Assembly: GCA_044222185.1 (NCBI GenBank)
Contig: JBGANV010000001.1
Span: 320,001-384,000 of the forward strand
Reading direction: 5' to 3'
DNA length: 64,000 bases
Origin: Planctomycetota bacterium
GTDB taxonomy: Bacteria; Planctomycetota; GCA-002687715; CAIWVZ01
Shown here piece by piece: positions 1-64,000 of this stretch (positions are counted from its first letter, which is position 1; each line of letters begins with the position of its first letter). The notes under the pieces were generated by a model, which was not told where the DNA came from, made no database searches, and was given only the letters and a program-made list of their open reading frames with translations. Both the position numbers and the translations under genes were made by a program.

Positions 1-1177
1 CGTCACGGGCGGGAAGATCACGTTCGTCGGTGGCCAGGCCCCGGGGGACCTATCGGGTGCGCGACACGTCCGGATCACGGATGCGGTCGTGACCCCCGGC
101 TTCATCGAAAGCGCATCCACCGTCGGCCTTCCGGGCGGCCTCTCCGAGAACGAGGAAGCGACTGAAGTCACTCCGTCGATCCGCGTCGCGCCCCTGCTCA
201 ACCCGCGGGACGAGGGCTTCCGCCGCCTCCGGGAAGTGGGCGTGACGACGGCCGTCGTCTGTCCCGGCAACCGGAACGTGATCGGCGGCATCGACGCGCT
301 CGTGAAGACGAAGGACTCGCATGTGGCGGCCGACCTCGTGGTGAAGCCCGAGGTGGCGTTGCACGCGGTGATGTCGTCCGAGCCCGCGTCAGGCAATTCG
401 TCCGCGCGGTTCGGCGGCATCGGGCTCTTCACGCGCCGGCCCAACTCCCGCATGGGGGTCGTGTTCGAGCTGCGACACGCATTCCTCGACGGCACGATCC
501 GCGGGCAGAAGGGTGCGCCCTCGTGGACTCGTTTCGACGACGACGAGGGCAACGTGATGATGTCGACGATCCGCGGCGAGCTGCCGGTGGAGATCGTCGC
601 GCACAATCAGAACGAGATCCTCACGGCCCTGCACATCACGGACGAGTTCCGCGTGCCGAAGTTCTACCTGCAGGGCGGCGTGGAGGCGTACGTGCTGCGT
701 GACCTGTTGGCGCGTCGAGGCGTCCCCGTGTTCATCGGCCCGATCTATCACCGCTCGCAGGTGCCGCTGGGCGTCTTCATCAGCCGTCACCAGGGCACCG
801 GGGGCCAGGTCGATGGGGCTCCGTTGTTCACGGAGAACGGCGGCGAAGTCGGCGCCCCGAGGATGTTGAAGGACGCGGGCGTGAAATTCGCGTTCTCGTG
901 TGGAACGAGCGCAGCCGGCGCGACGCTGCGTGACTACGCCTCGGCCGCGAGCCGGGCCGGCCTCCCGGAAGGCGATGCGATCGCCGCACTCACCGGATGG
1001 GCCGCGTCGATCCTCGGAGTCGCCGACCGTGTCGGCACGATCGCTCCAGGCAAGGACGCGGATCTGAACGTTTACTCGGGCGACCCGCTCTCGCCGGCGT
1101 CCCGATTGGAACTCGTGTTGATCGACGGTGCCGTGGTGTTCCGTGCGCCGGAAACGACGGCCAAGACGAAGGAGTGA
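1..1177 (+). CDS. Amidohydrolase-family (HutI/imidazolonepropionase-like) protein, 5' truncated by the window edge; metal site degenerate
   Basis: Frame open from position 2 (VTGGKITFVG...VTPGFIESAST). Contains GVTTAVVCPG and the C-terminal GTIAPGKDADL...VLIDG motif. HxH is replaced by SAS. Confidence 0.85.
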   Translation, partial: VTGGKITFVGGQAPGDLSGARHVRITDAVVTPGFIESASTVGLPGGLSENEEATEVTPSIRVAPLLNPRDEGFRRLREVGVTTAVVCPGNRNVIGGIDALVKTKDSHVAADLVVKPEVALHAVMSSEPASGNSSARFGGIGLFTRRPNSRMGVVFELRHAFLDGTIRGQKGAPSWTRFDDDEGNVMMSTIRGELPVEIVAHNQNEILTALHITDEFRVPKFYLQGGVEAYVLRDLLARRGVPVFIGPIYHRSQVPLGVFISRHQGTGGQVDGAPLFTENGGEVGAPRMLKDAGVKFAFSCGTSAAGATLRDYASAASRAGLPEGDAIAALTGWAASILGVADRVGTIAPGKDADLNVYSGDPLSPASRLELVLIDGAVVFRAPETTAKTKE

Positions 1178-1181
1178 TGAC

Positions 1182-2423
1182 GTGATCCGAAAGATCGCCC
1201 TGATCGGGTTCTGCCTGGCCGCCTCCATGGCCGCACAGGACCTCCTGGTGAAGAACGCCAAGCTCATCACGTGCACCGGGCCGGAATCGGCCACGCCCGT
1301 CGACGTTCGCGTCGAGAACGGGCGGATCACGAAGATCGAAGCCGCGATAAAGGCTCCCGCACGCACGCCGACGATCGATGCGAAGGGCAAGGTCGTGATG
1401 CCGGCGTTCGTCATGGCGCACACGTCGGAAGGCGTCGATCGCCCGAACGAGGTGATGGACGTCGTCCCCTTCGTCTCCGTGCTCGACTCCATCGATCCCA
1501 CGCGGCCGTTCTTCGACGACTGTCTGCGGGACGGCGTCTACACGATCAACATCATGCCGGCGGATCGCACGGTGATCGGCGGCATGGGCCGGATCCTCAG
1601 GCCGTTCGGGCGCGTCGTCGAGGACATGACGATCGTCCCCGACGCCGGGCTCAAGCTCTCCATGATTCCGCCGAGCGGCAACAGGGCTGCGCACATGGCG
1701 AAGCTACGCGCGGCGCTCGAGGACGCGCGGCGCTACCTCGATGGCAAGCAGCGCGACGCGGCCGAGTCCAAGCCGACGGGCAACGTCCAGTTCGACCTCG
1801 AGGCCATGTCGATCGAGCGTCGCAAGATGGCGTTGTCCCGCGTCCTGAAGAAGGAGCTTCCGACGTACGTGAGCTGCCAGGAGGCCGGCGACGTCTGGCG
1901 GGCGCTCTCGCTCGCGCAGGAATTCGACATCGACGTGCGATTGGTCCTCTGGCCCCAGTCCTGGCGCGCGGCGGCCATGGTCGCGAAGGCCAAGGTCCCC
2001 GTGATCCTCGCGCCGGACTTCGAGTCGGAGGAGATGGACCCGGATTCGGGCAAGATGACGACGCACATCCTTCCGAAGATCCTGTTCGATGCAGGCGTCG
2101 AGTTCTCCGTGACCGCGCGGCCATCGAACCTCGGCCAGCGTTACCTCTGGTACCAGGCGGCGTCACTGGTTCGCTACGGGATCCCGCGCGACGTGGCGCT
2201 GAAGTCCGTGACACTCACGGCGGCGAAGAACCTGGGCCTCGCCAAGTCCAAGGGTTCGCTCGAGGCGGGGAAGGACGCCGACCTGATCGTGTTGACGGCC
2301 GATCCTCTTTCCGGCGCGGCGTGGGTCGAAACGGGCGTCATCGAAGGTCGCGTCGTCTACGAGCGGCGCGCGGACAAGCACCTGGCGGAAGTCCTCGGCG
2401 TCGGCGGGACGGAAAAGAACTGA
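1182..2423 (+). CDS. Secreted amidohydrolase-family protein, degenerate metal site
   Basis: GTG start after GGAG; signal peptide MIRKIALIGFCLAASMAAQ; MPAFVMAHTS keeps only one His; GSLEAGKDADL motif. Confidence 0.85.
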   Translation: MIRKIALIGFCLAASMAAQDLLVKNAKLITCTGPESATPVDVRVENGRITKIEAAIKAPARTPTIDAKGKVVMPAFVMAHTSEGVDRPNEVMDVVPFVSVLDSIDPTRPFFDDCLRDGVYTINIMPADRTVIGGMGRILRPFGRVVEDMTIVPDAGLKLSMIPPSGNRAAHMAKLRAALEDARRYLDGKQRDAAESKPTGNVQFDLEAMSIERRKMALSRVLKKELPTYVSCQEAGDVWRALSLAQEFDIDVRLVLWPQSWRAAAMVAKAKVPVILAPDFESEEMDPDSGKMTTHILPKILFDAGVEFSVTARPSNLGQRYLWYQAASLVRYGIPRDVALKSVTLTAAKNLGLAKSKGSLEAGKDADLIVLTADPLSGAAWVETGVIEGRVVYERRADKHLAEVLGVGGTEKN

Positions 2424-2424
2424 A

Positions 2425-5262
2425 ATGAAGCGTGTGATCCTGGCGCTCTTCGCAACGGTCACGGGCTTCGTGTCGGCCCAGGACGCTGCCCCAGCGACGA
2501 TGGTGATCAAGGCCGGCGCGGTCTGGCTCGCGCCCGACCGGGTTCAGACCAACGCCGCCATCGTGATCGAGAAGGGGACGATCACGTCCATCGGCCCGTC
2601 GGCGACGGTAGCCGTACCCGCCGGAGCCGAAGTGATCGACCTGCCGCAGGGGACGGTCACCGCATCGCTCGTCCTCGCGCACCTGCGCCCGGCGGGCGTG
2701 CAAGCCGACCCGACGGCGATGGTCACGCCGACGGCGATCGCGGCGGACGCGTTCGACCCGTTCGTCCCGCAGCCCGCCCTGACGCGCGGCGGCATCGGGA
2801 TCGCCTACCTCAGCCCGGGCGCCGAGCGGCTCGTGACCGGTCAAGGCTCGGTGGTCCGGATCGGCGTCCTCGATCCGGCCACGGCGGTGATCACACGGCG
2901 CGCGTCCCTCCGCTGCAACGTCGGCGAGGGGCCGCGTTCCACGCCGTCCATCTTCAAGCCTCCCGTGCTGCCGGGACCCGACGATCCGTTCAAGCCGACG
3001 GAGCCGCAGGGGCCGAAGACACGCGCAGCCGCCATCGCCGGCCTGCGTTCCCTGTTCACGAAGGCGCAAGCTGAACGGAAATCGCCGCAGGCCCCGGCCG
3101 AGGACGACGTCGATCTGCGCCCGTTCATCGACGCGCTCGAGGGCAAGCTCGTCGTGCGCGTCGCCGCTGACCGCGAGGCGGACATCACGCGCGTGATCGA
3201 CCTCGCCCGCGAGTTCAAGCTCAAGCTCGTGATCGAGGGCGGCAACGAGGCAGGCGCCGTCGCTGCGCAGTTGAAGGACATCGACGCGGCCGTCGTGCTT
3301 CGGGTTACCGATCTGGCTCCCGTGGGCCGGTCGGACCTGGCGCCCATGTTCCGCGCAGCGGGAGAGGGCGACCCGACGACGCCGCGCCGGCTCGCAGCCG
3401 CGGGCGTTCGATTCGCGATCATCCCGCCCACGGACGCCGAGGCCTCGAACCTGGCACTCTGGGCAGCGAAGACGGTCGCCTGGGGACTCGGTCCGCAGGA
3501 CGCGTTCGCCGCGATCACCACCCGCGCCGCGGAGGTGATCGGGGCCGACAAGGCCGTCGGTTCATTGGCTCCGAACCGCGTCGCCGACCTCGTCGCATGG
3601 CCGGGGAGCCCGTTCGACGTCACCGCCAGACCGAGGCTCGTCCTGGCACAGGGACGCCTGACGCACCGCGCGAAGTCGCGAGACGACCTCGTGGCCATCA
3701 CGGCACGGCGGATCCACACGTGCAACGGCGACGCCATCGACAATGCGACGATCGTCGTCGATCAGGGCAAGATCCGCAGCGTCGGGCGCGACGTCGCCAT
3801 TCCCCCGGATGCGAGGCGCTTCGTCTACCCGGATGCCGTGATCGTTCCCGGGTTCGTCGATGGCGGTACGCAGGTCGGTATCCGCGGATACCAGCTGATC
3901 TCCGACGACGCCATCGAGCCCACACCGCCGCTCGGAGCGCTCGGGCTCGAGCAGTTCCCGTCGAAGTACTTCGACGTCGAACTGCCGTCCGTGCGCGCCG
4001 CCGCTGCGGCCGGAGTCACGACCGTCGCGTTGTCCCCGGGCCTCGGTCGACTCACGGCTGGCACCGTCTCCGTCGTGAAGACGAGCGGTGCACGCGCTGA
4101 CCGGCTGTCGAAGATCGGCGGCGTCCTGTTCGACATGCGGGCGCTCGCGCCGGGTGAGTCCACCCGAAAGCAGATCGACTCCGTTCTCGAGAGCGGCAAG
4201 AAGTACCACGAGTCCTGGGTTGCCTACGAGAAGGCTCTCGACGAGTGGAAGAAGGGCAAGAAGCCGGACGACAAGCAGGATCGCGTCGTCGGGGCCGTGA
4301 AGGCGCCACGTCCGCGTGACCCCGTGAGCGGCTCCTGGTCGGGCAACGTCCGCGTTTCGATCATCCCGCGGCCGATTCCGTTTTCGATGACGCTGAAGCT
4401 GGACGGGACGAAGGTCACGGGCAGCATCACGTCGCAGATGTCACGCGGGCGCAGCGTGGACTTCTCCGGTCATTTCCAGGACGGGCAGCTGTCGGCGGAA
4501 TTCGACACGGAGAACCAGCACATCACGATCACGGCGACGGTCGGGCGCGACTCCATGAGCGGGTCGGCGCGGCTCGGCGAGGGAATCGAGGCCACGTTCG
4601 ATGCGACCCGCACCGAGGGTGGCGGCGAAGCGGACTCCGACAAGCCGGCGGACGACAAGTCGAAGGACGACAAGAAGAGCGACAAGGACGACGGCCGTCC
4701 CAAGCCACCGGCCAAGGTCGAGGCGCAGGAACCCTTCCGCGAGATCTTCGCGGATCGTGCGTCGGCGTTCGTCGCGGTCGTGGACGATCAGATCGTCGAC
4801 GCCGTCATCGACGTCTTCCGCACGAAGTACGACGTCCGCGTCGTGATCGTGACGACGCAGGACATCCGGCACTTCGCCGGACGCCTCGGTGCGGCCGGGG
4901 TGGCACTCGCGCCGACTGCCGCGTCGATTCGCGAAGAGGAGGGCGTCCTCATCAACCCGGCCCTCATCGGCGTCCAGGCCAAGATGCCCGTGCTCTTCCG
5001 CTCCGGCCCCGACGGGGACTCGAGAACGCTCTACCGCATCGCCGAGATGGCCGTTCGCGACGGCGTCGACCCGGAAGATGCCCTTCGAATGATCACTCGA
5101 CAGCCCGCACGGTTCCTGGGAATGCTCGATCGCGTCGGAAGTCTCGAGCGCGGCAAGGACGCGGATCTCGTGATCCTCTCCGGAGAGCCATTCAATGGAA
5201 CCACGCGCGTCACGCGCGTGATGGTCGACGGTCGATTTGTTGACGAGGAGACGACGAAATGA
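2425..5262 (+). CDS. Secreted protein with two amidohydrolase-fold domains and an inserted all-beta domain
   Basis: Signal peptide; two units ending GSLAPNRVADLV and GSLERGKDADLV; HxH equivalents are LAHLR and VDGGTQ; beta-rich insert DPVSGSWSG...FDATR. Confidence 0.85.
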   Translation: MKRVILALFATVTGFVSAQDAAPATMVIKAGAVWLAPDRVQTNAAIVIEKGTITSIGPSATVAVPAGAEVIDLPQGTVTASLVLAHLRPAGVQADPTAMVTPTAIAADAFDPFVPQPALTRGGIGIAYLSPGAERLVTGQGSVVRIGVLDPATAVITRRASLRCNVGEGPRSTPSIFKPPVLPGPDDPFKPTEPQGPKTRAAAIAGLRSLFTKAQAERKSPQAPAEDDVDLRPFIDALEGKLVVRVAADREADITRVIDLAREFKLKLVIEGGNEAGAVAAQLKDIDAAVVLRVTDLAPVGRSDLAPMFRAAGEGDPTTPRRLAAAGVRFAIIPPTDAEASNLALWAAKTVAWGLGPQDAFAAITTRAAEVIGADKAVGSLAPNRVADLVAWPGSPFDVTARPRLVLAQGRLTHRAKSRDDLVAITARRIHTCNGDAIDNATIVVDQGKIRSVGRDVAIPPDARRFVYPDAVIVPGFVDGGTQVGIRGYQLISDDAIEPTPPLGALGLEQFPSKYFDVELPSVRAAAAAGVTTVALSPGLGRLTAGTVSVVKTSGARADRLSKIGGVLFDMRALAPGESTRKQIDSVLESGKKYHESWVAYEKALDEWKKGKKPDDKQDRVVGAVKAPRPRDPVSGSWSGNVRVSIIPRPIPFSMTLKLDGTKVTGSITSQMSRGRSVDFSGHFQDGQLSAEFDTENQHITITATVGRDSMSGSARLGEGIEATFDATRTEGGGEADSDKPADDKSKDDKKSDKDDGRPKPPAKVEAQEPFREIFADRASAFVAVVDDQIVDAVIDVFRTKYDVRVVIVTTQDIRHFAGRLGAAGVALAPTAASIREEEGVLINPALIGVQAKMPVLFRSGPDGDSRTLYRIAEMAVRDGVDPEDALRMITRQPARFLGMLDRVGSLERGKDADLVILSGEPFNGTTRVTRVMVDGRFVDEETTK

Positions 5263-6512
5263 TCCGTTTGCGTTCCTGTCTCCTGGCAGTCTTCGCGCTG
5301 CTCGTACCGAGCGTCGCACAGGAGTCGCGCAACGCGACGCCGAACGACGCCTGGCGCGCGATCGTGCACGGGCGCGTTCTTCCCGTCACGTCGGCGCCCA
5401 TCGACGACGGCGTCGTCCTCATCCACGGCAAGAAGATCGCGGCGGTCGGGGCCTTCGGCTCGGTCGAGATACCCGCGGGCGCGGAGATCATCGACGCGAC
5501 GAACCACCTCGTGGTGCCGGGCTTCATCGAGATGCACAACCACACGGGCATCTCCGACGCGCACGACATCGTGTTCCAGGTGAACCCGGAACTCCGCGTC
5601 GTGGACAACATCCAGTTCCGCACGGGTGAGATGAAGACCGCCGTCGCGGGCGGAATGACCACACTCATGGCGATCCCCGGGTCCGGCACCAACATGGGCG
5701 GATTCGGCGTCGTCATGAAGACTTGGGGTCGCACGCCGGAGGACGTCATCGTCCGCTTCCCCGGATCGTTGAAGATCGCGCAGGCCGGCAACCCGGAGCG
5801 GTTCGGCGGTGAGGTGGGCGCGGGCCGCATGGGCATGAACTGGCTCATCCGCAACGTGCTGATCGAAGGCCGCGAATACAACCGCGCGTGGGAGCGATAC
5901 GAGAAGGGCGAGACGAAGACCGCGCCGGAGAAGAACCTCCGCTACGAGATGCTCCGCGGGCTGTTCCGGAAGGAGTACCCGATCACGGTGCACACGCAGT
6001 GGTTCCAGGTCGTCCAGTCGACGATCCGGATCCTCAAGCGCGAGCTGAACCTCGACCCGGTCGTCGATCACGGCGAGTGGGAGGGGTACATGAACACGCC
6101 GGAGCTGCACGAGCTGGGGATCCAGGTCGCTGCTGGTCCGCGCGGGTACGACTACGATCGCCGGCAGGCGCGGTTCATCGGAATTCCAGCGGCCTATTAC
6201 TGGCGCGGCATCGACGAGGATTCGATCGGTGTCAACACCGACGCGCCGGTCGTTCCGCAGGAAGAGCTGCCCTATCAGGTGAGCATGGCGATCCGGCTGG
6301 GGCTGCCCGAGGACGTGGCGTTGAAGTCGGTGACGATCAACCCCGCCCGGATGCTCAAGCTCGAGAAGCGCATCGGCAGCCTCGAGCCCGGCAAGGACGC
6401 GGACGTTTGCGTCTGGACCGGCGACCCGTTCGACCCCAGGCATCGCACACAGGTGGTGATCATCGATGGAGACGTGGCCTATGACGCGGCGCGCGATGGC
6501 ATCCGCTTCTGA
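5259..6512 (+). CDS. Secreted amidohydrolase with an intact binuclear metal-site motif set
   Basis: PGFIEMHNH (HxH), SLKIAQAGNP (Lys), TVHTQ, DHGEW, NTDAP and GSLEPGKDADV; signal peptide; ATGA overlap with the upstream gene. Confidence 0.9.
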   Translation: MIRLRSCLLAVFALLVPSVAQESRNATPNDAWRAIVHGRVLPVTSAPIDDGVVLIHGKKIAAVGAFGSVEIPAGAEIIDATNHLVVPGFIEMHNHTGISDAHDIVFQVNPELRVVDNIQFRTGEMKTAVAGGMTTLMAIPGSGTNMGGFGVVMKTWGRTPEDVIVRFPGSLKIAQAGNPERFGGEVGAGRMGMNWLIRNVLIEGREYNRAWERYEKGETKTAPEKNLRYEMLRGLFRKEYPITVHTQWFQVVQSTIRILKRELNLDPVVDHGEWEGYMNTPELHELGIQVAAGPRGYDYDRRQARFIGIPAAYYWRGIDEDSIGVNTDAPVVPQEELPYQVSMAIRLGLPEDVALKSVTINPARMLKLEKRIGSLEPGKDADVCVWTGDPFDPRHRTQVVIIDGDVAYDAARDGIRF

Positions 6513-7785
6513 TCGGTGGCGGCATGTCGCCGTCGCACTCTGCATGCTCGCGGGCTCGGCGCTCGTCGCCCAGGACGCCGTCAGGCCGACGGCGATTCGG
6601 GTACATCGTGCCCTGACCGTATCCGGCGCGCCCATCGAGGACGCGACGATCGTCATCGAAGACGGCAAGATCACGGCCATCGGCAAGAGCGCCGACGTGA
6701 CCGTTCCGGAGGACGCGGAGGTCCTGGAGGCCGACGTGGCCACTCCGGGATTCATCCACCCGTTCTCGACCGCCTTCGTGGCGCAACAGAACTACGACGT
6801 CAACGGGAAGAACAGCAACGGAGATCGCTTCGTTGCCGACGATCTCCGACCGAACTGGGACGGAGTGAAGGCCCTGGCGCGTGCGGGCTTCACGCGGCTG
6901 AACGTCGTCACCTCGGACGGGGGGATCGCGCCGACGAGCGTTCTCATCAAGACGATCGCAAAGCAGGATCGGCCGATCCGCCCTGAGATGATCATCGTGC
7001 AGCGCCGCTCGGCGCTGATCGCGGGCTTCGAGCCGCGAACGAGCACGAAGGCATTCTGGAAGGACTTGCTGCCCAAGGCGAAGAAGGCCAAGGAAGGCCG
7101 CGCGGCGGCGCCCAAGGGTGAGGCAGAGAAGCCCGCGTCGTCCGCCACCGAGTCCAAGCCCGGCGCGGAATCGAAGCCGGGAGATGCGAGTCGCCCGGCG
7201 TCCCGTCCGGCGGCGGCTCCGCCCGACGCCAAGCTGGTCCCGCTCGTCGACTACCTCGACGGCAAGCTGCCGGCGATCCTTTCGCTACAGGGCGCTGGGG
7301 CGGTGATGCACCTTCAAGCGATCCTGAAGGAGAACGCGGAGTTTCGGCCCACGCTCTTCTTCTTCGGCGAGGACGCGTGGCGAGTCGTCGACCGGGTGAA
7401 GGAACTCGGGATGCCGGTCATCCTCCCGACGGCGCTTCGAGACAAGCCGGACACGATCATCGAAGTGGTTCCGCCGCGCGAATTCCTCGATGCCGGCGTA
7501 GCCGTCGCGCTCGTCCCGGAGAACGGTTTCCAGCAGGAGTACACGGGCTTCGCATTCCACGTCGGCGAACTCGTCCGCCGCGGAGTGGACCCGGCGCAGG
7601 CGCTGCGCGCCGTGACGCTGACCCCCGCCGAGATCCTTGGGATCCAGTCTGAGGTCGGGTCGCTGGAGAAGGGCAAGGCGGGCGACGTCCTGCTTTGGAC
7701 CGGCGCGCCGTTCGAGCCGACGTCCAGGCTGCTGCGGGTGGTCGTGGGCGGCGAGACGGTCCTCGATGTGAGCAAGGAGCAGTGA
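6481..7785 (+). CDS. Secreted amidohydrolase-family protein, degenerate metal site
   Basis: ATG after GGAG (alternative start 6496); hydrophobic signal ending LVAQ; TPGFIHPFST; GSLEKGKAGDV; internal ESKP/ASRP repeats. Confidence 0.8.
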   Translation: MTRRAMASASDRWRHVAVALCMLAGSALVAQDAVRPTAIRVHRALTVSGAPIEDATIVIEDGKITAIGKSADVTVPEDAEVLEADVATPGFIHPFSTAFVAQQNYDVNGKNSNGDRFVADDLRPNWDGVKALARAGFTRLNVVTSDGGIAPTSVLIKTIAKQDRPIRPEMIIVQRRSALIAGFEPRTSTKAFWKDLLPKAKKAKEGRAAAPKGEAEKPASSATESKPGAESKPGDASRPASRPAAAPPDAKLVPLVDYLDGKLPAILSLQGAGAVMHLQAILKENAEFRPTLFFFGEDAWRVVDRVKELGMPVILPTALRDKPDTIIEVVPPREFLDAGVAVALVPENGFQQEYTGFAFHVGELVRRGVDPAQALRAVTLTPAEILGIQSEVGSLEKGKAGDVLLWTGAPFEPTSRLLRVVVGGETVLDVSKEQ

Positions 7786-9302
7786 TGCGTCGCTTCGTCA
7801 TGATCAGCGCGCTACTTCTCGCGGCTGCGGCCAGCGCCGTTGCGCAGGTTCCGGACTCGCGGCCGGAGTCGCGTCCGGGGTCCCGTCCCGTGATCGGCGA
7901 CCAGCGCGACGGCGGCGGCGAGCCGACCTCGCGCCCGCGCGGCGGCCGGCGGCGCCCAGGTGGCGGCCAGCCCATCGGGGCGGAATCGCGCGCGGCGCGT
8001 GACCTCGCCCAATCGGAAACCCGTCCGGACTCTCGCGCCGAATCGAAGCCCGCGGAGAGCCCGTTCATCGCCTTCGTCAACGGCACCATCCACCAGGTGA
8101 GTGGTCCCGTAATCCGCCAGGGCACGGTGCTCGTGAAGGATGACAAGATCATCCAGGTCGGGCGGAACGTACAGATTCCAGACGGCGCGCGCATCGTCGA
8201 CGTCAACGACAAACACGTCGCACCGGGGTTCGTCGCGTTGCGGTCCAGCGGGACGTTCGGTGGCGGCTTCGCGCCGCGCGGCGAGCAGGAGAAGCTCTCG
8301 GATCAGGCCGACCCGTTCAGCCAGAGCATGCTGATGGCCGTCGCGCACGGGATCACGACCGCGTGCGAGGGAGGTAACGGCTCTCCCGTCGGGCAGGTCG
8401 GTGGGTTCATCGGCAAGCACGCGTACGGAAGCGTCGACGGCATGTACCTCCGCGATCCCGCGGCGGTCTTCCTCACCTATGGTCAGGGCAGCATCTCGGA
8501 TCGGATGCAGACTCGCGACATCCTGAAGAAGGCGGTCGAGTACCGACAGAAGCGCAACGCTTACGTCGCCGAGGTCATGGGCGGAAAGAAGGATGCGAAG
8601 GCTCCGACCGGCGACGAGGGCGCGAAGTTGTTCCTCCGCGTCATGGACGGCGAGCTCCCATGCTTCGTGAATGCATCGACCGGACCGGAGCTGCAGGCGA
8701 TTGCCGACCTCGCCACCGAGTTCGAGCTTCCCATGGTTGTGCTCGACGGTCGCGAGGCGTGGACGATGACGGATCGGCTGGCTCGAGCGCCGCTCAGCTT
8801 CATCCTGTCGCCGCGCGTCCGCGGGCCAGCCGGTCCGGCCGGCAACGAGGCGCGGGACTTCACGGAGAAGCCCAGCGGGTGGAGCATCACCAACGCGGCC
8901 GTGCTCGAGCGCGCCGGCATCCCGTGGGGGATTCAGGCCCTTTCCGGATTCGTCGGCACGGGCGGGTTGCCCGGGCGCGATCTCATGCAGCTCAACATGG
9001 ACGCGGCGTTCGCCATCCGGGGTGGCGCCAGTGATGCGATGGCGCTGCGGGCCATCACGTTGTCGGCCGCCGAGATCCTCAAGATCCAGGACCGGGTCGG
9101 GAGCCTGTCGCCCGGAAAGGACGCCGACATCGTCGTCTTCGACCTCGAACCACTCGACTACCGCGCGTTCGCCGAGCGCGTCTACGTGAACGGCAAGCTC
9201 GTCTACGAGAAGGACAAGGTGTCGCTCTTCAACCACATCCAGACGGACCGCTCGAAGGGTCTGAAGGGTCAGTGGTGGAACGAGCGCCTGGACCAGAAAT
9301 AG
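7785..9302 (+). CDS. Secreted amidohydrolase-family protein, degenerate metal site
   Basis: TGATG coupling; signal peptide MRRFVMISALLLAAAASAVAQ; DSRP/ESRP-rich N-terminus; APGFVALRSS lacks HxH; GSLSPGKDADIV. Confidence 0.85.
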   Translation: MRRFVMISALLLAAAASAVAQVPDSRPESRPGSRPVIGDQRDGGGEPTSRPRGGRRRPGGGQPIGAESRAARDLAQSETRPDSRAESKPAESPFIAFVNGTIHQVSGPVIRQGTVLVKDDKIIQVGRNVQIPDGARIVDVNDKHVAPGFVALRSSGTFGGGFAPRGEQEKLSDQADPFSQSMLMAVAHGITTACEGGNGSPVGQVGGFIGKHAYGSVDGMYLRDPAAVFLTYGQGSISDRMQTRDILKKAVEYRQKRNAYVAEVMGGKKDAKAPTGDEGAKLFLRVMDGELPCFVNASTGPELQAIADLATEFELPMVVLDGREAWTMTDRLARAPLSFILSPRVRGPAGPAGNEARDFTEKPSGWSITNAAVLERAGIPWGIQALSGFVGTGGLPGRDLMQLNMDAAFAIRGGASDAMALRAITLSAAEILKIQDRVGSLSPGKDADIVVFDLEPLDYRAFAERVYVNGKLVYEKDKVSLFNHIQTDRSKGLKGQWWNERLDQK

Positions 9303-9313
9303 CGCGTACCGCC

Positions 9314-9590
9314 GGAGCGCCGCGTTTCACGCGGCCGGATGGCAGGGCTCCGCCCTGCCGGGAACGGCGACGGGCATCGAGCGGTTGCAGGGCGACGGGC
9401 CGGCGACACTCGCGGCCGGGCTGAAGCCCTGCCGAACCGGCTACGCTGGAGCGCCGCGTTTCACGCGGCCGGATGGCAGGGCTCTGCCCTGCCGGGAACG
9501 GCGACGGGCATCGAGTGGTTGCAGGGCGACGGGGCCGGCGACACTCGCGGCCGGGCTGGGGCCCGGCCGAACCGGCCACGCTGGAGCGTG
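9314..9590. repeat. Tandem ~134-bp palindrome-rich repeat (two copies plus the start of a third), REP/BIME-like
   Basis: Units start with GGAGCG at 9314, 9448 and 9583. Hairpins include GCCGCG-TTTCA-CGCGGC, GGCAGGGC-TCC-GCCCTGCC and CGGCCGGGC-TGAA-GCCCTGCCG. Confidence 0.85.
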
Positions 9591-9749
9591 GCGCTCCGGG
9601 GTGTCAGCGGGAGGCGATCCGTCGACCGCGCAATGGCGATAGGGCGCAGCGGCGATCTCGTTCGTATCCTTCGGCGGCGCCGGCCCGTCCGGCGTCGGGT
9701 CTGACTGGGCTCGGATGGGAACCTCCGCGCCGCAACCGGAGAGCTCGTG

Positions 9750-11654
9750 ATGGATACGACCGAGAAGATCGATCCGGCGGCCGTCAGCGGCGCTGGCGGG
9801 TCCGGGCCGCTTGGCGCGTTCGTCGGGGCCATGCTCATCCTGGGCATCGTCGCCCTCGCCATGCTGCCAGGCCTCGGCGCCCGCGACTTCTGGCCGCCAG
9901 ACGAAGCCCGCTACGGCGAGGTCGCACGCGAGATGTGGGCCGGCGGTGATCCCGCGGTGCCGCATTTGAACGGCACGGTCTACTACGACAAACCGCCAGG
10001 CTACTTCTGGGCGGTGCTCGGGGCCGCACGCATCCACGGTGCGCTCGATGAGTGGGCCGCGCGGCTGCCCTCCGTCGCGGGCGCTGCGCTGATGGCGCTC
10101 TCGGTGTTCTGGATGCTCGGTCCTCGCACATCGTTCGGTACGGCGATGATGGGCGCCCTGGTCTCGCTCGGGAGCGTTTCCGTCGTATGGCAGGGGAGGT
10201 CGTCGCAGCTCGACTGCCTCTTCGCCGGGCTGATTTCGATGGGGATGGCTGCGTTCTTTCGCGCGGCCGACCGCCAACGCCCGAAGGCCGTGATGCTCGG
10301 GTTCTTCCTCTGCGGGCTCTCGGTCCTCGTCAAGGGACCTCTGTGCCTGGTGATGATGGTTGGCGGATTCCTCGGCGCCCTCTGCTGCCGGCGGGGCCGC
10401 ATGATCTTCAATCGCTGGTTCGTCGTCGGCTTCGTCCTCTTCCTGCTCCCGACGACGGCGTGGTTCGGCTGGGCATGGCTCGATCTCGACCGCGCCCGTC
10501 CGGGCTCCGGCCTCGACTACATCCAGACGTTGATCGACACCCAGGTGCTCGGCCGCATCAACGTCGCCCGCGCGAGCGAGAGGCCCTGGCATTGGTACAT
10601 CAGCGACGGCTTCCCGAAGGTCGCGGCGCCGTTCTTCCTCTTGCCGCTTGGACTGCTGTTCCCGAGCGCCCGGTATGCGCTGTCCGCGGGTGCGCGACGC
10701 TTGTCCTGGTTCGCACTCGGGTGGTTCGTCGTCTCGTTCGTCGCCCAGTCGTACTTCCCGGGCAAGCGCGTGAATTACCTCGTGCCGTTGATGCCGGCCG
10801 TCGCCATCCTCGCTGCTGTCGGCGTCCACGGCGTCGTGACGGCCTGGCCTCGCGCCGGGTTCCGGCTGCTCGCGACGATCTGCGGGATCCTCGGGGTCGT
10901 CGTGACGGCTGCGGGGCTTCTGCTCGCGGCGAACGTCGACGACTCGGTTGCGGCTCAGTTCCGCGACCGCGCCGAGCCGGTGATCGAGCGGCGCGCCGAG
11001 AAGATCGTGAAGGACGAGCAGGACGACGAGTCGGATGCGCCGAATGGGTCCGACTCCGCGCCCGCGTCACGTTCCTACGGGTACACCGCGCCCGAAAGCC
11101 GGCCATCGTCCCAACTCGCAAGAGAGATGATTGCTGCCTTGGATTGGAACGCCCTCCGCCACGGCTTGACGCTCGCCGGGATCGTGATCCTCGCCCTCGG
11201 GATCGCATCTCTGGCGACACTCGCGAGTGGGGCGCTGCGAGCCTCCGTCGCGTGGCTCGCACTCGCCGTCGCCGTCGGCGGTGGGCTTGCGCTCGGCTAC
11301 GTGTTCCCCCTGCTCGATCCCCTCGTGTCACACCAGCCGGCCGCGCTCGCCATTCGCGAGGCTCTTCAACGCCATCCCGCGGATGCGCCTGTCGGATTCT
11401 TCCGACATCTCGACGAGGCTTTTCCTTTCTACATGGCCCGTCCCGCGCCCGAGATCGCATCGGTCCGCGAACCGTGGACGACCGCACAAATCCGCGAAGA
11501 GGCACGCCGCTTCTTGATGCAGCGGGGAAGTCTCCTCATCGTGCGCGGCGACAAGCTTGCGGAGTTCGGACTTCGTGAGTTCGCCTCCGGCCGAATCGTC
11601 GGTCCCCTGCGCGCCGGAGGGAAACAGTTCTTCGCACTCGAAGGTCCTCCTTGA
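9750..11654 (+). CDS. ArnT/PMT-family (GT-C) lipid-phosphate-sugar-dependent glycosyltransferase
   Basis: PPDEARYGEVAREM, PHLNG...YYDKPP, ARLPS, LVKGP and KRVNYLVP motifs; many transmembrane segments. Confidence 0.9.
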   Translation: MDTTEKIDPAAVSGAGGSGPLGAFVGAMLILGIVALAMLPGLGARDFWPPDEARYGEVAREMWAGGDPAVPHLNGTVYYDKPPGYFWAVLGAARIHGALDEWAARLPSVAGAALMALSVFWMLGPRTSFGTAMMGALVSLGSVSVVWQGRSSQLDCLFAGLISMGMAAFFRAADRQRPKAVMLGFFLCGLSVLVKGPLCLVMMVGGFLGALCCRRGRMIFNRWFVVGFVLFLLPTTAWFGWAWLDLDRARPGSGLDYIQTLIDTQVLGRINVARASERPWHWYISDGFPKVAAPFFLLPLGLLFPSARYALSAGARRLSWFALGWFVVSFVAQSYFPGKRVNYLVPLMPAVAILAAVGVHGVVTAWPRAGFRLLATICGILGVVVTAAGLLLAANVDDSVAAQFRDRAEPVIERRAEKIVKDEQDDESDAPNGSDSAPASRSYGYTAPESRPSSQLAREMIAALDWNALRHGLTLAGIVILALGIASLATLASGALRASVAWLALAVAVGGGLALGYVFPLLDPLVSHQPAALAIREALQRHPADAPVGFFRHLDEAFPFYMARPAPEIASVREPWTTAQIREEARRFLMQRGSLLIVRGDKLAEFGLREFASGRIVGPLRAGGKQFFALEGPP

Positions 11655-12502
11655 ACACGCTGCTCACCGTCGTCATTCCCGTCTTCAACGAGGCGGAGAA
11701 CATCGATCCGCTGCTGGCCGAGTTGGTGCCCGTACTGGATGCGATCACCGCGTCCTACGAGATCGTGCTCGTGAACGACGGGAGCCGCGACGCTACCCAC
11801 GACAAGATCGTCGCAGCGCAGGCGCGCGTGAGGAACCTGCGCAACCTCCGCCTGACTCAGAACACCGGGCAGACCGCCGCGTTCGACTGCGGGTTCCGCG
11901 CGGCGCGTGGCGATTTCATCGCGACCATGGACGGCGATCTCCAGATCGACCCGCGTGACCTGGTTCCCATGTGGGAGCGGCTGCACACGGGGGACGTGGA
12001 CTTCGTTTTCGGCCGGCGCGCCAAGCGCAAGGACGGGTTCCTGAAGACCGTCTCCACCAAGATCGCCAACGGCACCCGCAACTGGCTGACGGGCGAGCGG
12101 ATCGTCGACACGGGGTGTCCGCTGAAGATCTTCCGGCGCGAGGTGCTCGACCGGTTGACGCTCTTCAACGGCTTCCATCGTTTCTTCATCACCCTCGCTC
12201 ACATCGAAGGGTTCAAGTCCGCGGAGGTGATCGTCAATCATCGCCCCCGAGTTGCGGGCGTGAGCAAGTACGGGGTGTGGAACCGGGTGTTTCGCGCGCT
12301 CCGGGATTGCCTCGTCGTCCGATGGATGCAGCGTCGCCACATCCGGTACGCCGTCGATGAAGTGACCGGCGGCGGAAAAGTCGCCCGGAGCACCTCGACG
12401 GGGCTGCGCGAGTCGCCGTCTCTCCAGCGCCCGTTGCGTGGTGAGGGGCTGGACGTTCGAGGCACGCACTCTCGGGAACGGACCGGGGAAATCAGCCTGT
12501 AG
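11651..12502 (+). CDS. GT2 polyprenyl-phosphate glycosyltransferase (ArnC/DPM1-like)
   Basis: VVIPVFNEAENI, VNDGSRD, TMDGDLQIDP, DTGCPLK, HRPRVAGVSKYG; TTG start overlapping the upstream stop. Confidence 0.9.
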   Translation: MNTLLTVVIPVFNEAENIDPLLAELVPVLDAITASYEIVLVNDGSRDATHDKIVAAQARVRNLRNLRLTQNTGQTAAFDCGFRAARGDFIATMDGDLQIDPRDLVPMWERLHTGDVDFVFGRRAKRKDGFLKTVSTKIANGTRNWLTGERIVDTGCPLKIFRREVLDRLTLFNGFHRFFITLAHIEGFKSAEVIVNHRPRVAGVSKYGVWNRVFRALRDCLVVRWMQRRHIRYAVDEVTGGGKVARSTSTGLRESPSLQRPLRGEGLDVRGTHSRERTGEISL

Positions 12503-12562
12503 TTTCGACGTTCGACACCGCGTCCGGCGGTCGACACCTGACGTCGACCTGCGCCGGATCGC

Positions 12563-12590
12563 TTGACCGTCGCGGACGAGCCGCTACCGT
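12563..12590 (+). promoter_or_regulatory. Putative sigma70 promoter (TTGACC-N16-TACCGT) 7 nt before the ATG; possibly leaderless
   Basis: -35 and -10-like hexamers directly upstream of 12598; no Shine-Dalgarno. Confidence 0.45.
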
Positions 12591-12597
12591 CGCCACG

Positions 12598-13299
12598 ATG
12601 GCGATTCCCCACGAAGTGATCGACACGATCGGATGGACTGCGCAGGCCTGTTTCTTCGGGCGCATGCTGATCCAGTGGATCGCATCGGAGCGGGTGGGAC
12701 GTTCCGTCGTGCCGCCATCGTTCTGGTACCTCTCGCTCGCAGGGACGTTGCTCGGCGGCGTCTTCGCATGGCTTGGACCGAACGACCTGATCTTCACGGC
12801 GTCGTACGCGTTCAACGTGGTGCCGTACCTGCGGAACATCATGCTGGCGCGGCGGCCCGGCGACGGGCTCCGATCGCGGTACCTCGTTCTCATCTCCGTT
12901 GCCGTCGCGGCCGGTTGCTGCTGGATGCTTTGGGGCGACCGGAGGATTCGCGAGACGTGGTCCGAGCAATCGCTGCTCTGGCTCGTCGTCGGAGTCCTGG
13001 GGCAGGGACTGTGGGCGAGTCGATTCCTGATCCAGTGGGTGCTGGCCGAGCGCCGCGGTCGAGCCGAGCTCACCCTCTCGTTCTTCGTGATCAGCCTCGT
13101 CGCCTCGATCATGGTGCTCGCCTACGCCGTGCGACTCATGTCCTGGCCGCTGATCGCCGGGCAGGTGCTGAGTCCCGTGGTGTACGGGCGAAACCTCGTG
13201 CTCCAGCTGCGCCACCGCGAGGCGTCGGCGCCGGCCGTGACGCCCGTCGCCTCGAAGCCGGCCGTCGGCGTTCCCGCCGCCGCCTCCGCCGCGTCTTGA
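12598..13299 (+). CDS. Membrane protein with two lipid-A-disaccharide synthase N-terminal (LAB_N) repeats
   Basis: Repeat 1 FFGRMLIQWIASERVGRSVVPPSFWYLSL; repeat 2 WASRFLIQWVLAERRGRAELTLSFFVISL. Confidence 0.85.
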   Translation: MAIPHEVIDTIGWTAQACFFGRMLIQWIASERVGRSVVPPSFWYLSLAGTLLGGVFAWLGPNDLIFTASYAFNVVPYLRNIMLARRPGDGLRSRYLVLISVAVAAGCCWMLWGDRRIRETWSEQSLLWLVVGVLGQGLWASRFLIQWVLAERRGRAELTLSFFVISLVASIMVLAYAVRLMSWPLIAGQVLSPVVYGRNLVLQLRHREASAPAVTPVASKPAVGVPAAASAAS

Positions 13300-13337
13300 T
13301 GGCGGGCGGGCTCGCACCTAACATGCGCGCCCTCACT

Positions 13338-13411
13338 GCACCCATAGCTCAATTGGATAGAGCATCTGACTACGGATCAGAAGGTTGGAGGTTCGAGTCC
13401 TCCTGGGTGCG
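13338..13411 (+). tRNA. tRNA-Arg(ACG), CCA not encoded
   Basis: Acceptor stem GCACCCA/TGGGTGC; D-arm GCTCAATTGGATAGAGC; anticodon arm TCTGA-CTACGGA-TCAGA; T-loop GTTCGAG. Confidence 0.97.
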
Positions 13412-13568
13412 CTTGGTGCGATTCAGGGCTTCGAGAAGGAGCGCGGCCGACCCTGCCGGTGCCCGAGCCACACGGCATTTGTCCAAGTCCTCGGGCGGGG
13501 CGACCGTCGGCCCATTCCTGCGCATCCTCGATCTGATCGGTCGCAACCCATCGCGACGCGGGGCTGCC

Positions 13569-14939
13569 CTACCAGACGAGCCGTTGGAAGTTCGACAGTT
13601 CCACCAGCCCCTGCGCGCTGTAGGCGATCGCCACCCCGTCGAAGATCTGTCCCGCGAGGTACGAGAAGGTTCCGACTGGGAGGATGATCGGTCCGCCGGC
13701 ATACGGGCTGGCCGATGCCGGGTAGTGGTAGATGCTCCCCGGCGTCAACGGTTGCCCGAAGCAGAAAGTGACGAACGGATCTGCGAACGGCAGGCCGAAG
13801 AACTGCCCCGTTCCGAGGCCCGCGGGCGCAGGCGTCGCGGAGACGAGCATCCTCACCGCGGCCGCCGCCGTGGGGACCGACGGGATGTAGAGCGTGAGGT
13901 TCCCGGCGCCGTTTCCACCGGTCGCCGCGATGAAGGACAGTGCCTCCTTCAGCTCCCACGTGTCGCCCATGAGCGTGGTTCCGAAGCCGGTCGTGCCGCC
14001 GAAGAGCACGAGCTTCCCGCGGGCCGCGTCGTAGACCATGCCTTGGTTGCCACGCAGCGGTCCCGGGTTTGGTGCGAGCGTCGTCGACGTCCAGTTCGTT
14101 CCGTTCCACTCCCAGACGAAGTCGTCAGGGGCTCCGAACAGGACGGTGACGTTCCGCGCCGAATCGAAGGCCATGGCGACGCCGTTTCGTGCGGCGGGAA
14201 CAGTGGCCGGGAACCTCTGACTCCAGATCGTGCCGTTGAACTCCCAGGTGGCGGAGCTGACGGTGTTCCCCACGGGTTGATAGCCGCCGAAGTACACGAC
14301 GACACCGCGATTCGAGTCGTAAGCCATCATGCCGTTTTCGGGTGCCGTCGGCGCCGGTGTGCTGGGCGGGCCAACGATTAGCGACCACGTGGATCCGTTC
14401 CAGGTCCAGGTTTGGGTGAACGGCACGCCGACGGCGTCGTTGCCGCCGTACACGACCATGGCTCCGATCGCCGCGTCAAAGGCTGCGGCGTGGTTCAGAC
14501 GCGGCGTCGGTCCGCAGTTGCTGCAGGCCTGCGTCCAGGTGTTGCCGTCCCATTCCCAGGTGTCGTTCGCTGCCGCGCTCGGGCCGAGCTCGCCACCAAA
14601 CAGCACCGTCCGCTTGCGGATCGAGTCGTAGACGAGCGTATGCAGCCGGCGAGGCGGGGGCGTCGGACCCGTCAGGGCTCGTTGGATCCAGTTCGTTCCG
14701 TCCCATTCCCACGTGTCGCCCAATCGATAGGGCGCGCCGAGGATCGTCCCGCCGAACAGCACCGTTCGGTGGCGCGCGGAGTCGTATGCCATGGCGTGGT
14801 GCATTCGAGCTCCGGGCGTCACGAAGGGCGCCCGCAGGTCCCATTGGAGTTGAGCGGTTGCCGTCGTGCCCGGCAGCAGCATCGTGAGAAGCAGATACGA
14901 CGCGAGTATGGATCGGCGACGTGGCGTGGATGTCCTCAT
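13569..14939 (-). CDS. Secreted kelch-like beta-propeller protein with a conserved C-terminal domain
   Basis: AAGGA RBS; signal peptide ending ATAQ; repeats of MAYDS.R...VLFGG...DTWEWDG; ends SNFQRLVW. Confidence 0.85.
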   Translation of the reverse strand: MRTSTPRRRSILASYLLLTMLLPGTTATAQLQWDLRAPFVTPGARMHHAMAYDSARHRTVLFGGTILGAPYRLGDTWEWDGTNWIQRALTGPTPPPRRLHTLVYDSIRKRTVLFGGELGPSAAANDTWEWDGNTWTQACSNCGPTPRLNHAAAFDAAIGAMVVYGGNDAVGVPFTQTWTWNGSTWSLIVGPPSTPAPTAPENGMMAYDSNRGVVVYFGGYQPVGNTVSSATWEFNGTIWSQRFPATVPAARNGVAMAFDSARNVTVLFGAPDDFVWEWNGTNWTSTTLAPNPGPLRGNQGMVYDAARGKLVLFGGTTGFGTTLMGDTWELKEALSFIAATGGNGAGNLTLYIPSVPTAAAAVRMLVSATPAPAGLGTGQFFGLPFADPFVTFCFGQPLTPGSIYHYPASASPYAGGPIILPVGTFSYLAGQIFDGVAIAYSAQGLVELSNFQRLVW

Positions 14940-15069
14940 GGTGTGTCCTTTCCGCAGCGGGGCGGCGCCGTCACCGGAAGTCGGTGGGCTTCCGCCTCGT
15001 CGTCGCACGATGTGCACACACGTCCGAATGTGACGCGCGATCCAGACCGTTTTTCGAAGCTCCGGAGCG

Positions 15070-15714
15070 TCAGTCGTCGCCGAGTTCGTCGAGCACCGAC
15101 CCGGGAAGCCTGGCGCGCAGCTTCGCGAGAGCTCGCCGGTACCGCTTGGTCGCGGAGTTCGGAGCCATGGAGAGCTTGGACGCAACCTCGTGCATCGGCA
15201 GGCCTTCCATGGCCCGGAGCACCACCAGGGCTCGGTCGAGTTCGCCGAGACCCTCGATTGCCTGCGAGACGATCCCTTCGACTTCACGACGGACGACGTC
15301 CCGAACGACCGAGGCCGTGTCGGCGGGCAGCGCCGCAGTCCGTTTCTTGCGGTCGGTTCCAGGCGGCTCCAGAGGAACCTCCAACGCATACACGCGTTCG
15401 CGCAGCTCGTTCTGAAGGCAATAGTGCAGAATCGTGGTCAGGAACTTCACGAACGACGGCGTTACCCGCACATAGAGGCAATCGAATGTGGGAAGTTGCG
15501 GAAGCGCGCGCTCCCATACCTCTTGAACCAGGTCTTCAGCGAGCAAGCGAGTTCGGAGATGCGCAGGAATCCGTCGCCGTGCGACCGCCACGAGCAAGGC
15601 CGTGAACCGTTCGACCAGCTTTCGAAGCGCCGCGGCGTCGCCTCGAAGCGCATTGCGGACGATGACCGACGTCACGCCGGCACCGGGATTGGGCTCGCTG
15701 GCCGAGGTCTCCAT
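15070..15714 (-). CDS. ECF RNA polymerase sigma factor (planctomycete type, kinase-associated)
   Basis: ALRGDAAALRKL, LAEDLVQEVW (region 2); region 4 LVVLRAMEGLPMHEVA...KRYRRALAKLR. Confidence 0.88.
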   Translation of the reverse strand: METSASEPNPGAGVTSVIVRNALRGDAAALRKLVERFTALLVAVARRRIPAHLRTRLLAEDLVQEVWERALPQLPTFDCLYVRVTPSFVKFLTTILHYCLQNELRERVYALEVPLEPPGTDRKKRTAALPADTASVVRDVVRREVEGIVSQAIEGLGELDRALVVLRAMEGLPMHEVASKLSMAPNSATKRYRRALAKLRARLPGSVLDELGDD

Positions 15715-15838
15715 CGCGCCAGCCTATTCGGTTGCCCAGGGGACCCCAACCATTCGTCGACCGGTCGAGGGCTCGCGGAAGCCGTCGCACTCGTTGTATC
15801 CTGACGCGTGCCTCGTGCAGCGCGGGCGTGGCGGAGCG

Positions 15839-18490
15839 ATGACGATGTCGGATGGTGATCGGAATGTCGCCGCGGCCTTGACCGAGTTCTTGAGCCACTT
15901 GCACGCGGACCGGGAAGCAGGGGTCGACCGCCCACTGGCGGAATACCAAACGATGCAGCCCGGCTATGAGCGGGAGATAGCCGCGGAGTTCTCACGGCTC
16001 GGCGGCGGGCCGCGGTCCACGGCCGAGCGGCAACCCTCGGTCAACACGCCGAAGCCGCTATTCGCCGGCCGATACCGGATGGAAAACGAGCTCGGTCGCG
16101 GCGCCCAGGGCGCCGTATCCGCGGCCGAAGACACCGTGCTGAATCGAAAGGTCGCAGTGAAGCTCCTGCGGTCACCAGAGCTCGCCTCGACGGAGGCACT
16201 CAAACGATTCACTCGCGAGGCGCAGACGGCGTCGCGGCTCGACCACCCGGGCATTTGTCCGGTTTACGACAGCGGCGTCGCGGACGGAGTGCCCTTCATC
16301 GTCATGCGATTCATCGACGGTGTCACGCTCGCGCGCGAACTCGAGGCGGACGTGCCTGCGACGACGCGTGCGGAGGTCCGAGCCCGTCTTCTGTTCGTCG
16401 AGAACGTCGCCAGGGGACTCCATTCGGCCCACGAGAAGGGAGTCATTCACCGTGACATCAATCCGCGGAACATCATGGTGACGCCTGACGGAGACCCAGT
16501 GATCCTCGACTTCGGGCTCGCGCGCGAGTCATCCACCAAGGCCGAGTCGATGACATCCGCTGGGCACGTCGTTGGCACCCTGGCGTACATGTCGCCTGAG
16601 CAACTCGGCCTCGATTCGACGAGCCTCGATGGGCGAACCGACGTCTGGTCCTTGGGCGTAACGTTGTACGAGTGTCTCACCGGTGTGCGGCCGTTCTCGG
16701 CGCCGACGCGCGACAGCCTCTTCCGGTCGATCCTCGCCGACGACCCGAAGGACCCGCGTCGACTGAATCGCGCGATCGACCGTGACGTCGCCGTCGTCGT
16801 CCTGACGGCGTTGGAGAAGGAGCGTAATCGCCGCTATCAGACGGCTGCCGACTTCGCCGAGGATCTGCGGCGGGCGATCGATGGGCAACCCGTGCTCGCC
16901 CGCCCGATCGGGCCGTTCGGCCGGCTCGCTCGGTGGTCACGACGAAGTCCCGTGGTCGCGGGATTGACGGCCGCGGTATTCGTCGCGCTGGCGACCGGCC
17001 TCGTCGGCACGACGGTGCAGAAGAACCGCTTTGATGCCACGCTTCAGGACTGGAACCGGCTCGTCGACGTGCGGCGCCTCGAGTCGCTCGCGCGCGAGGC
17101 AGAAGGGGAACTGATCGCTGCATCCCGCAAGAACATCCCCGCCATGAAGGCGTGGCTGGATCGCGCAGGACGACTCGTGACACGGCTGCCGGAATTGGAG
17201 TCCACTCTGGACGAGGCGCGCCAGAGCGGTCGGCGTCGCACCGTGGACGACCGGCTCTACCAGGAGCGTTCGGCGCCGCTCGTGCGGTTGCGCGACGCGC
17301 TGCGGTTCCGCCTCGGGCACGCGAGGGGCGGTGCGGATTCCGCGATGGACGCCGCATCCTTCGGTGCCGAGTTGTCACGCCTCGAACGAGACATCGCGAA
17401 CCTCGAGGTCTGGACGTTCGACGAGGAAAGCGCCCAGCTGCGCTACGACGGGCTCGACCAGTTGGTCAATGACATCCGCGCGCTCGACGGGCCCAAGGAT
17501 CCGGAGCGTCCCACAATTGCCGCCATGCGCGAGCGCCTCGCCGCGTCCGAGCGGCTCGAGGTTCAGTGGGACTCGGGGGCTGCCGCCTGGGAGGTGACGA
17601 CCCGGGCCATCGCCGAATCGTCCTCCTACGGAGGACTGCGTTTGATGCGGCAGGAGCGCCTGGTGCCGATCGGACCCGACCCCCAATCGGGGCTGTTCGA
17701 GTTCGCCGTAGAGGGAACGGGCACCGTGCCACACAGAGATTCCATCACGGAGGAATTGGTGGTGCAGGGCGATGCCGCGATCGTCCTGGTGCTGCTCCCG
17801 GCTGCGACGTTCCGCATGGGGACTCCGGGAGGCGGAGAGAAGGGCGCCGAGCGTCCCCACGACGTGACGCTCACGGCGTTCTTCATGTCGAAGTTCGAGT
17901 TGACCCAAGCCCAGTTCGCAACCCTGCGCGGCGAGGACGCGGGCGTCGTCGCACGGCTGGGTCCGAATGGGCGGCTCCCCGTCGTCGAATTGAATCGCAG
18001 TCAGGCCGACCGCGTCGTGCGCCAAGGAGGCCTGAGGGTCCCGACCGAGGCTCAGTGGGAATACGCATGTCGCGCGGGTTCACCGACGCGCTTCTATTGC
18101 GGAGACGCCGAGCGCAGCCTGGACGGGCACGAGAACGTCGCGGACGCTTCGTTTCCGCTGGCGCTTCAATCCAAGCGAGTCGACTGGGACGACGGCGCGC
18201 CCCTCGCGACGTTCGTAGGTCGGTATCCAGCGAATGGGTTCGGCCTGCACGACATGCATGGCAACGTCACGGAATGGACCTGCGACCCGTATCACGAGGT
18301 GTTGTCCTCGGCGGACCATCGCCCGGGTGACGGCGCCGTGCAGCTGGGCCCATCGAACTACTGCGTCACCCGGGGTGGAAGCTACTACCTCAATCCGGAA
18401 TATTGCCGTTCCGCGATGCGGCATTCACCCAAGGCCGTTCACACCAATCTCACGCTCGGCGTGAGGCCTTCGCGCGGCGTTGAGCCCTAG
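15839..18490 (+). CDS. Hanks-type Ser/Thr kinase with a transmembrane segment and a C-terminal FGE-sulfatase (SUMF1) domain
   Basis: GGAG RBS; VAVK, RFTREA, HRDINPRN, DFGLA, GTLAYMSPEQ, DVWSLG; TM VAGLTAAVFVALATGLVG; FGE motifs PTEAQWEYACRAG, NGFGLHDMHGNVTEW and RGGSY. Confidence 0.92.
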   Translation: MTMSDGDRNVAAALTEFLSHLHADREAGVDRPLAEYQTMQPGYEREIAAEFSRLGGGPRSTAERQPSVNTPKPLFAGRYRMENELGRGAQGAVSAAEDTVLNRKVAVKLLRSPELASTEALKRFTREAQTASRLDHPGICPVYDSGVADGVPFIVMRFIDGVTLARELEADVPATTRAEVRARLLFVENVARGLHSAHEKGVIHRDINPRNIMVTPDGDPVILDFGLARESSTKAESMTSAGHVVGTLAYMSPEQLGLDSTSLDGRTDVWSLGVTLYECLTGVRPFSAPTRDSLFRSILADDPKDPRRLNRAIDRDVAVVVLTALEKERNRRYQTAADFAEDLRRAIDGQPVLARPIGPFGRLARWSRRSPVVAGLTAAVFVALATGLVGTTVQKNRFDATLQDWNRLVDVRRLESLAREAEGELIAASRKNIPAMKAWLDRAGRLVTRLPELESTLDEARQSGRRRTVDDRLYQERSAPLVRLRDALRFRLGHARGGADSAMDAASFGAELSRLERDIANLEVWTFDEESAQLRYDGLDQLVNDIRALDGPKDPERPTIAAMRERLAASERLEVQWDSGAAAWEVTTRAIAESSSYGGLRLMRQERLVPIGPDPQSGLFEFAVEGTGTVPHRDSITEELVVQGDAAIVLVLLPAATFRMGTPGGGEKGAERPHDVTLTAFFMSKFELTQAQFATLRGEDAGVVARLGPNGRLPVVELNRSQADRVVRQGGLRVPTEAQWEYACRAGSPTRFYCGDAERSLDGHENVADASFPLALQSKRVDWDDGAPLATFVGRYPANGFGLHDMHGNVTEWTCDPYHEVLSSADHRPGDGAVQLGPSNYCVTRGGSYYLNPEYCRSAMRHSPKAVHTNLTLGVRPSRGVEP

Positions 18491-18743
18491 TGGTGCCAGT
18501 TTTCTTGGTTGGGCGCTTGGAGTCGGGTTCCCGACTTCCCATGACAACGACTGAGACCAGGGCACCGGCGTCGACGGAAGCGCCAGCCTTTGGGTTCTGA
18601 TACTTGACCTTCCGGCCACGATCATAGGGTGGCTCGAGAATCATTCCGTCGGCTCCGAAAGCGAGGAGACCACACTCGTAGCGGGAGCAGAAGTCGATCG
18701 CGTCTCCGAGGAGCTTGAACTCGCAAACCACAACGCGTCCCAT
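18450..18743 (-). CDS. Small (97 aa) protein with a PASTA-like motif
   Basis: Strong GAGGAG RBS before the ATG at 18743; VKYQNPKAGASVDAGALVSVVV resembles the C-terminal half of a PASTA domain; the 3' end overlaps the kinase 3' end. Confidence 0.5.
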   Translation of the reverse strand: MGRVVVCEFKLLGDAIDFCSRYECGLLAFGADGMILEPPYDRGRKVKYQNPKAGASVDAGALVSVVVMGSREPDSKRPTKKTGTTRAQRRAKASRRA

Positions 18744-19196
18744 GACTTTCTCCTCAATCACCCGTTCTTGTTGGGCGCAGTAAGGCTGTTCTTTGGCCCG
18801 GGCGCTCCGCGCCACGCAGTGCGTTCCTGTCGCATGCACTGGCGGACGACTGCGGAGCGGATCATACTCGCGCGCTTCGCGAAAAGGCATGAGGGTCGAC
18901 GACATTCGCTGGTTCGTACCGTCACTCGCGAGGGCGAGCCCGAGCTTGCACCCGGTCGCGACGGCCTATGCGGGAGTGGCCTGCCGCTGCGGCGGGTCGA
19001 CGGCAGCGGCTGCTCGTTAGCGTTAGATCCGAACCCGTGCCTGACTCCGGCGCCCGGTTGGGCCCCATCTCTCGCCGAACACCTCGGTCCTCATTCGGCC
19101 ACCGGGCAACGTGCCCCGGCTTGCCGGACGCGACGTCCCGCCGCGGCGCGGGGGGCGGCACGGGCAACGCCGCCGAGTAGACTCCCGGCCGATTCC

Positions 19197-20681
19197 ATGC
19201 GCATCCCGCGGTTGGTGATCATCGGTGTGGCCATAACCGTCGCGGTCCATCGGGCCGTGACGCAGCCCGTGACGTTCGACGAGGCGTGGAGCTTCGTCGA
19301 GTTCTGCCGAGGCGAGTGGGGACGTACGTTCGCACCGAGTTCGAACAATCACTTGTTGAACACCCTGCTGATGCGTTTGACGACGGGGGCGGTCGGCGCT
19401 TCGGCGTTCACGCTGCGAATACCGACGCTCGTCGCGTGTTGCGTGTCACTGGCATTCGTCTGGCGCTGGACGCGGCGCCTGGCAGGGTTCCCCGGAATCC
19501 TGGCGCTCGCGGCATTCGCCTTCGACCCGATCCTGTCGGACTACTTCGCCCTCGCGCGAGGCTATGGGATCGCGACCGCCATGCTGCTGTGGCTCGCAGA
19601 CGCACTCGGACGCGTCGGGTCGGGATTTTCGGCCAGCTCGACTCCGCGCCGCGCGCTGGTCGAGACCGGGCTCGCTGCGGCGGGATGCGCGTGCGCGTCG
19701 CTGACGTTCGTGCCGTCGGTCGTCGCTGTGATCGCTGCAGCCGTCGTCCTCGCGTGGCGAGCGCGTGATCGCTGGACTGCGGCAGATCTCGGAGCCGTCG
19801 CCGTCTGGGCCGGTGTGCCGGCGCTCGCGGCCGGAGCCGTCCCGCTCTGGTTTGCGCTACGGATCCCACGAGATCAGCTGTACTACGGCGCCGCGACGAT
19901 GGCGGAGTCGGGAACTTCGCTGATGGTGCGCATGCTGGCACGTCCGCGCGGTGAGCCGTGCGGAGCCCTCTCGGATCTCGGCGGTCCGCTCGTCATCACC
20001 GTTGCCATCGCGATCTGTGCGTCCGCGCTGGCGGTTGCCGTCGGCGCTGCGGTCATCGACCTGTGCCGTTCGCGGGAACGGGTGCTCGACGCGACCGAGC
20101 GGAGCGGAATCATCGTCGGTCTCGGAGCCGGGTTCGCCGTGGCCGCGACCTTCGGGTCGTCAGCGCTCGCGTCACTCCCGTATCCGAGCGATCGAACGGG
20201 CCTGCACCTCATCGTTCTGACGGTGCTCGGTGTCGGCTCGGCGTGCGCCAGGTCCGTCGGGTCGGAGCGGTCCATCCGACGCCTCGCGGCGGCGGCGATC
20301 CGCGCCGGCGTCGTCGTGTTCTCGTTTGCGTCGTATTCGATCGGTCCGTTCTCCGGGTGGGAGATCGACACACGATGCGGCGATGGGCTCCGATTCCTCG
20401 AGTCGCAGTGGCAGCCGGGCACGCCGCCCGTTCGCGTCCTCGCAGCACCCGAGGTCTGGGGGCCCTGCCTCGAGTTCGAGCGGGTGACGCGCCGGTTGGA
20501 TTGGCTGGCGCCCGTCGATCGGACGGCACGGCTGCCGATCTACGACTACCTCGTACTGACCCCGCGCTACGTCGCCATCGCCTGGATCCGCGAACTCGTC
20601 GAGCCCGTCTGGCAGACTCCGGACGGATCGGTCGTCATCGTTCGGGTCGACAAGAAGAAGCTCGGGGCCGAAACGAGATGA
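19197..20681 (+). CDS. Polytopic membrane protein, GT-C/PMT-like glycosyltransferase
   Basis: TFDEAWSF, NNHLLNT, LRIPTL and ARGYG motifs; multiple TM segments. Confidence 0.7.
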   Translation: MRIPRLVIIGVAITVAVHRAVTQPVTFDEAWSFVEFCRGEWGRTFAPSSNNHLLNTLLMRLTTGAVGASAFTLRIPTLVACCVSLAFVWRWTRRLAGFPGILALAAFAFDPILSDYFALARGYGIATAMLLWLADALGRVGSGFSASSTPRRALVETGLAAAGCACASLTFVPSVVAVIAAAVVLAWRARDRWTAADLGAVAVWAGVPALAAGAVPLWFALRIPRDQLYYGAATMAESGTSLMVRMLARPRGEPCGALSDLGGPLVITVAIAICASALAVAVGAAVIDLCRSRERVLDATERSGIIVGLGAGFAVAATFGSSALASLPYPSDRTGLHLIVLTVLGVGSACARSVGSERSIRRLAAAAIRAGVVVFSFASYSIGPFSGWEIDTRCGDGLRFLESQWQPGTPPVRVLAAPEVWGPCLEFERVTRRLDWLAPVDRTARLPIYDYLVLTPRYVAIAWIRELVEPVWQTPDGSVVIVRVDKKKLGAETR

Positions 20682-20847
20682 GGTCCTCTGGCACAGGTCA
20701 TTCGGCGCGAATCGAGACGGCCAGGCGGCGCGGTGTTCCGCGGATGATGCCGCGCGGTCCGCGTCGCCATGGGGGCGTCATCCAACTCTCTTCTTCGCGA
20801 CGTTGCGCGACCCGATCCGCCATGAACCGGTCGAGGGCGTAGCCGCG

Positions 20848-21594
20848 ATGTCCCCGCCGATGGCCGAGGATCTCACGGCGCCGCGCGACGCGCCGGATGA
20901 CCCGCGATGGTCGATGCGCGCGTCCACGCTCACCGTCCTTGCCGCGACCGTCCTCCTTCTTGGCGCGGCGCCGTTGGCACCGGAGCGATGGGACATCGCG
21001 GAGCCGCTCGTCCTGGGCGGCGCCGCGGTGTTCGCGCTCGCATTGGCGAGTCGACTCGTTCAGATGATCTGGCTGCGCGCGTTCGGGGCGGCGCTGATGC
21101 TGGCATGGGCGATCGGGGAGGTCGTCGGGTCCGTGTTCGTTCCCGGAACGATCTTCGGGTGTTTTCAGCCCTGCCTCTGGTTGGTGGCGGTCGTCGCGGG
21201 CGGGTTGGCCGGACTGCGCGTGAGCCTCGAGCGTGCGGGGAATGGGATTTCCGCACAGGAGTCGCGGGTTCGCGGATTCGTGTTCTCACTGCCCGTGATC
21301 CTGCTGCTTGGGTCCGGCGTCGCGCGTGACGTCGCGACGACCGACGCCCAGGCCTGGTGCGATCGCGCGATCGTTGCCGCCGACACGTGGGCTGCAAGCC
21401 ACGGCGGCTCCTATCCGTGCCGACTCGAGGACCTGGGAATCGCCAACGACCGCCGACCCGACCTCATGGGCTCCGACCCTTCGTACGGCTCGGACGGCGA
21501 GGGCTACATCGTCGCGTTCCGCTGTGGTGATCGTCGGTCGATGCAGTACCGGAGTGACGTTCGACGCTGGCTCTCGGTGAACTCCGGCCTCTGA
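20848..21594 (+). CDS. Hypothetical membrane protein
   Basis: About five hydrophobic segments and a soluble C-terminus (GSYPCRLEDL); start uncertain. Confidence 0.55.
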   Translation: MSPPMAEDLTAPRDAPDDPRWSMRASTLTVLAATVLLLGAAPLAPERWDIAEPLVLGGAAVFALALASRLVQMIWLRAFGAALMLAWAIGEVVGSVFVPGTIFGCFQPCLWLVAVVAGGLAGLRVSLERAGNGISAQESRVRGFVFSLPVILLLGSGVARDVATTDAQAWCDRAIVAADTWAASHGGSYPCRLEDLGIANDRRPDLMGSDPSYGSDGEGYIVAFRCGDRRSMQYRSDVRRWLSVNSGL

Positions 21595-21829
21595 CTCCGT
21601 CGCCTGCCGCTGCACACACAGGGCGGCCGCCAAAAAAAAACCAAGAGCGAGGGGCGCGGCGCCCGCGTGGCCCAACGGGTCACGTCGAGTCATGTCTTCA
21701 TCGAGATCGAGTTGCGGCGGTCGATGCCGTCCGTCGCCGACGCCGCAGGTTCGCCCGACAAGCCGGCGCGGTCGCAGCCGAGACGGACGTCCTTTGGCAC
21801 ATCCGCGCGGTGTATGCGAAACTCGGCCC

Positions 21830-23197
21830 ATGGCCGCTCCGCTGGATATTCGCGACATCGTCGGCATAGAGCTCCGCATGAACTCGCTTGCACGGAGGTT
21901 CGGACTTAGCACGTTCAGGGACGCGGAGGTCATCCTGCCGACGGCTGAGCGCTTCCCGGGGCGTTGGCGAAGCACCGATCAGGAGGTATCGCGCCTCTTC
22001 GACATGGCATGCGACTTCATGGGAGTCGCCCGCGGGAGCGTGAAGCTCTCGTTCACGTCCGAGTGGCTCCATGGATCGCGAGCCGGCCACTGGGATGCAA
22101 GCGACTCGACGATGGAGAGGCTCGGGGTGCCCGAGATCTGCGTGCGGGCGAAATACCGCGACGTTCCGCATCAGCTGCTCGCGGTGTTCCTCCACGAACT
22201 GGCACACGAACGGCTCCTGCGCACGGAGCAACGACCGGAATCGATCTGGGGGGACGAAGTCCTCACGGATCTCATGCCGGTCGCGCTGGGGCTCGGGGTC
22301 ATGATGGCGAACGCCGTCCTTTCGGAGCGCAGCGGAACGACGGGCCAGTGGAGTTGGTGGAGCACCAATCGCGTCGGCTATCTGCCGGCCTCGCACCTCG
22401 GACATGCCCTTGCCGTGTTCGCGTGGGTTCGCGGCGAGCGCGAGCCGGCCTGGCGAGCGCACCTGCGCCCGGACGCGGGCGTCACGATGGATCTGGCGCT
22501 CGAGCAATTCGAGCGGACGAAGGATTGTCTCGTCGACCGTGACGATCCGGCGGCCCTCGACCGCGCGCACGCCGACCCGGCCTCGATCCTCAAGCGACTG
22601 AGCGACTCGAGCGCCCGTGTCCGCCTGGCGGCGCTCTGGTGCCTTCCGTGGGACGCTCTCACCGGCGCGGCCGCGGTCGGTCCGATCCTGCGGATGCTCG
22701 ACGATCCTGAAGCCTCGATCCGCATCGAAGCTGCGGGCGTGTTGCCGGAGACTGGCGACCTTGGGAAGCGTGCGGTCGAGCGGTTGTTCGAACTCTACTG
22801 CGTCGGCGACGAGAGCGAGCGCGCTGCGGCGACCCTATCCCTCGCGCGAATGAACCTGAAGGCGGACGTCCTGATTCCCGAGCTGACGCGACGGTTGAGG
22901 CACCAGGACGGCGCCTTGCGTCATCTCGCGGCGGCGGCACTCGCGTACTACGGCGCGGCAGCTCGAGACGCGTTGCCGCACCTGGTCGCGGAGCTGGCCC
23001 TGGCCGTGTCGCGGGTCCAGCCGACGCACGAGTTGGCCTCCGCGATCGCCGCCGTCGCGTCCGACCCGGTTGCGGCGATTCGAGAGGCGCTCGGAAGCGA
23101 TCCCGAGACGTGCGAGGCGGCGGTGCGGGCGCTCCGCGAAGCTCAGGGCGAGGAGGTGGAAATGGACGAGGACTGGGAGGAGGAGAACGGGGAATGA
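21830..23197 (+). CDS. Protein with an N-terminal HExxH (zincin-like) domain and C-terminal HEAT/PBS repeats
   Basis: FLHELAHERL...DEVLTDL; repeats LSDSSARVRLAAL, LDDPEASIRIEAA and LRHQDGALRHLAA. Confidence 0.75.
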   Translation: MAAPLDIRDIVGIELRMNSLARRFGLSTFRDAEVILPTAERFPGRWRSTDQEVSRLFDMACDFMGVARGSVKLSFTSEWLHGSRAGHWDASDSTMERLGVPEICVRAKYRDVPHQLLAVFLHELAHERLLRTEQRPESIWGDEVLTDLMPVALGLGVMMANAVLSERSGTTGQWSWWSTNRVGYLPASHLGHALAVFAWVRGEREPAWRAHLRPDAGVTMDLALEQFERTKDCLVDRDDPAALDRAHADPASILKRLSDSSARVRLAALWCLPWDALTGAAAVGPILRMLDDPEASIRIEAAGVLPETGDLGKRAVERLFELYCVGDESERAAATLSLARMNLKADVLIPELTRRLRHQDGALRHLAAAALAYYGAAARDALPHLVAELALAVSRVQPTHELASAIAAVASDPVAAIREALGSDPETCEAAVRALREAQGEEVEMDEDWEEENGE

Positions 23198-25047
23198 CGG
23201 ACGGTACGTCGCGTGACCGCGGGGCGATGCGATACGGGCCGTGGGCCGGACTCGCGATCGCCACCGTGGCTCTCGCGTGGCTCGGATGGTGGATGCTCCG
23301 CGCCGGGGAAGCGTCGGCGGCGTCACTCCGTGAAACGCCGTCGACTGCGGGCGCGATCGAGATGCCCGCCGCCCTTCCGCCCGATCACGGCAAACGGCGC
23401 GCAGCGTCGAAGCCCGCATCTGCGCCGCCGGGGGGCAACACCTCGCTCACGGCGAGGATCGACGCCCCCGACTCGCAACCGTCGAGCCTGCCGCCTCCGG
23501 ACTCCAGCGTGATCCGAGTCGCCCCCGTGACCCGGATCGCGCTGCGGATCGTCGACTGGCGCGGCGCGCCGATCACGCACCTGGAGGGGCTCGCGTCGAT
23601 CGGGTTCGACGAGCCCGACTCGCGCACCGCGGCGGAACTCCGGGCCATCCGGGCTCGCAACGCGGTCTTCGCGATGCAGCCGTTTCTGACTCAGCCGAAT
23701 GGGGCCAGGCCCGGCCTCGTTGAACTCGCAGTCCCGCCCGCGACGACCGGGACGGTTCGTGTCCTCGTGAGCGTGGGCGCGGAGCCCAAGATCCTCCGCC
23801 TGTGTGACGACGCAGCGTTCACGGCCCGCCTCCCCGGCGAGACCGTGGTGCTTCCCGACGTGACGCTCAGTTTCGCGCCGATCCTCGCGCGTGGACGGGT
23901 GACGGACGCGTCGGATCGCCCGATCGCTGGTGCGCCGGTCGTCGCTTATCAGGCATCGCCCTCCGGAGCCGCGGGCCTCACGCCTTGGTGGAACGTCATC
24001 CGGACGCTGTCGCAGGCGGATGGGAGCTACGAACTGCGCGGAGTCCAGGTCGATCCGATCGTCGTCATCTCACGAATGCCCGGACTTCGAGGCTCGGAGC
24101 CGCATCCGCTGGAGCGTCTCGGTGCCACGGTCGACCTCGTCGTGAGGAAGGCGGGATCGATCGAGGGCAGCATCCGGTCGTGCGGCGCCTGGAAGCGGGA
24201 GGCCCTTCGTCTGTCGGCGTGCGTCGGCACCGTCGACATAAGTCCGAATTGGAGCGAGTCGTCTGCGCTGGGACGAACGGTCACGCCTGCCGAGGACGGT
24301 CGGTTCGCAGTGCTGAACGTGCCGCCGGGCCGATACTCGCTCGTGGTGCGCATCGTGGGGCAGCGCGTCCTCGCGATCGACGACGTGGTCGTCGTCGCGG
24401 GCGAACCCTGTCGAGACCCGCGCTTGAAGGACCTCGTCATCGAGCCTGCGCTGGCGAGCGCGACCGTACTCGTCACCGACGATCACGGTGCGCCGGTGCG
24501 TTCGGCACAGGTCGAAGTGATGGGTGCGGGCGGAGGTGCCGGTGCAGGTGACGTGCAGCGCGCGGTCGCCAACGAGTCCGGCGTCGCGAGTTTCGCGCTA
24601 CCACCGCAGGCGGAATATCGCGTCACCGCCGGTCGCACCGGGTTCGCGCCGTCGGTCGTCGACCGCACACGGCTCCCGGCGACCATCGCACTCGCGCCGC
24701 TCGCCTCCGTGCAGATCACGTTTGGTGCCGGCTCGTCCGTCGCGCCCGGTTCGCTGGCTCTCGTCCCGCTCGATGAAATTCGCGGCGAGGTGGGGGACAC
24801 CGTGCTGATCCCGCCGCGTCTTTCTGCCGACTCGCTCGTCGCGTTGAGGCGCGATCGCCTCCAGTACACCCTCGATGTCCCGGCGGAGCGGAACTACGCG
24901 GTGATCGTCGCGCCGCGCGAATCCGACTCGCCCCCCCTCGGCCGGCGGCTCATCCAACCGGGAAGTCCTGCCGGTACGCTCATCGGGAACTTTCACGCCG
25001 AGCCGCAGAAGAACGTCGTGCGGATGCCCCCAATCGACATGCGGTAG
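23194..25047 (+). CDS. Membrane-anchored protein with carboxypeptidase-regulatory-like (transthyretin-like) domains
   Basis: N-terminal TM; RGRVTDASDRPIAGAPV, DGRFAVLNVPPGRYSL, VTDDHGAPVRSAQV; ATGA coupling. Confidence 0.75.
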   Translation: MTDGTSRDRGAMRYGPWAGLAIATVALAWLGWWMLRAGEASAASLRETPSTAGAIEMPAALPPDHGKRRAASKPASAPPGGNTSLTARIDAPDSQPSSLPPPDSSVIRVAPVTRIALRIVDWRGAPITHLEGLASIGFDEPDSRTAAELRAIRARNAVFAMQPFLTQPNGARPGLVELAVPPATTGTVRVLVSVGAEPKILRLCDDAAFTARLPGETVVLPDVTLSFAPILARGRVTDASDRPIAGAPVVAYQASPSGAAGLTPWWNVIRTLSQADGSYELRGVQVDPIVVISRMPGLRGSEPHPLERLGATVDLVVRKAGSIEGSIRSCGAWKREALRLSACVGTVDISPNWSESSALGRTVTPAEDGRFAVLNVPPGRYSLVVRIVGQRVLAIDDVVVVAGEPCRDPRLKDLVIEPALASATVLVTDDHGAPVRSAQVEVMGAGGGAGAGDVQRAVANESGVASFALPPQAEYRVTAGRTGFAPSVVDRTRLPATIALAPLASVQITFGAGSSVAPGSLALVPLDEIRGEVGDTVLIPPRLSADSLVALRRDRLQYTLDVPAERNYAVIVAPRESDSPPLGRRLIQPGSPAGTLIGNFHAEPQKNVVRMPPIDMR

Positions 25048-25420
25048 CGGAATGAGGCTGCGTGTCCTGCATCCATCGACGGCGGAGACGTGCCACGACT
25101 GCCGTGAACGGCGCTCGCGCCGCCGCAGGACGATCGACCTGCTGTTCGACGGCGCGGAGGCGGGGACGACGCAGTGTCGAAACCTCGGTGCGGGCCCCGG
25201 TGAGCACGTTCGGCAAGCAGCGTTTCGCCTGTAAACCGGCGGATGCGCCCGCGATGCATCCATCGCCGGGAGCGAGTTGCCCCCAGCGCCGCTTTGCCAC
25301 CCGTCGAAGTTGCACGGATTGCCGCGTTCGCGCCCCTGCGCAGCTCGATCGTGGGCGCGGTCCGCGCGGCGAGTCGAGGCGAGGCACATCCGTTGCTGAC
25401 GAGATGGTCACCCAACGAGG

Positions 25421-27115
25421 ATGTTCACCATCATGAGACTCGAACACACGTTCATCGCGGTCGTCACCATCGTCTACGCCGCCGTCGCTCAGCAGTTGCC
25501 GCGGCTCCAGCACATCGAGTTCAACGCGGGGGTACCGTCGTCGTTCGGAACGCGCGTGGCGACGGTCGGCGACCTGGATCACGACGGCTTCGAGGACTAC
25601 GCCGTGGGCTCTCCAGACGAGACGCTGGGCAATCCCTCCGTTCCCCAATACCTCGGCGTCGTCCGCGTCTATTCGGGCGCGACGGGCGCCATCCTCCACA
25701 CGCTTTCGGGCACGCTGCCGTTCGATCGTTTCGGTTGGTCCGTCGGCGGCGGTGGTGACGTCGATGCCGACGGGACGCCCGACGTGATCGTCGGGCTCCC
25801 GCTGGGCGCAAACACGTCGACGACCGGCAACGTGAAGGTGTTCTCGGGGAGCAGCGGTCTCTCGATCCGCACCTACGTTCTTCCGACCCTCTACGGTTAT
25901 CGCGTCGCCAACGCGGGCGACATCGACGGCGACGGCCGCGCGGACGTCATGACCTCGAGTGGGCTGTTCGCGCTTCCGAGCGCGTCGACCCTCACGCCGG
26001 TGCTCGTGCTGTCCGGCGCAACGGGCCTGGTGATCGCCAGCTACACCGGAATCGCCGCGGGCGTGAGCACGCCTTACGACTCGTGGGGAATTTCGCTCGC
26101 TGGTGGGCGCGATCTGAATGGCGACGGGCGGGACGACGTCCTCATCGGATTCGCATCCCAGGGCGGCCTCGGCAACCAGCACGGGGGAGTCGTGGCTTGC
26201 TCGGGTCTGACGGGCGGTGTCATCCAGTCGTACGGCGGTGCACCCGTGTTCAGCTTCCTCGGAGAGTCCGTCGTGTTCATGCCGGACATCGACGGGGACG
26301 GCCGACCCGACGTGGTCGCTGGAGGGACGGGAAACGGGAGCGTGAGCGTTCCTGGGACCGTGCGGGCCTACTCGGGGCTGGGCGGAGCGCTCCTCTTCAG
26401 CATCACGAGCCCGGTGCTGGCCGACTCGTTCGGCGGCGCACTCGCAGGCGGGCGCGACCTGGACGGCGATGGCGTCGCGGACTTCGTCACGAGCACCCCG
26501 GGACTCAATCCGTCGGGCATTCAGCCTCCAGCGGGCTCCGCGCTCGGGGTCGTCCGCGCCTACTCGGGCGCGACAGGTGCGCTGATCGGGCTCGTCGCAG
26601 GGCGCGCCCCTGGCGCGAACTACGGCGGAGCACTGGCGATGCTCGCAGACACGAACGGCGACGGATTCGACGAGGTCGTCGTCGGCGCCGGACAGGACGA
26701 CACGATCTTCGGAACGGACGCCGGGAGCGTCGACGTCATCGAGTTTGCGGGCGCCCTCGGGTTCGGTGTTGGGAACGGCACCCTCCAGCTCGGAGTGATT
26801 CACGGGCCCTTCGGGGCGAACTGGGTCGGTGCCCTGCGTGCGTCCGGGGCGGGTCCGGGTGCGGCCGGGTTCATCGCGGCCGATCTGGCTCCGGCGAACA
26901 CGACGATCGCCAACCCGCCGATTCCCCTCTACCTCGCGGTGACGCCGGCACTGCTGCTCCAGCCGATCACGTTCGACGGGAGCGGCGCGTGGTCGACACC
27001 CGTGCTCCTGCGCCAACCGGCCGTCGCGGGCCTCGTCGCCTACGCGCAGGCGTTCGAGGTCAGCGGTCCGACGTTCGTCGCGTCCGGTGGGATGCAGCTG
27101 CTGTTCAGCAACTAG
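25421..27115 (+). CDS. Secreted FG-GAP/integrin-alpha repeat beta-propeller with a conserved C-terminal domain
   Basis: Seven GD(L/V/I)DGDG-type repeats (GDLDHDGFED, GDVDADGTPD, DLNGDGRDD and others); signal peptide; ends AGLVAYAQA...ASGGMQLLFSN. Confidence 0.9.
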   Translation: MFTIMRLEHTFIAVVTIVYAAVAQQLPRLQHIEFNAGVPSSFGTRVATVGDLDHDGFEDYAVGSPDETLGNPSVPQYLGVVRVYSGATGAILHTLSGTLPFDRFGWSVGGGGDVDADGTPDVIVGLPLGANTSTTGNVKVFSGSSGLSIRTYVLPTLYGYRVANAGDIDGDGRADVMTSSGLFALPSASTLTPVLVLSGATGLVIASYTGIAAGVSTPYDSWGISLAGGRDLNGDGRDDVLIGFASQGGLGNQHGGVVACSGLTGGVIQSYGGAPVFSFLGESVVFMPDIDGDGRPDVVAGGTGNGSVSVPGTVRAYSGLGGALLFSITSPVLADSFGGALAGGRDLDGDGVADFVTSTPGLNPSGIQPPAGSALGVVRAYSGATGALIGLVAGRAPGANYGGALAMLADTNGDGFDEVVVGAGQDDTIFGTDAGSVDVIEFAGALGFGVGNGTLQLGVIHGPFGANWVGALRASGAGPGAAGFIAADLAPANTTIANPPIPLYLAVTPALLLQPITFDGSGAWSTPVLLRQPAVAGLVAYAQAFEVSGPTFVASGGMQLLFSN

Positions 27116-27500
27116 GCATCGGAACGATGCGGTGGCCGGCTGCTGCGAGGATGCCGGTCGCACGGCCGACGTCTGCCGCTCGCACGAGGATGTAATCCGT
27201 GTCGTACGTCGAGACGACGAACACGGATATTGCCGCGGATGCGAGCGGCGCCGTCAGCTCGGCGATGACGCCGATCGTGGCGAAGTCGACGACGCCGGCA
27301 ATGCCGAGCGCGCGGCGGTCCGCCTCCCGCGTGATCCCGGGGGGAACCTGAGCCTCGGCGCAGACGATCGACAGCTCCGTTGCCGTCCGTGTGATCGAGA
27401 GGAACGGCCCGCCCTCGCACCACGAGGGGATTGGCGCGGTGGGTTCGAGGCGGCAGATCGCGAGCGGCGTGGGAATCAACCTGAACTCGAAGGATTGCAT
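27105..27500 (-). CDS. ACT domain protein (ACT_7/CASTOR-like)
   Basis: FLSITRTATELSIVC and GVIAELTAPLASAAISVFVVSTYDTDYILV. Confidence 0.88.
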   Translation of the reverse strand: MQSFEFRLIPTPLAICRLEPTAPIPSWCEGGPFLSITRTATELSIVCAEAQVPPGITREADRRALGIAGVVDFATIGVIAELTAPLASAAISVFVVSTYDTDYILVRAADVGRATGILAAAGHRIVPMPSC

Positions 27501-27647
27501 GGAGCGGCATTCTGGGGACGACTGCGCGCCGCGCAAAGGGCATCAGCCGGGCGACTTCCCGCTTCGGTACGACTGGCAGGTTGAGCGCGGGCCGTGTATA
27601 CACACCGAATCCGACGCGACGTCGCGTCCCCCACCCGGAGCCCAGGC

Positions 27648-28223
27648 ATGCGCCGATTCGACCTGCGGATCGTCATGTTCGTCACGGTGTTCGCTCTCGT
27701 CGCGCCCTACGCGGGGAGCACGATCCTCATCGTCAAGAACCTCGGCGAACTCGCCCGCGAGGCGGATGCGATCGTCGTCGGTCGCGTCACGGGCGCTGAG
27801 TCGCGCTGGGGGAACGGGCAGTCGATCATCTGGACGCATCACTCCATGCGGGTGGAGGAGACGTGGAAGGGTGACCTCACCGGCGAGATCGTCGTCAGTG
27901 AGATCGGCGGGACGGTGGGAACCAAGTCCCAGTTTCTTTGCGGCGCTCCGTCGTACAGGGCCGGCGACCACGTCCTCTTGTTCCTCAAGCGCGACGCCGG
28001 TGGGCTTCTGCGCACGTACGGCTGGCTGCAGGGGCGGTTCGACCTCGCCGCCGATTCCGCGCACCTCGGCGCCTGGCTCGTGACGCCGTCGTTCAGGCAC
28101 GTGATCGACGGCTTCGTTCCGGCGAGCGAGGTACGTGATGGCGGATCCGTCGACCTGGATCGCTTCCGCAACCAGGTGATCGACCTGGTGCATTCGCCGG
28201 CCCGTCGTGGGGAGGGACGTTGA
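27648..28223 (+). CDS. Secreted OB-fold-like protein coupled to the matrixin gene
   Basis: Signal peptide; LGELAREADAIVVGRV...VEETWKG...GGTVG...GDHVLLFL; TGATG overlap with the next gene. Confidence 0.7.
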   Translation: MRRFDLRIVMFVTVFALVAPYAGSTILIVKNLGELAREADAIVVGRVTGAESRWGNGQSIIWTHHSMRVEETWKGDLTGEIVVSEIGGTVGTKSQFLCGAPSYRAGDHVLLFLKRDAGGLLRTYGWLQGRFDLAADSAHLGAWLVTPSFRHVIDGFVPASEVRDGGSVDLDRFRNQVIDLVHSPARRGEGR

Positions 28224-29926
28224 TGCGCCGCCTGGTCCTCGGTTCGATCTTGGTCGTCGTCTTCATGGTCATCGCGCCGGCTCACGTTCCCACGTTGGTC
28301 GTCCCCCCGTCTGGCGGCGGGACGATCACCTGGCCGCAGAACGCAACGATCAACTACAAGCTGCATTCGAGCGTTCCGGGCGGGTTCGTGGCTGCGGTCG
28401 ACGCCTCGTTCCACGCCATCGACGTGGAGACGCCACTCACGTTCGTCAACGGTGGTGCCACGGCGATCGCGACCGTCGGGACGGATGGCACCAACGTCAT
28501 CACGTTCGCGAACAACACGACGAACCTGCAGGCCGTCGGCGGTGCACTCGCCGTCACGCTCGTGAGCTTCTCGAGCGGGACCATCAGCGAGGCGGACATC
28601 GTGTTCAACCCGGCGACGACGTTCTCGACCAACCTGGCGGCGAGCACCTTCGACGTGCAATCGGTTGGGACGCACGAAGCGGGGCATTTCGTCGGCCTCG
28701 ACCACAGCCCGATGCTCGACGCGACGATGTACCCCACGACGTCGGCGGCCACGTCGATCCGCCGCACGCTCGCCGCCGATGACCGCTCGGGACTGCGCCT
28801 CCTCTATCCAGGGAACACGGCCGCGACGGTGGGCACGGTCACCGGCACGATCCAACGCGCGCCGGGCCAGCTCGTGGGCGGCGCGCACCTCGTCCTGCGG
28901 GACGTCGTCACGGGGCGCAGCATCGACGGCGGAGTCAGCCGGGGGACGGGCGCGTTCACCATCAGCGCCGTCCCTCCGAGCGACTATCACCTCTACGTGG
29001 AGCCGTTGGACACGCCGTTCCAGCCCGCCAACCTGGGCTCGTCGTATTGGGGAACGGTGACCTTCGACACGTCGTTCAGGACGGCGGTTCTCGGCGGGAC
29101 CGCGAATCCGACCGTCCTCGCCGTGCGCCCGGGGGTGACGACGAACGTGGGCACGTTCACCGTCGCGGGGCCGGCGCCCACGTTGAATCTCGTGGCGGTC
29201 GCCGCGCTCGCGACCGCGAACGGCGGCTTCTCCTTCTCGACCGGCCAGCCGGTCGGGTTGTCGGCTCCGTACTCGCAATGGCTCGTCGTCGTCGGAAACT
29301 CGGTCAACACGCTCGCCGATTCGGCGTTCAACTTTCAGAGCCCCTTCATCTCGTTCTCGGGCCCGAGCACGGGGAGTGGCACGCTCGGTGGCGGTCTTGC
29401 GTTCAAGATCTTCCCGGTCGCGGTCGCGTCCAACGCGCCGTCCGGTGGATACCTTCTGCGCGTCGTCGACCCGAACACGTCCGAGATGGCCATCGCGCCC
29501 GGGCTCGTCGAGGTGTTGCCGACGGCGACGCCGCAGGCCTGGGCAGCGACGTACGGACCGAATTGCCCGGGCGCCGCTGGCGCCACGCTGCTGACCATCC
29601 CGTCGCCACCGAGCCTGGGTAACGGGCAGTTCCGTTTCGCGCTGAGCAACACGTCCGCCGTCGAAACCGCCTTCTTCTTCTTCTCCACGAACGCCGACTA
29701 CGTCCTCGTGCTGCCCTCCTGCAACGCGAGCGTCGACTTGAGCCGGCTGATCATCCCGTTCCCTGGATTCTCGTTGCCGTGCGGAGCGGGCAGCACGACG
29801 CTGTTCATGCCCCTTCCGAACACGCCTGCGCTCGCGGGCCTGGATGTCTACGCGCAGTGCGCGGTGATCGTGAACGCCACGGCTGCCACGCGGGTGACGA
29901 ACGCCGCCCAGCTGCACTTCGAATAG
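28223..29926 (+). CDS. Secreted matrixin (M10-like) metzincin protease with a carboxypeptidase-regulatory-like domain and a conserved C-terminal domain
   Basis: HEAGHFVGLDHS zinc motif; Met-turn ATMYP; EADIVFN; ends PALAGLDVYAQC...VTNAAQLHFE. Confidence 0.9.
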   Translation: MRRLVLGSILVVVFMVIAPAHVPTLVVPPSGGGTITWPQNATINYKLHSSVPGGFVAAVDASFHAIDVETPLTFVNGGATAIATVGTDGTNVITFANNTTNLQAVGGALAVTLVSFSSGTISEADIVFNPATTFSTNLAASTFDVQSVGTHEAGHFVGLDHSPMLDATMYPTTSAATSIRRTLAADDRSGLRLLYPGNTAATVGTVTGTIQRAPGQLVGGAHLVLRDVVTGRSIDGGVSRGTGAFTISAVPPSDYHLYVEPLDTPFQPANLGSSYWGTVTFDTSFRTAVLGGTANPTVLAVRPGVTTNVGTFTVAGPAPTLNLVAVAALATANGGFSFSTGQPVGLSAPYSQWLVVVGNSVNTLADSAFNFQSPFISFSGPSTGSGTLGGGLAFKIFPVAVASNAPSGGYLLRVVDPNTSEMAIAPGLVEVLPTATPQAWAATYGPNCPGAAGATLLTIPSPPSLGNGQFRFALSNTSAVETAFFFFSTNADYVLVLPSCNASVDLSRLIIPFPGFSLPCGAGSTTLFMPLPNTPALAGLDVYAQCAVIVNATAATRVTNAAQLHFE

Positions 29927-30187
29927 GATCTCGGACGCCGTCACTCCGCGCCGTCCAACGCCGATCCTGAGCATCCCGGGTCGGCAGCGGCGCCGTCCAC
30001 GCACGACGCCGCGGACGGTGCGGCGCCCTTTTCGACGCGCGTGATCCCGAAACGAGTCACTCCTCGGAGTCATGGGTGTGCACGAGCGGCCACCCCCAGC
30101 CGGCCCTCGTGCACGGTGACGGGCCGTGCGACGGGGACGAGGTGCGCTTCGTCCATCGTCGCTGCGGCCTCAGCCGGAGATCACGCC

Positions 30188-30949
30188 ATCGAGCACGACC
30201 GTGATGATCGTCGAGCCTGGATGAAACGCGCCGGTGCCGGACTGTTCGGGCTCGGTGCCGCATCGTTGATGGCGGGCGTCGGCCGGGCCGCAACGCGCGG
30301 GTCGTCGCCCGGGATCGTGCTCCCGTCGCCGTCGCCGGCCCCGAGCGTGGTCGGCGTCCTCGCGGCCCGCCGGCAGGTCGCGCCCACGCCGTCGAACGCT
30401 CTCGGCCCCAATTACGTCGCCAACATGCCGGTGCGGTCCGACATCGTCGAGACGCAACAGGGGTTGCCGCTTCGGCTCTTCTGTCGCGTGATCAACGCCG
30501 TTACGGAGGCGCCGATCAGCGGTGCGACCGTCGACGCATGGCAGGCGAACGCCTGCGGCATCGACTCGGGATTCGCTGCGCAGGGCACGGCAGGGCAGAC
30601 GTTCCTTCGTGGAGTCCAACCGACGGCGGCCGACGGACGGTGCTGGTTCGACACGGTCTTCCCGGGCTGGTACCAGGGAACGACCGCTCACATCCACGCG
30701 TGAGTGAGGCCATCGGCGACGTCGACCCAGATCCTCACGACGCAGTTCTTCTTCGGAGAACTCTGGAGCTACCCCGGGCTGGGGGTGAACGCCGCGGTCT
30801 ACCTGTACATCTCGCCCCATGCGGCTTGCGGCGCGCCGCAGGCGACAAACCAATCGGACGGCCTGTTCAACCAGAACCTCGTCATGGTGACGGCCCTTCC
30901 GCCGAGCGGTGCGTTCGGCCTGTGGGCCGGGTTCATCGTCGCGTTGTGA
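30188..30949 (+). pseudogene. Tat-signal intradiol ring-cleavage dioxygenase-like pseudogene
   Basis: GPNY, DAWQANACG, FLRGVQ.T...G...F.TVFPGWY...HIH motifs; in-frame TGA at 30701-30703 with homology continuing (TTQFFF); ATC sits where an ATG is expected after GGAG. Confidence 0.75.
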
Positions 30950-31003
30950 AATGGGGGCGCGCGCCACGCAGAGCGTCCACGAGGCGCGCGCGTTGGATCC
31001 GAG

Positions 31004-33700
31004 TCACGGCCCGACGTGGAGGACGATTCCGTTCGTGACCGAGACTCCCGCCGGGGCCGTGGGGTCGGCGATCGCGCCCTGGAACGTCGCCACGAGCGGC
31101 GACGTGATCGCGGGAACGAGCCAGCTCCACGGTGCCGGCGGCACCTGAAGCAGTGCCTCGTTGCCTACACTCGACGCGAGCCAGAGCGTGGGGCTCCCGG
31201 GACCCGGAGGCGGCATGCAGAACTGGCCGATGGGCGATGGCGTCAGCATCGATGGCGTTGGCTCGCCGAGCATCACGAACACCGCCATGTCGGCGTTTCC
31301 CACCGGCGGGAGCATCCGGATCGTGAATGGAACGCCGAGGGGCTCGAAGGCAGAGCGTGTGGAGATCCAGCCGAGCTGCGAACTCATCGAAAGCACCGGA
31401 ATCGGGACGCCGACGGATTCACCGACCCGACTGTCGAGGCACGACCGCGAGATGAAGACGCCTGCCACCGGTGGCTCGCCGCCAACCGAACAAACGCCGC
31501 TCATCACGATGTCTCGGCCGCCGCCGTCGTCGTAGGTCGCGGTGACCACTCCGTCTCCGATCGGCGTGTTCGCGACCACATCCCACGCCGTGCCGTTCCA
31601 GCGCGTGATCCCCGACCCCGCGATGTCGAGGTGCAGTCGTGGCCCGCTTCCGGAGTCGTAGGCGAACAGCCGCCCAGGGCCTGGGGCGCCGCCAGCGAGT
31701 GGCTCCCAACCGGCAGTCCCGAGTCGCGCCACGTTGTTCAGGCCGCCCATCACGAACGATCCGCTGACGAACACGTGAGGCCCCGTCCCATCGTCGAGAA
31801 CTTCGATGGACTCCGCCGTTCCGTAGCAGAGGTAGGGGATGTTCTCGTAGTCGCAGTCCGCGAACCCGCCGAGCGTCGTCAACGCGGTGCCACTCCATTG
31901 CAACGCGATGCCTTGTCTCGAGTAGGGCGTCCACGCGATGTCGTACGTTGCGAAGAGCGCTGGCCCGACAGAATCCGTCCTTTGGATCAGCGACGTGAAC
32001 CGGGCCTGGCTTTGCCAGATGGGAACTGACGCGAGCGCGTCCCACGCAGTCCCATTCCAGCGGGCAAGCCCCGAGCCGCCGACGGTCACGAACGTGCCCA
32101 CGCCATGGAGCGCAGGTCCGGTCCCCGGATCGAACGCGACGATGCGATCGAGGTAGGCGTCACCGGGCGTGCCGGCGGGTGCCCAGGTTCCCCCGTCGAG
32201 GGACCACAGCTGCGATTCGACGACGGCGTAATAGCTCGTCGATCCGCCGATCGTCACGGCGGCGACGTCGGACGGAGGGGCCGCCAAACCAGCGCCGAGC
32301 GCTGTCCACGCGGAGCCGTTCCACCGCGCGACGAACCGGCAGGGTGTCGTTCCGATCCAGACGAAGTCACCAGTGACGAGAAGCTCCCGGCCCGTGGCTG
32401 CCGCGACTTCTCGAACGAGGAGTCTCGGGTTGAGCCCGATCGCTTCCCCCGGCCCGCCCTGCAACCCGCCGCTCATCAAGTTCCACGACCCGCCCTCCCA
32501 GCTCGCGATGCTCGAAGCAGCCATCGCTCCAACACGCGAGAAACGCCCACCGATACACAGTGACGACGTGCCGCCGGTCGAAATCGCCGCAAGCGCGTCG
32601 ACCTCCGGGAATTTGATCGAGTCGGTGCCGATGCTGCCGCCGATCGCCGTCCAGACGGTGCCGTTCCACCGCGCGATTGCCACCGCATCGGAAGTGCCGG
32701 CCAGCGCGATTTGGCCACCTGCGTAGAGCACCGGTCCCGACCCACCGTCGAAACCCGCCAATGCCGCGACGTAGGTCATCCCCTGGCCCGCACCGGTCGT
32801 GACCGAATTGGCGAAGCCGGTTCCCACGGCCGACCAACTCGCGCCATCCCATCGCGCGATCCCATTCACGGATAGGCTCCCGGCAGTTCGGAAGTAGCCA
32901 CCGGCGAAGAGCGCGCCGCCGGCACTGGCCAGAGCCTTCACGTGGTCAACGGTGCCCGTGAGGCCTGACCCGAGCGCGCCCCACTGACCGTTGCGCCACC
33001 GCGCGACGTTGGCGACCGCCAGCCCACCCGCCAGCTGGAAATTCCCGCCGACGAAGAGCCCGGGACCGCCGCCGTCGTCGTGGACGGCGAGCGACATGGC
33101 GGAGTAGCCCGCGAGTCCGGGCGCGAGGATCGGACCGACGCCGGTCCCGAGAGAGGCCCACGAACTGCCGTCCCACCGCGCGACGTACCCGACGGTCTGG
33201 CTGTCGATCTGGGCGAATTCACCTGCGACGTGGAGTCGCGGACCCGTGCCGTCGTCGAACACCGCCATGGCGTTGATCGCACCGCTGAACGCCCCTGGCA
33301 ACGCCGACCAGCTGGTGCCGTTCCAACGCATCAGGTGATGCGTGCCGGTCAACGGGCCCGTCCCGGCGAAGTCGCCGCCAGCGTAGAGCGCGGGGCCCGT
33401 CCCGTCGTCGAACGTGGCGAGCGCGCGCACCGTCCCGTCGATTGGGGCCGCGGTGCCGGACCATGCCGTTCCGTTCCACCGCGCGACGGCTCCGGTCGCG
33501 ATGCTCATGCCCGATGCATGCGTGACGGCTCCCGCCGCGAACAACGCGGGGCCGGAGCCATCGTCGAATACCGCGATCGCTCGCACCTGGGCCTGAAGCC
33601 CGAGCGGTGGTGAGATTCGCGACCAGGTGGGCGGAACCTGCGCGATCGCGACGCTCAGGGCGGATGAGGCTGCAAGGGCGGTCCAAAGGCTCATGCGCAT
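31004..33700 (-). CDS. Large secreted beta-propeller repeat protein (DDGxGPAL / WNGxxW repeats) with a conserved C-terminal domain
   Basis: AAGGAGG RBS; signal peptide ending AIAQ; more than ten repeats of the FDDGSGPALFAAG...ARWNGTAW type; ends TFQGAIADP...VTNGIVLHVGP. Confidence 0.88.
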   Translation of the reverse strand: MRMSLWTALAASSALSVAIAQVPPTWSRISPPLGLQAQVRAIAVFDDGSGPALFAAGAVTHASGMSIATGAVARWNGTAWSGTAAPIDGTVRALATFDDGTGPALYAGGDFAGTGPLTGTHHLMRWNGTSWSALPGAFSGAINAMAVFDDGTGPRLHVAGEFAQIDSQTVGYVARWDGSSWASLGTGVGPILAPGLAGYSAMSLAVHDDGGGPGLFVGGNFQLAGGLAVANVARWRNGQWGALGSGLTGTVDHVKALASAGGALFAGGYFRTAGSLSVNGIARWDGASWSAVGTGFANSVTTGAGQGMTYVAALAGFDGGSGPVLYAGGQIALAGTSDAVAIARWNGTVWTAIGGSIGTDSIKFPEVDALAAISTGGTSSLCIGGRFSRVGAMAASSIASWEGGSWNLMSGGLQGGPGEAIGLNPRLLVREVAAATGRELLVTGDFVWIGTTPCRFVARWNGSAWTALGAGLAAPPSDVAAVTIGGSTSYYAVVESQLWSLDGGTWAPAGTPGDAYLDRIVAFDPGTGPALHGVGTFVTVGGSGLARWNGTAWDALASVPIWQSQARFTSLIQRTDSVGPALFATYDIAWTPYSRQGIALQWSGTALTTLGGFADCDYENIPYLCYGTAESIEVLDDGTGPHVFVSGSFVMGGLNNVARLGTAGWEPLAGGAPGPGRLFAYDSGSGPRLHLDIAGSGITRWNGTAWDVVANTPIGDGVVTATYDDGGGRDIVMSGVCSVGGEPPVAGVFISRSCLDSRVGESVGVPIPVLSMSSQLGWISTRSAFEPLGVPFTIRMLPPVGNADMAVFVMLGEPTPSMLTPSPIGQFCMPPPGPGSPTLWLASSVGNEALLQVPPAPWSWLVPAITSPLVATFQGAIADPTAPAGVSVTNGIVLHVGP

Positions 33701-34128
33701 GACGTCCTCCTTCGTTTGCGAGCGGAGATGCGCTCGCGTGGCGGCAGCACGCGTCGAGCGCCGGGAGGGAGCGTCGGGATCCAACGCATCGGCCCCGCAG
33801 GTCGCGAAGCTCGGAATCGTGGACGCCGCCGATCACCCGTGACCTCGCGCGCGTCGTTCGCGAATGAGGTTACTTCGGGTCTGAGCTCGTCAGGATTCGC
33901 CCATGTGGGCAGACCGATCGGCCGCCGTGCGGCCGGGGTCGTCGGCGCGAGCGAGGTGACCGAGCGCAAGGGAGGCTTCTCCGTCGGTGGCGTCGCCGCA
34001 ACCATCCGCGGAAAGGCTCCCGTCACGGGGGGCGCGCTGCATAGAATCCCGCGGTCCGGACCCATCAGGTCTCGCCAGCGTGGCGGCCGCTCGCTCCGGA
34101 CGAGGTCGAACCCCAACTGGAGTGTTTC

Positions 34129-35214
34129 ATGCGGATCGCTCGCCTGTGCGTGTTGTTCATCGTCGTGGCGGGGCTGGCACCCTCCCAGACGGTTCCAGAG
34201 ATTCTCTACTACCGCTTCAACGAAGGCTCGGGGACGACGGCCGTGAACTCGGCATTTCCTGGCGCCGGCCTTCCTACGGGGACTCTCTACGGTTCAGCCG
34301 CGTTCGGCACCGGCCGATTCGGCACCGGCCTGTCCTGCACGGGACAGACGGGCAGCCTCCAGGGAATGACTACGGGCTACACGCTCGGAATGCAGGGACA
34401 GTCCTGGTCGCTCGAGTTCTGGCTCAACCCGAACGCGAGCACGACCTCGATCAAATACATGTTCGGCGTTCCCGTCGGGCTTGCTCTCCGCTGCTTCAAC
34501 GGCGCCGTGCCCGGCAACGGCAACATCACGTTCACGGGCAGCGGTCTCGGCACGGTCAACGCCGTCGGTGCTGCGCCGGCCGCGGGAGTCTGGGTGCACG
34601 TCGCGTTCGTGTTCGACAACTCGACGGCGCCGCCCACCGTCACTCCTTACGTGAACGGCGTGGGACAGTCGCCGGTCGCGCAAACGGGCGCCCTCACCCT
34701 GAACACTGGAACGCTGAACCTCGGAAGCCAGCTGACCGGTTCGGCTGGTCTCGATGGAACGATCGACGAGTTCCGGCTGTGGGGGCACGCACTCACGCCA
34801 GCCGAGATCGTCGCTCGCTACAACATCGAGGTCTATCCGTTCAACATCCTGTCGGCGCAGACGAGCGGAGCGGGGACGGGCGACCTGAATCTCGCCATGA
34901 CCTCGGTCTCTCCGGGCGCGACCGAGGGATACCTCCTCTTGACCACATCCACCGCGGGAGCCGTCGGGACGGGTCCGCTCATGGGCATCGTGCCCGACGC
35001 GTTGACCTGGAGCATCTTCTCGCAACCGCTCGTCGCGGGCAGCCCGCTCCACTATCCGGTCGGAGTCCCGGGCGTGTTCCCGGATCAACCCTTCACGGTC
35101 CCGGCCGGAACACTGGGATTCCTCGCAGGGCAGGTGTGGGACGTCGTCGGCATCGTGCTCGCGCCCGGCTTCGCGTACCTGGGCGCATCGAACGTCCAGC
35201 GCCTCGCCTGGTGA
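34129..35214 (+). CDS. Secreted LamG/concanavalin-like jelly-roll protein with a conserved C-terminal domain
   Basis: YYRFNEGSGT, WSLEFWLNP, WVHVAFVFD, YVNG, GTIDEFRLW..ALT; ends SNVQRLAW. Confidence 0.88.
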   Translation: MRIARLCVLFIVVAGLAPSQTVPEILYYRFNEGSGTTAVNSAFPGAGLPTGTLYGSAAFGTGRFGTGLSCTGQTGSLQGMTTGYTLGMQGQSWSLEFWLNPNASTTSIKYMFGVPVGLALRCFNGAVPGNGNITFTGSGLGTVNAVGAAPAAGVWVHVAFVFDNSTAPPTVTPYVNGVGQSPVAQTGALTLNTGTLNLGSQLTGSAGLDGTIDEFRLWGHALTPAEIVARYNIEVYPFNILSAQTSGAGTGDLNLAMTSVSPGATEGYLLLTTSTAGAVGTGPLMGIVPDALTWSIFSQPLVAGSPLHYPVGVPGVFPDQPFTVPAGTLGFLAGQVWDVVGIVLAPGFAYLGASNVQRLAW

Positions 35215-35236
35215 TTCGACGCGCGCGCGGCGGTGA

Positions 35237-35269
35237 CGGCCGATGGCGTCCGGCGGATGCCGTCGGTCG
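35237..35269 (+). terminator. Strong hairpin downstream of the LamG gene
   Basis: CGGCCGATGGCGTCC-GGC-GGATGCCGTCGGTCG, a 15-bp stem with G-U pairs; no clear U-tract. Confidence 0.4.
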
Positions 35270-35301
35270 GTCTGCCGTTCGTGCGGCTGACGGATGACGG
35301 G

Positions 35302-35340
35302 AAAAAAGGCGGCGGCCCCGCCGTACTGCCGGAGCCGCCG
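35302..35340 (-). terminator. Rho-independent terminator of the 35398-36102 gene
   Basis: Minus strand: CGGCGGCTCC...GGGGCCGCCG stem followed by CCTTTTTT. Confidence 0.7.
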
Positions 35341-35397
35341 CGAGTGAACCTCCGCATGATGCAGGCGGAGCTTCACCGTTGAGTCGAACGGGGGATC

Positions 35398-36102
35398 TCA
35401 GCCCTTGTCGGCCTCGATCTCCTTCTTGAGCGTCTCGAACTCGGCCTTGTAGTTGTCGGCGGTGATCGTCGACATCTCGGCCGCCTTCTTGCTCACCTCG
35501 GCCTTGACGTCCGTCTTCACGTCGCCGTCAGCCTTGACCTTCGGCATCTCCTTCGGCATGTCCTTGGTCACCGGCTCCTTCGCACCACCGACCTCGATCT
35601 TGCCCTTGCCATGCTCGGCGCCGTCCTTGCCGTGCTCGGCGTCCTTGCCCTTGCCGTGGACTTCGCCACCCTTCCCGTGGCCGAGTTCGGCGCCGTCCTT
35701 GCCGTGCTTCCCGGACTGCTTCGCGCCGCCCTTCTCGTCTGAGCCCTTCACGGTCTCATCGGTGCCTTTTTTCGACGCGGCGACGGCGGCCTCGTGGCGT
35801 TTCGTCTCGACCGTACGGAGCTCGCCGACCTGCGTGACGGTCGCGTCGTCCTTTTGAGCCTTCGCGACGGCGGTGATCTGGTCCATCTTGGCGAGACGCG
35901 CCTCGTGCTTGGCGTTCTCGGTCGGCTGCGCTGCGACGACCTTCGCCACTTCCTTGACGGCGTCCTGCTTCGCGGCGTCGACGGCCGGCTTGATCGGCGT
36001 CGCGGGCGTGGCGGGCTCCTGCGCCATCGAGAAGGCCGCGACGGCGGCGGGGACGCAGAGGATGCGGGCGAACTTCACGAGGCTCGACTTACGGTTGATC
36101 AT
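35398..36102 (-). CDS. Secreted low-complexity Lys/Ala/Glu-rich protein with HGK repeats
   Basis: Signal peptide ending FSMAQ; KHGKDGAELGHGKGGEVHGKGKDAEHGKDGAEHGKGK; strongly biased codons; own terminator. Confidence 0.75.
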   Translation of the reverse strand: MINRKSSLVKFARILCVPAAVAAFSMAQEPATPATPIKPAVDAAKQDAVKEVAKVVAAQPTENAKHEARLAKMDQITAVAKAQKDDATVTQVGELRTVETKRHEAAVAASKKGTDETVKGSDEKGGAKQSGKHGKDGAELGHGKGGEVHGKGKDAEHGKDGAEHGKGKIEVGGAKEPVTKDMPKEMPKVKADGDVKTDVKAEVSKKAAEMSTITADNYKAEFETLKKEIEADKG

Positions 36103-36451
36103 GACGTGCAGCTCCACTCCGGCTCATGGCCGGGACAGAAGTCTCCGAGCATTTGCGTGCCGGTCGCGGAGACCCGAACCGGTGCAACCACTGTCGCGTC
36201 GCTCGCCGGGATTCGGCGGCGCCGTCGTTCGTGGCGATGGACGCGGCACCCCAATGCAACCGACGGACCGTTCGAGCGAGCCCGCGTTCGCGCGGCCTGG
36301 ATTCCCTGGTTTTTGCGCCGTTTGCGTGGCACGGCATCGCGGCGGGCGACCTCTTGCGACCTCCCGTGCGAGCCGCCTTCTGTCGCAGGGGGAGGACACT
36401 TCCGCTGCCTCACAGCGACATTTCCCCGGGGCGCAATACCATCCCACACCC

Positions 36452-36940
36452 ATGGCACGAGACTCGGCACCGGTCACGCAGGCGGTTCGTGTGCTGCGCG
36501 CAGCAAAAGTCGTCTTCGGCGAGCACGTCTACCGTTACGAGGAGCGCGGTGGAACGGCGCACTCGGCCCGCGAACTCGACGTCGATGAACATGCCGTCCT
36601 GAAGACCTTGGTGATGGAGACCGAGGCGGCCGCGCCACTCGTCGTCATCATGCATGGCGACTTCGAGGTCTCGACGAAGAGCCTTGCGCGAGCGATCGGG
36701 TGCAAGTCCGTGGCGCCCTGCAAACCTGACGTCGCGAACCGCCACTCCGGGTATCTGGTGGGCGGCACGTCCCCATTCGGTCTGCGGAAGCCCATGCCCA
36801 TCTACCTCGAGCGCTCGGTCCTGGAGCTTCCCCGGATCTTCGTCAACGGCGGTCATCGAGGATTCCTCGTGAGCCTGCCGCCTTCCGAACTGGTGCGCGT
36901 GCTTTCCCCGGTGATGGTCGACGCCGCGGTCAAGCCGTGA
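36452..36940 (+). CDS. ybaK: Cys-tRNA(Pro) deacylase YbaK
   Basis: VLKTLV, SGYLVGGTSPFG and VNGGHRG motifs. Confidence 0.9.
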   Translation: MARDSAPVTQAVRVLRAAKVVFGEHVYRYEERGGTAHSARELDVDEHAVLKTLVMETEAAAPLVVIMHGDFEVSTKSLARAIGCKSVAPCKPDVANRHSGYLVGGTSPFGLRKPMPIYLERSVLELPRIFVNGGHRGFLVSLPPSELVRVLSPVMVDAAVKP

Positions 36941-38232
36941 TCGAACGGGACGGGCGCCTCGCGGATCCCGCGCGAGAGCCGTTACCATCCGCCATGAACG
37001 ATCGCAGCGAGAGCTCCTCTTCCGCATCCGCATCGCGTCGCAAGCTCGCCTTCTCGACCTGGGGCGGCACGACGGACACGGCCGGAGACCCGGCATGCTC
37101 GGCATTCCTCGCCGAGCTTTGCAACGTGGATCGGGCGGCGGCACGGACGCTCACGCACGGATTCCACCGTTATGCGGGGCGCATGCCCCCGACGGTGGCA
37201 CGCGGAGTCATCGCGCGGTTCAGTGCGCCGGGTGATCTGGTCGTCGATCCGTTCTGCGGCAGCGGCACGGTCATGGTCGAGGCCTACGCGGCGGGGCGGC
37301 AGGCCATCGGCTCGGACGCGTCTCCACTCGCCGTGCTCATCGCGCGCGTGCGATGCACGCTGCTCGACGACGCGATGAGGGACCGCCTGCTCACCGAGGC
37401 CGATAGGATTTCGCGTGAGGCCGTGGGGCTCGCGCGCAAGCGCGTGAAGCCAGACGTCCCCGAGTGGGGGTCGAGCGAGTTCACGCGGTTCCCGCCGCAC
37501 GTGGCGCTGGAGCTGTTCACCCTCCTCGCGTTGCTGCCTCCCGTCGTGGCCGATCCCGTCGATCGCGCGCTGTGGCTGTCGTTCTCGTCGATCCTGGGGA
37601 AATTCAGCGCGAACAAGCGCGAAGTCGACGAGGACGGCGACCCGGTACCGAATCGCTTCGGTCGCGGGATGGCATCCCGGCTGTTCGGAGACCGCGTGCG
37701 TGAGCTCGTCGACGGACTCCGGGCCCTGGGAGCGCTCGTTCCCGCCGGCACGCCACCGCCGAAGATCCGGTTGGCGGACGCGCGCGATCTCGGCCACGTC
37801 GGGACCGCGACGGCTGCACTCGTCGCGTCGTCTCCTCCGTACGCTTCCGTCTACGACTACGCCGAGATGCACGACGTGAGTTTTCGCTGGCTCGACCTGG
37901 ATCGTCGGCCCATCGACCGCTCGCAGATCGGAGCGCGAACGCCGCACGGCTCCAACTCCTCGTCAGCGTGGGAGCCGGCCCGCCGCGCGTGGCTCTCCGA
38001 GGTCGTGCGCGTCCTACGACCGGATGGACACGCCTTTCTCGCCATCGGCGACGGGATCGTCGACGATGCGCCCGAGGACGCCGTCGCGCGCACCGTGGAC
38101 GTGGGCCGCGACGTCGGCCTGTCGTTCGTCGCGGTCGCGGCCCAGTCCCGACCCGTTCACGACCCGTTGCTCCAATACGTGTTCGCGGGGTGCGCGCGTC
38201 GCGAGAGCCTGATCCTCTTGCGGCGCCGCTGA
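36937..38232 (+). CDS. Orphan amino (N4-cytosine-type) DNA methyltransferase
   Basis: THGFHRYAGRM; motif I DPFCGSGT precedes motif IV SSPPY; VLRPDG; alternative start 36994. Confidence 0.8.
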   Translation: MIERDGRLADPAREPLPSAMNDRSESSSSASASRRKLAFSTWGGTTDTAGDPACSAFLAELCNVDRAAARTLTHGFHRYAGRMPPTVARGVIARFSAPGDLVVDPFCGSGTVMVEAYAAGRQAIGSDASPLAVLIARVRCTLLDDAMRDRLLTEADRISREAVGLARKRVKPDVPEWGSSEFTRFPPHVALELFTLLALLPPVVADPVDRALWLSFSSILGKFSANKREVDEDGDPVPNRFGRGMASRLFGDRVRELVDGLRALGALVPAGTPPPKIRLADARDLGHVGTATAALVASSPPYASVYDYAEMHDVSFRWLDLDRRPIDRSQIGARTPHGSNSSSAWEPARRAWLSEVVRVLRPDGHAFLAIGDGIVDDAPEDAVARTVDVGRDVGLSFVAVAAQSRPVHDPLLQYVFAGCARRESLILLRRR

Positions 38233-38284
38233 TCGATGGGCCGGCGACCAGCGATCCCTGCTGGTACGATCGCGTCCCGCAACC

Positions 38285-38662
38285 ATGAAGCGCGCTCACT
38301 TCGAGACTCTCGTCCGCCGCGCCATCGATCGCCTGCCGAAGCAGTTTCGCGATCATCTGGCTAACGTCGAGTTCATCGTCGATGACCGGCCGTCGGCCGA
38401 GGTGCTGGAACTGGCCGGCATCGCACCGGAGGACGATGACCTCCTCGGCTTCTACGACGGAGTGCCGCTCACCGAGCGAAGCGAGTACTCGGACGCGCCG
38501 AGCCCGGTCACCGACACGATCTACCTGTTTCAGAAATCCCTGGAAGAGATGTGCCAGACCGAGGACGAACTGGTCGAGGAGATCCGGATCACGGTGCTTC
38601 ACGAGATCGGTCACCACTTCGGGCTGGACGACGACGAGATCGAGGAACTGGGCTTCGGGTGA
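38285..38662 (+). CDS. Zincin_1 (DUF1025-type) metallopeptidase family protein
   Basis: LLGFYDGVPLTER and ITVLHEIGHHFG. Confidence 0.9.
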   Translation: MKRAHFETLVRRAIDRLPKQFRDHLANVEFIVDDRPSAEVLELAGIAPEDDDLLGFYDGVPLTERSEYSDAPSPVTDTIYLFQKSLEEMCQTEDELVEEIRITVLHEIGHHFGLDDDEIEELGFG

Positions 38663-38704
38663 CGGACGCCTTGTCGCCGCCTCGGGTCGCCGCGAAACTG
38701 GAGC

Positions 38705-39898
38705 GTGCCAAGAGACTCCCTCGTCGACGAACTCATCGAGCAGGCTCCTGACGGCGGGCCGGTCCGCATCGCGAAGGCTCCATACCGGATCTCGCCGCTT
38801 GGTGCCCACACCGATCACCAGAACGGGCTCGTGCTCGGGTTTTCCCTGAAGGCATGCGTCCGCATCGCGTTCCGCGCGCGTGACGACGGCGTGGTGCAGG
38901 CGACGTCGCGTGATTTCCCCGGGGTCGTGAACTTCGACCTGGCGGCGATCGGGCCTCGGGACGGGACGTTCGGTGACTACCTCCGCGGCATCGCACAGGC
39001 GCTGGTCGGCCGCGGCGGCATCTCGCGGGGGATCGTGGCGCGAATCAGCGGCGAACTCCAACCGGGGGGAGTCTCGAGCAGCGCGGCGTTGCAGATCGCC
39101 TTCATGCTCGCACTTGCCGACGCGAACGGCGTCCGGCTCGACAAGGCGGAAATGGTCCGGCTCGTGGTCGCCGCCGAGCGAAACTATGCGGGTGTGCAGG
39201 TCGGGGTCCTCGATCCGACGATCATCCTCCATGGCGACGACGGCCGGCTCGTGTCGCTCGATTGCGCCGAGGGGACGCCGCGAGCGCAGCGAATTCCCGG
39301 CTCGCTCCCAAGATTCGAGGTCATGCTGGTCGAATCGGGCGTCAAGCGCGATCTTCGCACGGCGCCGTACAACGAACGCGTCGCCGAGTGCCGTGAGGCG
39401 GCGAGGCTGCTCGGGTCGACGAGCGACGTGCCGATGCTCTCCGAGTTCTCCGTCGAGGACGTGCGCCGCAGGCGTGCTTCGCTGCCACCGGTTCTCGCGA
39501 GGCGCGCCGAGCACGTCGTCAGCGAGAACAAACGGGTCCGCAACGGGATGACGCTTCTCCAGCAGGGGGACCTGCGGAACTTCGGGCAGCTCATGACGGC
39601 ATCCGGGCGCAGCATGATCACGCACTTTGGAGCTGGAACGCCGGAGACGACTGCGCTCCTCGATCTGCTCGCCGCCGACCCCTCCGTCTTCGGCGCGTGT
39701 CTCTCCGGCGCCGGGTTCGGTGGCAGCCTCATGGCGTTCATCCAGCCCGGCACCATGGGGGCGATCCGCGATCGCGTCACCGCGGCGCTCGCCGTCACGG
39801 ATCCGGAATGTGCACGGACGGCGACCTTCCGCGTCACGTCCATTGGCGGTGCGTGCAGTGTCGTCGATGCGGGGGCGCCTGATGGCCGCACCGCGTGA
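38705..39898 (+). CDS. GHMP sugar kinase, galactokinase family, galacturonokinase-like
   Basis: APYRISPLGAHTDH, GVSSSAA, YNERVAEC, HVVSENKRV and SGAGFGG motifs. Confidence 0.85.
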   Translation: MPRDSLVDELIEQAPDGGPVRIAKAPYRISPLGAHTDHQNGLVLGFSLKACVRIAFRARDDGVVQATSRDFPGVVNFDLAAIGPRDGTFGDYLRGIAQALVGRGGISRGIVARISGELQPGGVSSSAALQIAFMLALADANGVRLDKAEMVRLVVAAERNYAGVQVGVLDPTIILHGDDGRLVSLDCAEGTPRAQRIPGSLPRFEVMLVESGVKRDLRTAPYNERVAECREAARLLGSTSDVPMLSEFSVEDVRRRRASLPPVLARRAEHVVSENKRVRNGMTLLQQGDLRNFGQLMTASGRSMITHFGAGTPETTALLDLLAADPSVFGACLSGAGFGGSLMAFIQPGTMGAIRDRVTAALAVTDPECARTATFRVTSIGGACSVVDAGAPDGRTA

Positions 39899-40400
39899 TC
39901 GCTCGCGAGCCGAGATGGTCGAAGCCCTCGCCGCCGCGCTGCAGCTGATCGCGGAGAACGACGGGGCCGCCCTTCACCGCTCGGCGGGTGGGCGCCCGAG
40001 CGCAGGCGAGGTCGTCCTCGCCTGGGCCATCCTGGTCGAGAACGTCACGCTCAGGCTTGCTGACTGCGCGGAGAGAACACCGGAGAGCTCCTGGTTGTCG
40101 CGGGGGGCGCTCTTCGTGGCCCGCACCGCCATCTACTGGATGCCCGACCCGTCCTTGGATTTCGCCGCCGTCGCCCGAGGGACCCTGCTGCCTGCGGATG
40201 CCCTGAAGCGGCGTTGCGCGGACGCCGTGGCGGGATTCCTCGCCCTGTTGGAATCGGTGCCGGACAAAGGAGATGGGGCGCAGGTCTGGGCCTCTCACTC
40301 GGCGTTCGGCCCCGTTCCGGCCCGTTCCTGGGCGAGACTGCTTCTTGCCGCCATTCGGGATTCGGAGCGCCGGCTGCTCCGAGGGCGCGCCTCGAGCTGA
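39882..40400 (+). CDS. Hypothetical protein, possibly DinB/DUF1569-like helical fold
   Basis: Overlaps the kinase stop; C-terminal HSAFGP...W motif; helical composition. Confidence 0.45.
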   Translation: MAAPRDRSRAEMVEALAAALQLIAENDGAALHRSAGGRPSAGEVVLAWAILVENVTLRLADCAERTPESSWLSRGALFVARTAIYWMPDPSLDFAAVARGTLLPADALKRRCADAVAGFLALLESVPDKGDGAQVWASHSAFGPVPARSWARLLLAAIRDSERRLLRGRASS

Positions 40401-40486
40401 GCCTCGCGATTGCCGCGCGTCGCGGTCGGGAGTAAGCTCGCGCCCACGAAAGCGCCGGGAAAGGGGCCTGGCGCCGAGGGCGAACG

Positions 40487-40882
40487 ATGAACAACCCTTC
40501 AGTGCTCGTGGTCGCCTCGAACGCGTTCCTGCGCTCACTGATGGCGGACCTGCTGCGCGTCAACGACGTCGTGTGCGCGCGCGCCGATGGTCCTCACGAT
40601 GCGCAGGTCGAGATCTCCCGGATCGACCCGCTGATCGTCGTCGTCGACTGGGACATGCCTGACGGAGGCGCCGAGCACGTCATCCGCGCATGTGGTCCCG
40701 AGCGTTTCGTCCTGGTCGCCGCCGATACGCGGCGGGTCGATCCCTCTGCCATCACTCGGTTGCCTGGCGTCGCCGGAGTCGTCCGGACGCCCCTCGAGAC
40801 CGGCTCGTTCGCTCGCGTCGTCACTCGTGAGCTGCGGCGCCTCTCGATTCTCGCGGACGCCACGTCGACTCGCGGGTTTTGA
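40487..40882 (+). CDS. Single-domain response regulator receiver
   Basis: LIVVVDWDMPDGG (phospho-Asp); conserved Lys apparently absent (VVRTPL). Confidence 0.7.
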   Translation: MNNPSVLVVASNAFLRSLMADLLRVNDVVCARADGPHDAQVEISRIDPLIVVVDWDMPDGGAEHVIRACGPERFVLVAADTRRVDPSAITRLPGVAGVVRTPLETGSFARVVTRELRRLSILADATSTRGF

Positions 40883-40912
40883 CGGGGTGCCCGTCGTGTC
40901 ATAGTCGCCGCC

Positions 40913-41356
40913 ATGCCCCGTCGCGGATCGACTTTGCGGCCGTTCGTCCTTCTCGCCCTCACACTTTGTGCGTGCTCCGGGCCGTCGGCGCCCGACGAGC
41001 AGGGCGGAGGAGCCGTGCTGATCACGCCTCAGCCGGCCGCCATGCGCGCTGCGGGCTGGCTCGAGTTTCGCGATCTCACGTTCCATCCCGTGTCCGAGAA
41101 GGGACCTCCGCGCGAACCGTTCGTGCGCGGCGAAGCCGTCGGCGCCTACTTCGATCCGACCTCCGAGATCACTGGCCCGTTGGGGGATCCACCAAAGGAC
41201 CGCAACGTCACGAAGGGCTGGCTCGAACTGCGGACGCGCGCCTTCTTCCGATCGGACGACCCGCGCCAGAAGACGCCGCCGTACGTCGAAGGCTCACGCG
41301 ATGACGACACGGGCGGGTTCTTCCCCGCGTCACCCCTCGTCCGCACGCTCCCGTGA
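40913..41356 (+). CDS. Hypothetical lipoprotein
   Basis: Lipobox LCAC after a hydrophobic stretch; internal duplication GWLE(F/L)R...PF/PYV.G. Confidence 0.65.
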   Translation: MPRRGSTLRPFVLLALTLCACSGPSAPDEQGGGAVLITPQPAAMRAAGWLEFRDLTFHPVSEKGPPREPFVRGEAVGAYFDPTSEITGPLGDPPKDRNVTKGWLELRTRAFFRSDDPRQKTPPYVEGSRDDDTGGFFPASPLVRTLP

Positions 41357-41366
41357 GGCTGGCGGT

Positions 41367-42446
41367 TTGAAGAAGCGGGTGCCCGGTGCTGCTGCCGCGG
41401 AGGCGTTGATCGCCTGGTTTCGGCGACATCAGCGAGACTTGCCGTGGCGACGTGACCGCTCCCCGTACCGGGTCTGGGTTTCGGAGGTGATGCTCCAACA
41501 GACGACCGTCGAGACGGTGAAACCCGCCTTCGAACGCTTCGTCGCGCGCTACCCCACGGTCCAAGCTCTCGCGAAGGCCAGGCCGGAGGACGTGCTCGCG
41601 GCCTGGTCGGGGCTCGGCTACTACCGGCGCGCGCGATTGCTGCACCAGGGCGCACAGGCGTGCGTCGAGCACCATCGGGGAGCCGTTCCCGACGATCCGG
41701 CGCAGATCCGGGAGCTGCCGGGGGTGGGTGACTACACGGCCGGCGCGATCGGGTCGCTCGCCTTCGGACACGCGATGCCCGCGATCGACGGCAACGTGGG
41801 ACGTGTCCTGTCGCGACTCGACGCCGCACGGGTCGACGTGACGAACGCGCGAGACCGTCGTGAGCTCGGCGACGCGCTCCTCGATTGGATGCCGCGCGAT
41901 CGTGCCGGCGAGTTCAACGAGGCGCTCATCGAACTCGGTGCCGTCGTGTGCCGTCCCACCTCGCCGAAGTGCGGCGACTGTCCCGTCTCTCGGTGGTGCG
42001 CCGCGCTAGCCGAAGGGAGTGTCGATCGGTTTCCGGCGAGACGCGCCCGACCGGAGACCGTCGAGGTCGTCTCGGTCCGCGCCCTCGTCGTCGTGAATGG
42101 CCGCGCCCTCGTGACGCGTCGGGCGGAGGCGTCGAAATTGCTCGCGGGTTTCGAGGAGCTGCCCGGCCGCTGGCTGCGAGCAGGCGAAGACCGAAGGGGA
42201 GTGATCGCTGCGGCGCTCGGCGATCTGGGATTCCGCGACGTGAGGCCGGGGCGCCTCGTGGCGGACGCCCGCCACGCCATCACTCGGCATCGCATTCGGA
42301 GTGAGGCCTACGCCGTCGTCGCGCGGGCGCCGAACAGGCTTCCGGACGACGCACGCTTCATCCCGATCGCAGAGCTGTCCGGGCGCGGGGTGACGACGGA
42401 GACCCGCAAGCTCGCGCGCGGTTTCAGCGCGGAGTCGGAGGCCTGA
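41367..42446 (+). CDS. mutY: A/G-specific adenine glycosylase MutY
   Basis: RDLPWRR, WVSEVMLQQT, WSGLGYYRRAR, HhH LPGVGDYTAGAI, DGNVGRV and Fe-S motif CRPTSPKCGDCPVSRWC; start (TTG) uncertain. Confidence 0.95.
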   Translation: MKKRVPGAAAAEALIAWFRRHQRDLPWRRDRSPYRVWVSEVMLQQTTVETVKPAFERFVARYPTVQALAKARPEDVLAAWSGLGYYRRARLLHQGAQACVEHHRGAVPDDPAQIRELPGVGDYTAGAIGSLAFGHAMPAIDGNVGRVLSRLDAARVDVTNARDRRELGDALLDWMPRDRAGEFNEALIELGAVVCRPTSPKCGDCPVSRWCAALAEGSVDRFPARRARPETVEVVSVRALVVVNGRALVTRRAEASKLLAGFEELPGRWLRAGEDRRGVIAAALGDLGFRDVRPGRLVADARHAITRHRIRSEAYAVVARAPNRLPDDARFIPIAELSGRGVTTETRKLARGFSAESEA

Positions 42447-43498
42447 TGCCCGCGCGCGACGAGAACCGCGGACGCCGGCGCGGCCCCGATCGGGGGCGAC
42501 CGCAACGCTCCGGGGCAGGCCCCGCCGGCGGGCGAGGGCCGCACGGGCGCCGTCAGGATGCCGGAAGCGCACGTCGCACGGGGCCGACGAACGATGCGCC
42601 GTGGCACTTCGTGGAGGCGCGACGCCTCCTGGAGCAGGGCGCCGTCCGCGCGGCGATGGAGCAGGCGGGATTCGGCATCCGCCTCGAGACTGACGACCCG
42701 GAGGGCTTCCTGATCCTCGGCGAGATCAACCTCGCCGACGGCAACCTGGCGGAGGCGCGACGGGACTTCGAGGCGGCGTTGAAGAAAGCCGAGCGGCGTC
42801 GCGCCCTCGACTCCGATGGAGGCGACCCGCGGCTGCGTGCGCTGCTCGGGCTGTCGCAGACGGCGCGTCTCGCGGGCGACCTGGCGACCGTCGTCAAGCA
42901 TCTCGTGGCGGCCATTCGCCTCGACCCGTCGGATCCGTTCGTCCTCGGTCCCATGCTGGCCGAGGCGGCGCTCCTCGTGTCCGATCACGACCTCGCGGCA
43001 CGTCACGTCGGAGCTCCCGACGGGGCGCCACCGGATCAGCACGCGGTCGCGGCGCTGATTCACCTGCGACGCGGCGAGACGGCCGATGCGGTGCTGCGGA
43101 CGCGGCTTGCGTTCTTCGGCAACCTCTACCTCCTGGCCGCATTCATGGGGGAGGAGCCACCGCACCACGGGATCGCGCACGGGTTCGAGGAGGCGACTCC
43201 CGAGTACGCGGCGGAGGTCGCGGATCGACTGGCTGCGTTGTTCGCGGCAGATCCCGAGTTGGTCGACGCCATGGCAGCCGTGGCGGCAACGCGTGTGGTC
43301 CAGGAGGAGATCGCGGAGTTCGTGGAGATCGCGAAGCGGCTCTCGAGGGAGCCCGACGCGGTGCGGCGCGCGGCGCTGATCGCCCGGGCATCCGAGTTGC
43401 GGGACCCGCGCCGGCTGGAGGCGACGACGCCGTCGGTCCTCGCCGAGCTTTCCGAACCGGATGACCCGCACGAGGCGACGCCCCAGTTCGACGTTTGA
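42446..43498 (+). CDS. Tetratricopeptide-repeat protein
   Basis: TPR-like helices (LGEINLADGNLAEARRDFEAAL); TGATG coupling to mutY. Confidence 0.65.
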   Translation: MPARDENRGRRRGPDRGRPQRSGAGPAGGRGPHGRRQDAGSARRTGPTNDAPWHFVEARRLLEQGAVRAAMEQAGFGIRLETDDPEGFLILGEINLADGNLAEARRDFEAALKKAERRRALDSDGGDPRLRALLGLSQTARLAGDLATVVKHLVAAIRLDPSDPFVLGPMLAEAALLVSDHDLAARHVGAPDGAPPDQHAVAALIHLRRGETADAVLRTRLAFFGNLYLLAAFMGEEPPHHGIAHGFEEATPEYAAEVADRLAALFAADPELVDAMAAVAATRVVQEEIAEFVEIAKRLSREPDAVRRAALIARASELRDPRRLEATTPSVLAELSEPDDPHEATPQFDV

Positions 43499-43504
43499 TC
43501 CGGG

Positions 43505-43759
43505 CTACGACGCCGCGTCGTCGTGGGACTCGGCTTCTGCGGCAGCGGCTGCGGCGGCCGCCAGCTCCTGTTCGCGCCGGGCGATCTCGATCTTCTTCTT
43601 CGCGCGGCGGTAGCTGCCCCACACCAGGTAGACGAACAGCGCCGAGCCGAGGACGAGGGCCACGATCCGGACCGTGTCCGGCTGGGCCCGTTCGAGCAAC
43701 AGCGCACCGATCATCACGGCGAGGATGATCGGCACGAGGAGTGATTCGAGTCGTTGCAT
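43505..43759 (-). CDS. Small two-TM membrane protein
   Basis: GGAG RBS; two hydrophobic helices then RRAKKK; fits the gap between flanking genes. Confidence 0.65.
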   Translation of the reverse strand: MQRLESLLVPIILAVMIGALLLERAQPDTVRIVALVLGSALFVYLVWGSYRRAKKKIEIARREQELAAAAAAAAEAESHDDAAS

Positions 43760-43862
43760 GAGGTGGACTCCATCGCTTCCGGACGGAGGCGTGGATGGTA
43801 CCATCGCGGCGATTTTGGCCCGACGGCGACCGAACGTGCGGCCGCGCGTGCCCGACCCGACC

Positions 43863-47829
<3,967 letters not shown>

Positions 47830-47871
47830 TGCCCCGGGGACACGCCAATAGAATCCGCGGCCACTTTTCCC

Positions 47872-47961
47872 GGAGAGGTGCCGGAGTGGTCGAACGGGCC
47901 GGTTTCGAAAACCGGTGTGCGGGCAACCGTACCTAGGGTTCGAATCCCTACCTCTCCGCCA
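47872..47961 (+). tRNA. tRNA-Ser(CGA)
   Basis: GGAGAGG/CCTCTCC acceptor stem; anticodon arm CCGGT-TTCGAAA-ACCGG; long variable arm; encoded CCA. Confidence 0.97.
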
Positions 47962-48036
47962 TTTTCATCCTGATTCATCGCCCGCGCGCGGGGGCGAGAC
48001 GGCTCGGCCGGGAAGGCCCAGTCGGTTCGAGCGCCT

Positions 48037-48123
48037 GGAGAGGTGTCAGAGTGGCCGAATGAGCGCGCTTGGAAAGCGCGTATACGGGCAACCGTATCGG
48101 GGGTTCGAATCCCCCCCTCTCCG
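48037..48123 (+). tRNA. tRNA-Ser(GGA), CCA not encoded
   Basis: GGAGAGG/CCTCTCC acceptor stem; anticodon arm CGCGC-TTGGAAA-GCGCG; long variable arm. Confidence 0.97.
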
Positions 48124-48172
48124 TCGTCGCGGGCAGCGTGGTAATCCGCCGCTCGCGGCCTATCATGGACCC

Positions 48173-48329
48173 TCTTCGCGGTCGCGAGACGCGAAGGACT
48201 TCCCGGTTGTGCTCCGTGGAATGGGGACTGCCGAAACAGGTCAGGCCTTGACGGGAGCAGCCTTCACGTAGCTCGCCATGTGCCGCGATCGGCATGGCCG
48301 GGGAGTCCTTGGCGTCTCGCACCGGAAGA
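48173..48329 (+). ncRNA. ffs: Signal recognition particle RNA
   Basis: Helix-8 motif GGTCAGG-CCT-TGAC-GGG-AGCAGCC; long closing helix (TCTTC..GCGAGACGC..AAGGACT / AGTCCTT..GCGTCTCGC..GAAGA); TATCAT -10 at 48161; lies between tadA/tRNA-Ser and dnaX. Confidence 0.88.
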
Positions 48330-48414
48330 CGTCGCGCATGTCACCCGGTAGCCCCATCATGGCGCCGATGAACCCCGCGGTGCCCACTCGGTGCTCTCGT
48401 CGCAAGGCACGTCC

Positions 48415-50145
48415 GTGACCTATCAGCCGTTCACCCTCAAGTATCGCCCCCAGACGTTCTCGGACGTCGTGGGACAGACGCCTGTCGCGACGACGCTGAA
48501 GAATGCCCTTCGGGACGGCCGGGTCGCCAACGCCTATCTCTTCACGGGCAGCCGAGGCGTGGGCAAGACGTCCATGGCGCGGATCCTGGCGAAGGCCCTG
48601 AACTGCCCGTCCGTCGTCGACAACGAGCCGTGCAACGCCTGCGAGATCTGCAACGCCATCTCCGTCGGCGAGGACATCGACGTGATGGAGATCGACGGCG
48701 CGAGCAATCGCGGCGTCGACGAGATCCGGAGCATCCGCGACAACGTGAGCTATCTGCCGGCGCGGGCGGCACACAAGATCTACATCATCGACGAGGTGCA
48801 CATGCTCACCATCCAGGCCTTCAACGCCTTGTTGAAGACGCTGGAAGAGCCACCGGCGCACGTCAAGTTCATCTTCGCGACGACCGAGCTCCAGGACGTC
48901 CCTGAGACCATCGTCTCGCGCTGCCAGCGCTTCGAATTCCGCCGGATCACGGTCAACGACCTGGTGGATCGGCTGCGGCACATCTGCCAACGCGAGGCCA
49001 TCGAAGCGGAGGAGCCGGTGCTCGAGGCCATCGCGCGGAAGGCCGAGGGCGGGCTGCGCGACTCCGTCGGACTCCTGGATCAGGTCGTCTCGTTTGCAGG
49101 CCAGAAACTCGCCATCGAGGACGTGGACCGCGCGCTCGGCAGCGTCGACGTGGAGCGGATCCGTGGCCTGCTCATCGCCTGCGGCGACGGCGATCCAGCG
49201 GGCGTCATGCGTGCTCTCGACGAAGCATTCGAGGCGGGGCGCGATGCGGAAGAACTCCTGAAGCAGATCCTCGAAGTGCTGCGAGACGCCATGTCGTCGA
49301 CGGCCCGGGGTCAGGCCAGCACGGGAGGGGCCCGCCGGGCGCCGCTCGTGGAAGACGTGAAGGCGCGCTTCGACCTGGACCGCCTCTTGTTCTCCATCAG
49401 ACTGCTCCTGAACACCTGGCGCGAGGTGCGGCAGGTCGGCCAGGGGCGACTCCAGCTCGAGATCGCATTCCTGAAGCTCGCGCGGTCCGTGGACCTCGTC
49501 CCGTGGACCGAGATCCTCACGCGACTCGAACGGGGGGAGGCTGTAGGCGGAGGCGCCCCGGCGGCGGCGGCCCCCGCGCCCGCCGGCGGCCCGTTCACGC
49601 GCCCACTGGCGTCTGCGCCGTTCGCCCCGCGGGCGCCGTTCACCCCGGCGAACCGCCCGGCGAATCCCACGCCTTCGCCAGCGCCCGCACAACGACCCCA
49701 GACCGCGCCACCGCAGGCGGCCGCGCCCGCGGAGGTCGTCCCACAGCCCGAGGTCGACGCTCACCTTCCGCCGTTCGAGATCGTGAAGGCCCAATGGCCC
49801 AGGATCGTCGAGGGGTCGCAGAAGCAGAACGCGCGCATCTCCGCCATGCTCGAGCACGTCGAGGTCCTGCGCACTCAGGGGAGCATCCTGATGCTCGGCA
49901 TCCCGGCCAACCGCGCCATCAGCAAGCAGTCCCTCGAGATGCCTGCGAACCGCGAGATCGTCGAGAAGATCATCGCGAGCGCGCTCGGCGTCACACCCCG
50001 TGTGCGTTATGAACTCACCGCTGCCACGGCGCCATCAGCCCCCGCGCCGGGAACGCGCAAGGACGTGTACAGCGATCCGTCGGTCCGCAAGATCGTGGAC
50101 GCGTTGAACGGGGGCGTGATTCACATCGATCAGAGCAAGACATGA
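48415..50145 (+). CDS. dnaX: DNA polymerase III subunit gamma/tau
   Basis: KYRPQTFSDVVGQ, Walker A GSRGVGKT, EIDGASNRGVD, IIDEVHML and SRC. Confidence 0.97.
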   Translation: MTYQPFTLKYRPQTFSDVVGQTPVATTLKNALRDGRVANAYLFTGSRGVGKTSMARILAKALNCPSVVDNEPCNACEICNAISVGEDIDVMEIDGASNRGVDEIRSIRDNVSYLPARAAHKIYIIDEVHMLTIQAFNALLKTLEEPPAHVKFIFATTELQDVPETIVSRCQRFEFRRITVNDLVDRLRHICQREAIEAEEPVLEAIARKAEGGLRDSVGLLDQVVSFAGQKLAIEDVDRALGSVDVERIRGLLIACGDGDPAGVMRALDEAFEAGRDAEELLKQILEVLRDAMSSTARGQASTGGARRAPLVEDVKARFDLDRLLFSIRLLLNTWREVRQVGQGRLQLEIAFLKLARSVDLVPWTEILTRLERGEAVGGGAPAAAAPAPAGGPFTRPLASAPFAPRAPFTPANRPANPTPSPAPAQRPQTAPPQAAAPAEVVPQPEVDAHLPPFEIVKAQWPRIVEGSQKQNARISAMLEHVEVLRTQGSILMLGIPANRAISKQSLEMPANREIVEKIIASALGVTPRVRYELTAATAPSAPAPGTRKDVYSDPSVRKIVDALNGGVIHIDQSKT

Positions 50146-50462
50146 CAGGCTTCGACCCTCGGGCGATGATGGCGCAAGCCAAGAAGATGAAGGACGACCT
50201 TGCGCGGATCCAGGAGGATCTCAAGCAGCGGATGGTCGAGGGCGCAGCCGGCGGAGACCTCGTGAAAGTGGTCTGCAACGGTGCCCAGGAGATCCAGGCG
50301 ATCCGGATCAAGAAGGAAGCGATCGACCCCGATGATCCCGAGATGCTCGAGGACCTCGTGACCGTTGCCGTCAAGGCGGCGCTCGAGAAGAGTCGAAAGC
50401 TCCAGGAGCAGGAGACGTCCAAGGTCACCGGCGGCCTCGGCGGCCTCGGCGGTCTGTTCTGA
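50142..50462 (+). CDS. ybaB: YbaB/EbfC nucleoid-associated protein
   Basis: VEGAAGGDLVKV and DDPEMLEDLV; conserved synteny with dnaX and recR. Confidence 0.95.
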   Translation: MTGFDPRAMMAQAKKMKDDLARIQEDLKQRMVEGAAGGDLVKVVCNGAQEIQAIRIKKEAIDPDDPEMLEDLVTVAVKAALEKSRKLQEQETSKVTGGLGGLGGLF

Positions 50463-50577
50463 GGGACGCGCTCGTCCCGTCCGCACGCAGTCGACACCGG
50501 CCAACCGACGGACGGTTTCGTATAGAATGCCGCCTCCCTTTCGGGCAGGTTGTTCATCAGCAGGGCCGGTGCGCAGC

Positions 50578-51204
50578 ATGGCAGGGTTCCCGGAGCCACT
50601 TGAACGGTTGATCGCAGAGTTCGGTCGCCTTCCGGGGATCGGAAGCAAGACGGCCGAGCGCCTCGCCTTCTACGTCGTGAAGGCCGATCGCCTCGAAGCG
50701 ATGAAGCTCGCGATGGCGATCCGCGACGTCAAACGGCACCTGCAACCGTGTCGGACGTGTTTCAACTTCTCCAGCGCGGAGCTGTGTGACGTGTGCGCTG
50801 ACGATGGGAGGGATCACGGTCAGGTGATGGTCGTCGAGCATCCTCGAGATCTGGCCGCATTCGAGCGGACGGGACGGTTCAAGGGCGTCTACCACGTGCT
50901 TCTGGGGCGCCTCTCGCCGCACGACGGCACGGGCCCTGAGCACACGTCTGCTGGCGCGCTGAAGAAGCGAGTCGAGGCGGGCGGGGTGCGCGAGCTCATC
51001 GTCGCGACCAACCCGGATGCGGAGGGCGACGCAACGGCGCGGCTGATCGAGCGGCTGCTCGCCCCGACCGGCGTCCCCATGTTTCGGCTCGCGCGGGGCC
51101 TCTCCACCGGCGGGACGATCGAGTACGCGGGGACCGAGGTCCTGGCGGATGCGCTCGAGCATCGGCGATCCCTGCCGTCGCGCCCTGAAGGAGGACGGGG
51201 ATGA
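50578..51204 (+). CDS. recR: Recombination mediator RecR
   Basis: LPGIGSKTAERLAF, C4 zinc finger, GVYHVLLG and ATNPDAEGDATA. Confidence 0.97.
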   Translation: MAGFPEPLERLIAEFGRLPGIGSKTAERLAFYVVKADRLEAMKLAMAIRDVKRHLQPCRTCFNFSSAELCDVCADDGRDHGQVMVVEHPRDLAAFERTGRFKGVYHVLLGRLSPHDGTGPEHTSAGALKKRVEAGGVRELIVATNPDAEGDATARLIERLLAPTGVPMFRLARGLSTGGTIEYAGTEVLADALEHRRSLPSRPEGGRG

Positions 51205-52634
51205 GCCTGGACCTCCGGCTGAACCAGCGACTCGACCTGTCGCTCAAGCTCGCTCCGCAGATCATCCAGTCGATCGAGCTCCTGCAGCTCCCCGCCATGG
51301 ATCTGCAGGACGTGATCCAGGCCGAACTCGACACCAACGAGTTCCTCGAGATCGTTCCCCGCGAAGAGCGGCCCGCTCCGCCAGAAGGTGAAACCGCGCC
51401 GAAGGAATCGCCGGCGCCCGACGACGCCGCGCAGGCCACCGAGTGGGGCGGCGGCGATCTCGACGGGTGGGACGACTTCCGTGCGCGCAGGCGTACGTCG
51501 TCCGACGAGGACGCGGGCCAGAACAAGCTCGAGGCGATGAACAACACGGCCTCGTCCGGGCCAACGCTCCAGGAATCGTTGCTCGAGCAGTTCACGCTGC
51601 TCGAGGGGGCGCAGCAGAACCTCCCACTCGCCGAGCAGATCATCTTCAACCTGAACGAGAACGGATACCTCTCGTGCAGCCTGGAGGATGCCGTCGCGCC
51701 GCTGATGGACCGCTTCACGCTCGAGCAGGCAGAGGCCGTCCTGAAACAGATTCAGGGACTCGAGCCCCGTGGGGTCGGCGCGCGGAACATCTCCGAGTGC
51801 CTTCTCCTGCAACTCGACCCGGCGGACCCCGATGCCCCGATCAAGCGTGAGCTCCTCACCACCTACTTCGAGGACCTCTCCCGAAACCGGCTCCCGAAGA
51901 TCGCGAAGGGGCTGGATCTCTCCCTCGATCAACTGAAGGGCGTCCTTCACGATCTGGCCCGGCTCCGCGTGCACCCGGGGCTGTCGCAGTCGGACGACCG
52001 AAACCGTTACATCAACCCCGACATCCTCGTGGAGTGGAACGGCATCGACTACGACGTCCGACTCGCGAACGAGTACGTCCCCGAGCTCCGTCTCGCCCCC
52101 GAGTACAAGATGGCCCTGCAGGCGAAGGCCGCAGGGAAGGACTACCGCGAGTACGTGAAGAAGAAGGTCGATTCCGCGCGGGCGTTCATCATGGCGGTGG
52201 AGAAACGCCAGCGAACGCTGCTCGGCGTCGGCAAGGCCATCGTGGGCTATCAGCGCGAGTTCCTCGATTACGGCCCTCACTATCTCAAGCCGCTGAAGAT
52301 GCAGCAGGTCGCCGAAGACCTGGGCATCCACGTCTCCACCGTGTCGCGGGCGACCTCCGGCAAGTACATGCAGACGCACCGCGGCATCTTCGCGCTGAAG
52401 GACTTCTTCACGGGTGGGACGGCATCCGTCGACGGGAACGTCGAGTCACGCGAGTCGGTGAAACAGAAGGTGAAGGAGATCGTCGAGCGGGAGGACACGG
52501 GTACGCCGCTCTCGGACGACGACATCGTCGATCGCCTCTTCAAGAACTTCGGCATCAAGGTGGCTCGCCGCACCGTGACGAAGTACCGCAAGGCGCTGAA
52601 GATCCCGTCGTCGCGCCAGCGCAAGTCGTTCTGA
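51201..52634 (+). CDS. rpoN: RNA polymerase sigma-54 factor
   Basis: Q/L-rich region I (QSIELLQLP), GVGARNISECLLLQL, HVSTVSRA and RpoN box ARRTVTKYR. Confidence 0.97.
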   Translation: MSLDLRLNQRLDLSLKLAPQIIQSIELLQLPAMDLQDVIQAELDTNEFLEIVPREERPAPPEGETAPKESPAPDDAAQATEWGGGDLDGWDDFRARRRTSSDEDAGQNKLEAMNNTASSGPTLQESLLEQFTLLEGAQQNLPLAEQIIFNLNENGYLSCSLEDAVAPLMDRFTLEQAEAVLKQIQGLEPRGVGARNISECLLLQLDPADPDAPIKRELLTTYFEDLSRNRLPKIAKGLDLSLDQLKGVLHDLARLRVHPGLSQSDDRNRYINPDILVEWNGIDYDVRLANEYVPELRLAPEYKMALQAKAAGKDYREYVKKKVDSARAFIMAVEKRQRTLLGVGKAIVGYQREFLDYGPHYLKPLKMQQVAEDLGIHVSTVSRATSGKYMQTHRGIFALKDFFTGGTASVDGNVESRESVKQKVKEIVEREDTGTPLSDDDIVDRLFKNFGIKVARRTVTKYRKALKIPSSRQRKSF

Positions 52635-52679
52635 GGGGCCTGATCTTCGATCGCGGCTCGTCCCCTCATCAACGCCGCT

Positions 52680-53228
52680 TCAATCCGCTTCCCACACCTC
52701 GCGTAGGTCGATGGGCACGGTCTCGAGCGGCGGCAGGGCGATCATGATGAACCCTTCGACCTTGCGCTCGAGGACGAATGCGCCACCCACCAGGCGGTGA
52801 ACTTCGATACGGCGCGCGTTCGGATCCACGATCCAGTACCAGGGCGTTCCGTGGCGGGCGTAGAGCGTCTTCTTCACACCCAGATCGCGGCGGGACGTGG
52901 ATCGGGAGAGAACCTCGACCGCGAGGGTGGGTGCACCGACCAGGCCGTGCGCTTCGATCCGGCCTGGCGATGAAGGCATCACGACGACGATGTCCGGTTG
53001 GAACACCGTGCTGTCACTGAGCACCACGTCGTACGGCGAGACTCGGACGCGGCCGAGGCCGAGGCGTCTGGTACCTGAGAGCAGGAGCATGTGGAGCATC
53101 CCGAGTACCGCCTGATGTCGATCGTCAGGCGCCGACATCTCGACCAACTCGCCCTCGAAAAGCTCGTACCTCCTGCCGTCCTCCGGCATGGCGGCGTAGT
53201 CCGCATACGTCATGGCGTGCGTCTTCAT
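52680..53228 (-). CDS. Uma2-family (PD-(D/E)XK) endonuclease-like protein
   Basis: RYELFEGEL, QPDIVV, PTLAVEVLS, KKTLYARHG and YWIVDP. Confidence 0.9.
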   Translation of the reverse strand: MKTHAMTYADYAAMPEDGRRYELFEGELVEMSAPDDRHQAVLGMLHMLLLSGTRRLGLGRVRVSPYDVVLSDSTVFQPDIVVVMPSSPGRIEAHGLVGAPTLAVEVLSRSTSRRDLGVKKTLYARHGTPWYWIVDPNARRIEVHRLVGGAFVLERKVEGFIMIALPPLETVPIDLREVWEAD

Positions 53229-53411
53229 GGTTCGGGGCCATTCTATGGCGGGAGACGCGACGGATGACGAGGTTTTCCGTGCCTGACTGCGGGGCGTGTT
53301 CGAACATCTGACGTCGCGTCAGTTTTTCTGCACACGCGGACGTTCGCGGTCGCGACTCCGATGTCGCGATGTTTGCCGGCCCTCACCCCAGCCCGTACGA
53401 TCCGGCCCGTC

Positions 53412-55067
53412 ATGACCGCAGACGGCCAGAAAAACGGAAGCCAAACGCCGCACGACGATCCGCGACTCCCGAGCTGGCGGGCGCGGGTCGCTGGCGAGAG
53501 CGCGGCGCGTACGACGATCTCGGGGTTGCCGATCGAGCCGCTCTATGCCGGAGTCGGCGACGTGGACCGGCTTGGCCTGCCTGGCGATTTCCCGTTCCTT
53601 CGTGGCATTCATCCGACGATGTACCTGGGTCGTCCGTGGACCATGCGGCAGTACGCGGGTTTCTCCACGGCTCGCGAAACGAACTCGCGATTCCGGTACC
53701 TGCTCGGTGCGGGACAGACCGGTCTCTCGACGGCCTTCGATCTTCCGACGCAGATCGGATACGACCCCGATCATGCGCTCGCCGATGGCGAAGTGGGGAA
53801 GGTGGGCGTGTCGATCGCGTGCCTGGACGACATGCTCGAGCTTCTGGACCAGATCCCGCTCGGCAAGGTCTCGACGTCCATGACGATCAACGCGACGGCC
53901 ATGGTGCTGCTCGCGCTCTACGTGGCCGTGAGCAAGCGCCAGGGTGTGGCGTCCAAGGACCTGTCGGGGACGATCCAGAACGACATCCTGAAGGAGTACG
54001 CCGCACGCGGGACCTTCCGTTTCCCGCCCAAGCCGTCCCTGCGGATCATCACCGACATCTTCGAGTACGCGTCCGAGCACCTCCCGCAGTTCAACACCGT
54101 CTCGGTTTCGGGTTATCACATCCGCGAAGCCGGGTCGACGGCGCCGCAGGAACTTGCCTTCACCATCGCGAACGGCCTCGAGTACGTGCGCGTGGCGACC
54201 GAGCGCGGGCTCGGCGTCGATACGTTCGCGCCGCGCATCTCGTTCTTCTTCAACGCGCACAGCGACTTCTTCGAGGAGATCGCCAAGTTCCGGGCGGCAC
54301 GGCGGCTGTGGGCGACTCTCTTGCGCGAGCGGTTCGGCGCGAAGGACAAGCGGAGCCTCGCCCTGCGCTTCCACACGCAGACGGCTGGCTCGACGCTCAC
54401 GGCGGACCAGTTCGAGAACAACACCGTGCGTGTGACGCTGCAGGCGCTTTCCGCGGTCCTCGGGGGAACGCAGAGCCTTCACACGAATTCCCGCGACGAG
54501 GCGCTTTCGCTTCCGTCGGAGGCGTCAGCGCTGCTCGCTCTGCGGACTCAGCAGATCATCGCGGACGAGAGTGGCGTGACCAGCGTCGTCGACCCGTTGG
54601 GCGGCGCGCCGTTCATCGAGGCACTGACCGACCAGGTCGAAGCGCGGGCGCGCGAACTCATCGCCGAAATCGATCGACTCGGTGGAGCCGCGGCTGCCAT
54701 CGAGGCCGGTTACTACCAGCGGGAAATCCATCGCGCGGCGTGGCAGATGCAGCGGGCGATCGAGAGCGGCTCGCGCGTCGTCGTCGGCGTGAACAAGTAC
54801 AGGGTCGACGCTCCCGCGGCGGAAGCGACGTTCCGCGTCTCCGATGAAGTTCAGCGCGCGCAGACCGAACGTGTTCGGGCCGTGCGAGCGCGCCGCCAGG
54901 CCGGCGTGGCGACGGATGCCCTGGCATCGCTCGTGAGAGCCGCGAACGGTCGCGAAAACCTGTTCCCCCGCGTCTTGCACTGCGTCGAAAGCGACGTCAC
55001 GCTCGGCGAGATCTGCACCGCCCTCGAGGGCGTTTTCGGACGCTATCGCGAAGTCCCGGTCTTCTGA
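53412..55067 (+). CDS. Methylmalonyl-CoA mutase, substrate-binding (N-terminal) subunit
   Basis: [18 protein letters not shown] (Tyr specificity residue), [20 protein letters not shown] and GGTQSLHTN; no DxHxxG B12 domain. Confidence 0.95.
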
Positions 55068-55090
55068 CCCGATCATCTGACCCGATCATC
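55063..55090. repeat. 13-bp tandem duplication TCTGACCCGATCA x2
   Basis: Exact direct repeat spanning the mutase stop codon and the intergenic gap. Confidence 0.8.
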
Positions 55091-55100
55091 GAGGCGCACC

Positions 55101-55931
55101 ATGAGCGTGAAAGGCATCGAACACGTCGCCGTCGCCGTACCCAGCATCGACGCGGCGTTGAGTGTCTACCGGGATCTGCTTGGCTGGACCGTGGCGGGCA
55201 TCGAGGAGGTCGTGGACCAGCAGGCGCGCGTCGCGCGTCTCACCATGGGGCCGTACACGATCGAACTGGTGGAACCGTTGACGGCGGCATCGCCCGTCGG
55301 GAAGTTCCTCGAGAAGCGCGGTCCGGGACTCCACCACATCTGTCTCGAGGTCGGGGACATCCGACAGATGCTCGATCGGCTCAGTGCCGCTGGGGTCCAG
55401 TTGATCGACCGCCAGCCTCGGGCGGGCGCCCACGATTGCCAGATCGCGTTCGTTCATCCGAAGGCCACGGGCGGTGTCCTCATGGAGCTGTCCGAGCCAC
55501 GCCACGGGTTCGACCCGGAGGCCACCCAGGTCGGATCGGGCGGCGCGCTGACGCAAGCGGGAGTGGAGCGTCTCGTTCGCGCCATGGAGGCCGCCTGGGC
55601 AGCGTCGGACTTCGACGCCCTCTCACGGCACTACCACCCCGAGGTGGAGTTCGCGCACCCATCGGTGGCCCACGGATCGAGGATCCTCGGACGTGAACGG
55701 CTGATGGACGTGCTGCGGACGCTGCGTCCCGTCGCGCAGCACGCCGAGGCCCCCCGCGAGATCGAACGGATCTTCGTCGCGGGGAACCACGCGACGATCG
55801 AGTGGGGGCGGTCCGGGCCGGCCGCCCTCGCCATCACGACGATCGAGGTGTTGCACGGCCAGATCTTCCGCAGCCGGACGTTTTTCGAACGGGCCGCGAT
55901 GCTGAAGGGCGATTTCTCCGTGCCGATCTGA
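55101..55931 (+). CDS. mce: Methylmalonyl-CoA epimerase fused to a C-terminal SnoaL/NTF2-like domain
   Basis: IEHVAVAV, IELVEP, GPGLHHICLEV and FVHPKATGGVLMEL, followed by ~130 aa with DFDALSRHYHPEVEF...GRE...ATIEW...GQIFRSRTFF. Confidence 0.88.
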   Translation: MSVKGIEHVAVAVPSIDAALSVYRDLLGWTVAGIEEVVDQQARVARLTMGPYTIELVEPLTAASPVGKFLEKRGPGLHHICLEVGDIRQMLDRLSAAGVQLIDRQPRAGAHDCQIAFVHPKATGGVLMELSEPRHGFDPEATQVGSGGALTQAGVERLVRAMEAAWAASDFDALSRHYHPEVEFAHPSVAHGSRILGRERLMDVLRTLRPVAQHAEAPREIERIFVAGNHATIEWGRSGPAALAITTIEVLHGQIFRSRTFFERAAMLKGDFSVPI

Positions 55932-56056
55932 CGGTCCGACCTCGGAACTGCGCCTGTCTGGCGGCGTCCCGGGAACCTTCTTTCGCCTGCGGGCCCGGGT
56001 AGCATTCCCGCCTCGAATGACTCGAGGCCACAGGACGCGAAACTCCCGAGATTGCC

Positions 56057-57600
56057 GTGCCGAAAGACCCACGTGAAGTCCTCGAACAGATGCGCGAAGC
56101 CGCGCGTCTCGGAGGCGGACAGAAACGCATCGAGCAGCAGCACCAGCGCGGGAAGTTGACCGCGCGCGAGCGCATCGATTTGTTTCTCGACCCCGGTTCG
56201 TTCGTCGAGATGGACATGTTCGTCACGCACCGGTGCACGGACTTCGGCATGGAGAAGTCCAAGATCCCCGGCGATGGCGTCGTCACCGGGTACGGCACGG
56301 TCGGGGGGCGCCACGTCTACGTGTTCGCCCAGGACTTCACCGTGTTCGGGGGTTCGCTCAGCGAAACCCACGCCGCCAAGATCTGCAAGATCATGGACAT
56401 GGCGATGAAGACCGGCAAACCGGTCATCGGGCTCAACGACTCCGGCGGCGCGCGCATCCAGGAAGGCGTCGTCAGCATGGGCGGTTACGCGGACATCTTC
56501 CTGCGCAACACGCTCGCGTCGGGAGTTATCCCTCAGATCTCCGTCATCATGGGCCCATGTGCCGGCGGCGCCGTGTACTCGCCGGCGATCACGGACTTCA
56601 TCGTGATGGTCGAGAAGACCTCCTACATGTTCATCACGGGGCCGAACGTGGTGAAGACGGTCACGCACGAAGACGTCACGTCGGAGGAACTCGGCGGCCC
56701 TGCCATCCATGGCGGCAAGTCGGGCGTGTCCCACTTCACGGCGGGGAACGATGCGGAGGCCCTCGCGCTCGTCCGGGACCTCCTGTCCTACATTCCGCTC
56801 AACAACATGGAAGACCCTCCGTACGTCGCACCGACGGACGATCCGCGGAGGATGGACAAGTCCCTCGATTCGCTCGTACCCGAGAACCCCAACAAGCCCT
56901 ACGACATGAAGGAGGTCATCCGCCGCGTGGTGGATGACGGCCGCTTCTTCGAGGTCCACGCCGAATACGCCATGAACATCGTGGTGGGATTCGCGCGGCT
57001 CGACGGTCACACGATCGGAATCGTGGGCAATCAGCCGGCCGTCCTCGCAGGTACCCTCGACATCAACGCGTCCGTGAAGGGCGCGCGCTTCGTCCGATTC
57101 TGCGATTGCTTCAACATCCCGATCGTGGTGTTCGAGGACGTGCCCGGCTTCCTGCCCGGCGTCACGCAGGAGCACAACGGCATCATCCGGCACGGGGCGA
57201 AGCTGCTCTACGCGTTTTGCGAGGCCACGGTGCCACGCGTCACGGTCATCACGCGCAAGGCGTATGGCGGCGCCTACGACGTCCTCAACAGCAAGCACAT
57301 CCGCGGCGACGTCAACCTGGCGTGGCCGAGCGCGGAGATCGCCGTCATGGGCTCCAAGGGCGCCGTCGAGATCATCTTCAAGAGGGAGATCGATCAGGCG
57401 GCCGATCCGCGGGCCGAGGAGGAGCGCCTCACGAACGAGTACCGCGAGAAATTCGCGAGCCCCTTCGTCGCGGCGAGCCGCGGATACATCGACGACATCA
57501 TCGAGCCTCACGAGACGCGTCCCAAGCTGATCCAGGCGCTCGCGCTGCTCGAGAACAAGCGGGACAAGAACCCCGCGAAGAAGCACGGGAACATCCCGCT

Positions 57601-57604
<4 letters not shown>
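56057..57604 (+). CDS. pccB: Propionyl-CoA carboxylase carboxyltransferase (beta) subunit
   Basis: [48 protein letters not shown] and KKHGNIPL. Confidence 0.95.
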
Positions 57605-59102
<1,498 letters not shown>

Positions 59103-59106
<4 letters not shown>

Positions 59107-59612
59107 AATACATCGTTCGCATCGGCGGGAAGGACACCCCGGTCAGCGTGGACCTTCGTGACGACGGCCGGTTCGACGTCACGCTCGACGGCGAGTCGAT
59201 GCAGGTCGACATGCGGAGGGCCGGAGGCGACTCGTTGTTCTCGTTGCTCATCGGTGCCCGATCGTGCGAGGTCTCGGCGACGACGAACGACGGAATGTGG
59301 CGACTCGCGCTCCGCGGTGCGACCGTCGACGCTGCCGTCGAATCCGAGCAGGAGCGGAACGCCCGCCTCATCCAGGTGGGCACCGGACCTTCACGTCCGG
59401 CGATCATCAAGGCCAACATGCCCGGCTTCGTCTCGAAGATCCTGGTCAAGCCCGGCGACGCCGTGGCGAAGGGCACGGCCCTCCTCATCATCGAGGCGAT
59501 GAAGATGGAGAACGAGATCCGCGCGGACTCCGCCGGAAGCGTGGCCGAGGTGCTCGTCTCAGAGCGCCAGACTGTGAACAACGGCGACTCGCTCGTGCGC
59601 ATCGCGCACTGA
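59103..59612 (+). CDS. Biotin carboxyl carrier subunit
   Basis: EAMKMENE biotinylation motif; ATGA coupling. Confidence 0.93.
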
Positions 59613-59625
59613 AATCGGAGTATCC

Positions 59626-60243
59626 GTGCCAACGCTGATCAGTCGCCACGTGACCGTGGCCGACTGCGGACCCTACGACGCCCTCCTCTTCGACTGCGAC
59701 GGCACGCTCGCCGACACCATGCCGCTCCACTACACGGCGTGGAAGCGCGTCCTCGAACCGTTCGGTGTCGTCTTCGAGGAGAACCGCTACTTCTCGCTGG
59801 CCGGAATGCCCACGCGCCACATCCTCGCGACGCTGTCGAAGGAGCAGGGCATCCCGCTGAACTTCGACGAGCTCGTGCACGTCAAGGAGCGGTACTTCCT
59901 CGAGATCGTCGATCGCCTCGCGCCGTTCGAGCCCGTCCTCGCGTTGGCACGGGCGTTCCATGGGACCAAGCCCATGGCCGTCGTGTCGGGGGGGATCCGG
60001 CGGGCCGTCGAGCGCACGTTGAACCACTTGGCGATCCGCGCGTGGTTCGGTGCCGTCGTCACGGCCGAGGACACTCCCAGCGGCAAGCCACACCCGGAGC
60101 CGTTCCTGATCGCGGCGCAGCGGCTGAACGTGAATCCCGCTCGCTGCCTCGCGTTCGAGGACGCGCAGCTGGGTTTCGAGTCCGCACTCTCCGCCGGCAT
60201 GGACGTGGTCGATGTGCGCGGTATGGTGGGCGGCAAACACTGA
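59626..60243 (+). CDS. HAD-family phosphatase (YqaB/beta-PGM-like)
   Basis: FDCDGTLADT, GKPHPEPF and AFED motifs. Confidence 0.9.
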   Translation: MPTLISRHVTVADCGPYDALLFDCDGTLADTMPLHYTAWKRVLEPFGVVFEENRYFSLAGMPTRHILATLSKEQGIPLNFDELVHVKERYFLEIVDRLAPFEPVLALARAFHGTKPMAVVSGGIRRAVERTLNHLAIRAWFGAVVTAEDTPSGKPHPEPFLIAAQRLNVNPARCLAFEDAQLGFESALSAGMDVVDVRGMVGGKH

Positions 60244-60261
60244 GGACCCGGTAGAGAAACC

Positions 60262-61671
60262 ATGGACCAGACCAGCATCAGCCGGTTCGTCGACGGAGTG
60301 TGGGACGCGTCGATCATCCAGGCTCTCGTCGAGTACGTGAAGATCCCGAACCAATCGCCGATGTTCGACACGAACTGGCGCGAGCACGGGCACATGGACC
60401 GCGCCGTCAAGCTCATCGTCGAATGGACGAAGCGCCAGGCCGTTCCCGGGCTCACACTCGAAGTCGTCCAGCTCGAGGGGCGCACGCCGGTGATCCTGAT
60501 GGAGATCCCCGGCAAGAGCCAGGACACCGTGCTGCTCTACGGACACCTGGACAAGCAGCCGCCGATGGAGCCGTGGGCAGCGGGCCTCGGTCCGTGGACG
60601 CCGGTCATCCGTGACGGGAAGCTCTACGGCCGTGGGGCGAGCGACGACGGGTACGCGGCCTTCGCATCCGTCACCGCGCTGGCGGCGCTGGCGAACGGGT
60701 CGATCCCACATGCGCGCTGCGTCGTCATCATCGAGGCCGCGGAGGAAAGCGGCAGCCCGGACCTCCCGTTCTACATCGAGGCGCTGAAGGCGCGGATCGG
60801 GACGCCGAGCCTCGTCGTCTGCCTCGATTCGGGTTGCGGCGACTACGAGCGCCTCTGGAGTACCACGTCGTTGCGCGGGATGGTCGCCGGAAACCTGACC
60901 GTCGAGCTCCTGAAGGAGGGCGTGCATTCCGGCGACGGCAGCGGCGTCGTCGCCTCCAGCTTCCGCGTGATCCGGTCGCTCTTGAGTCGCCTCGAGGACG
61001 AGACGACGGGACACATCAAGCCGTCCGCATTCCACGGGACGATCCCCGAAGAGCGCCGCCGTCAGGCCGGCGCCGTCGCCGAGGTCCTCGGTGACGCCGT
61101 CTGGAACAAGATGCCGCTCCTGCCCGGTGCGCGCCCCATGACGACGGATCGCGTGGAGGTCGTCCTGAATCGGACGTGGCTGCCCATGCTCTCGATCACC
61201 GGCCAGGCCGGCATGCCGCCGCTGGAGTCGGCCGGTAACGTGCTTCGGCCCATGACGGCCTTGAAGCTCTCGCTCCGACTGCCGCCCAACGTGGCCGCGG
61301 AGCCCGCATCGGCAGCCCTGAAGCGCCTCCTCGAGGCGGATCCACCGTACGGGGCTCGCGTCTCGTTCGTGCCGGAGAAGGCCGGATCGGGTTGGGATGC
61401 GCCGCCGCTCGCGCCATGGCTCGAGGCGTCGACCGAGGCGGCCTCGTTGGCGACGTTCGGCAAGTCTGCGTGCTACTTCGGCGAAGGCGGTTCGATCCCA
61501 TTCATGGGGATGCTGGGCCAGCGTTTCCCGAAGGCGCAGTTCCTCATCACGGGCGTCCTGGGTCCGCAGTCGAACGCGCACGGACCCAACGAGTTCCTCG
61601 AGATCAAGACGGCCAAGCGCCTGACGAGCTGCGTGGCCCGGATCCTCGCGGATCACTTCACGCGGAAGTAG
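60262..61671 (+). CDS. M20-family metallopeptidase
   Basis: YGHLDKQPP, LYGRGASDDG, EESGS and NAHGPNE. Confidence 0.92.
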   Translation: MDQTSISRFVDGVWDASIIQALVEYVKIPNQSPMFDTNWREHGHMDRAVKLIVEWTKRQAVPGLTLEVVQLEGRTPVILMEIPGKSQDTVLLYGHLDKQPPMEPWAAGLGPWTPVIRDGKLYGRGASDDGYAAFASVTALAALANGSIPHARCVVIIEAAEESGSPDLPFYIEALKARIGTPSLVVCLDSGCGDYERLWSTTSLRGMVAGNLTVELLKEGVHSGDGSGVVASSFRVIRSLLSRLEDETTGHIKPSAFHGTIPEERRRQAGAVAEVLGDAVWNKMPLLPGARPMTTDRVEVVLNRTWLPMLSITGQAGMPPLESAGNVLRPMTALKLSLRLPPNVAAEPASAALKRLLEADPPYGARVSFVPEKAGSGWDAPPLAPWLEASTEAASLATFGKSACYFGEGGSIPFMGMLGQRFPKAQFLITGVLGPQSNAHGPNEFLEIKTAKRLTSCVARILADHFTRK

Positions 61672-61674
61672 AGC

Positions 61675-62283
61675 GTGACGGACGACGCCGGCTCCATCGC
61701 GGATGCGATCAAGGTGTTGCGGCGACGCACCTCGCCGCAGTGGGCAGAGGTCGCCGTCCGCCAGCTCGGGCGCGTACTCTGCGATCACGCGCACTGCGAG
61801 AAGAAGGCCGCCGCCTCCGCACTGGCGGTGGTGAACCGATACGGCGAGCACCCCGACCTGGTCGATGCCATGGTGGCGCTGGCGCGCCAGGAGATGGATC
61901 ACCTCTCACAGGTGTGGGAGTTCATGAAGCGACGCGGCGTGAAGCTCGGGCGCGATCCGGGTGACGACTACGCGCAACAGCTACGCCAGCACGTGCGTCC
62001 GAAGGAGCCGCTTCGACTGCTCGACCTGTTGCTCGTGAGCGCGCTCATCGAGGCTCGCTCGTGCGAGCGCTTCGTCCTGCTTGCCCCCAGCGTCGCCGAC
62101 CCGGAGCTGAAGGCCTTCTACGACGAGCTGGCGCAGTGCGAGGGCGGGCACTTCCGTCTCTTCGTCACGCTGGCCGAGCGGCACTACGACGTCGACGTCG
62201 TCCGTGCGCGGCTGGACGAACTCGCCGAAGTCGAGGGCGCGATCGTTGCGCGCCTCGACTGTGAACCGTCGGTTCACGGTTGA
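61675..62283 (+). CDS. miaE: tRNA-(ms2io6A37) hydroxylase MiaE
   Basis: DHAHCEKKAA, LIEARSCERF and ExGH di-iron motifs. Confidence 0.92.
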   Translation: MTDDAGSIADAIKVLRRRTSPQWAEVAVRQLGRVLCDHAHCEKKAAASALAVVNRYGEHPDLVDAMVALARQEMDHLSQVWEFMKRRGVKLGRDPGDDYAQQLRQHVRPKEPLRLLDLLLVSALIEARSCERFVLLAPSVADPELKAFYDELAQCEGGHFRLFVTLAERHYDVDVVRARLDELAEVEGAIVARLDCEPSVHG

Positions 62284-62288
62284 GCGAA

Positions 62289-62317
62289 CGACCCGCGCTC
62301 CATCCGAGCGCGGGTCG
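62289..62317. terminator. Perfect 12-bp inverted repeat between convergent genes (putative bidirectional terminator)
   Basis: CGACCCGCGCTC-CATCC-GAGCGCGGGTCG. Confidence 0.6.
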
Positions 62318-62329
62318 GAGCGATGACGC

Positions 62330-63709
62330 TCAGAACCCGAGGACGAGGACGCCCGGATTCGCGAGGAACAGGTAGCCAGTCACGTCGTCCGCGGCCTGGA
62401 CGAGGACCGAACCGCCCTCGATGCCGTTGAACTGCGCCGGCAGCGTGAACCCGACCTGGAAGTAGCGGTTCGCGTCCGCCACGCCCGTCGTCAGGAACGC
62501 CGCCGCAGCCGGGTTCCCCGACATGAACTGGAGGGACGGCGCGTAGATCGACAGGCCGAACTCCGTGACGAGCGCGAGTCCGACCGGGTACCCGGCCTGC
62601 GCCGCCAGGTGCGACATGACGAGGACGCCGCCCGGCTGCGTCGAACCGAGCCAGCGGAACGTCGCCGGGGTGTCGACGATCGGGCCGTAGATGCCGCCGC
62701 CGGTCGTGAAGGCCGGCGAACCATTGCTGCCGACCGGTCCTCCGGCCTGGTTCTGCCCGGCCGGGCCAGGGATGAACGGCATGGGCTTCTTGTTCAGCAC
62801 CGTCGAGAAACCCGAGATGTCCGCAGCGTTGCCGCCGTTGCCCGAGGGGATGGTGGTCGAGGAACCGACACCGCGCCGGCCGCCCTGCCCACCGACCACG
62901 TAGCTCGTGTTCGTCGGGTCATCGACGATGGAGACGATGCTGCCGTTCAGCGCTCGGATGGCCGCGCCGCCTGCCGGCGTCGACGCGCTGGTCGTCCACG
63001 GACCACCGCCCGATCCACCGATGAGCTTGGGCCGCGCGAGGCACACGACCGACTGATCGAGGATCAGCATGGCGTCACCCGCGACCGGGAAGAAGTTCGG
63101 TTCGCCGTAGAGGTCGCCGCCCGCGATGTCCAGGTCGTTGCCCTGGATCCGCGAGTTGTAGACCGACATGCCGGGAATCGGCGGCAGTCCGCCCGGTTGG
63201 TGACGGATGCGCATCTCCTCGATGATGACGTTGGCGCAGGCTGCGATGACGGCACCGCCGTTGGCGAGGACCATGCGGTCGAGGACGAGGTTTCCGACGC
63301 AACCCGCAGCGCCAAAGCACAGGTCGCTCGCGGTGCCCGGACGGAGGATGACGAGACCGGAGAGAACTGCGGTCTGTCCGGCCGGCACGTTCTGGACGCT
63401 CACCTGGCCGTGAATGGCCGCGAGTGACGGATTGCTGGGAACGATCATCGGGTACTGGGTTGCGTTCCAGCCCACGATCGTGATTCCCGACGTCACGGCA
63501 ACGTTTTCGAAGTAGTTGCCGGCGCGGACGAGGATGCGGTCCCCCGGTGACGCTGCGGCGACCGCAGCGGAGATGGTCGTGAAATTGGTGCCGGGTCCGT
63601 TGTTGGCATCGACGATCCAGATCGCTGCCGGACACGACACGGCGAGAGCCACCGAGAGGAAGAAAACGATCCCACCGCGACGGGCAGGTTCGAACGTACG
63701 CATCTGCAT
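62330..63709 (-). CDS. Secreted pectin-lyase-like/beta-helix, Gly-rich protein with a conserved C-terminal domain
   Basis: Signal peptide; WIVDANNGPGTNFTTISAAVAAASPGDRILVRAGNY; GGxGG segments; ends GSVLVQAADD...LANPGVLVLGF; alternative start 63703. Confidence 0.8.
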   Translation of the reverse strand: MQMRTFEPARRGGIVFFLSVALAVSCPAAIWIVDANNGPGTNFTTISAAVAAASPGDRILVRAGNYFENVAVTSGITIVGWNATQYPMIVPSNPSLAAIHGQVSVQNVPAGQTAVLSGLVILRPGTASDLCFGAAGCVGNLVLDRMVLANGGAVIAACANVIIEEMRIRHQPGGLPPIPGMSVYNSRIQGNDLDIAGGDLYGEPNFFPVAGDAMLILDQSVVCLARPKLIGGSGGGPWTTSASTPAGGAAIRALNGSIVSIVDDPTNTSYVVGGQGGRRGVGSSTTIPSGNGGNAADISGFSTVLNKKPMPFIPGPAGQNQAGGPVGSNGSPAFTTGGGIYGPIVDTPATFRWLGSTQPGGVLVMSHLAAQAGYPVGLALVTEFGLSIYAPSLQFMSGNPAAAAFLTTGVADANRYFQVGFTLPAQFNGIEGGSVLVQAADDVTGYLFLANPGVLVLGF

Positions 63710-64000
63710 GATCTCCGTGTGACCAGGCCGGGATCCCCGACCGCATGGGCGGGTGAGTCCCGGGCGAGTTGGACTCCACAAGGCTCTCTTGGTGCGACAC
63801 TCGAGGTCGCCGCGCATCCGCAGGAATGCCGTCCCGACGAGGGGCGCACACCAGGCGCGATGTCGAAATCCGAGAGAGTCTATCCCAGGGGCGAGGCGGG
63901 GGCGCTCCGGCGGGAGCGATTCACTCCGGCCCCGTTGTACGGAAGAAAGGCGTTGCTGAGGGAGGTTTTTCAGAAAGTCGCGGTATCGATCGCCGCCGGC

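Follow-up and report, generated by a model that had tools for sequence, protein, structure and literature searches.

The 64,000-nucleotide stretch of Planctomycetota DNA analysed here (the window) raises the question of whether otherwise unrelated exported proteins share a C-terminal tail, and what such a tail might do for its carriers. The initial annotation proposed one common tail on six secreted proteins. Translation confirmed both the six open reading frames (ORFs) and the endings quoted for them: a Kelch-repeat protein (13569..14939, minus strand), an FG-GAP propeller protein (25421..27115, plus strand), a matrixin (28223..29926, plus strand), a Rax2-like propeller protein (31004..33700, minus strand), a LamG protein (34129..35214, plus strand) and a protein described as a ‘β-helix' (62330..63709, minus strand). 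All six have signal-peptide-like N-termini when read by eye (basic, then hydrophobic, then small residues), as had been claimed. The N-terminal domains assigned earlier held for five of the proteins (Kelch, with Pfam matches to the repeat, FG-GAP, Peptidase_M10, Rax2-like propeller and Laminin_G_3), the exception being the ‘β-helix' protein, which gave no Pfam match at E≤1. The remaining genes of the 64-kb window are housekeeping genes, and no partner, receptor or machinery gene was found among them.

The tails of the Kelch protein (∼13572-13946) and the LamG protein (34837-35211) are clear homologues, aligning at 38.5% over 122 aa (E 3e-14, composition-corrected BLASTP), and are assigned to family A. 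The tails of the FG-GAP protein (∼26663-27112) and the matrixin (29474-29923) are assigned to family B; in phmmer searches of the 45,997 ORFs of the genome the FG-GAP tail matched three other C-terminal tails (best E-value 4.4e-8), and the matrixin tail likewise matched C-terminal tails elsewhere in the genome (7.3e-7). Membership of all four was recovered by profiles made without the window's own members and scored against every one of the genome's ORFs. The family A profile matched the LamG tail at 1.1e-17 and the Kelch tail at 9.9e-11, the latter alignment spanning residues 510-616 of a 622-aa open frame, while the family B profile matched the matrixin tail at 7.3e-18 and the FG-GAP tail at 4.8e-7. 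Neither of the two other tails reached E≤10 in this search. The propeller tail (31007-31456) is a possible, divergent member of family B, whose last 29-31 columns are all that it aligns with (hhalign probability 70%, E 4e-5, falling to 47% when the profile was widened); searching the six sequences gave this tail a domain E-value of 2.4e-5. The ‘β-helix' tail (62333-62782) falls in neither family, its hhalign probabilities against A and B being non-significant (0.1%, 0.4% and 7%). No paralogous tail was detected by phmmer elsewhere in the genome, and among 30 related genomes the protein has orthologues in three, which belong to a single sister genus. Families A and B displayed no significant relation to each other (profile-profile probability of 0.3-10.5%, hhalign), the best bridge being that between A and subfamily C, a divergent part of family B (12.4%). 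Judged by sequence, the six tails are therefore not one detectable family: two pairs are supported statistically, a fifth tail is possible and the sixth is unsupported. The proposal of a common tail thus survives for Kelch with LamG and for FG-GAP with matrixin, and fails as a single family and for the ‘β-helix' protein. Because the tails split in this way, the loose consensus drawn earlier over all six blends two families.

It is extremely improbable that the shared tail is a chance likeness generated by Gly/Pro/Ala-rich composition in a genome of 68% G+C. Such an explanation is valid in part, accommodating the ‘β-helix' tail, the failure of the propeller tail in the genome-wide search and the lack of a significant relation between A and B. 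It is at odds, however, with the four tails that pass the leave-out profiles (5e-7 to 7e-18), with a Kelch-LamG match that persists despite composition correction, with the confident fold models obtained for both families and with homologues elsewhere that number in thousands. For these four of the six tails chance resemblance was ruled out by BLASTP, leave-out profiles and public-data matches.

At a domain threshold of E≤1e-5, family A (∼120 aa) occurs in 54 ORFs and family B (∼135 aa) in 183, together 237 ORFs in a genome of 7.08 Mb, and no ORF contains both. Neither family has more domains than ORFs, indicating a single tail per protein. These counts derive from length-limited profile iteration, since unrestricted iteration drifted into FG-GAP repeats. 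Family A is C-terminal in all 54 ORFs, and each of its 80 matches at E≤1e-3 ends 0-8 residues ahead of the stop. Family B, in this genome, occupies the mature C-terminus in 159 of the 183 proteins, lies directly behind the signal peptide in 20 and is located elsewhere in 4. The 20 N-terminal copies, which have other domains downstream, are scattered over the tree, where parsimony requires 12 changes to account for them. With these copies the tag can no longer be regarded as strictly C-terminal, and the analogy with C-terminal export signals is weakened. By contrast, the expectation that a profile of the tail would return hundreds of matches, mostly C-terminal and in hosts enriched for signal peptides, was borne out, as signal-peptide-like N-termini were present in 42/54 family A and 116/183 family B proteins compared with 251/800 control ORFs, a count made with a crude home-made heuristic that has a 31% background and that replaced a looser first version (controls 380/600). 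The last residue is aromatic in 23/54 family A and 47/159 family B proteins (background 6.4%). The conserved positions of family B are mainly Gly, Pro and one Gln, which probably serve the fold, and the sequence hence shows no obvious conserved site for a ligand. The alignment of family A contains no conserved stretch.

The proteins that carry these modules are diverse. At least one Pfam match was obtained for 44 of the 60 members scanned, and the partner domains comprise LamG, PKD, β-helix, Rax2-like propellers, astacin, FG-GAP, LTD, C-type lectin, sortilin/BNR, TIG, GEVED, DUF4394, HYR, Kelch, CHRD, DUF7948 and subtilase. Kelch, LamG, FG-GAP, β-helix and Rax2 partners are seen with either A or B. 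In these same proteins the PKD and TIG domains, which are Ig-like spacers, are internal, unlike the terminal A and B modules. Members of the two families lie within 10 kb of another member in 157 of 237 cases, barely above random placement (simulated mean 128, maximum 154).

The predicted models of A and B are both confident, and display an Ig/Fn3/MG-like β-sandwich that is all-β save for short 3-10 turns, in agreement with the β-sandwich first suggested for the tails. The fold class resembles that of macroglobulin domains (MG; α2-macroglobulin, complement C3/C5) and Fn3 domains, but neither family has sequence membership in the Pfam macroglobulin or Fn3 families. Indeed, A and B are absent by sequence from Pfam, NCBIfam and the PDB (22 A tails and 42 B tails in the Pfam/NCBIfam scans), the sole recurrent catalogue match consisting of FG-GAP repeats that spill in from upstream in 3 of the 42 B tails. 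Neither model matched a PDB entry at E≤1e-3 in Foldseek, and the structural matches listed included no chain of a T9SS CTD, a dockerin or an SLH domain, although such likeness is not thereby excluded. The part of the literature available to us contains no account of such a domain in Planctomycetota.

Both families extend beyond this genome. Searches of public data at E≤1e-3 yielded 32,300 representative clusters for family B, and 149 of the 150 best-matching representatives have a match that ends ≤5 residues from the C-terminus. Of 151 genomes sampled from the phylum 32 contain family B, each of them in multiple copies; in the window's order 22/22 sampled genomes contain it, with 19-101 matches each. 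Family A was present in the same 22/22 genomes and in 0/8 from other orders, and was thus seen only in the window's own order across these 30 genomes. When the whole LamG protein was used as the query only LamG-domain relatives in other phyla were returned, which is uninformative on the tail.

The searches made for known C-terminal sorting systems found none in the genome. PF18962 and TIGR04183 gave no match at E≤1 in the 22 A tails, the 42 B tails or the six whole proteins. At the level of the genome (93.8% complete) PF18962, TIGR04183 and TIGR04189 (SprA) were silent, as they also were in 14/14 control genomes, and PF07589 (PEP-CTERM) gave no match with a control that was likewise silent. 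The exosortase PF09721 gave no match, its control being positive in one genome. The six tails end in a β-strand, with neither a hydrophobic helix nor an Arg/Lys tail, and the Pfam/NCBIfam scans returned no match to a sorting motif, consistent with the view in the initial annotation that they lack a transmembrane helix, a basic tail and any known sorting motif. Its broader view also holds in that this is a lineage-restricted module, outside known sorting motifs and catalogued domains, found on the ends of many unrelated exported proteins. The co-occurring barrel or peptidase genes that it looked to as partners were found neither in the window nor by genome-wide neighbour clustering. The neighbours of family members showed a modest, uncorrected excess of TPR Ser/Thr kinases (43/105 versus 27.3 expected); ECF sigma factors were not significantly enriched (26/81 versus 21.0 expected) and nothing else was in excess. 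A ‘150-aa family' among the neighbours resembles ORFs read antisense to kinase genes.

Several established systems resemble A and B in part. The type A CTD of the T9SS (Por_Secre_tail) in Bacteroidota is also a small Ig-like sandwich that ends many unrelated signal-peptide proteins, and it is similarly highly divergent and lineage-limited, with tens to hundreds of carrier proteins in each genome. The Ig-like β-sandwich that they share, however, is a generic feature; the tails described here are ∼120-135 aa in length whereas T9SS CTD models have 72-75 positions, family B is also N-terminal, unlike the T9SS CTD, and there is no sequence match to PF18962 or TIGR04183. PEP-CTERM, LPXTG, GlyGly-CTERM and MYXO-CTERM likewise mark the C-termini of diverse exported proteins within a lineage in a common way, but theirs is a short motif that precedes a transmembrane helix and basic tail, rather than a folded sandwich of 120-135 aa whose last strand reaches the stop. 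Dockerin and SLH modules occur once per protein, mostly at the C-terminus and sometimes at the N-terminus, on dozens to hundreds of unrelated exported proteins, which they hold in place by binding a common scaffold or wall polymer. The usage pattern of A and B resembles that of these cellulosomal (dockerin) and Gram-positive surface (SLH) modules. The folds are nevertheless unrelated, as the models here are all-β sandwiches, and the host is a diderm planctomycete. The dockerin (type I/II) is a small calcium-binding helical module, and no dockerin Pfam match was obtained in the scanned tails.

The explanation that we favour, tentatively, is that A and B are uncatalogued, single-copy, terminal Ig/Fn3-like modules of Planctomycetota that may hold exported proteins at a shared place in the cell envelope. 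Shuffling has joined these modules to Sec-exported proteins of very many kinds, and we infer that the tails bind a common envelope component. The tailed proteins could then be held at a shared site, which may be the outer-membrane surface, a surface layer or fibre, or an enlarged periplasm. A and B would accordingly be used more like SLH or dockerin modules than like a cleaved C-terminal export signal. In 20/183 proteins the B copy is N-terminal, behind the signal peptide, and this placement speaks for anchoring or binding by a terminal module rather than for a C-terminal export signal of the T9SS kind. Some observations point against anchoring. The 87% C-terminal bias, the domain that reaches near the stop and the aromatic last residue also fit a signal that acts through a free C-terminus; in addition, genomic clustering is barely above random, the neighbour excess is modest and there is no obvious ligand site.

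That the tails are instead T9SS-CTD-like export or sorting signals for a dedicated outer-membrane translocon or sortase, perhaps then cleaved, appears unlikely. It would account for their C-terminal position in 159/183 B proteins, 54/54 A proteins and 149 of the 150 best-matching public representatives, for a domain that stops a few residues before an often aromatic last residue, and for a divergent Ig-like sandwich of ∼120 aa with few fixed residues on hundreds of cargo proteins per genome. The all-or-none, multi-copy pattern among the families of the phylum is also that expected of a system-dependent tag. The N-terminal B copies, with other domains following them, show by contrast that the module needs neither a free C-terminus nor a C-terminal location; PF18962, TIGR04183 and SprA are without a match, although the controls for them are silent too, and no conserved barrel or peptidase neighbour was found. 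We also consider it improbable that A and B have no common localization role, and are generic Ig-like modules (stabilizing caps, adhesion or carbohydrate-binding domains) spread by duplication, with their position reflecting gene history. Part of the member count is plain paralogy, because many members share partner types (FG-GAP, Rax2-like, LamG and β-helix), and such modules would be consistent with the finding of no machinery. A purely generic module, however, sits poorly with one copy per protein that is almost never internal and never in tandem, unlike PKD and TIG, with at least 17 Pfam partner families and the same partner joined to A or B, with a consensus that lacks the conserved aromatic platform typical of carbohydrate-binding modules, and with the sheer scale, 237 ORFs in this 7.08-Mb genome alone and 32,300 public clusters.

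The favoured localization module also has a bolder form, which is quite doubtful, in which A and B (the latter with subfamily C) would be address tags of an undiscovered protein-placement system that handles several hundred cargoes per cell and directs different tag classes to different destinations. The proposed system would be a functional counterpart of the T9SS or of cohesin-dockerin display. If the tails are address tags, the sharp presence and absence of the tag (32/151 genomes) means that the machinery could be found by gene profiling.

Little is understood of how Planctomycetota place their very large complement of exported proteins, and families A and B, although very large, have neither a name nor a solved structure. 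The pair of profiles would annotate tens of thousands of tails now described as ‘hypothetical', marks the exported or surface proteome of uncultured lineages and makes the search for a partner or machinery tractable by phylogenetic profiling. Apart from subfamily C, the other C-terminal clusters in this genome are the trivial ends of histidine-kinase ATPases and glycosyltransferases.

The initial annotation attributed a single common C-terminal tail, a candidate sorting or secretion domain, to six secreted proteins in the window: a Kelch protein (13569-14939), an FG-GAP protein (25421-27115), a matrixin (28223-29926), a propeller (31004-33700), a LamG protein (34129-35214) and a protein it named β-helix (62330-63709). 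Translation reproduced the six ORFs and the quoted C-terminal ends, and each protein has, as judged by eye, a signal-peptide-like start. The N-terminal domains were recovered by Pfam as Kelch, FG-GAP, Peptidase_M10, Rax2-like propeller and Laminin_G_3, respectively, except in the sixth protein, which lacked any Pfam match. No Pfam family covers any of the six tails, and NCBIfam likewise adds none. The assembly comprises 7.08 Mb in 16 contigs with a G+C content of ∼68%; the nearest named relatives of the tailed proteins, and of one housekeeping protein from the window, are metagenome-assembled genomes labelled ‘Planctomycetota bacterium' or ‘Planctomycetes bacterium'.

The proposal that all six tails belong to one family was not borne out, as profile searches split them into family A (∼120 residues; Kelch and LamG) and family B (∼135 residues; FG-GAP and matrixin). 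The shared-tail observation thus holds for four of the six proteins, while the propeller is only a possible divergent member and the β-helix tail has no match. BLASTP of the last 150 residues with composition correction clearly paired only Kelch with LamG (38.5% over 122 residues, E=3e-14), the remaining pairs giving only weak, position-consistent hints. In iterative profile searches spanning the genome's full set of 45,997 stop-to-stop ORFs, the Kelch-tail seed retrieved 80 ORFs at E≤1e-3, with all matches ending 0-8 residues from the stop, and 54 ORFs at E≤1e-5 under length-limited iteration. The matrixin-tail seed retrieved 183 ORFs at E≤1e-5, and the FG-GAP and matrixin seeds reach largely the same set (104 ORFs in common); iteration without a length limit strayed into FG-GAP repeats and was dropped. 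Each ORF carries one tail copy, and none carries both A and B. Profiles from which the window members had been removed still recovered matrixin (7.3e-18), FG-GAP (4.8e-7), LamG (1.1e-17) and Kelch (9.9e-11) from among all ORFs; the propeller and β-helix proteins were absent from this search at E≤10.

In hhalign comparisons (70% and 47%), the propeller tail pairs with the closing 29-31 columns of B, the part that includes the conserved Gln strand and the terminal strand; when six sequences were searched, its domain E-value was 2.4e-5. On sequence grounds it may be a divergent member of B. The β-helix tail has no paralogue in the genome and aligned to B with a probability of ≤7% even as a four-sequence alignment (hhalign); among 30 related genomes, only three, each from the same sister genus, contain orthologues. 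Profile-profile comparison of A with B was not significant (0.3%, 10.5% and 7.9%), yet the low-scoring alignments repeatedly match the same C-terminal segments. When the remaining C-terminal 130-residue stretches were clustered blind, a third tail group emerged, whose 12 seeds are unrelated in their N-terminal regions (for example, C11:92495-94852 and C1:1362330-1366682, on two contigs of the assembly and outside the window). Iteration merges this group with B (hhalign 97.5%); its match to A, though weak, is the best bridge between the families (12.4% over 80 columns). Through these shared segments and the bridging group, it is possible that A and B constitute a single superfamily.

No sequence match to either family was found in Pfam, NCBIfam or the PDB (42 B and 22 A tails searched individually at E≤1; the PDB by profile), and full-text searches, within the literature accessible to them, located no account of this type of domain from Planctomycetota. 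AlphaFold2, supplied with in-genome alignments, gave confident all-β models for A (pLDDT 94.6) and B (pLDDT 88.5, with a sandwich over residues ∼32-150), consistent with the β-sandwich predicted initially. Foldseek returned no match to either model at E≤1e-3. Since the same solved domains (9l9p_S, 1egj_A, 2yn3_A, 3vmn_A and 9y5y_B) match both models along their full length, A and B are predicted to share the general Ig/Fn3-like sandwich class. Conservation in B is highest at three Gly, three Pro, one Leu and one Gln position, the Gln being shared by 87% of copies; a Cys pair occurs in 51 of the 183 copies and is half-present in 30.

The 30 relatives searched comprise 22 genomes from the same order, every one with family B (at least 19-101 matches each), and eight from other orders, two of them with B; family A occupies the same 22 genomes and none of the eight. 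Of 151 genomes sampled evenly across the phylum (≥85% completeness), 32 carry B; families either have it throughout or lack it, and carriers nearly always have multiple copies. Against a representative library of 1.84 billion proteins, the B profile matched 32,300 proteins at E≤1e-3, of which 11,178 also pass E≤1e-10; the match ends ≤5 residues from the C-terminus in 149 of the best 150 representative proteins.

Pfam domains were present in 44 of 60 members scanned whole; these domains are all extracellular in type and differ widely between members. Kelch, LamG, FG-GAP, β-helix and Rax2-like propellers are found with either tail. Signal-peptide-like N-termini are enriched in both families (A, 42/54; B, 116/183; control ORFs, 251/800) by the stricter version of a home-made test, the looser version being uninformative. 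An aromatic residue ends 23 of 54 A tails and 47 of 159 C-terminal B copies, compared with 6.4% of 2,041 control ORFs. Tailed genes are barely clustered, 157 of 237 members having another within 10 kb (simulated mean 128, maximum 154).

One module per protein, placed at one end or the other of the mature chain on very diverse exported partners, in two interchangeable families with hundreds of copies and an all-or-none distribution by lineage, identifies the tails as a tag with a shared purpose rather than a spacer. Among the possible explanations, a T9SS-like C-terminal export signal ranks second and appears rather unlikely, as 20 of the 183 B copies start directly after the signal peptide, with Kelch-like or other domains downstream. 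These include two tandem gene arrays outside the window, in which B is followed by Kelch-like repeats (C15:351521-359000) or by a conserved domain without a family (C6:644344-648691). The N-terminal copies do not form one clade: all 20 together need 12 parsimony changes on a FastTree tree whose resolution is probably low. Of the four remaining copies, reading of the sequence suggests that two are probably also N-terminal if a non-coding upstream frame is discounted. A generic Ig-like module with no common role is, at the same low likelihood as the export signal, the other alternative. As B can occupy either terminus of the chain, we tentatively favour a putative binding or anchoring module, whose likeness to SLH or dockerin modules would lie in its manner of use. 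The original interpretation is thus partly upheld: A and B are real, very abundant and uncatalogued domains, for which we infer, by reasoning from these features, a role as localisation tags.

No machinery that handles the tails was found among window genes, genome-wide neighbours or models of known systems. Models for Por_Secre_tail, SprA and PEP-CTERM had no matches in the genome, although their positive controls were also silent; the exosortase model, whose control worked, had none either. The sole genome-wide excess near tail-bearing genes was modest, comprising TPR Ser/Thr kinases within 4 kb (43/105 versus 27.3 expected, uncorrected). ECF sigma factors were not significant genome-wide, and one apparent neighbour family appears to be an antisense artefact.

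Other window genes encode amidohydrolases, glycosyltransferases, a kinase, sigma-54 and functions in DNA repair, replication and propionyl-CoA metabolism. The kinase, of Ser/Thr type, is fused to an FGE-sulfatase-type domain (15602-18490, +). Adjoining the Kelch gene is an envelope-glycosylation-like trio (9747-13299, +), in which a membrane glycosyltransferase of PMT_2/Glyco_transf_22 type is accompanied by a GT2 and by a protein with LAB_N, the lipid A biosynthesis N-terminal domain. The segment immediately upstream of the FG-GAP gene (18768-25047, +) contains genes for a HEAT-repeat protein and a protein with three CarboxypepD_reg domains, together with two ORFs without a Pfam domain (18768-20681 and 20803-21594, +); profile searches detected neither tail in this segment. 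A 1,227-residue protein (43674-47357, +) is recognised only at its C-terminal end, by MscS channel domains, its first ∼1,000 residues having no Pfam match. At the start of the window (89-9302, +) are six consecutive amidohydrolase-domain genes (PF01979/PF07969), one encoding a double-length form of 945 residues.
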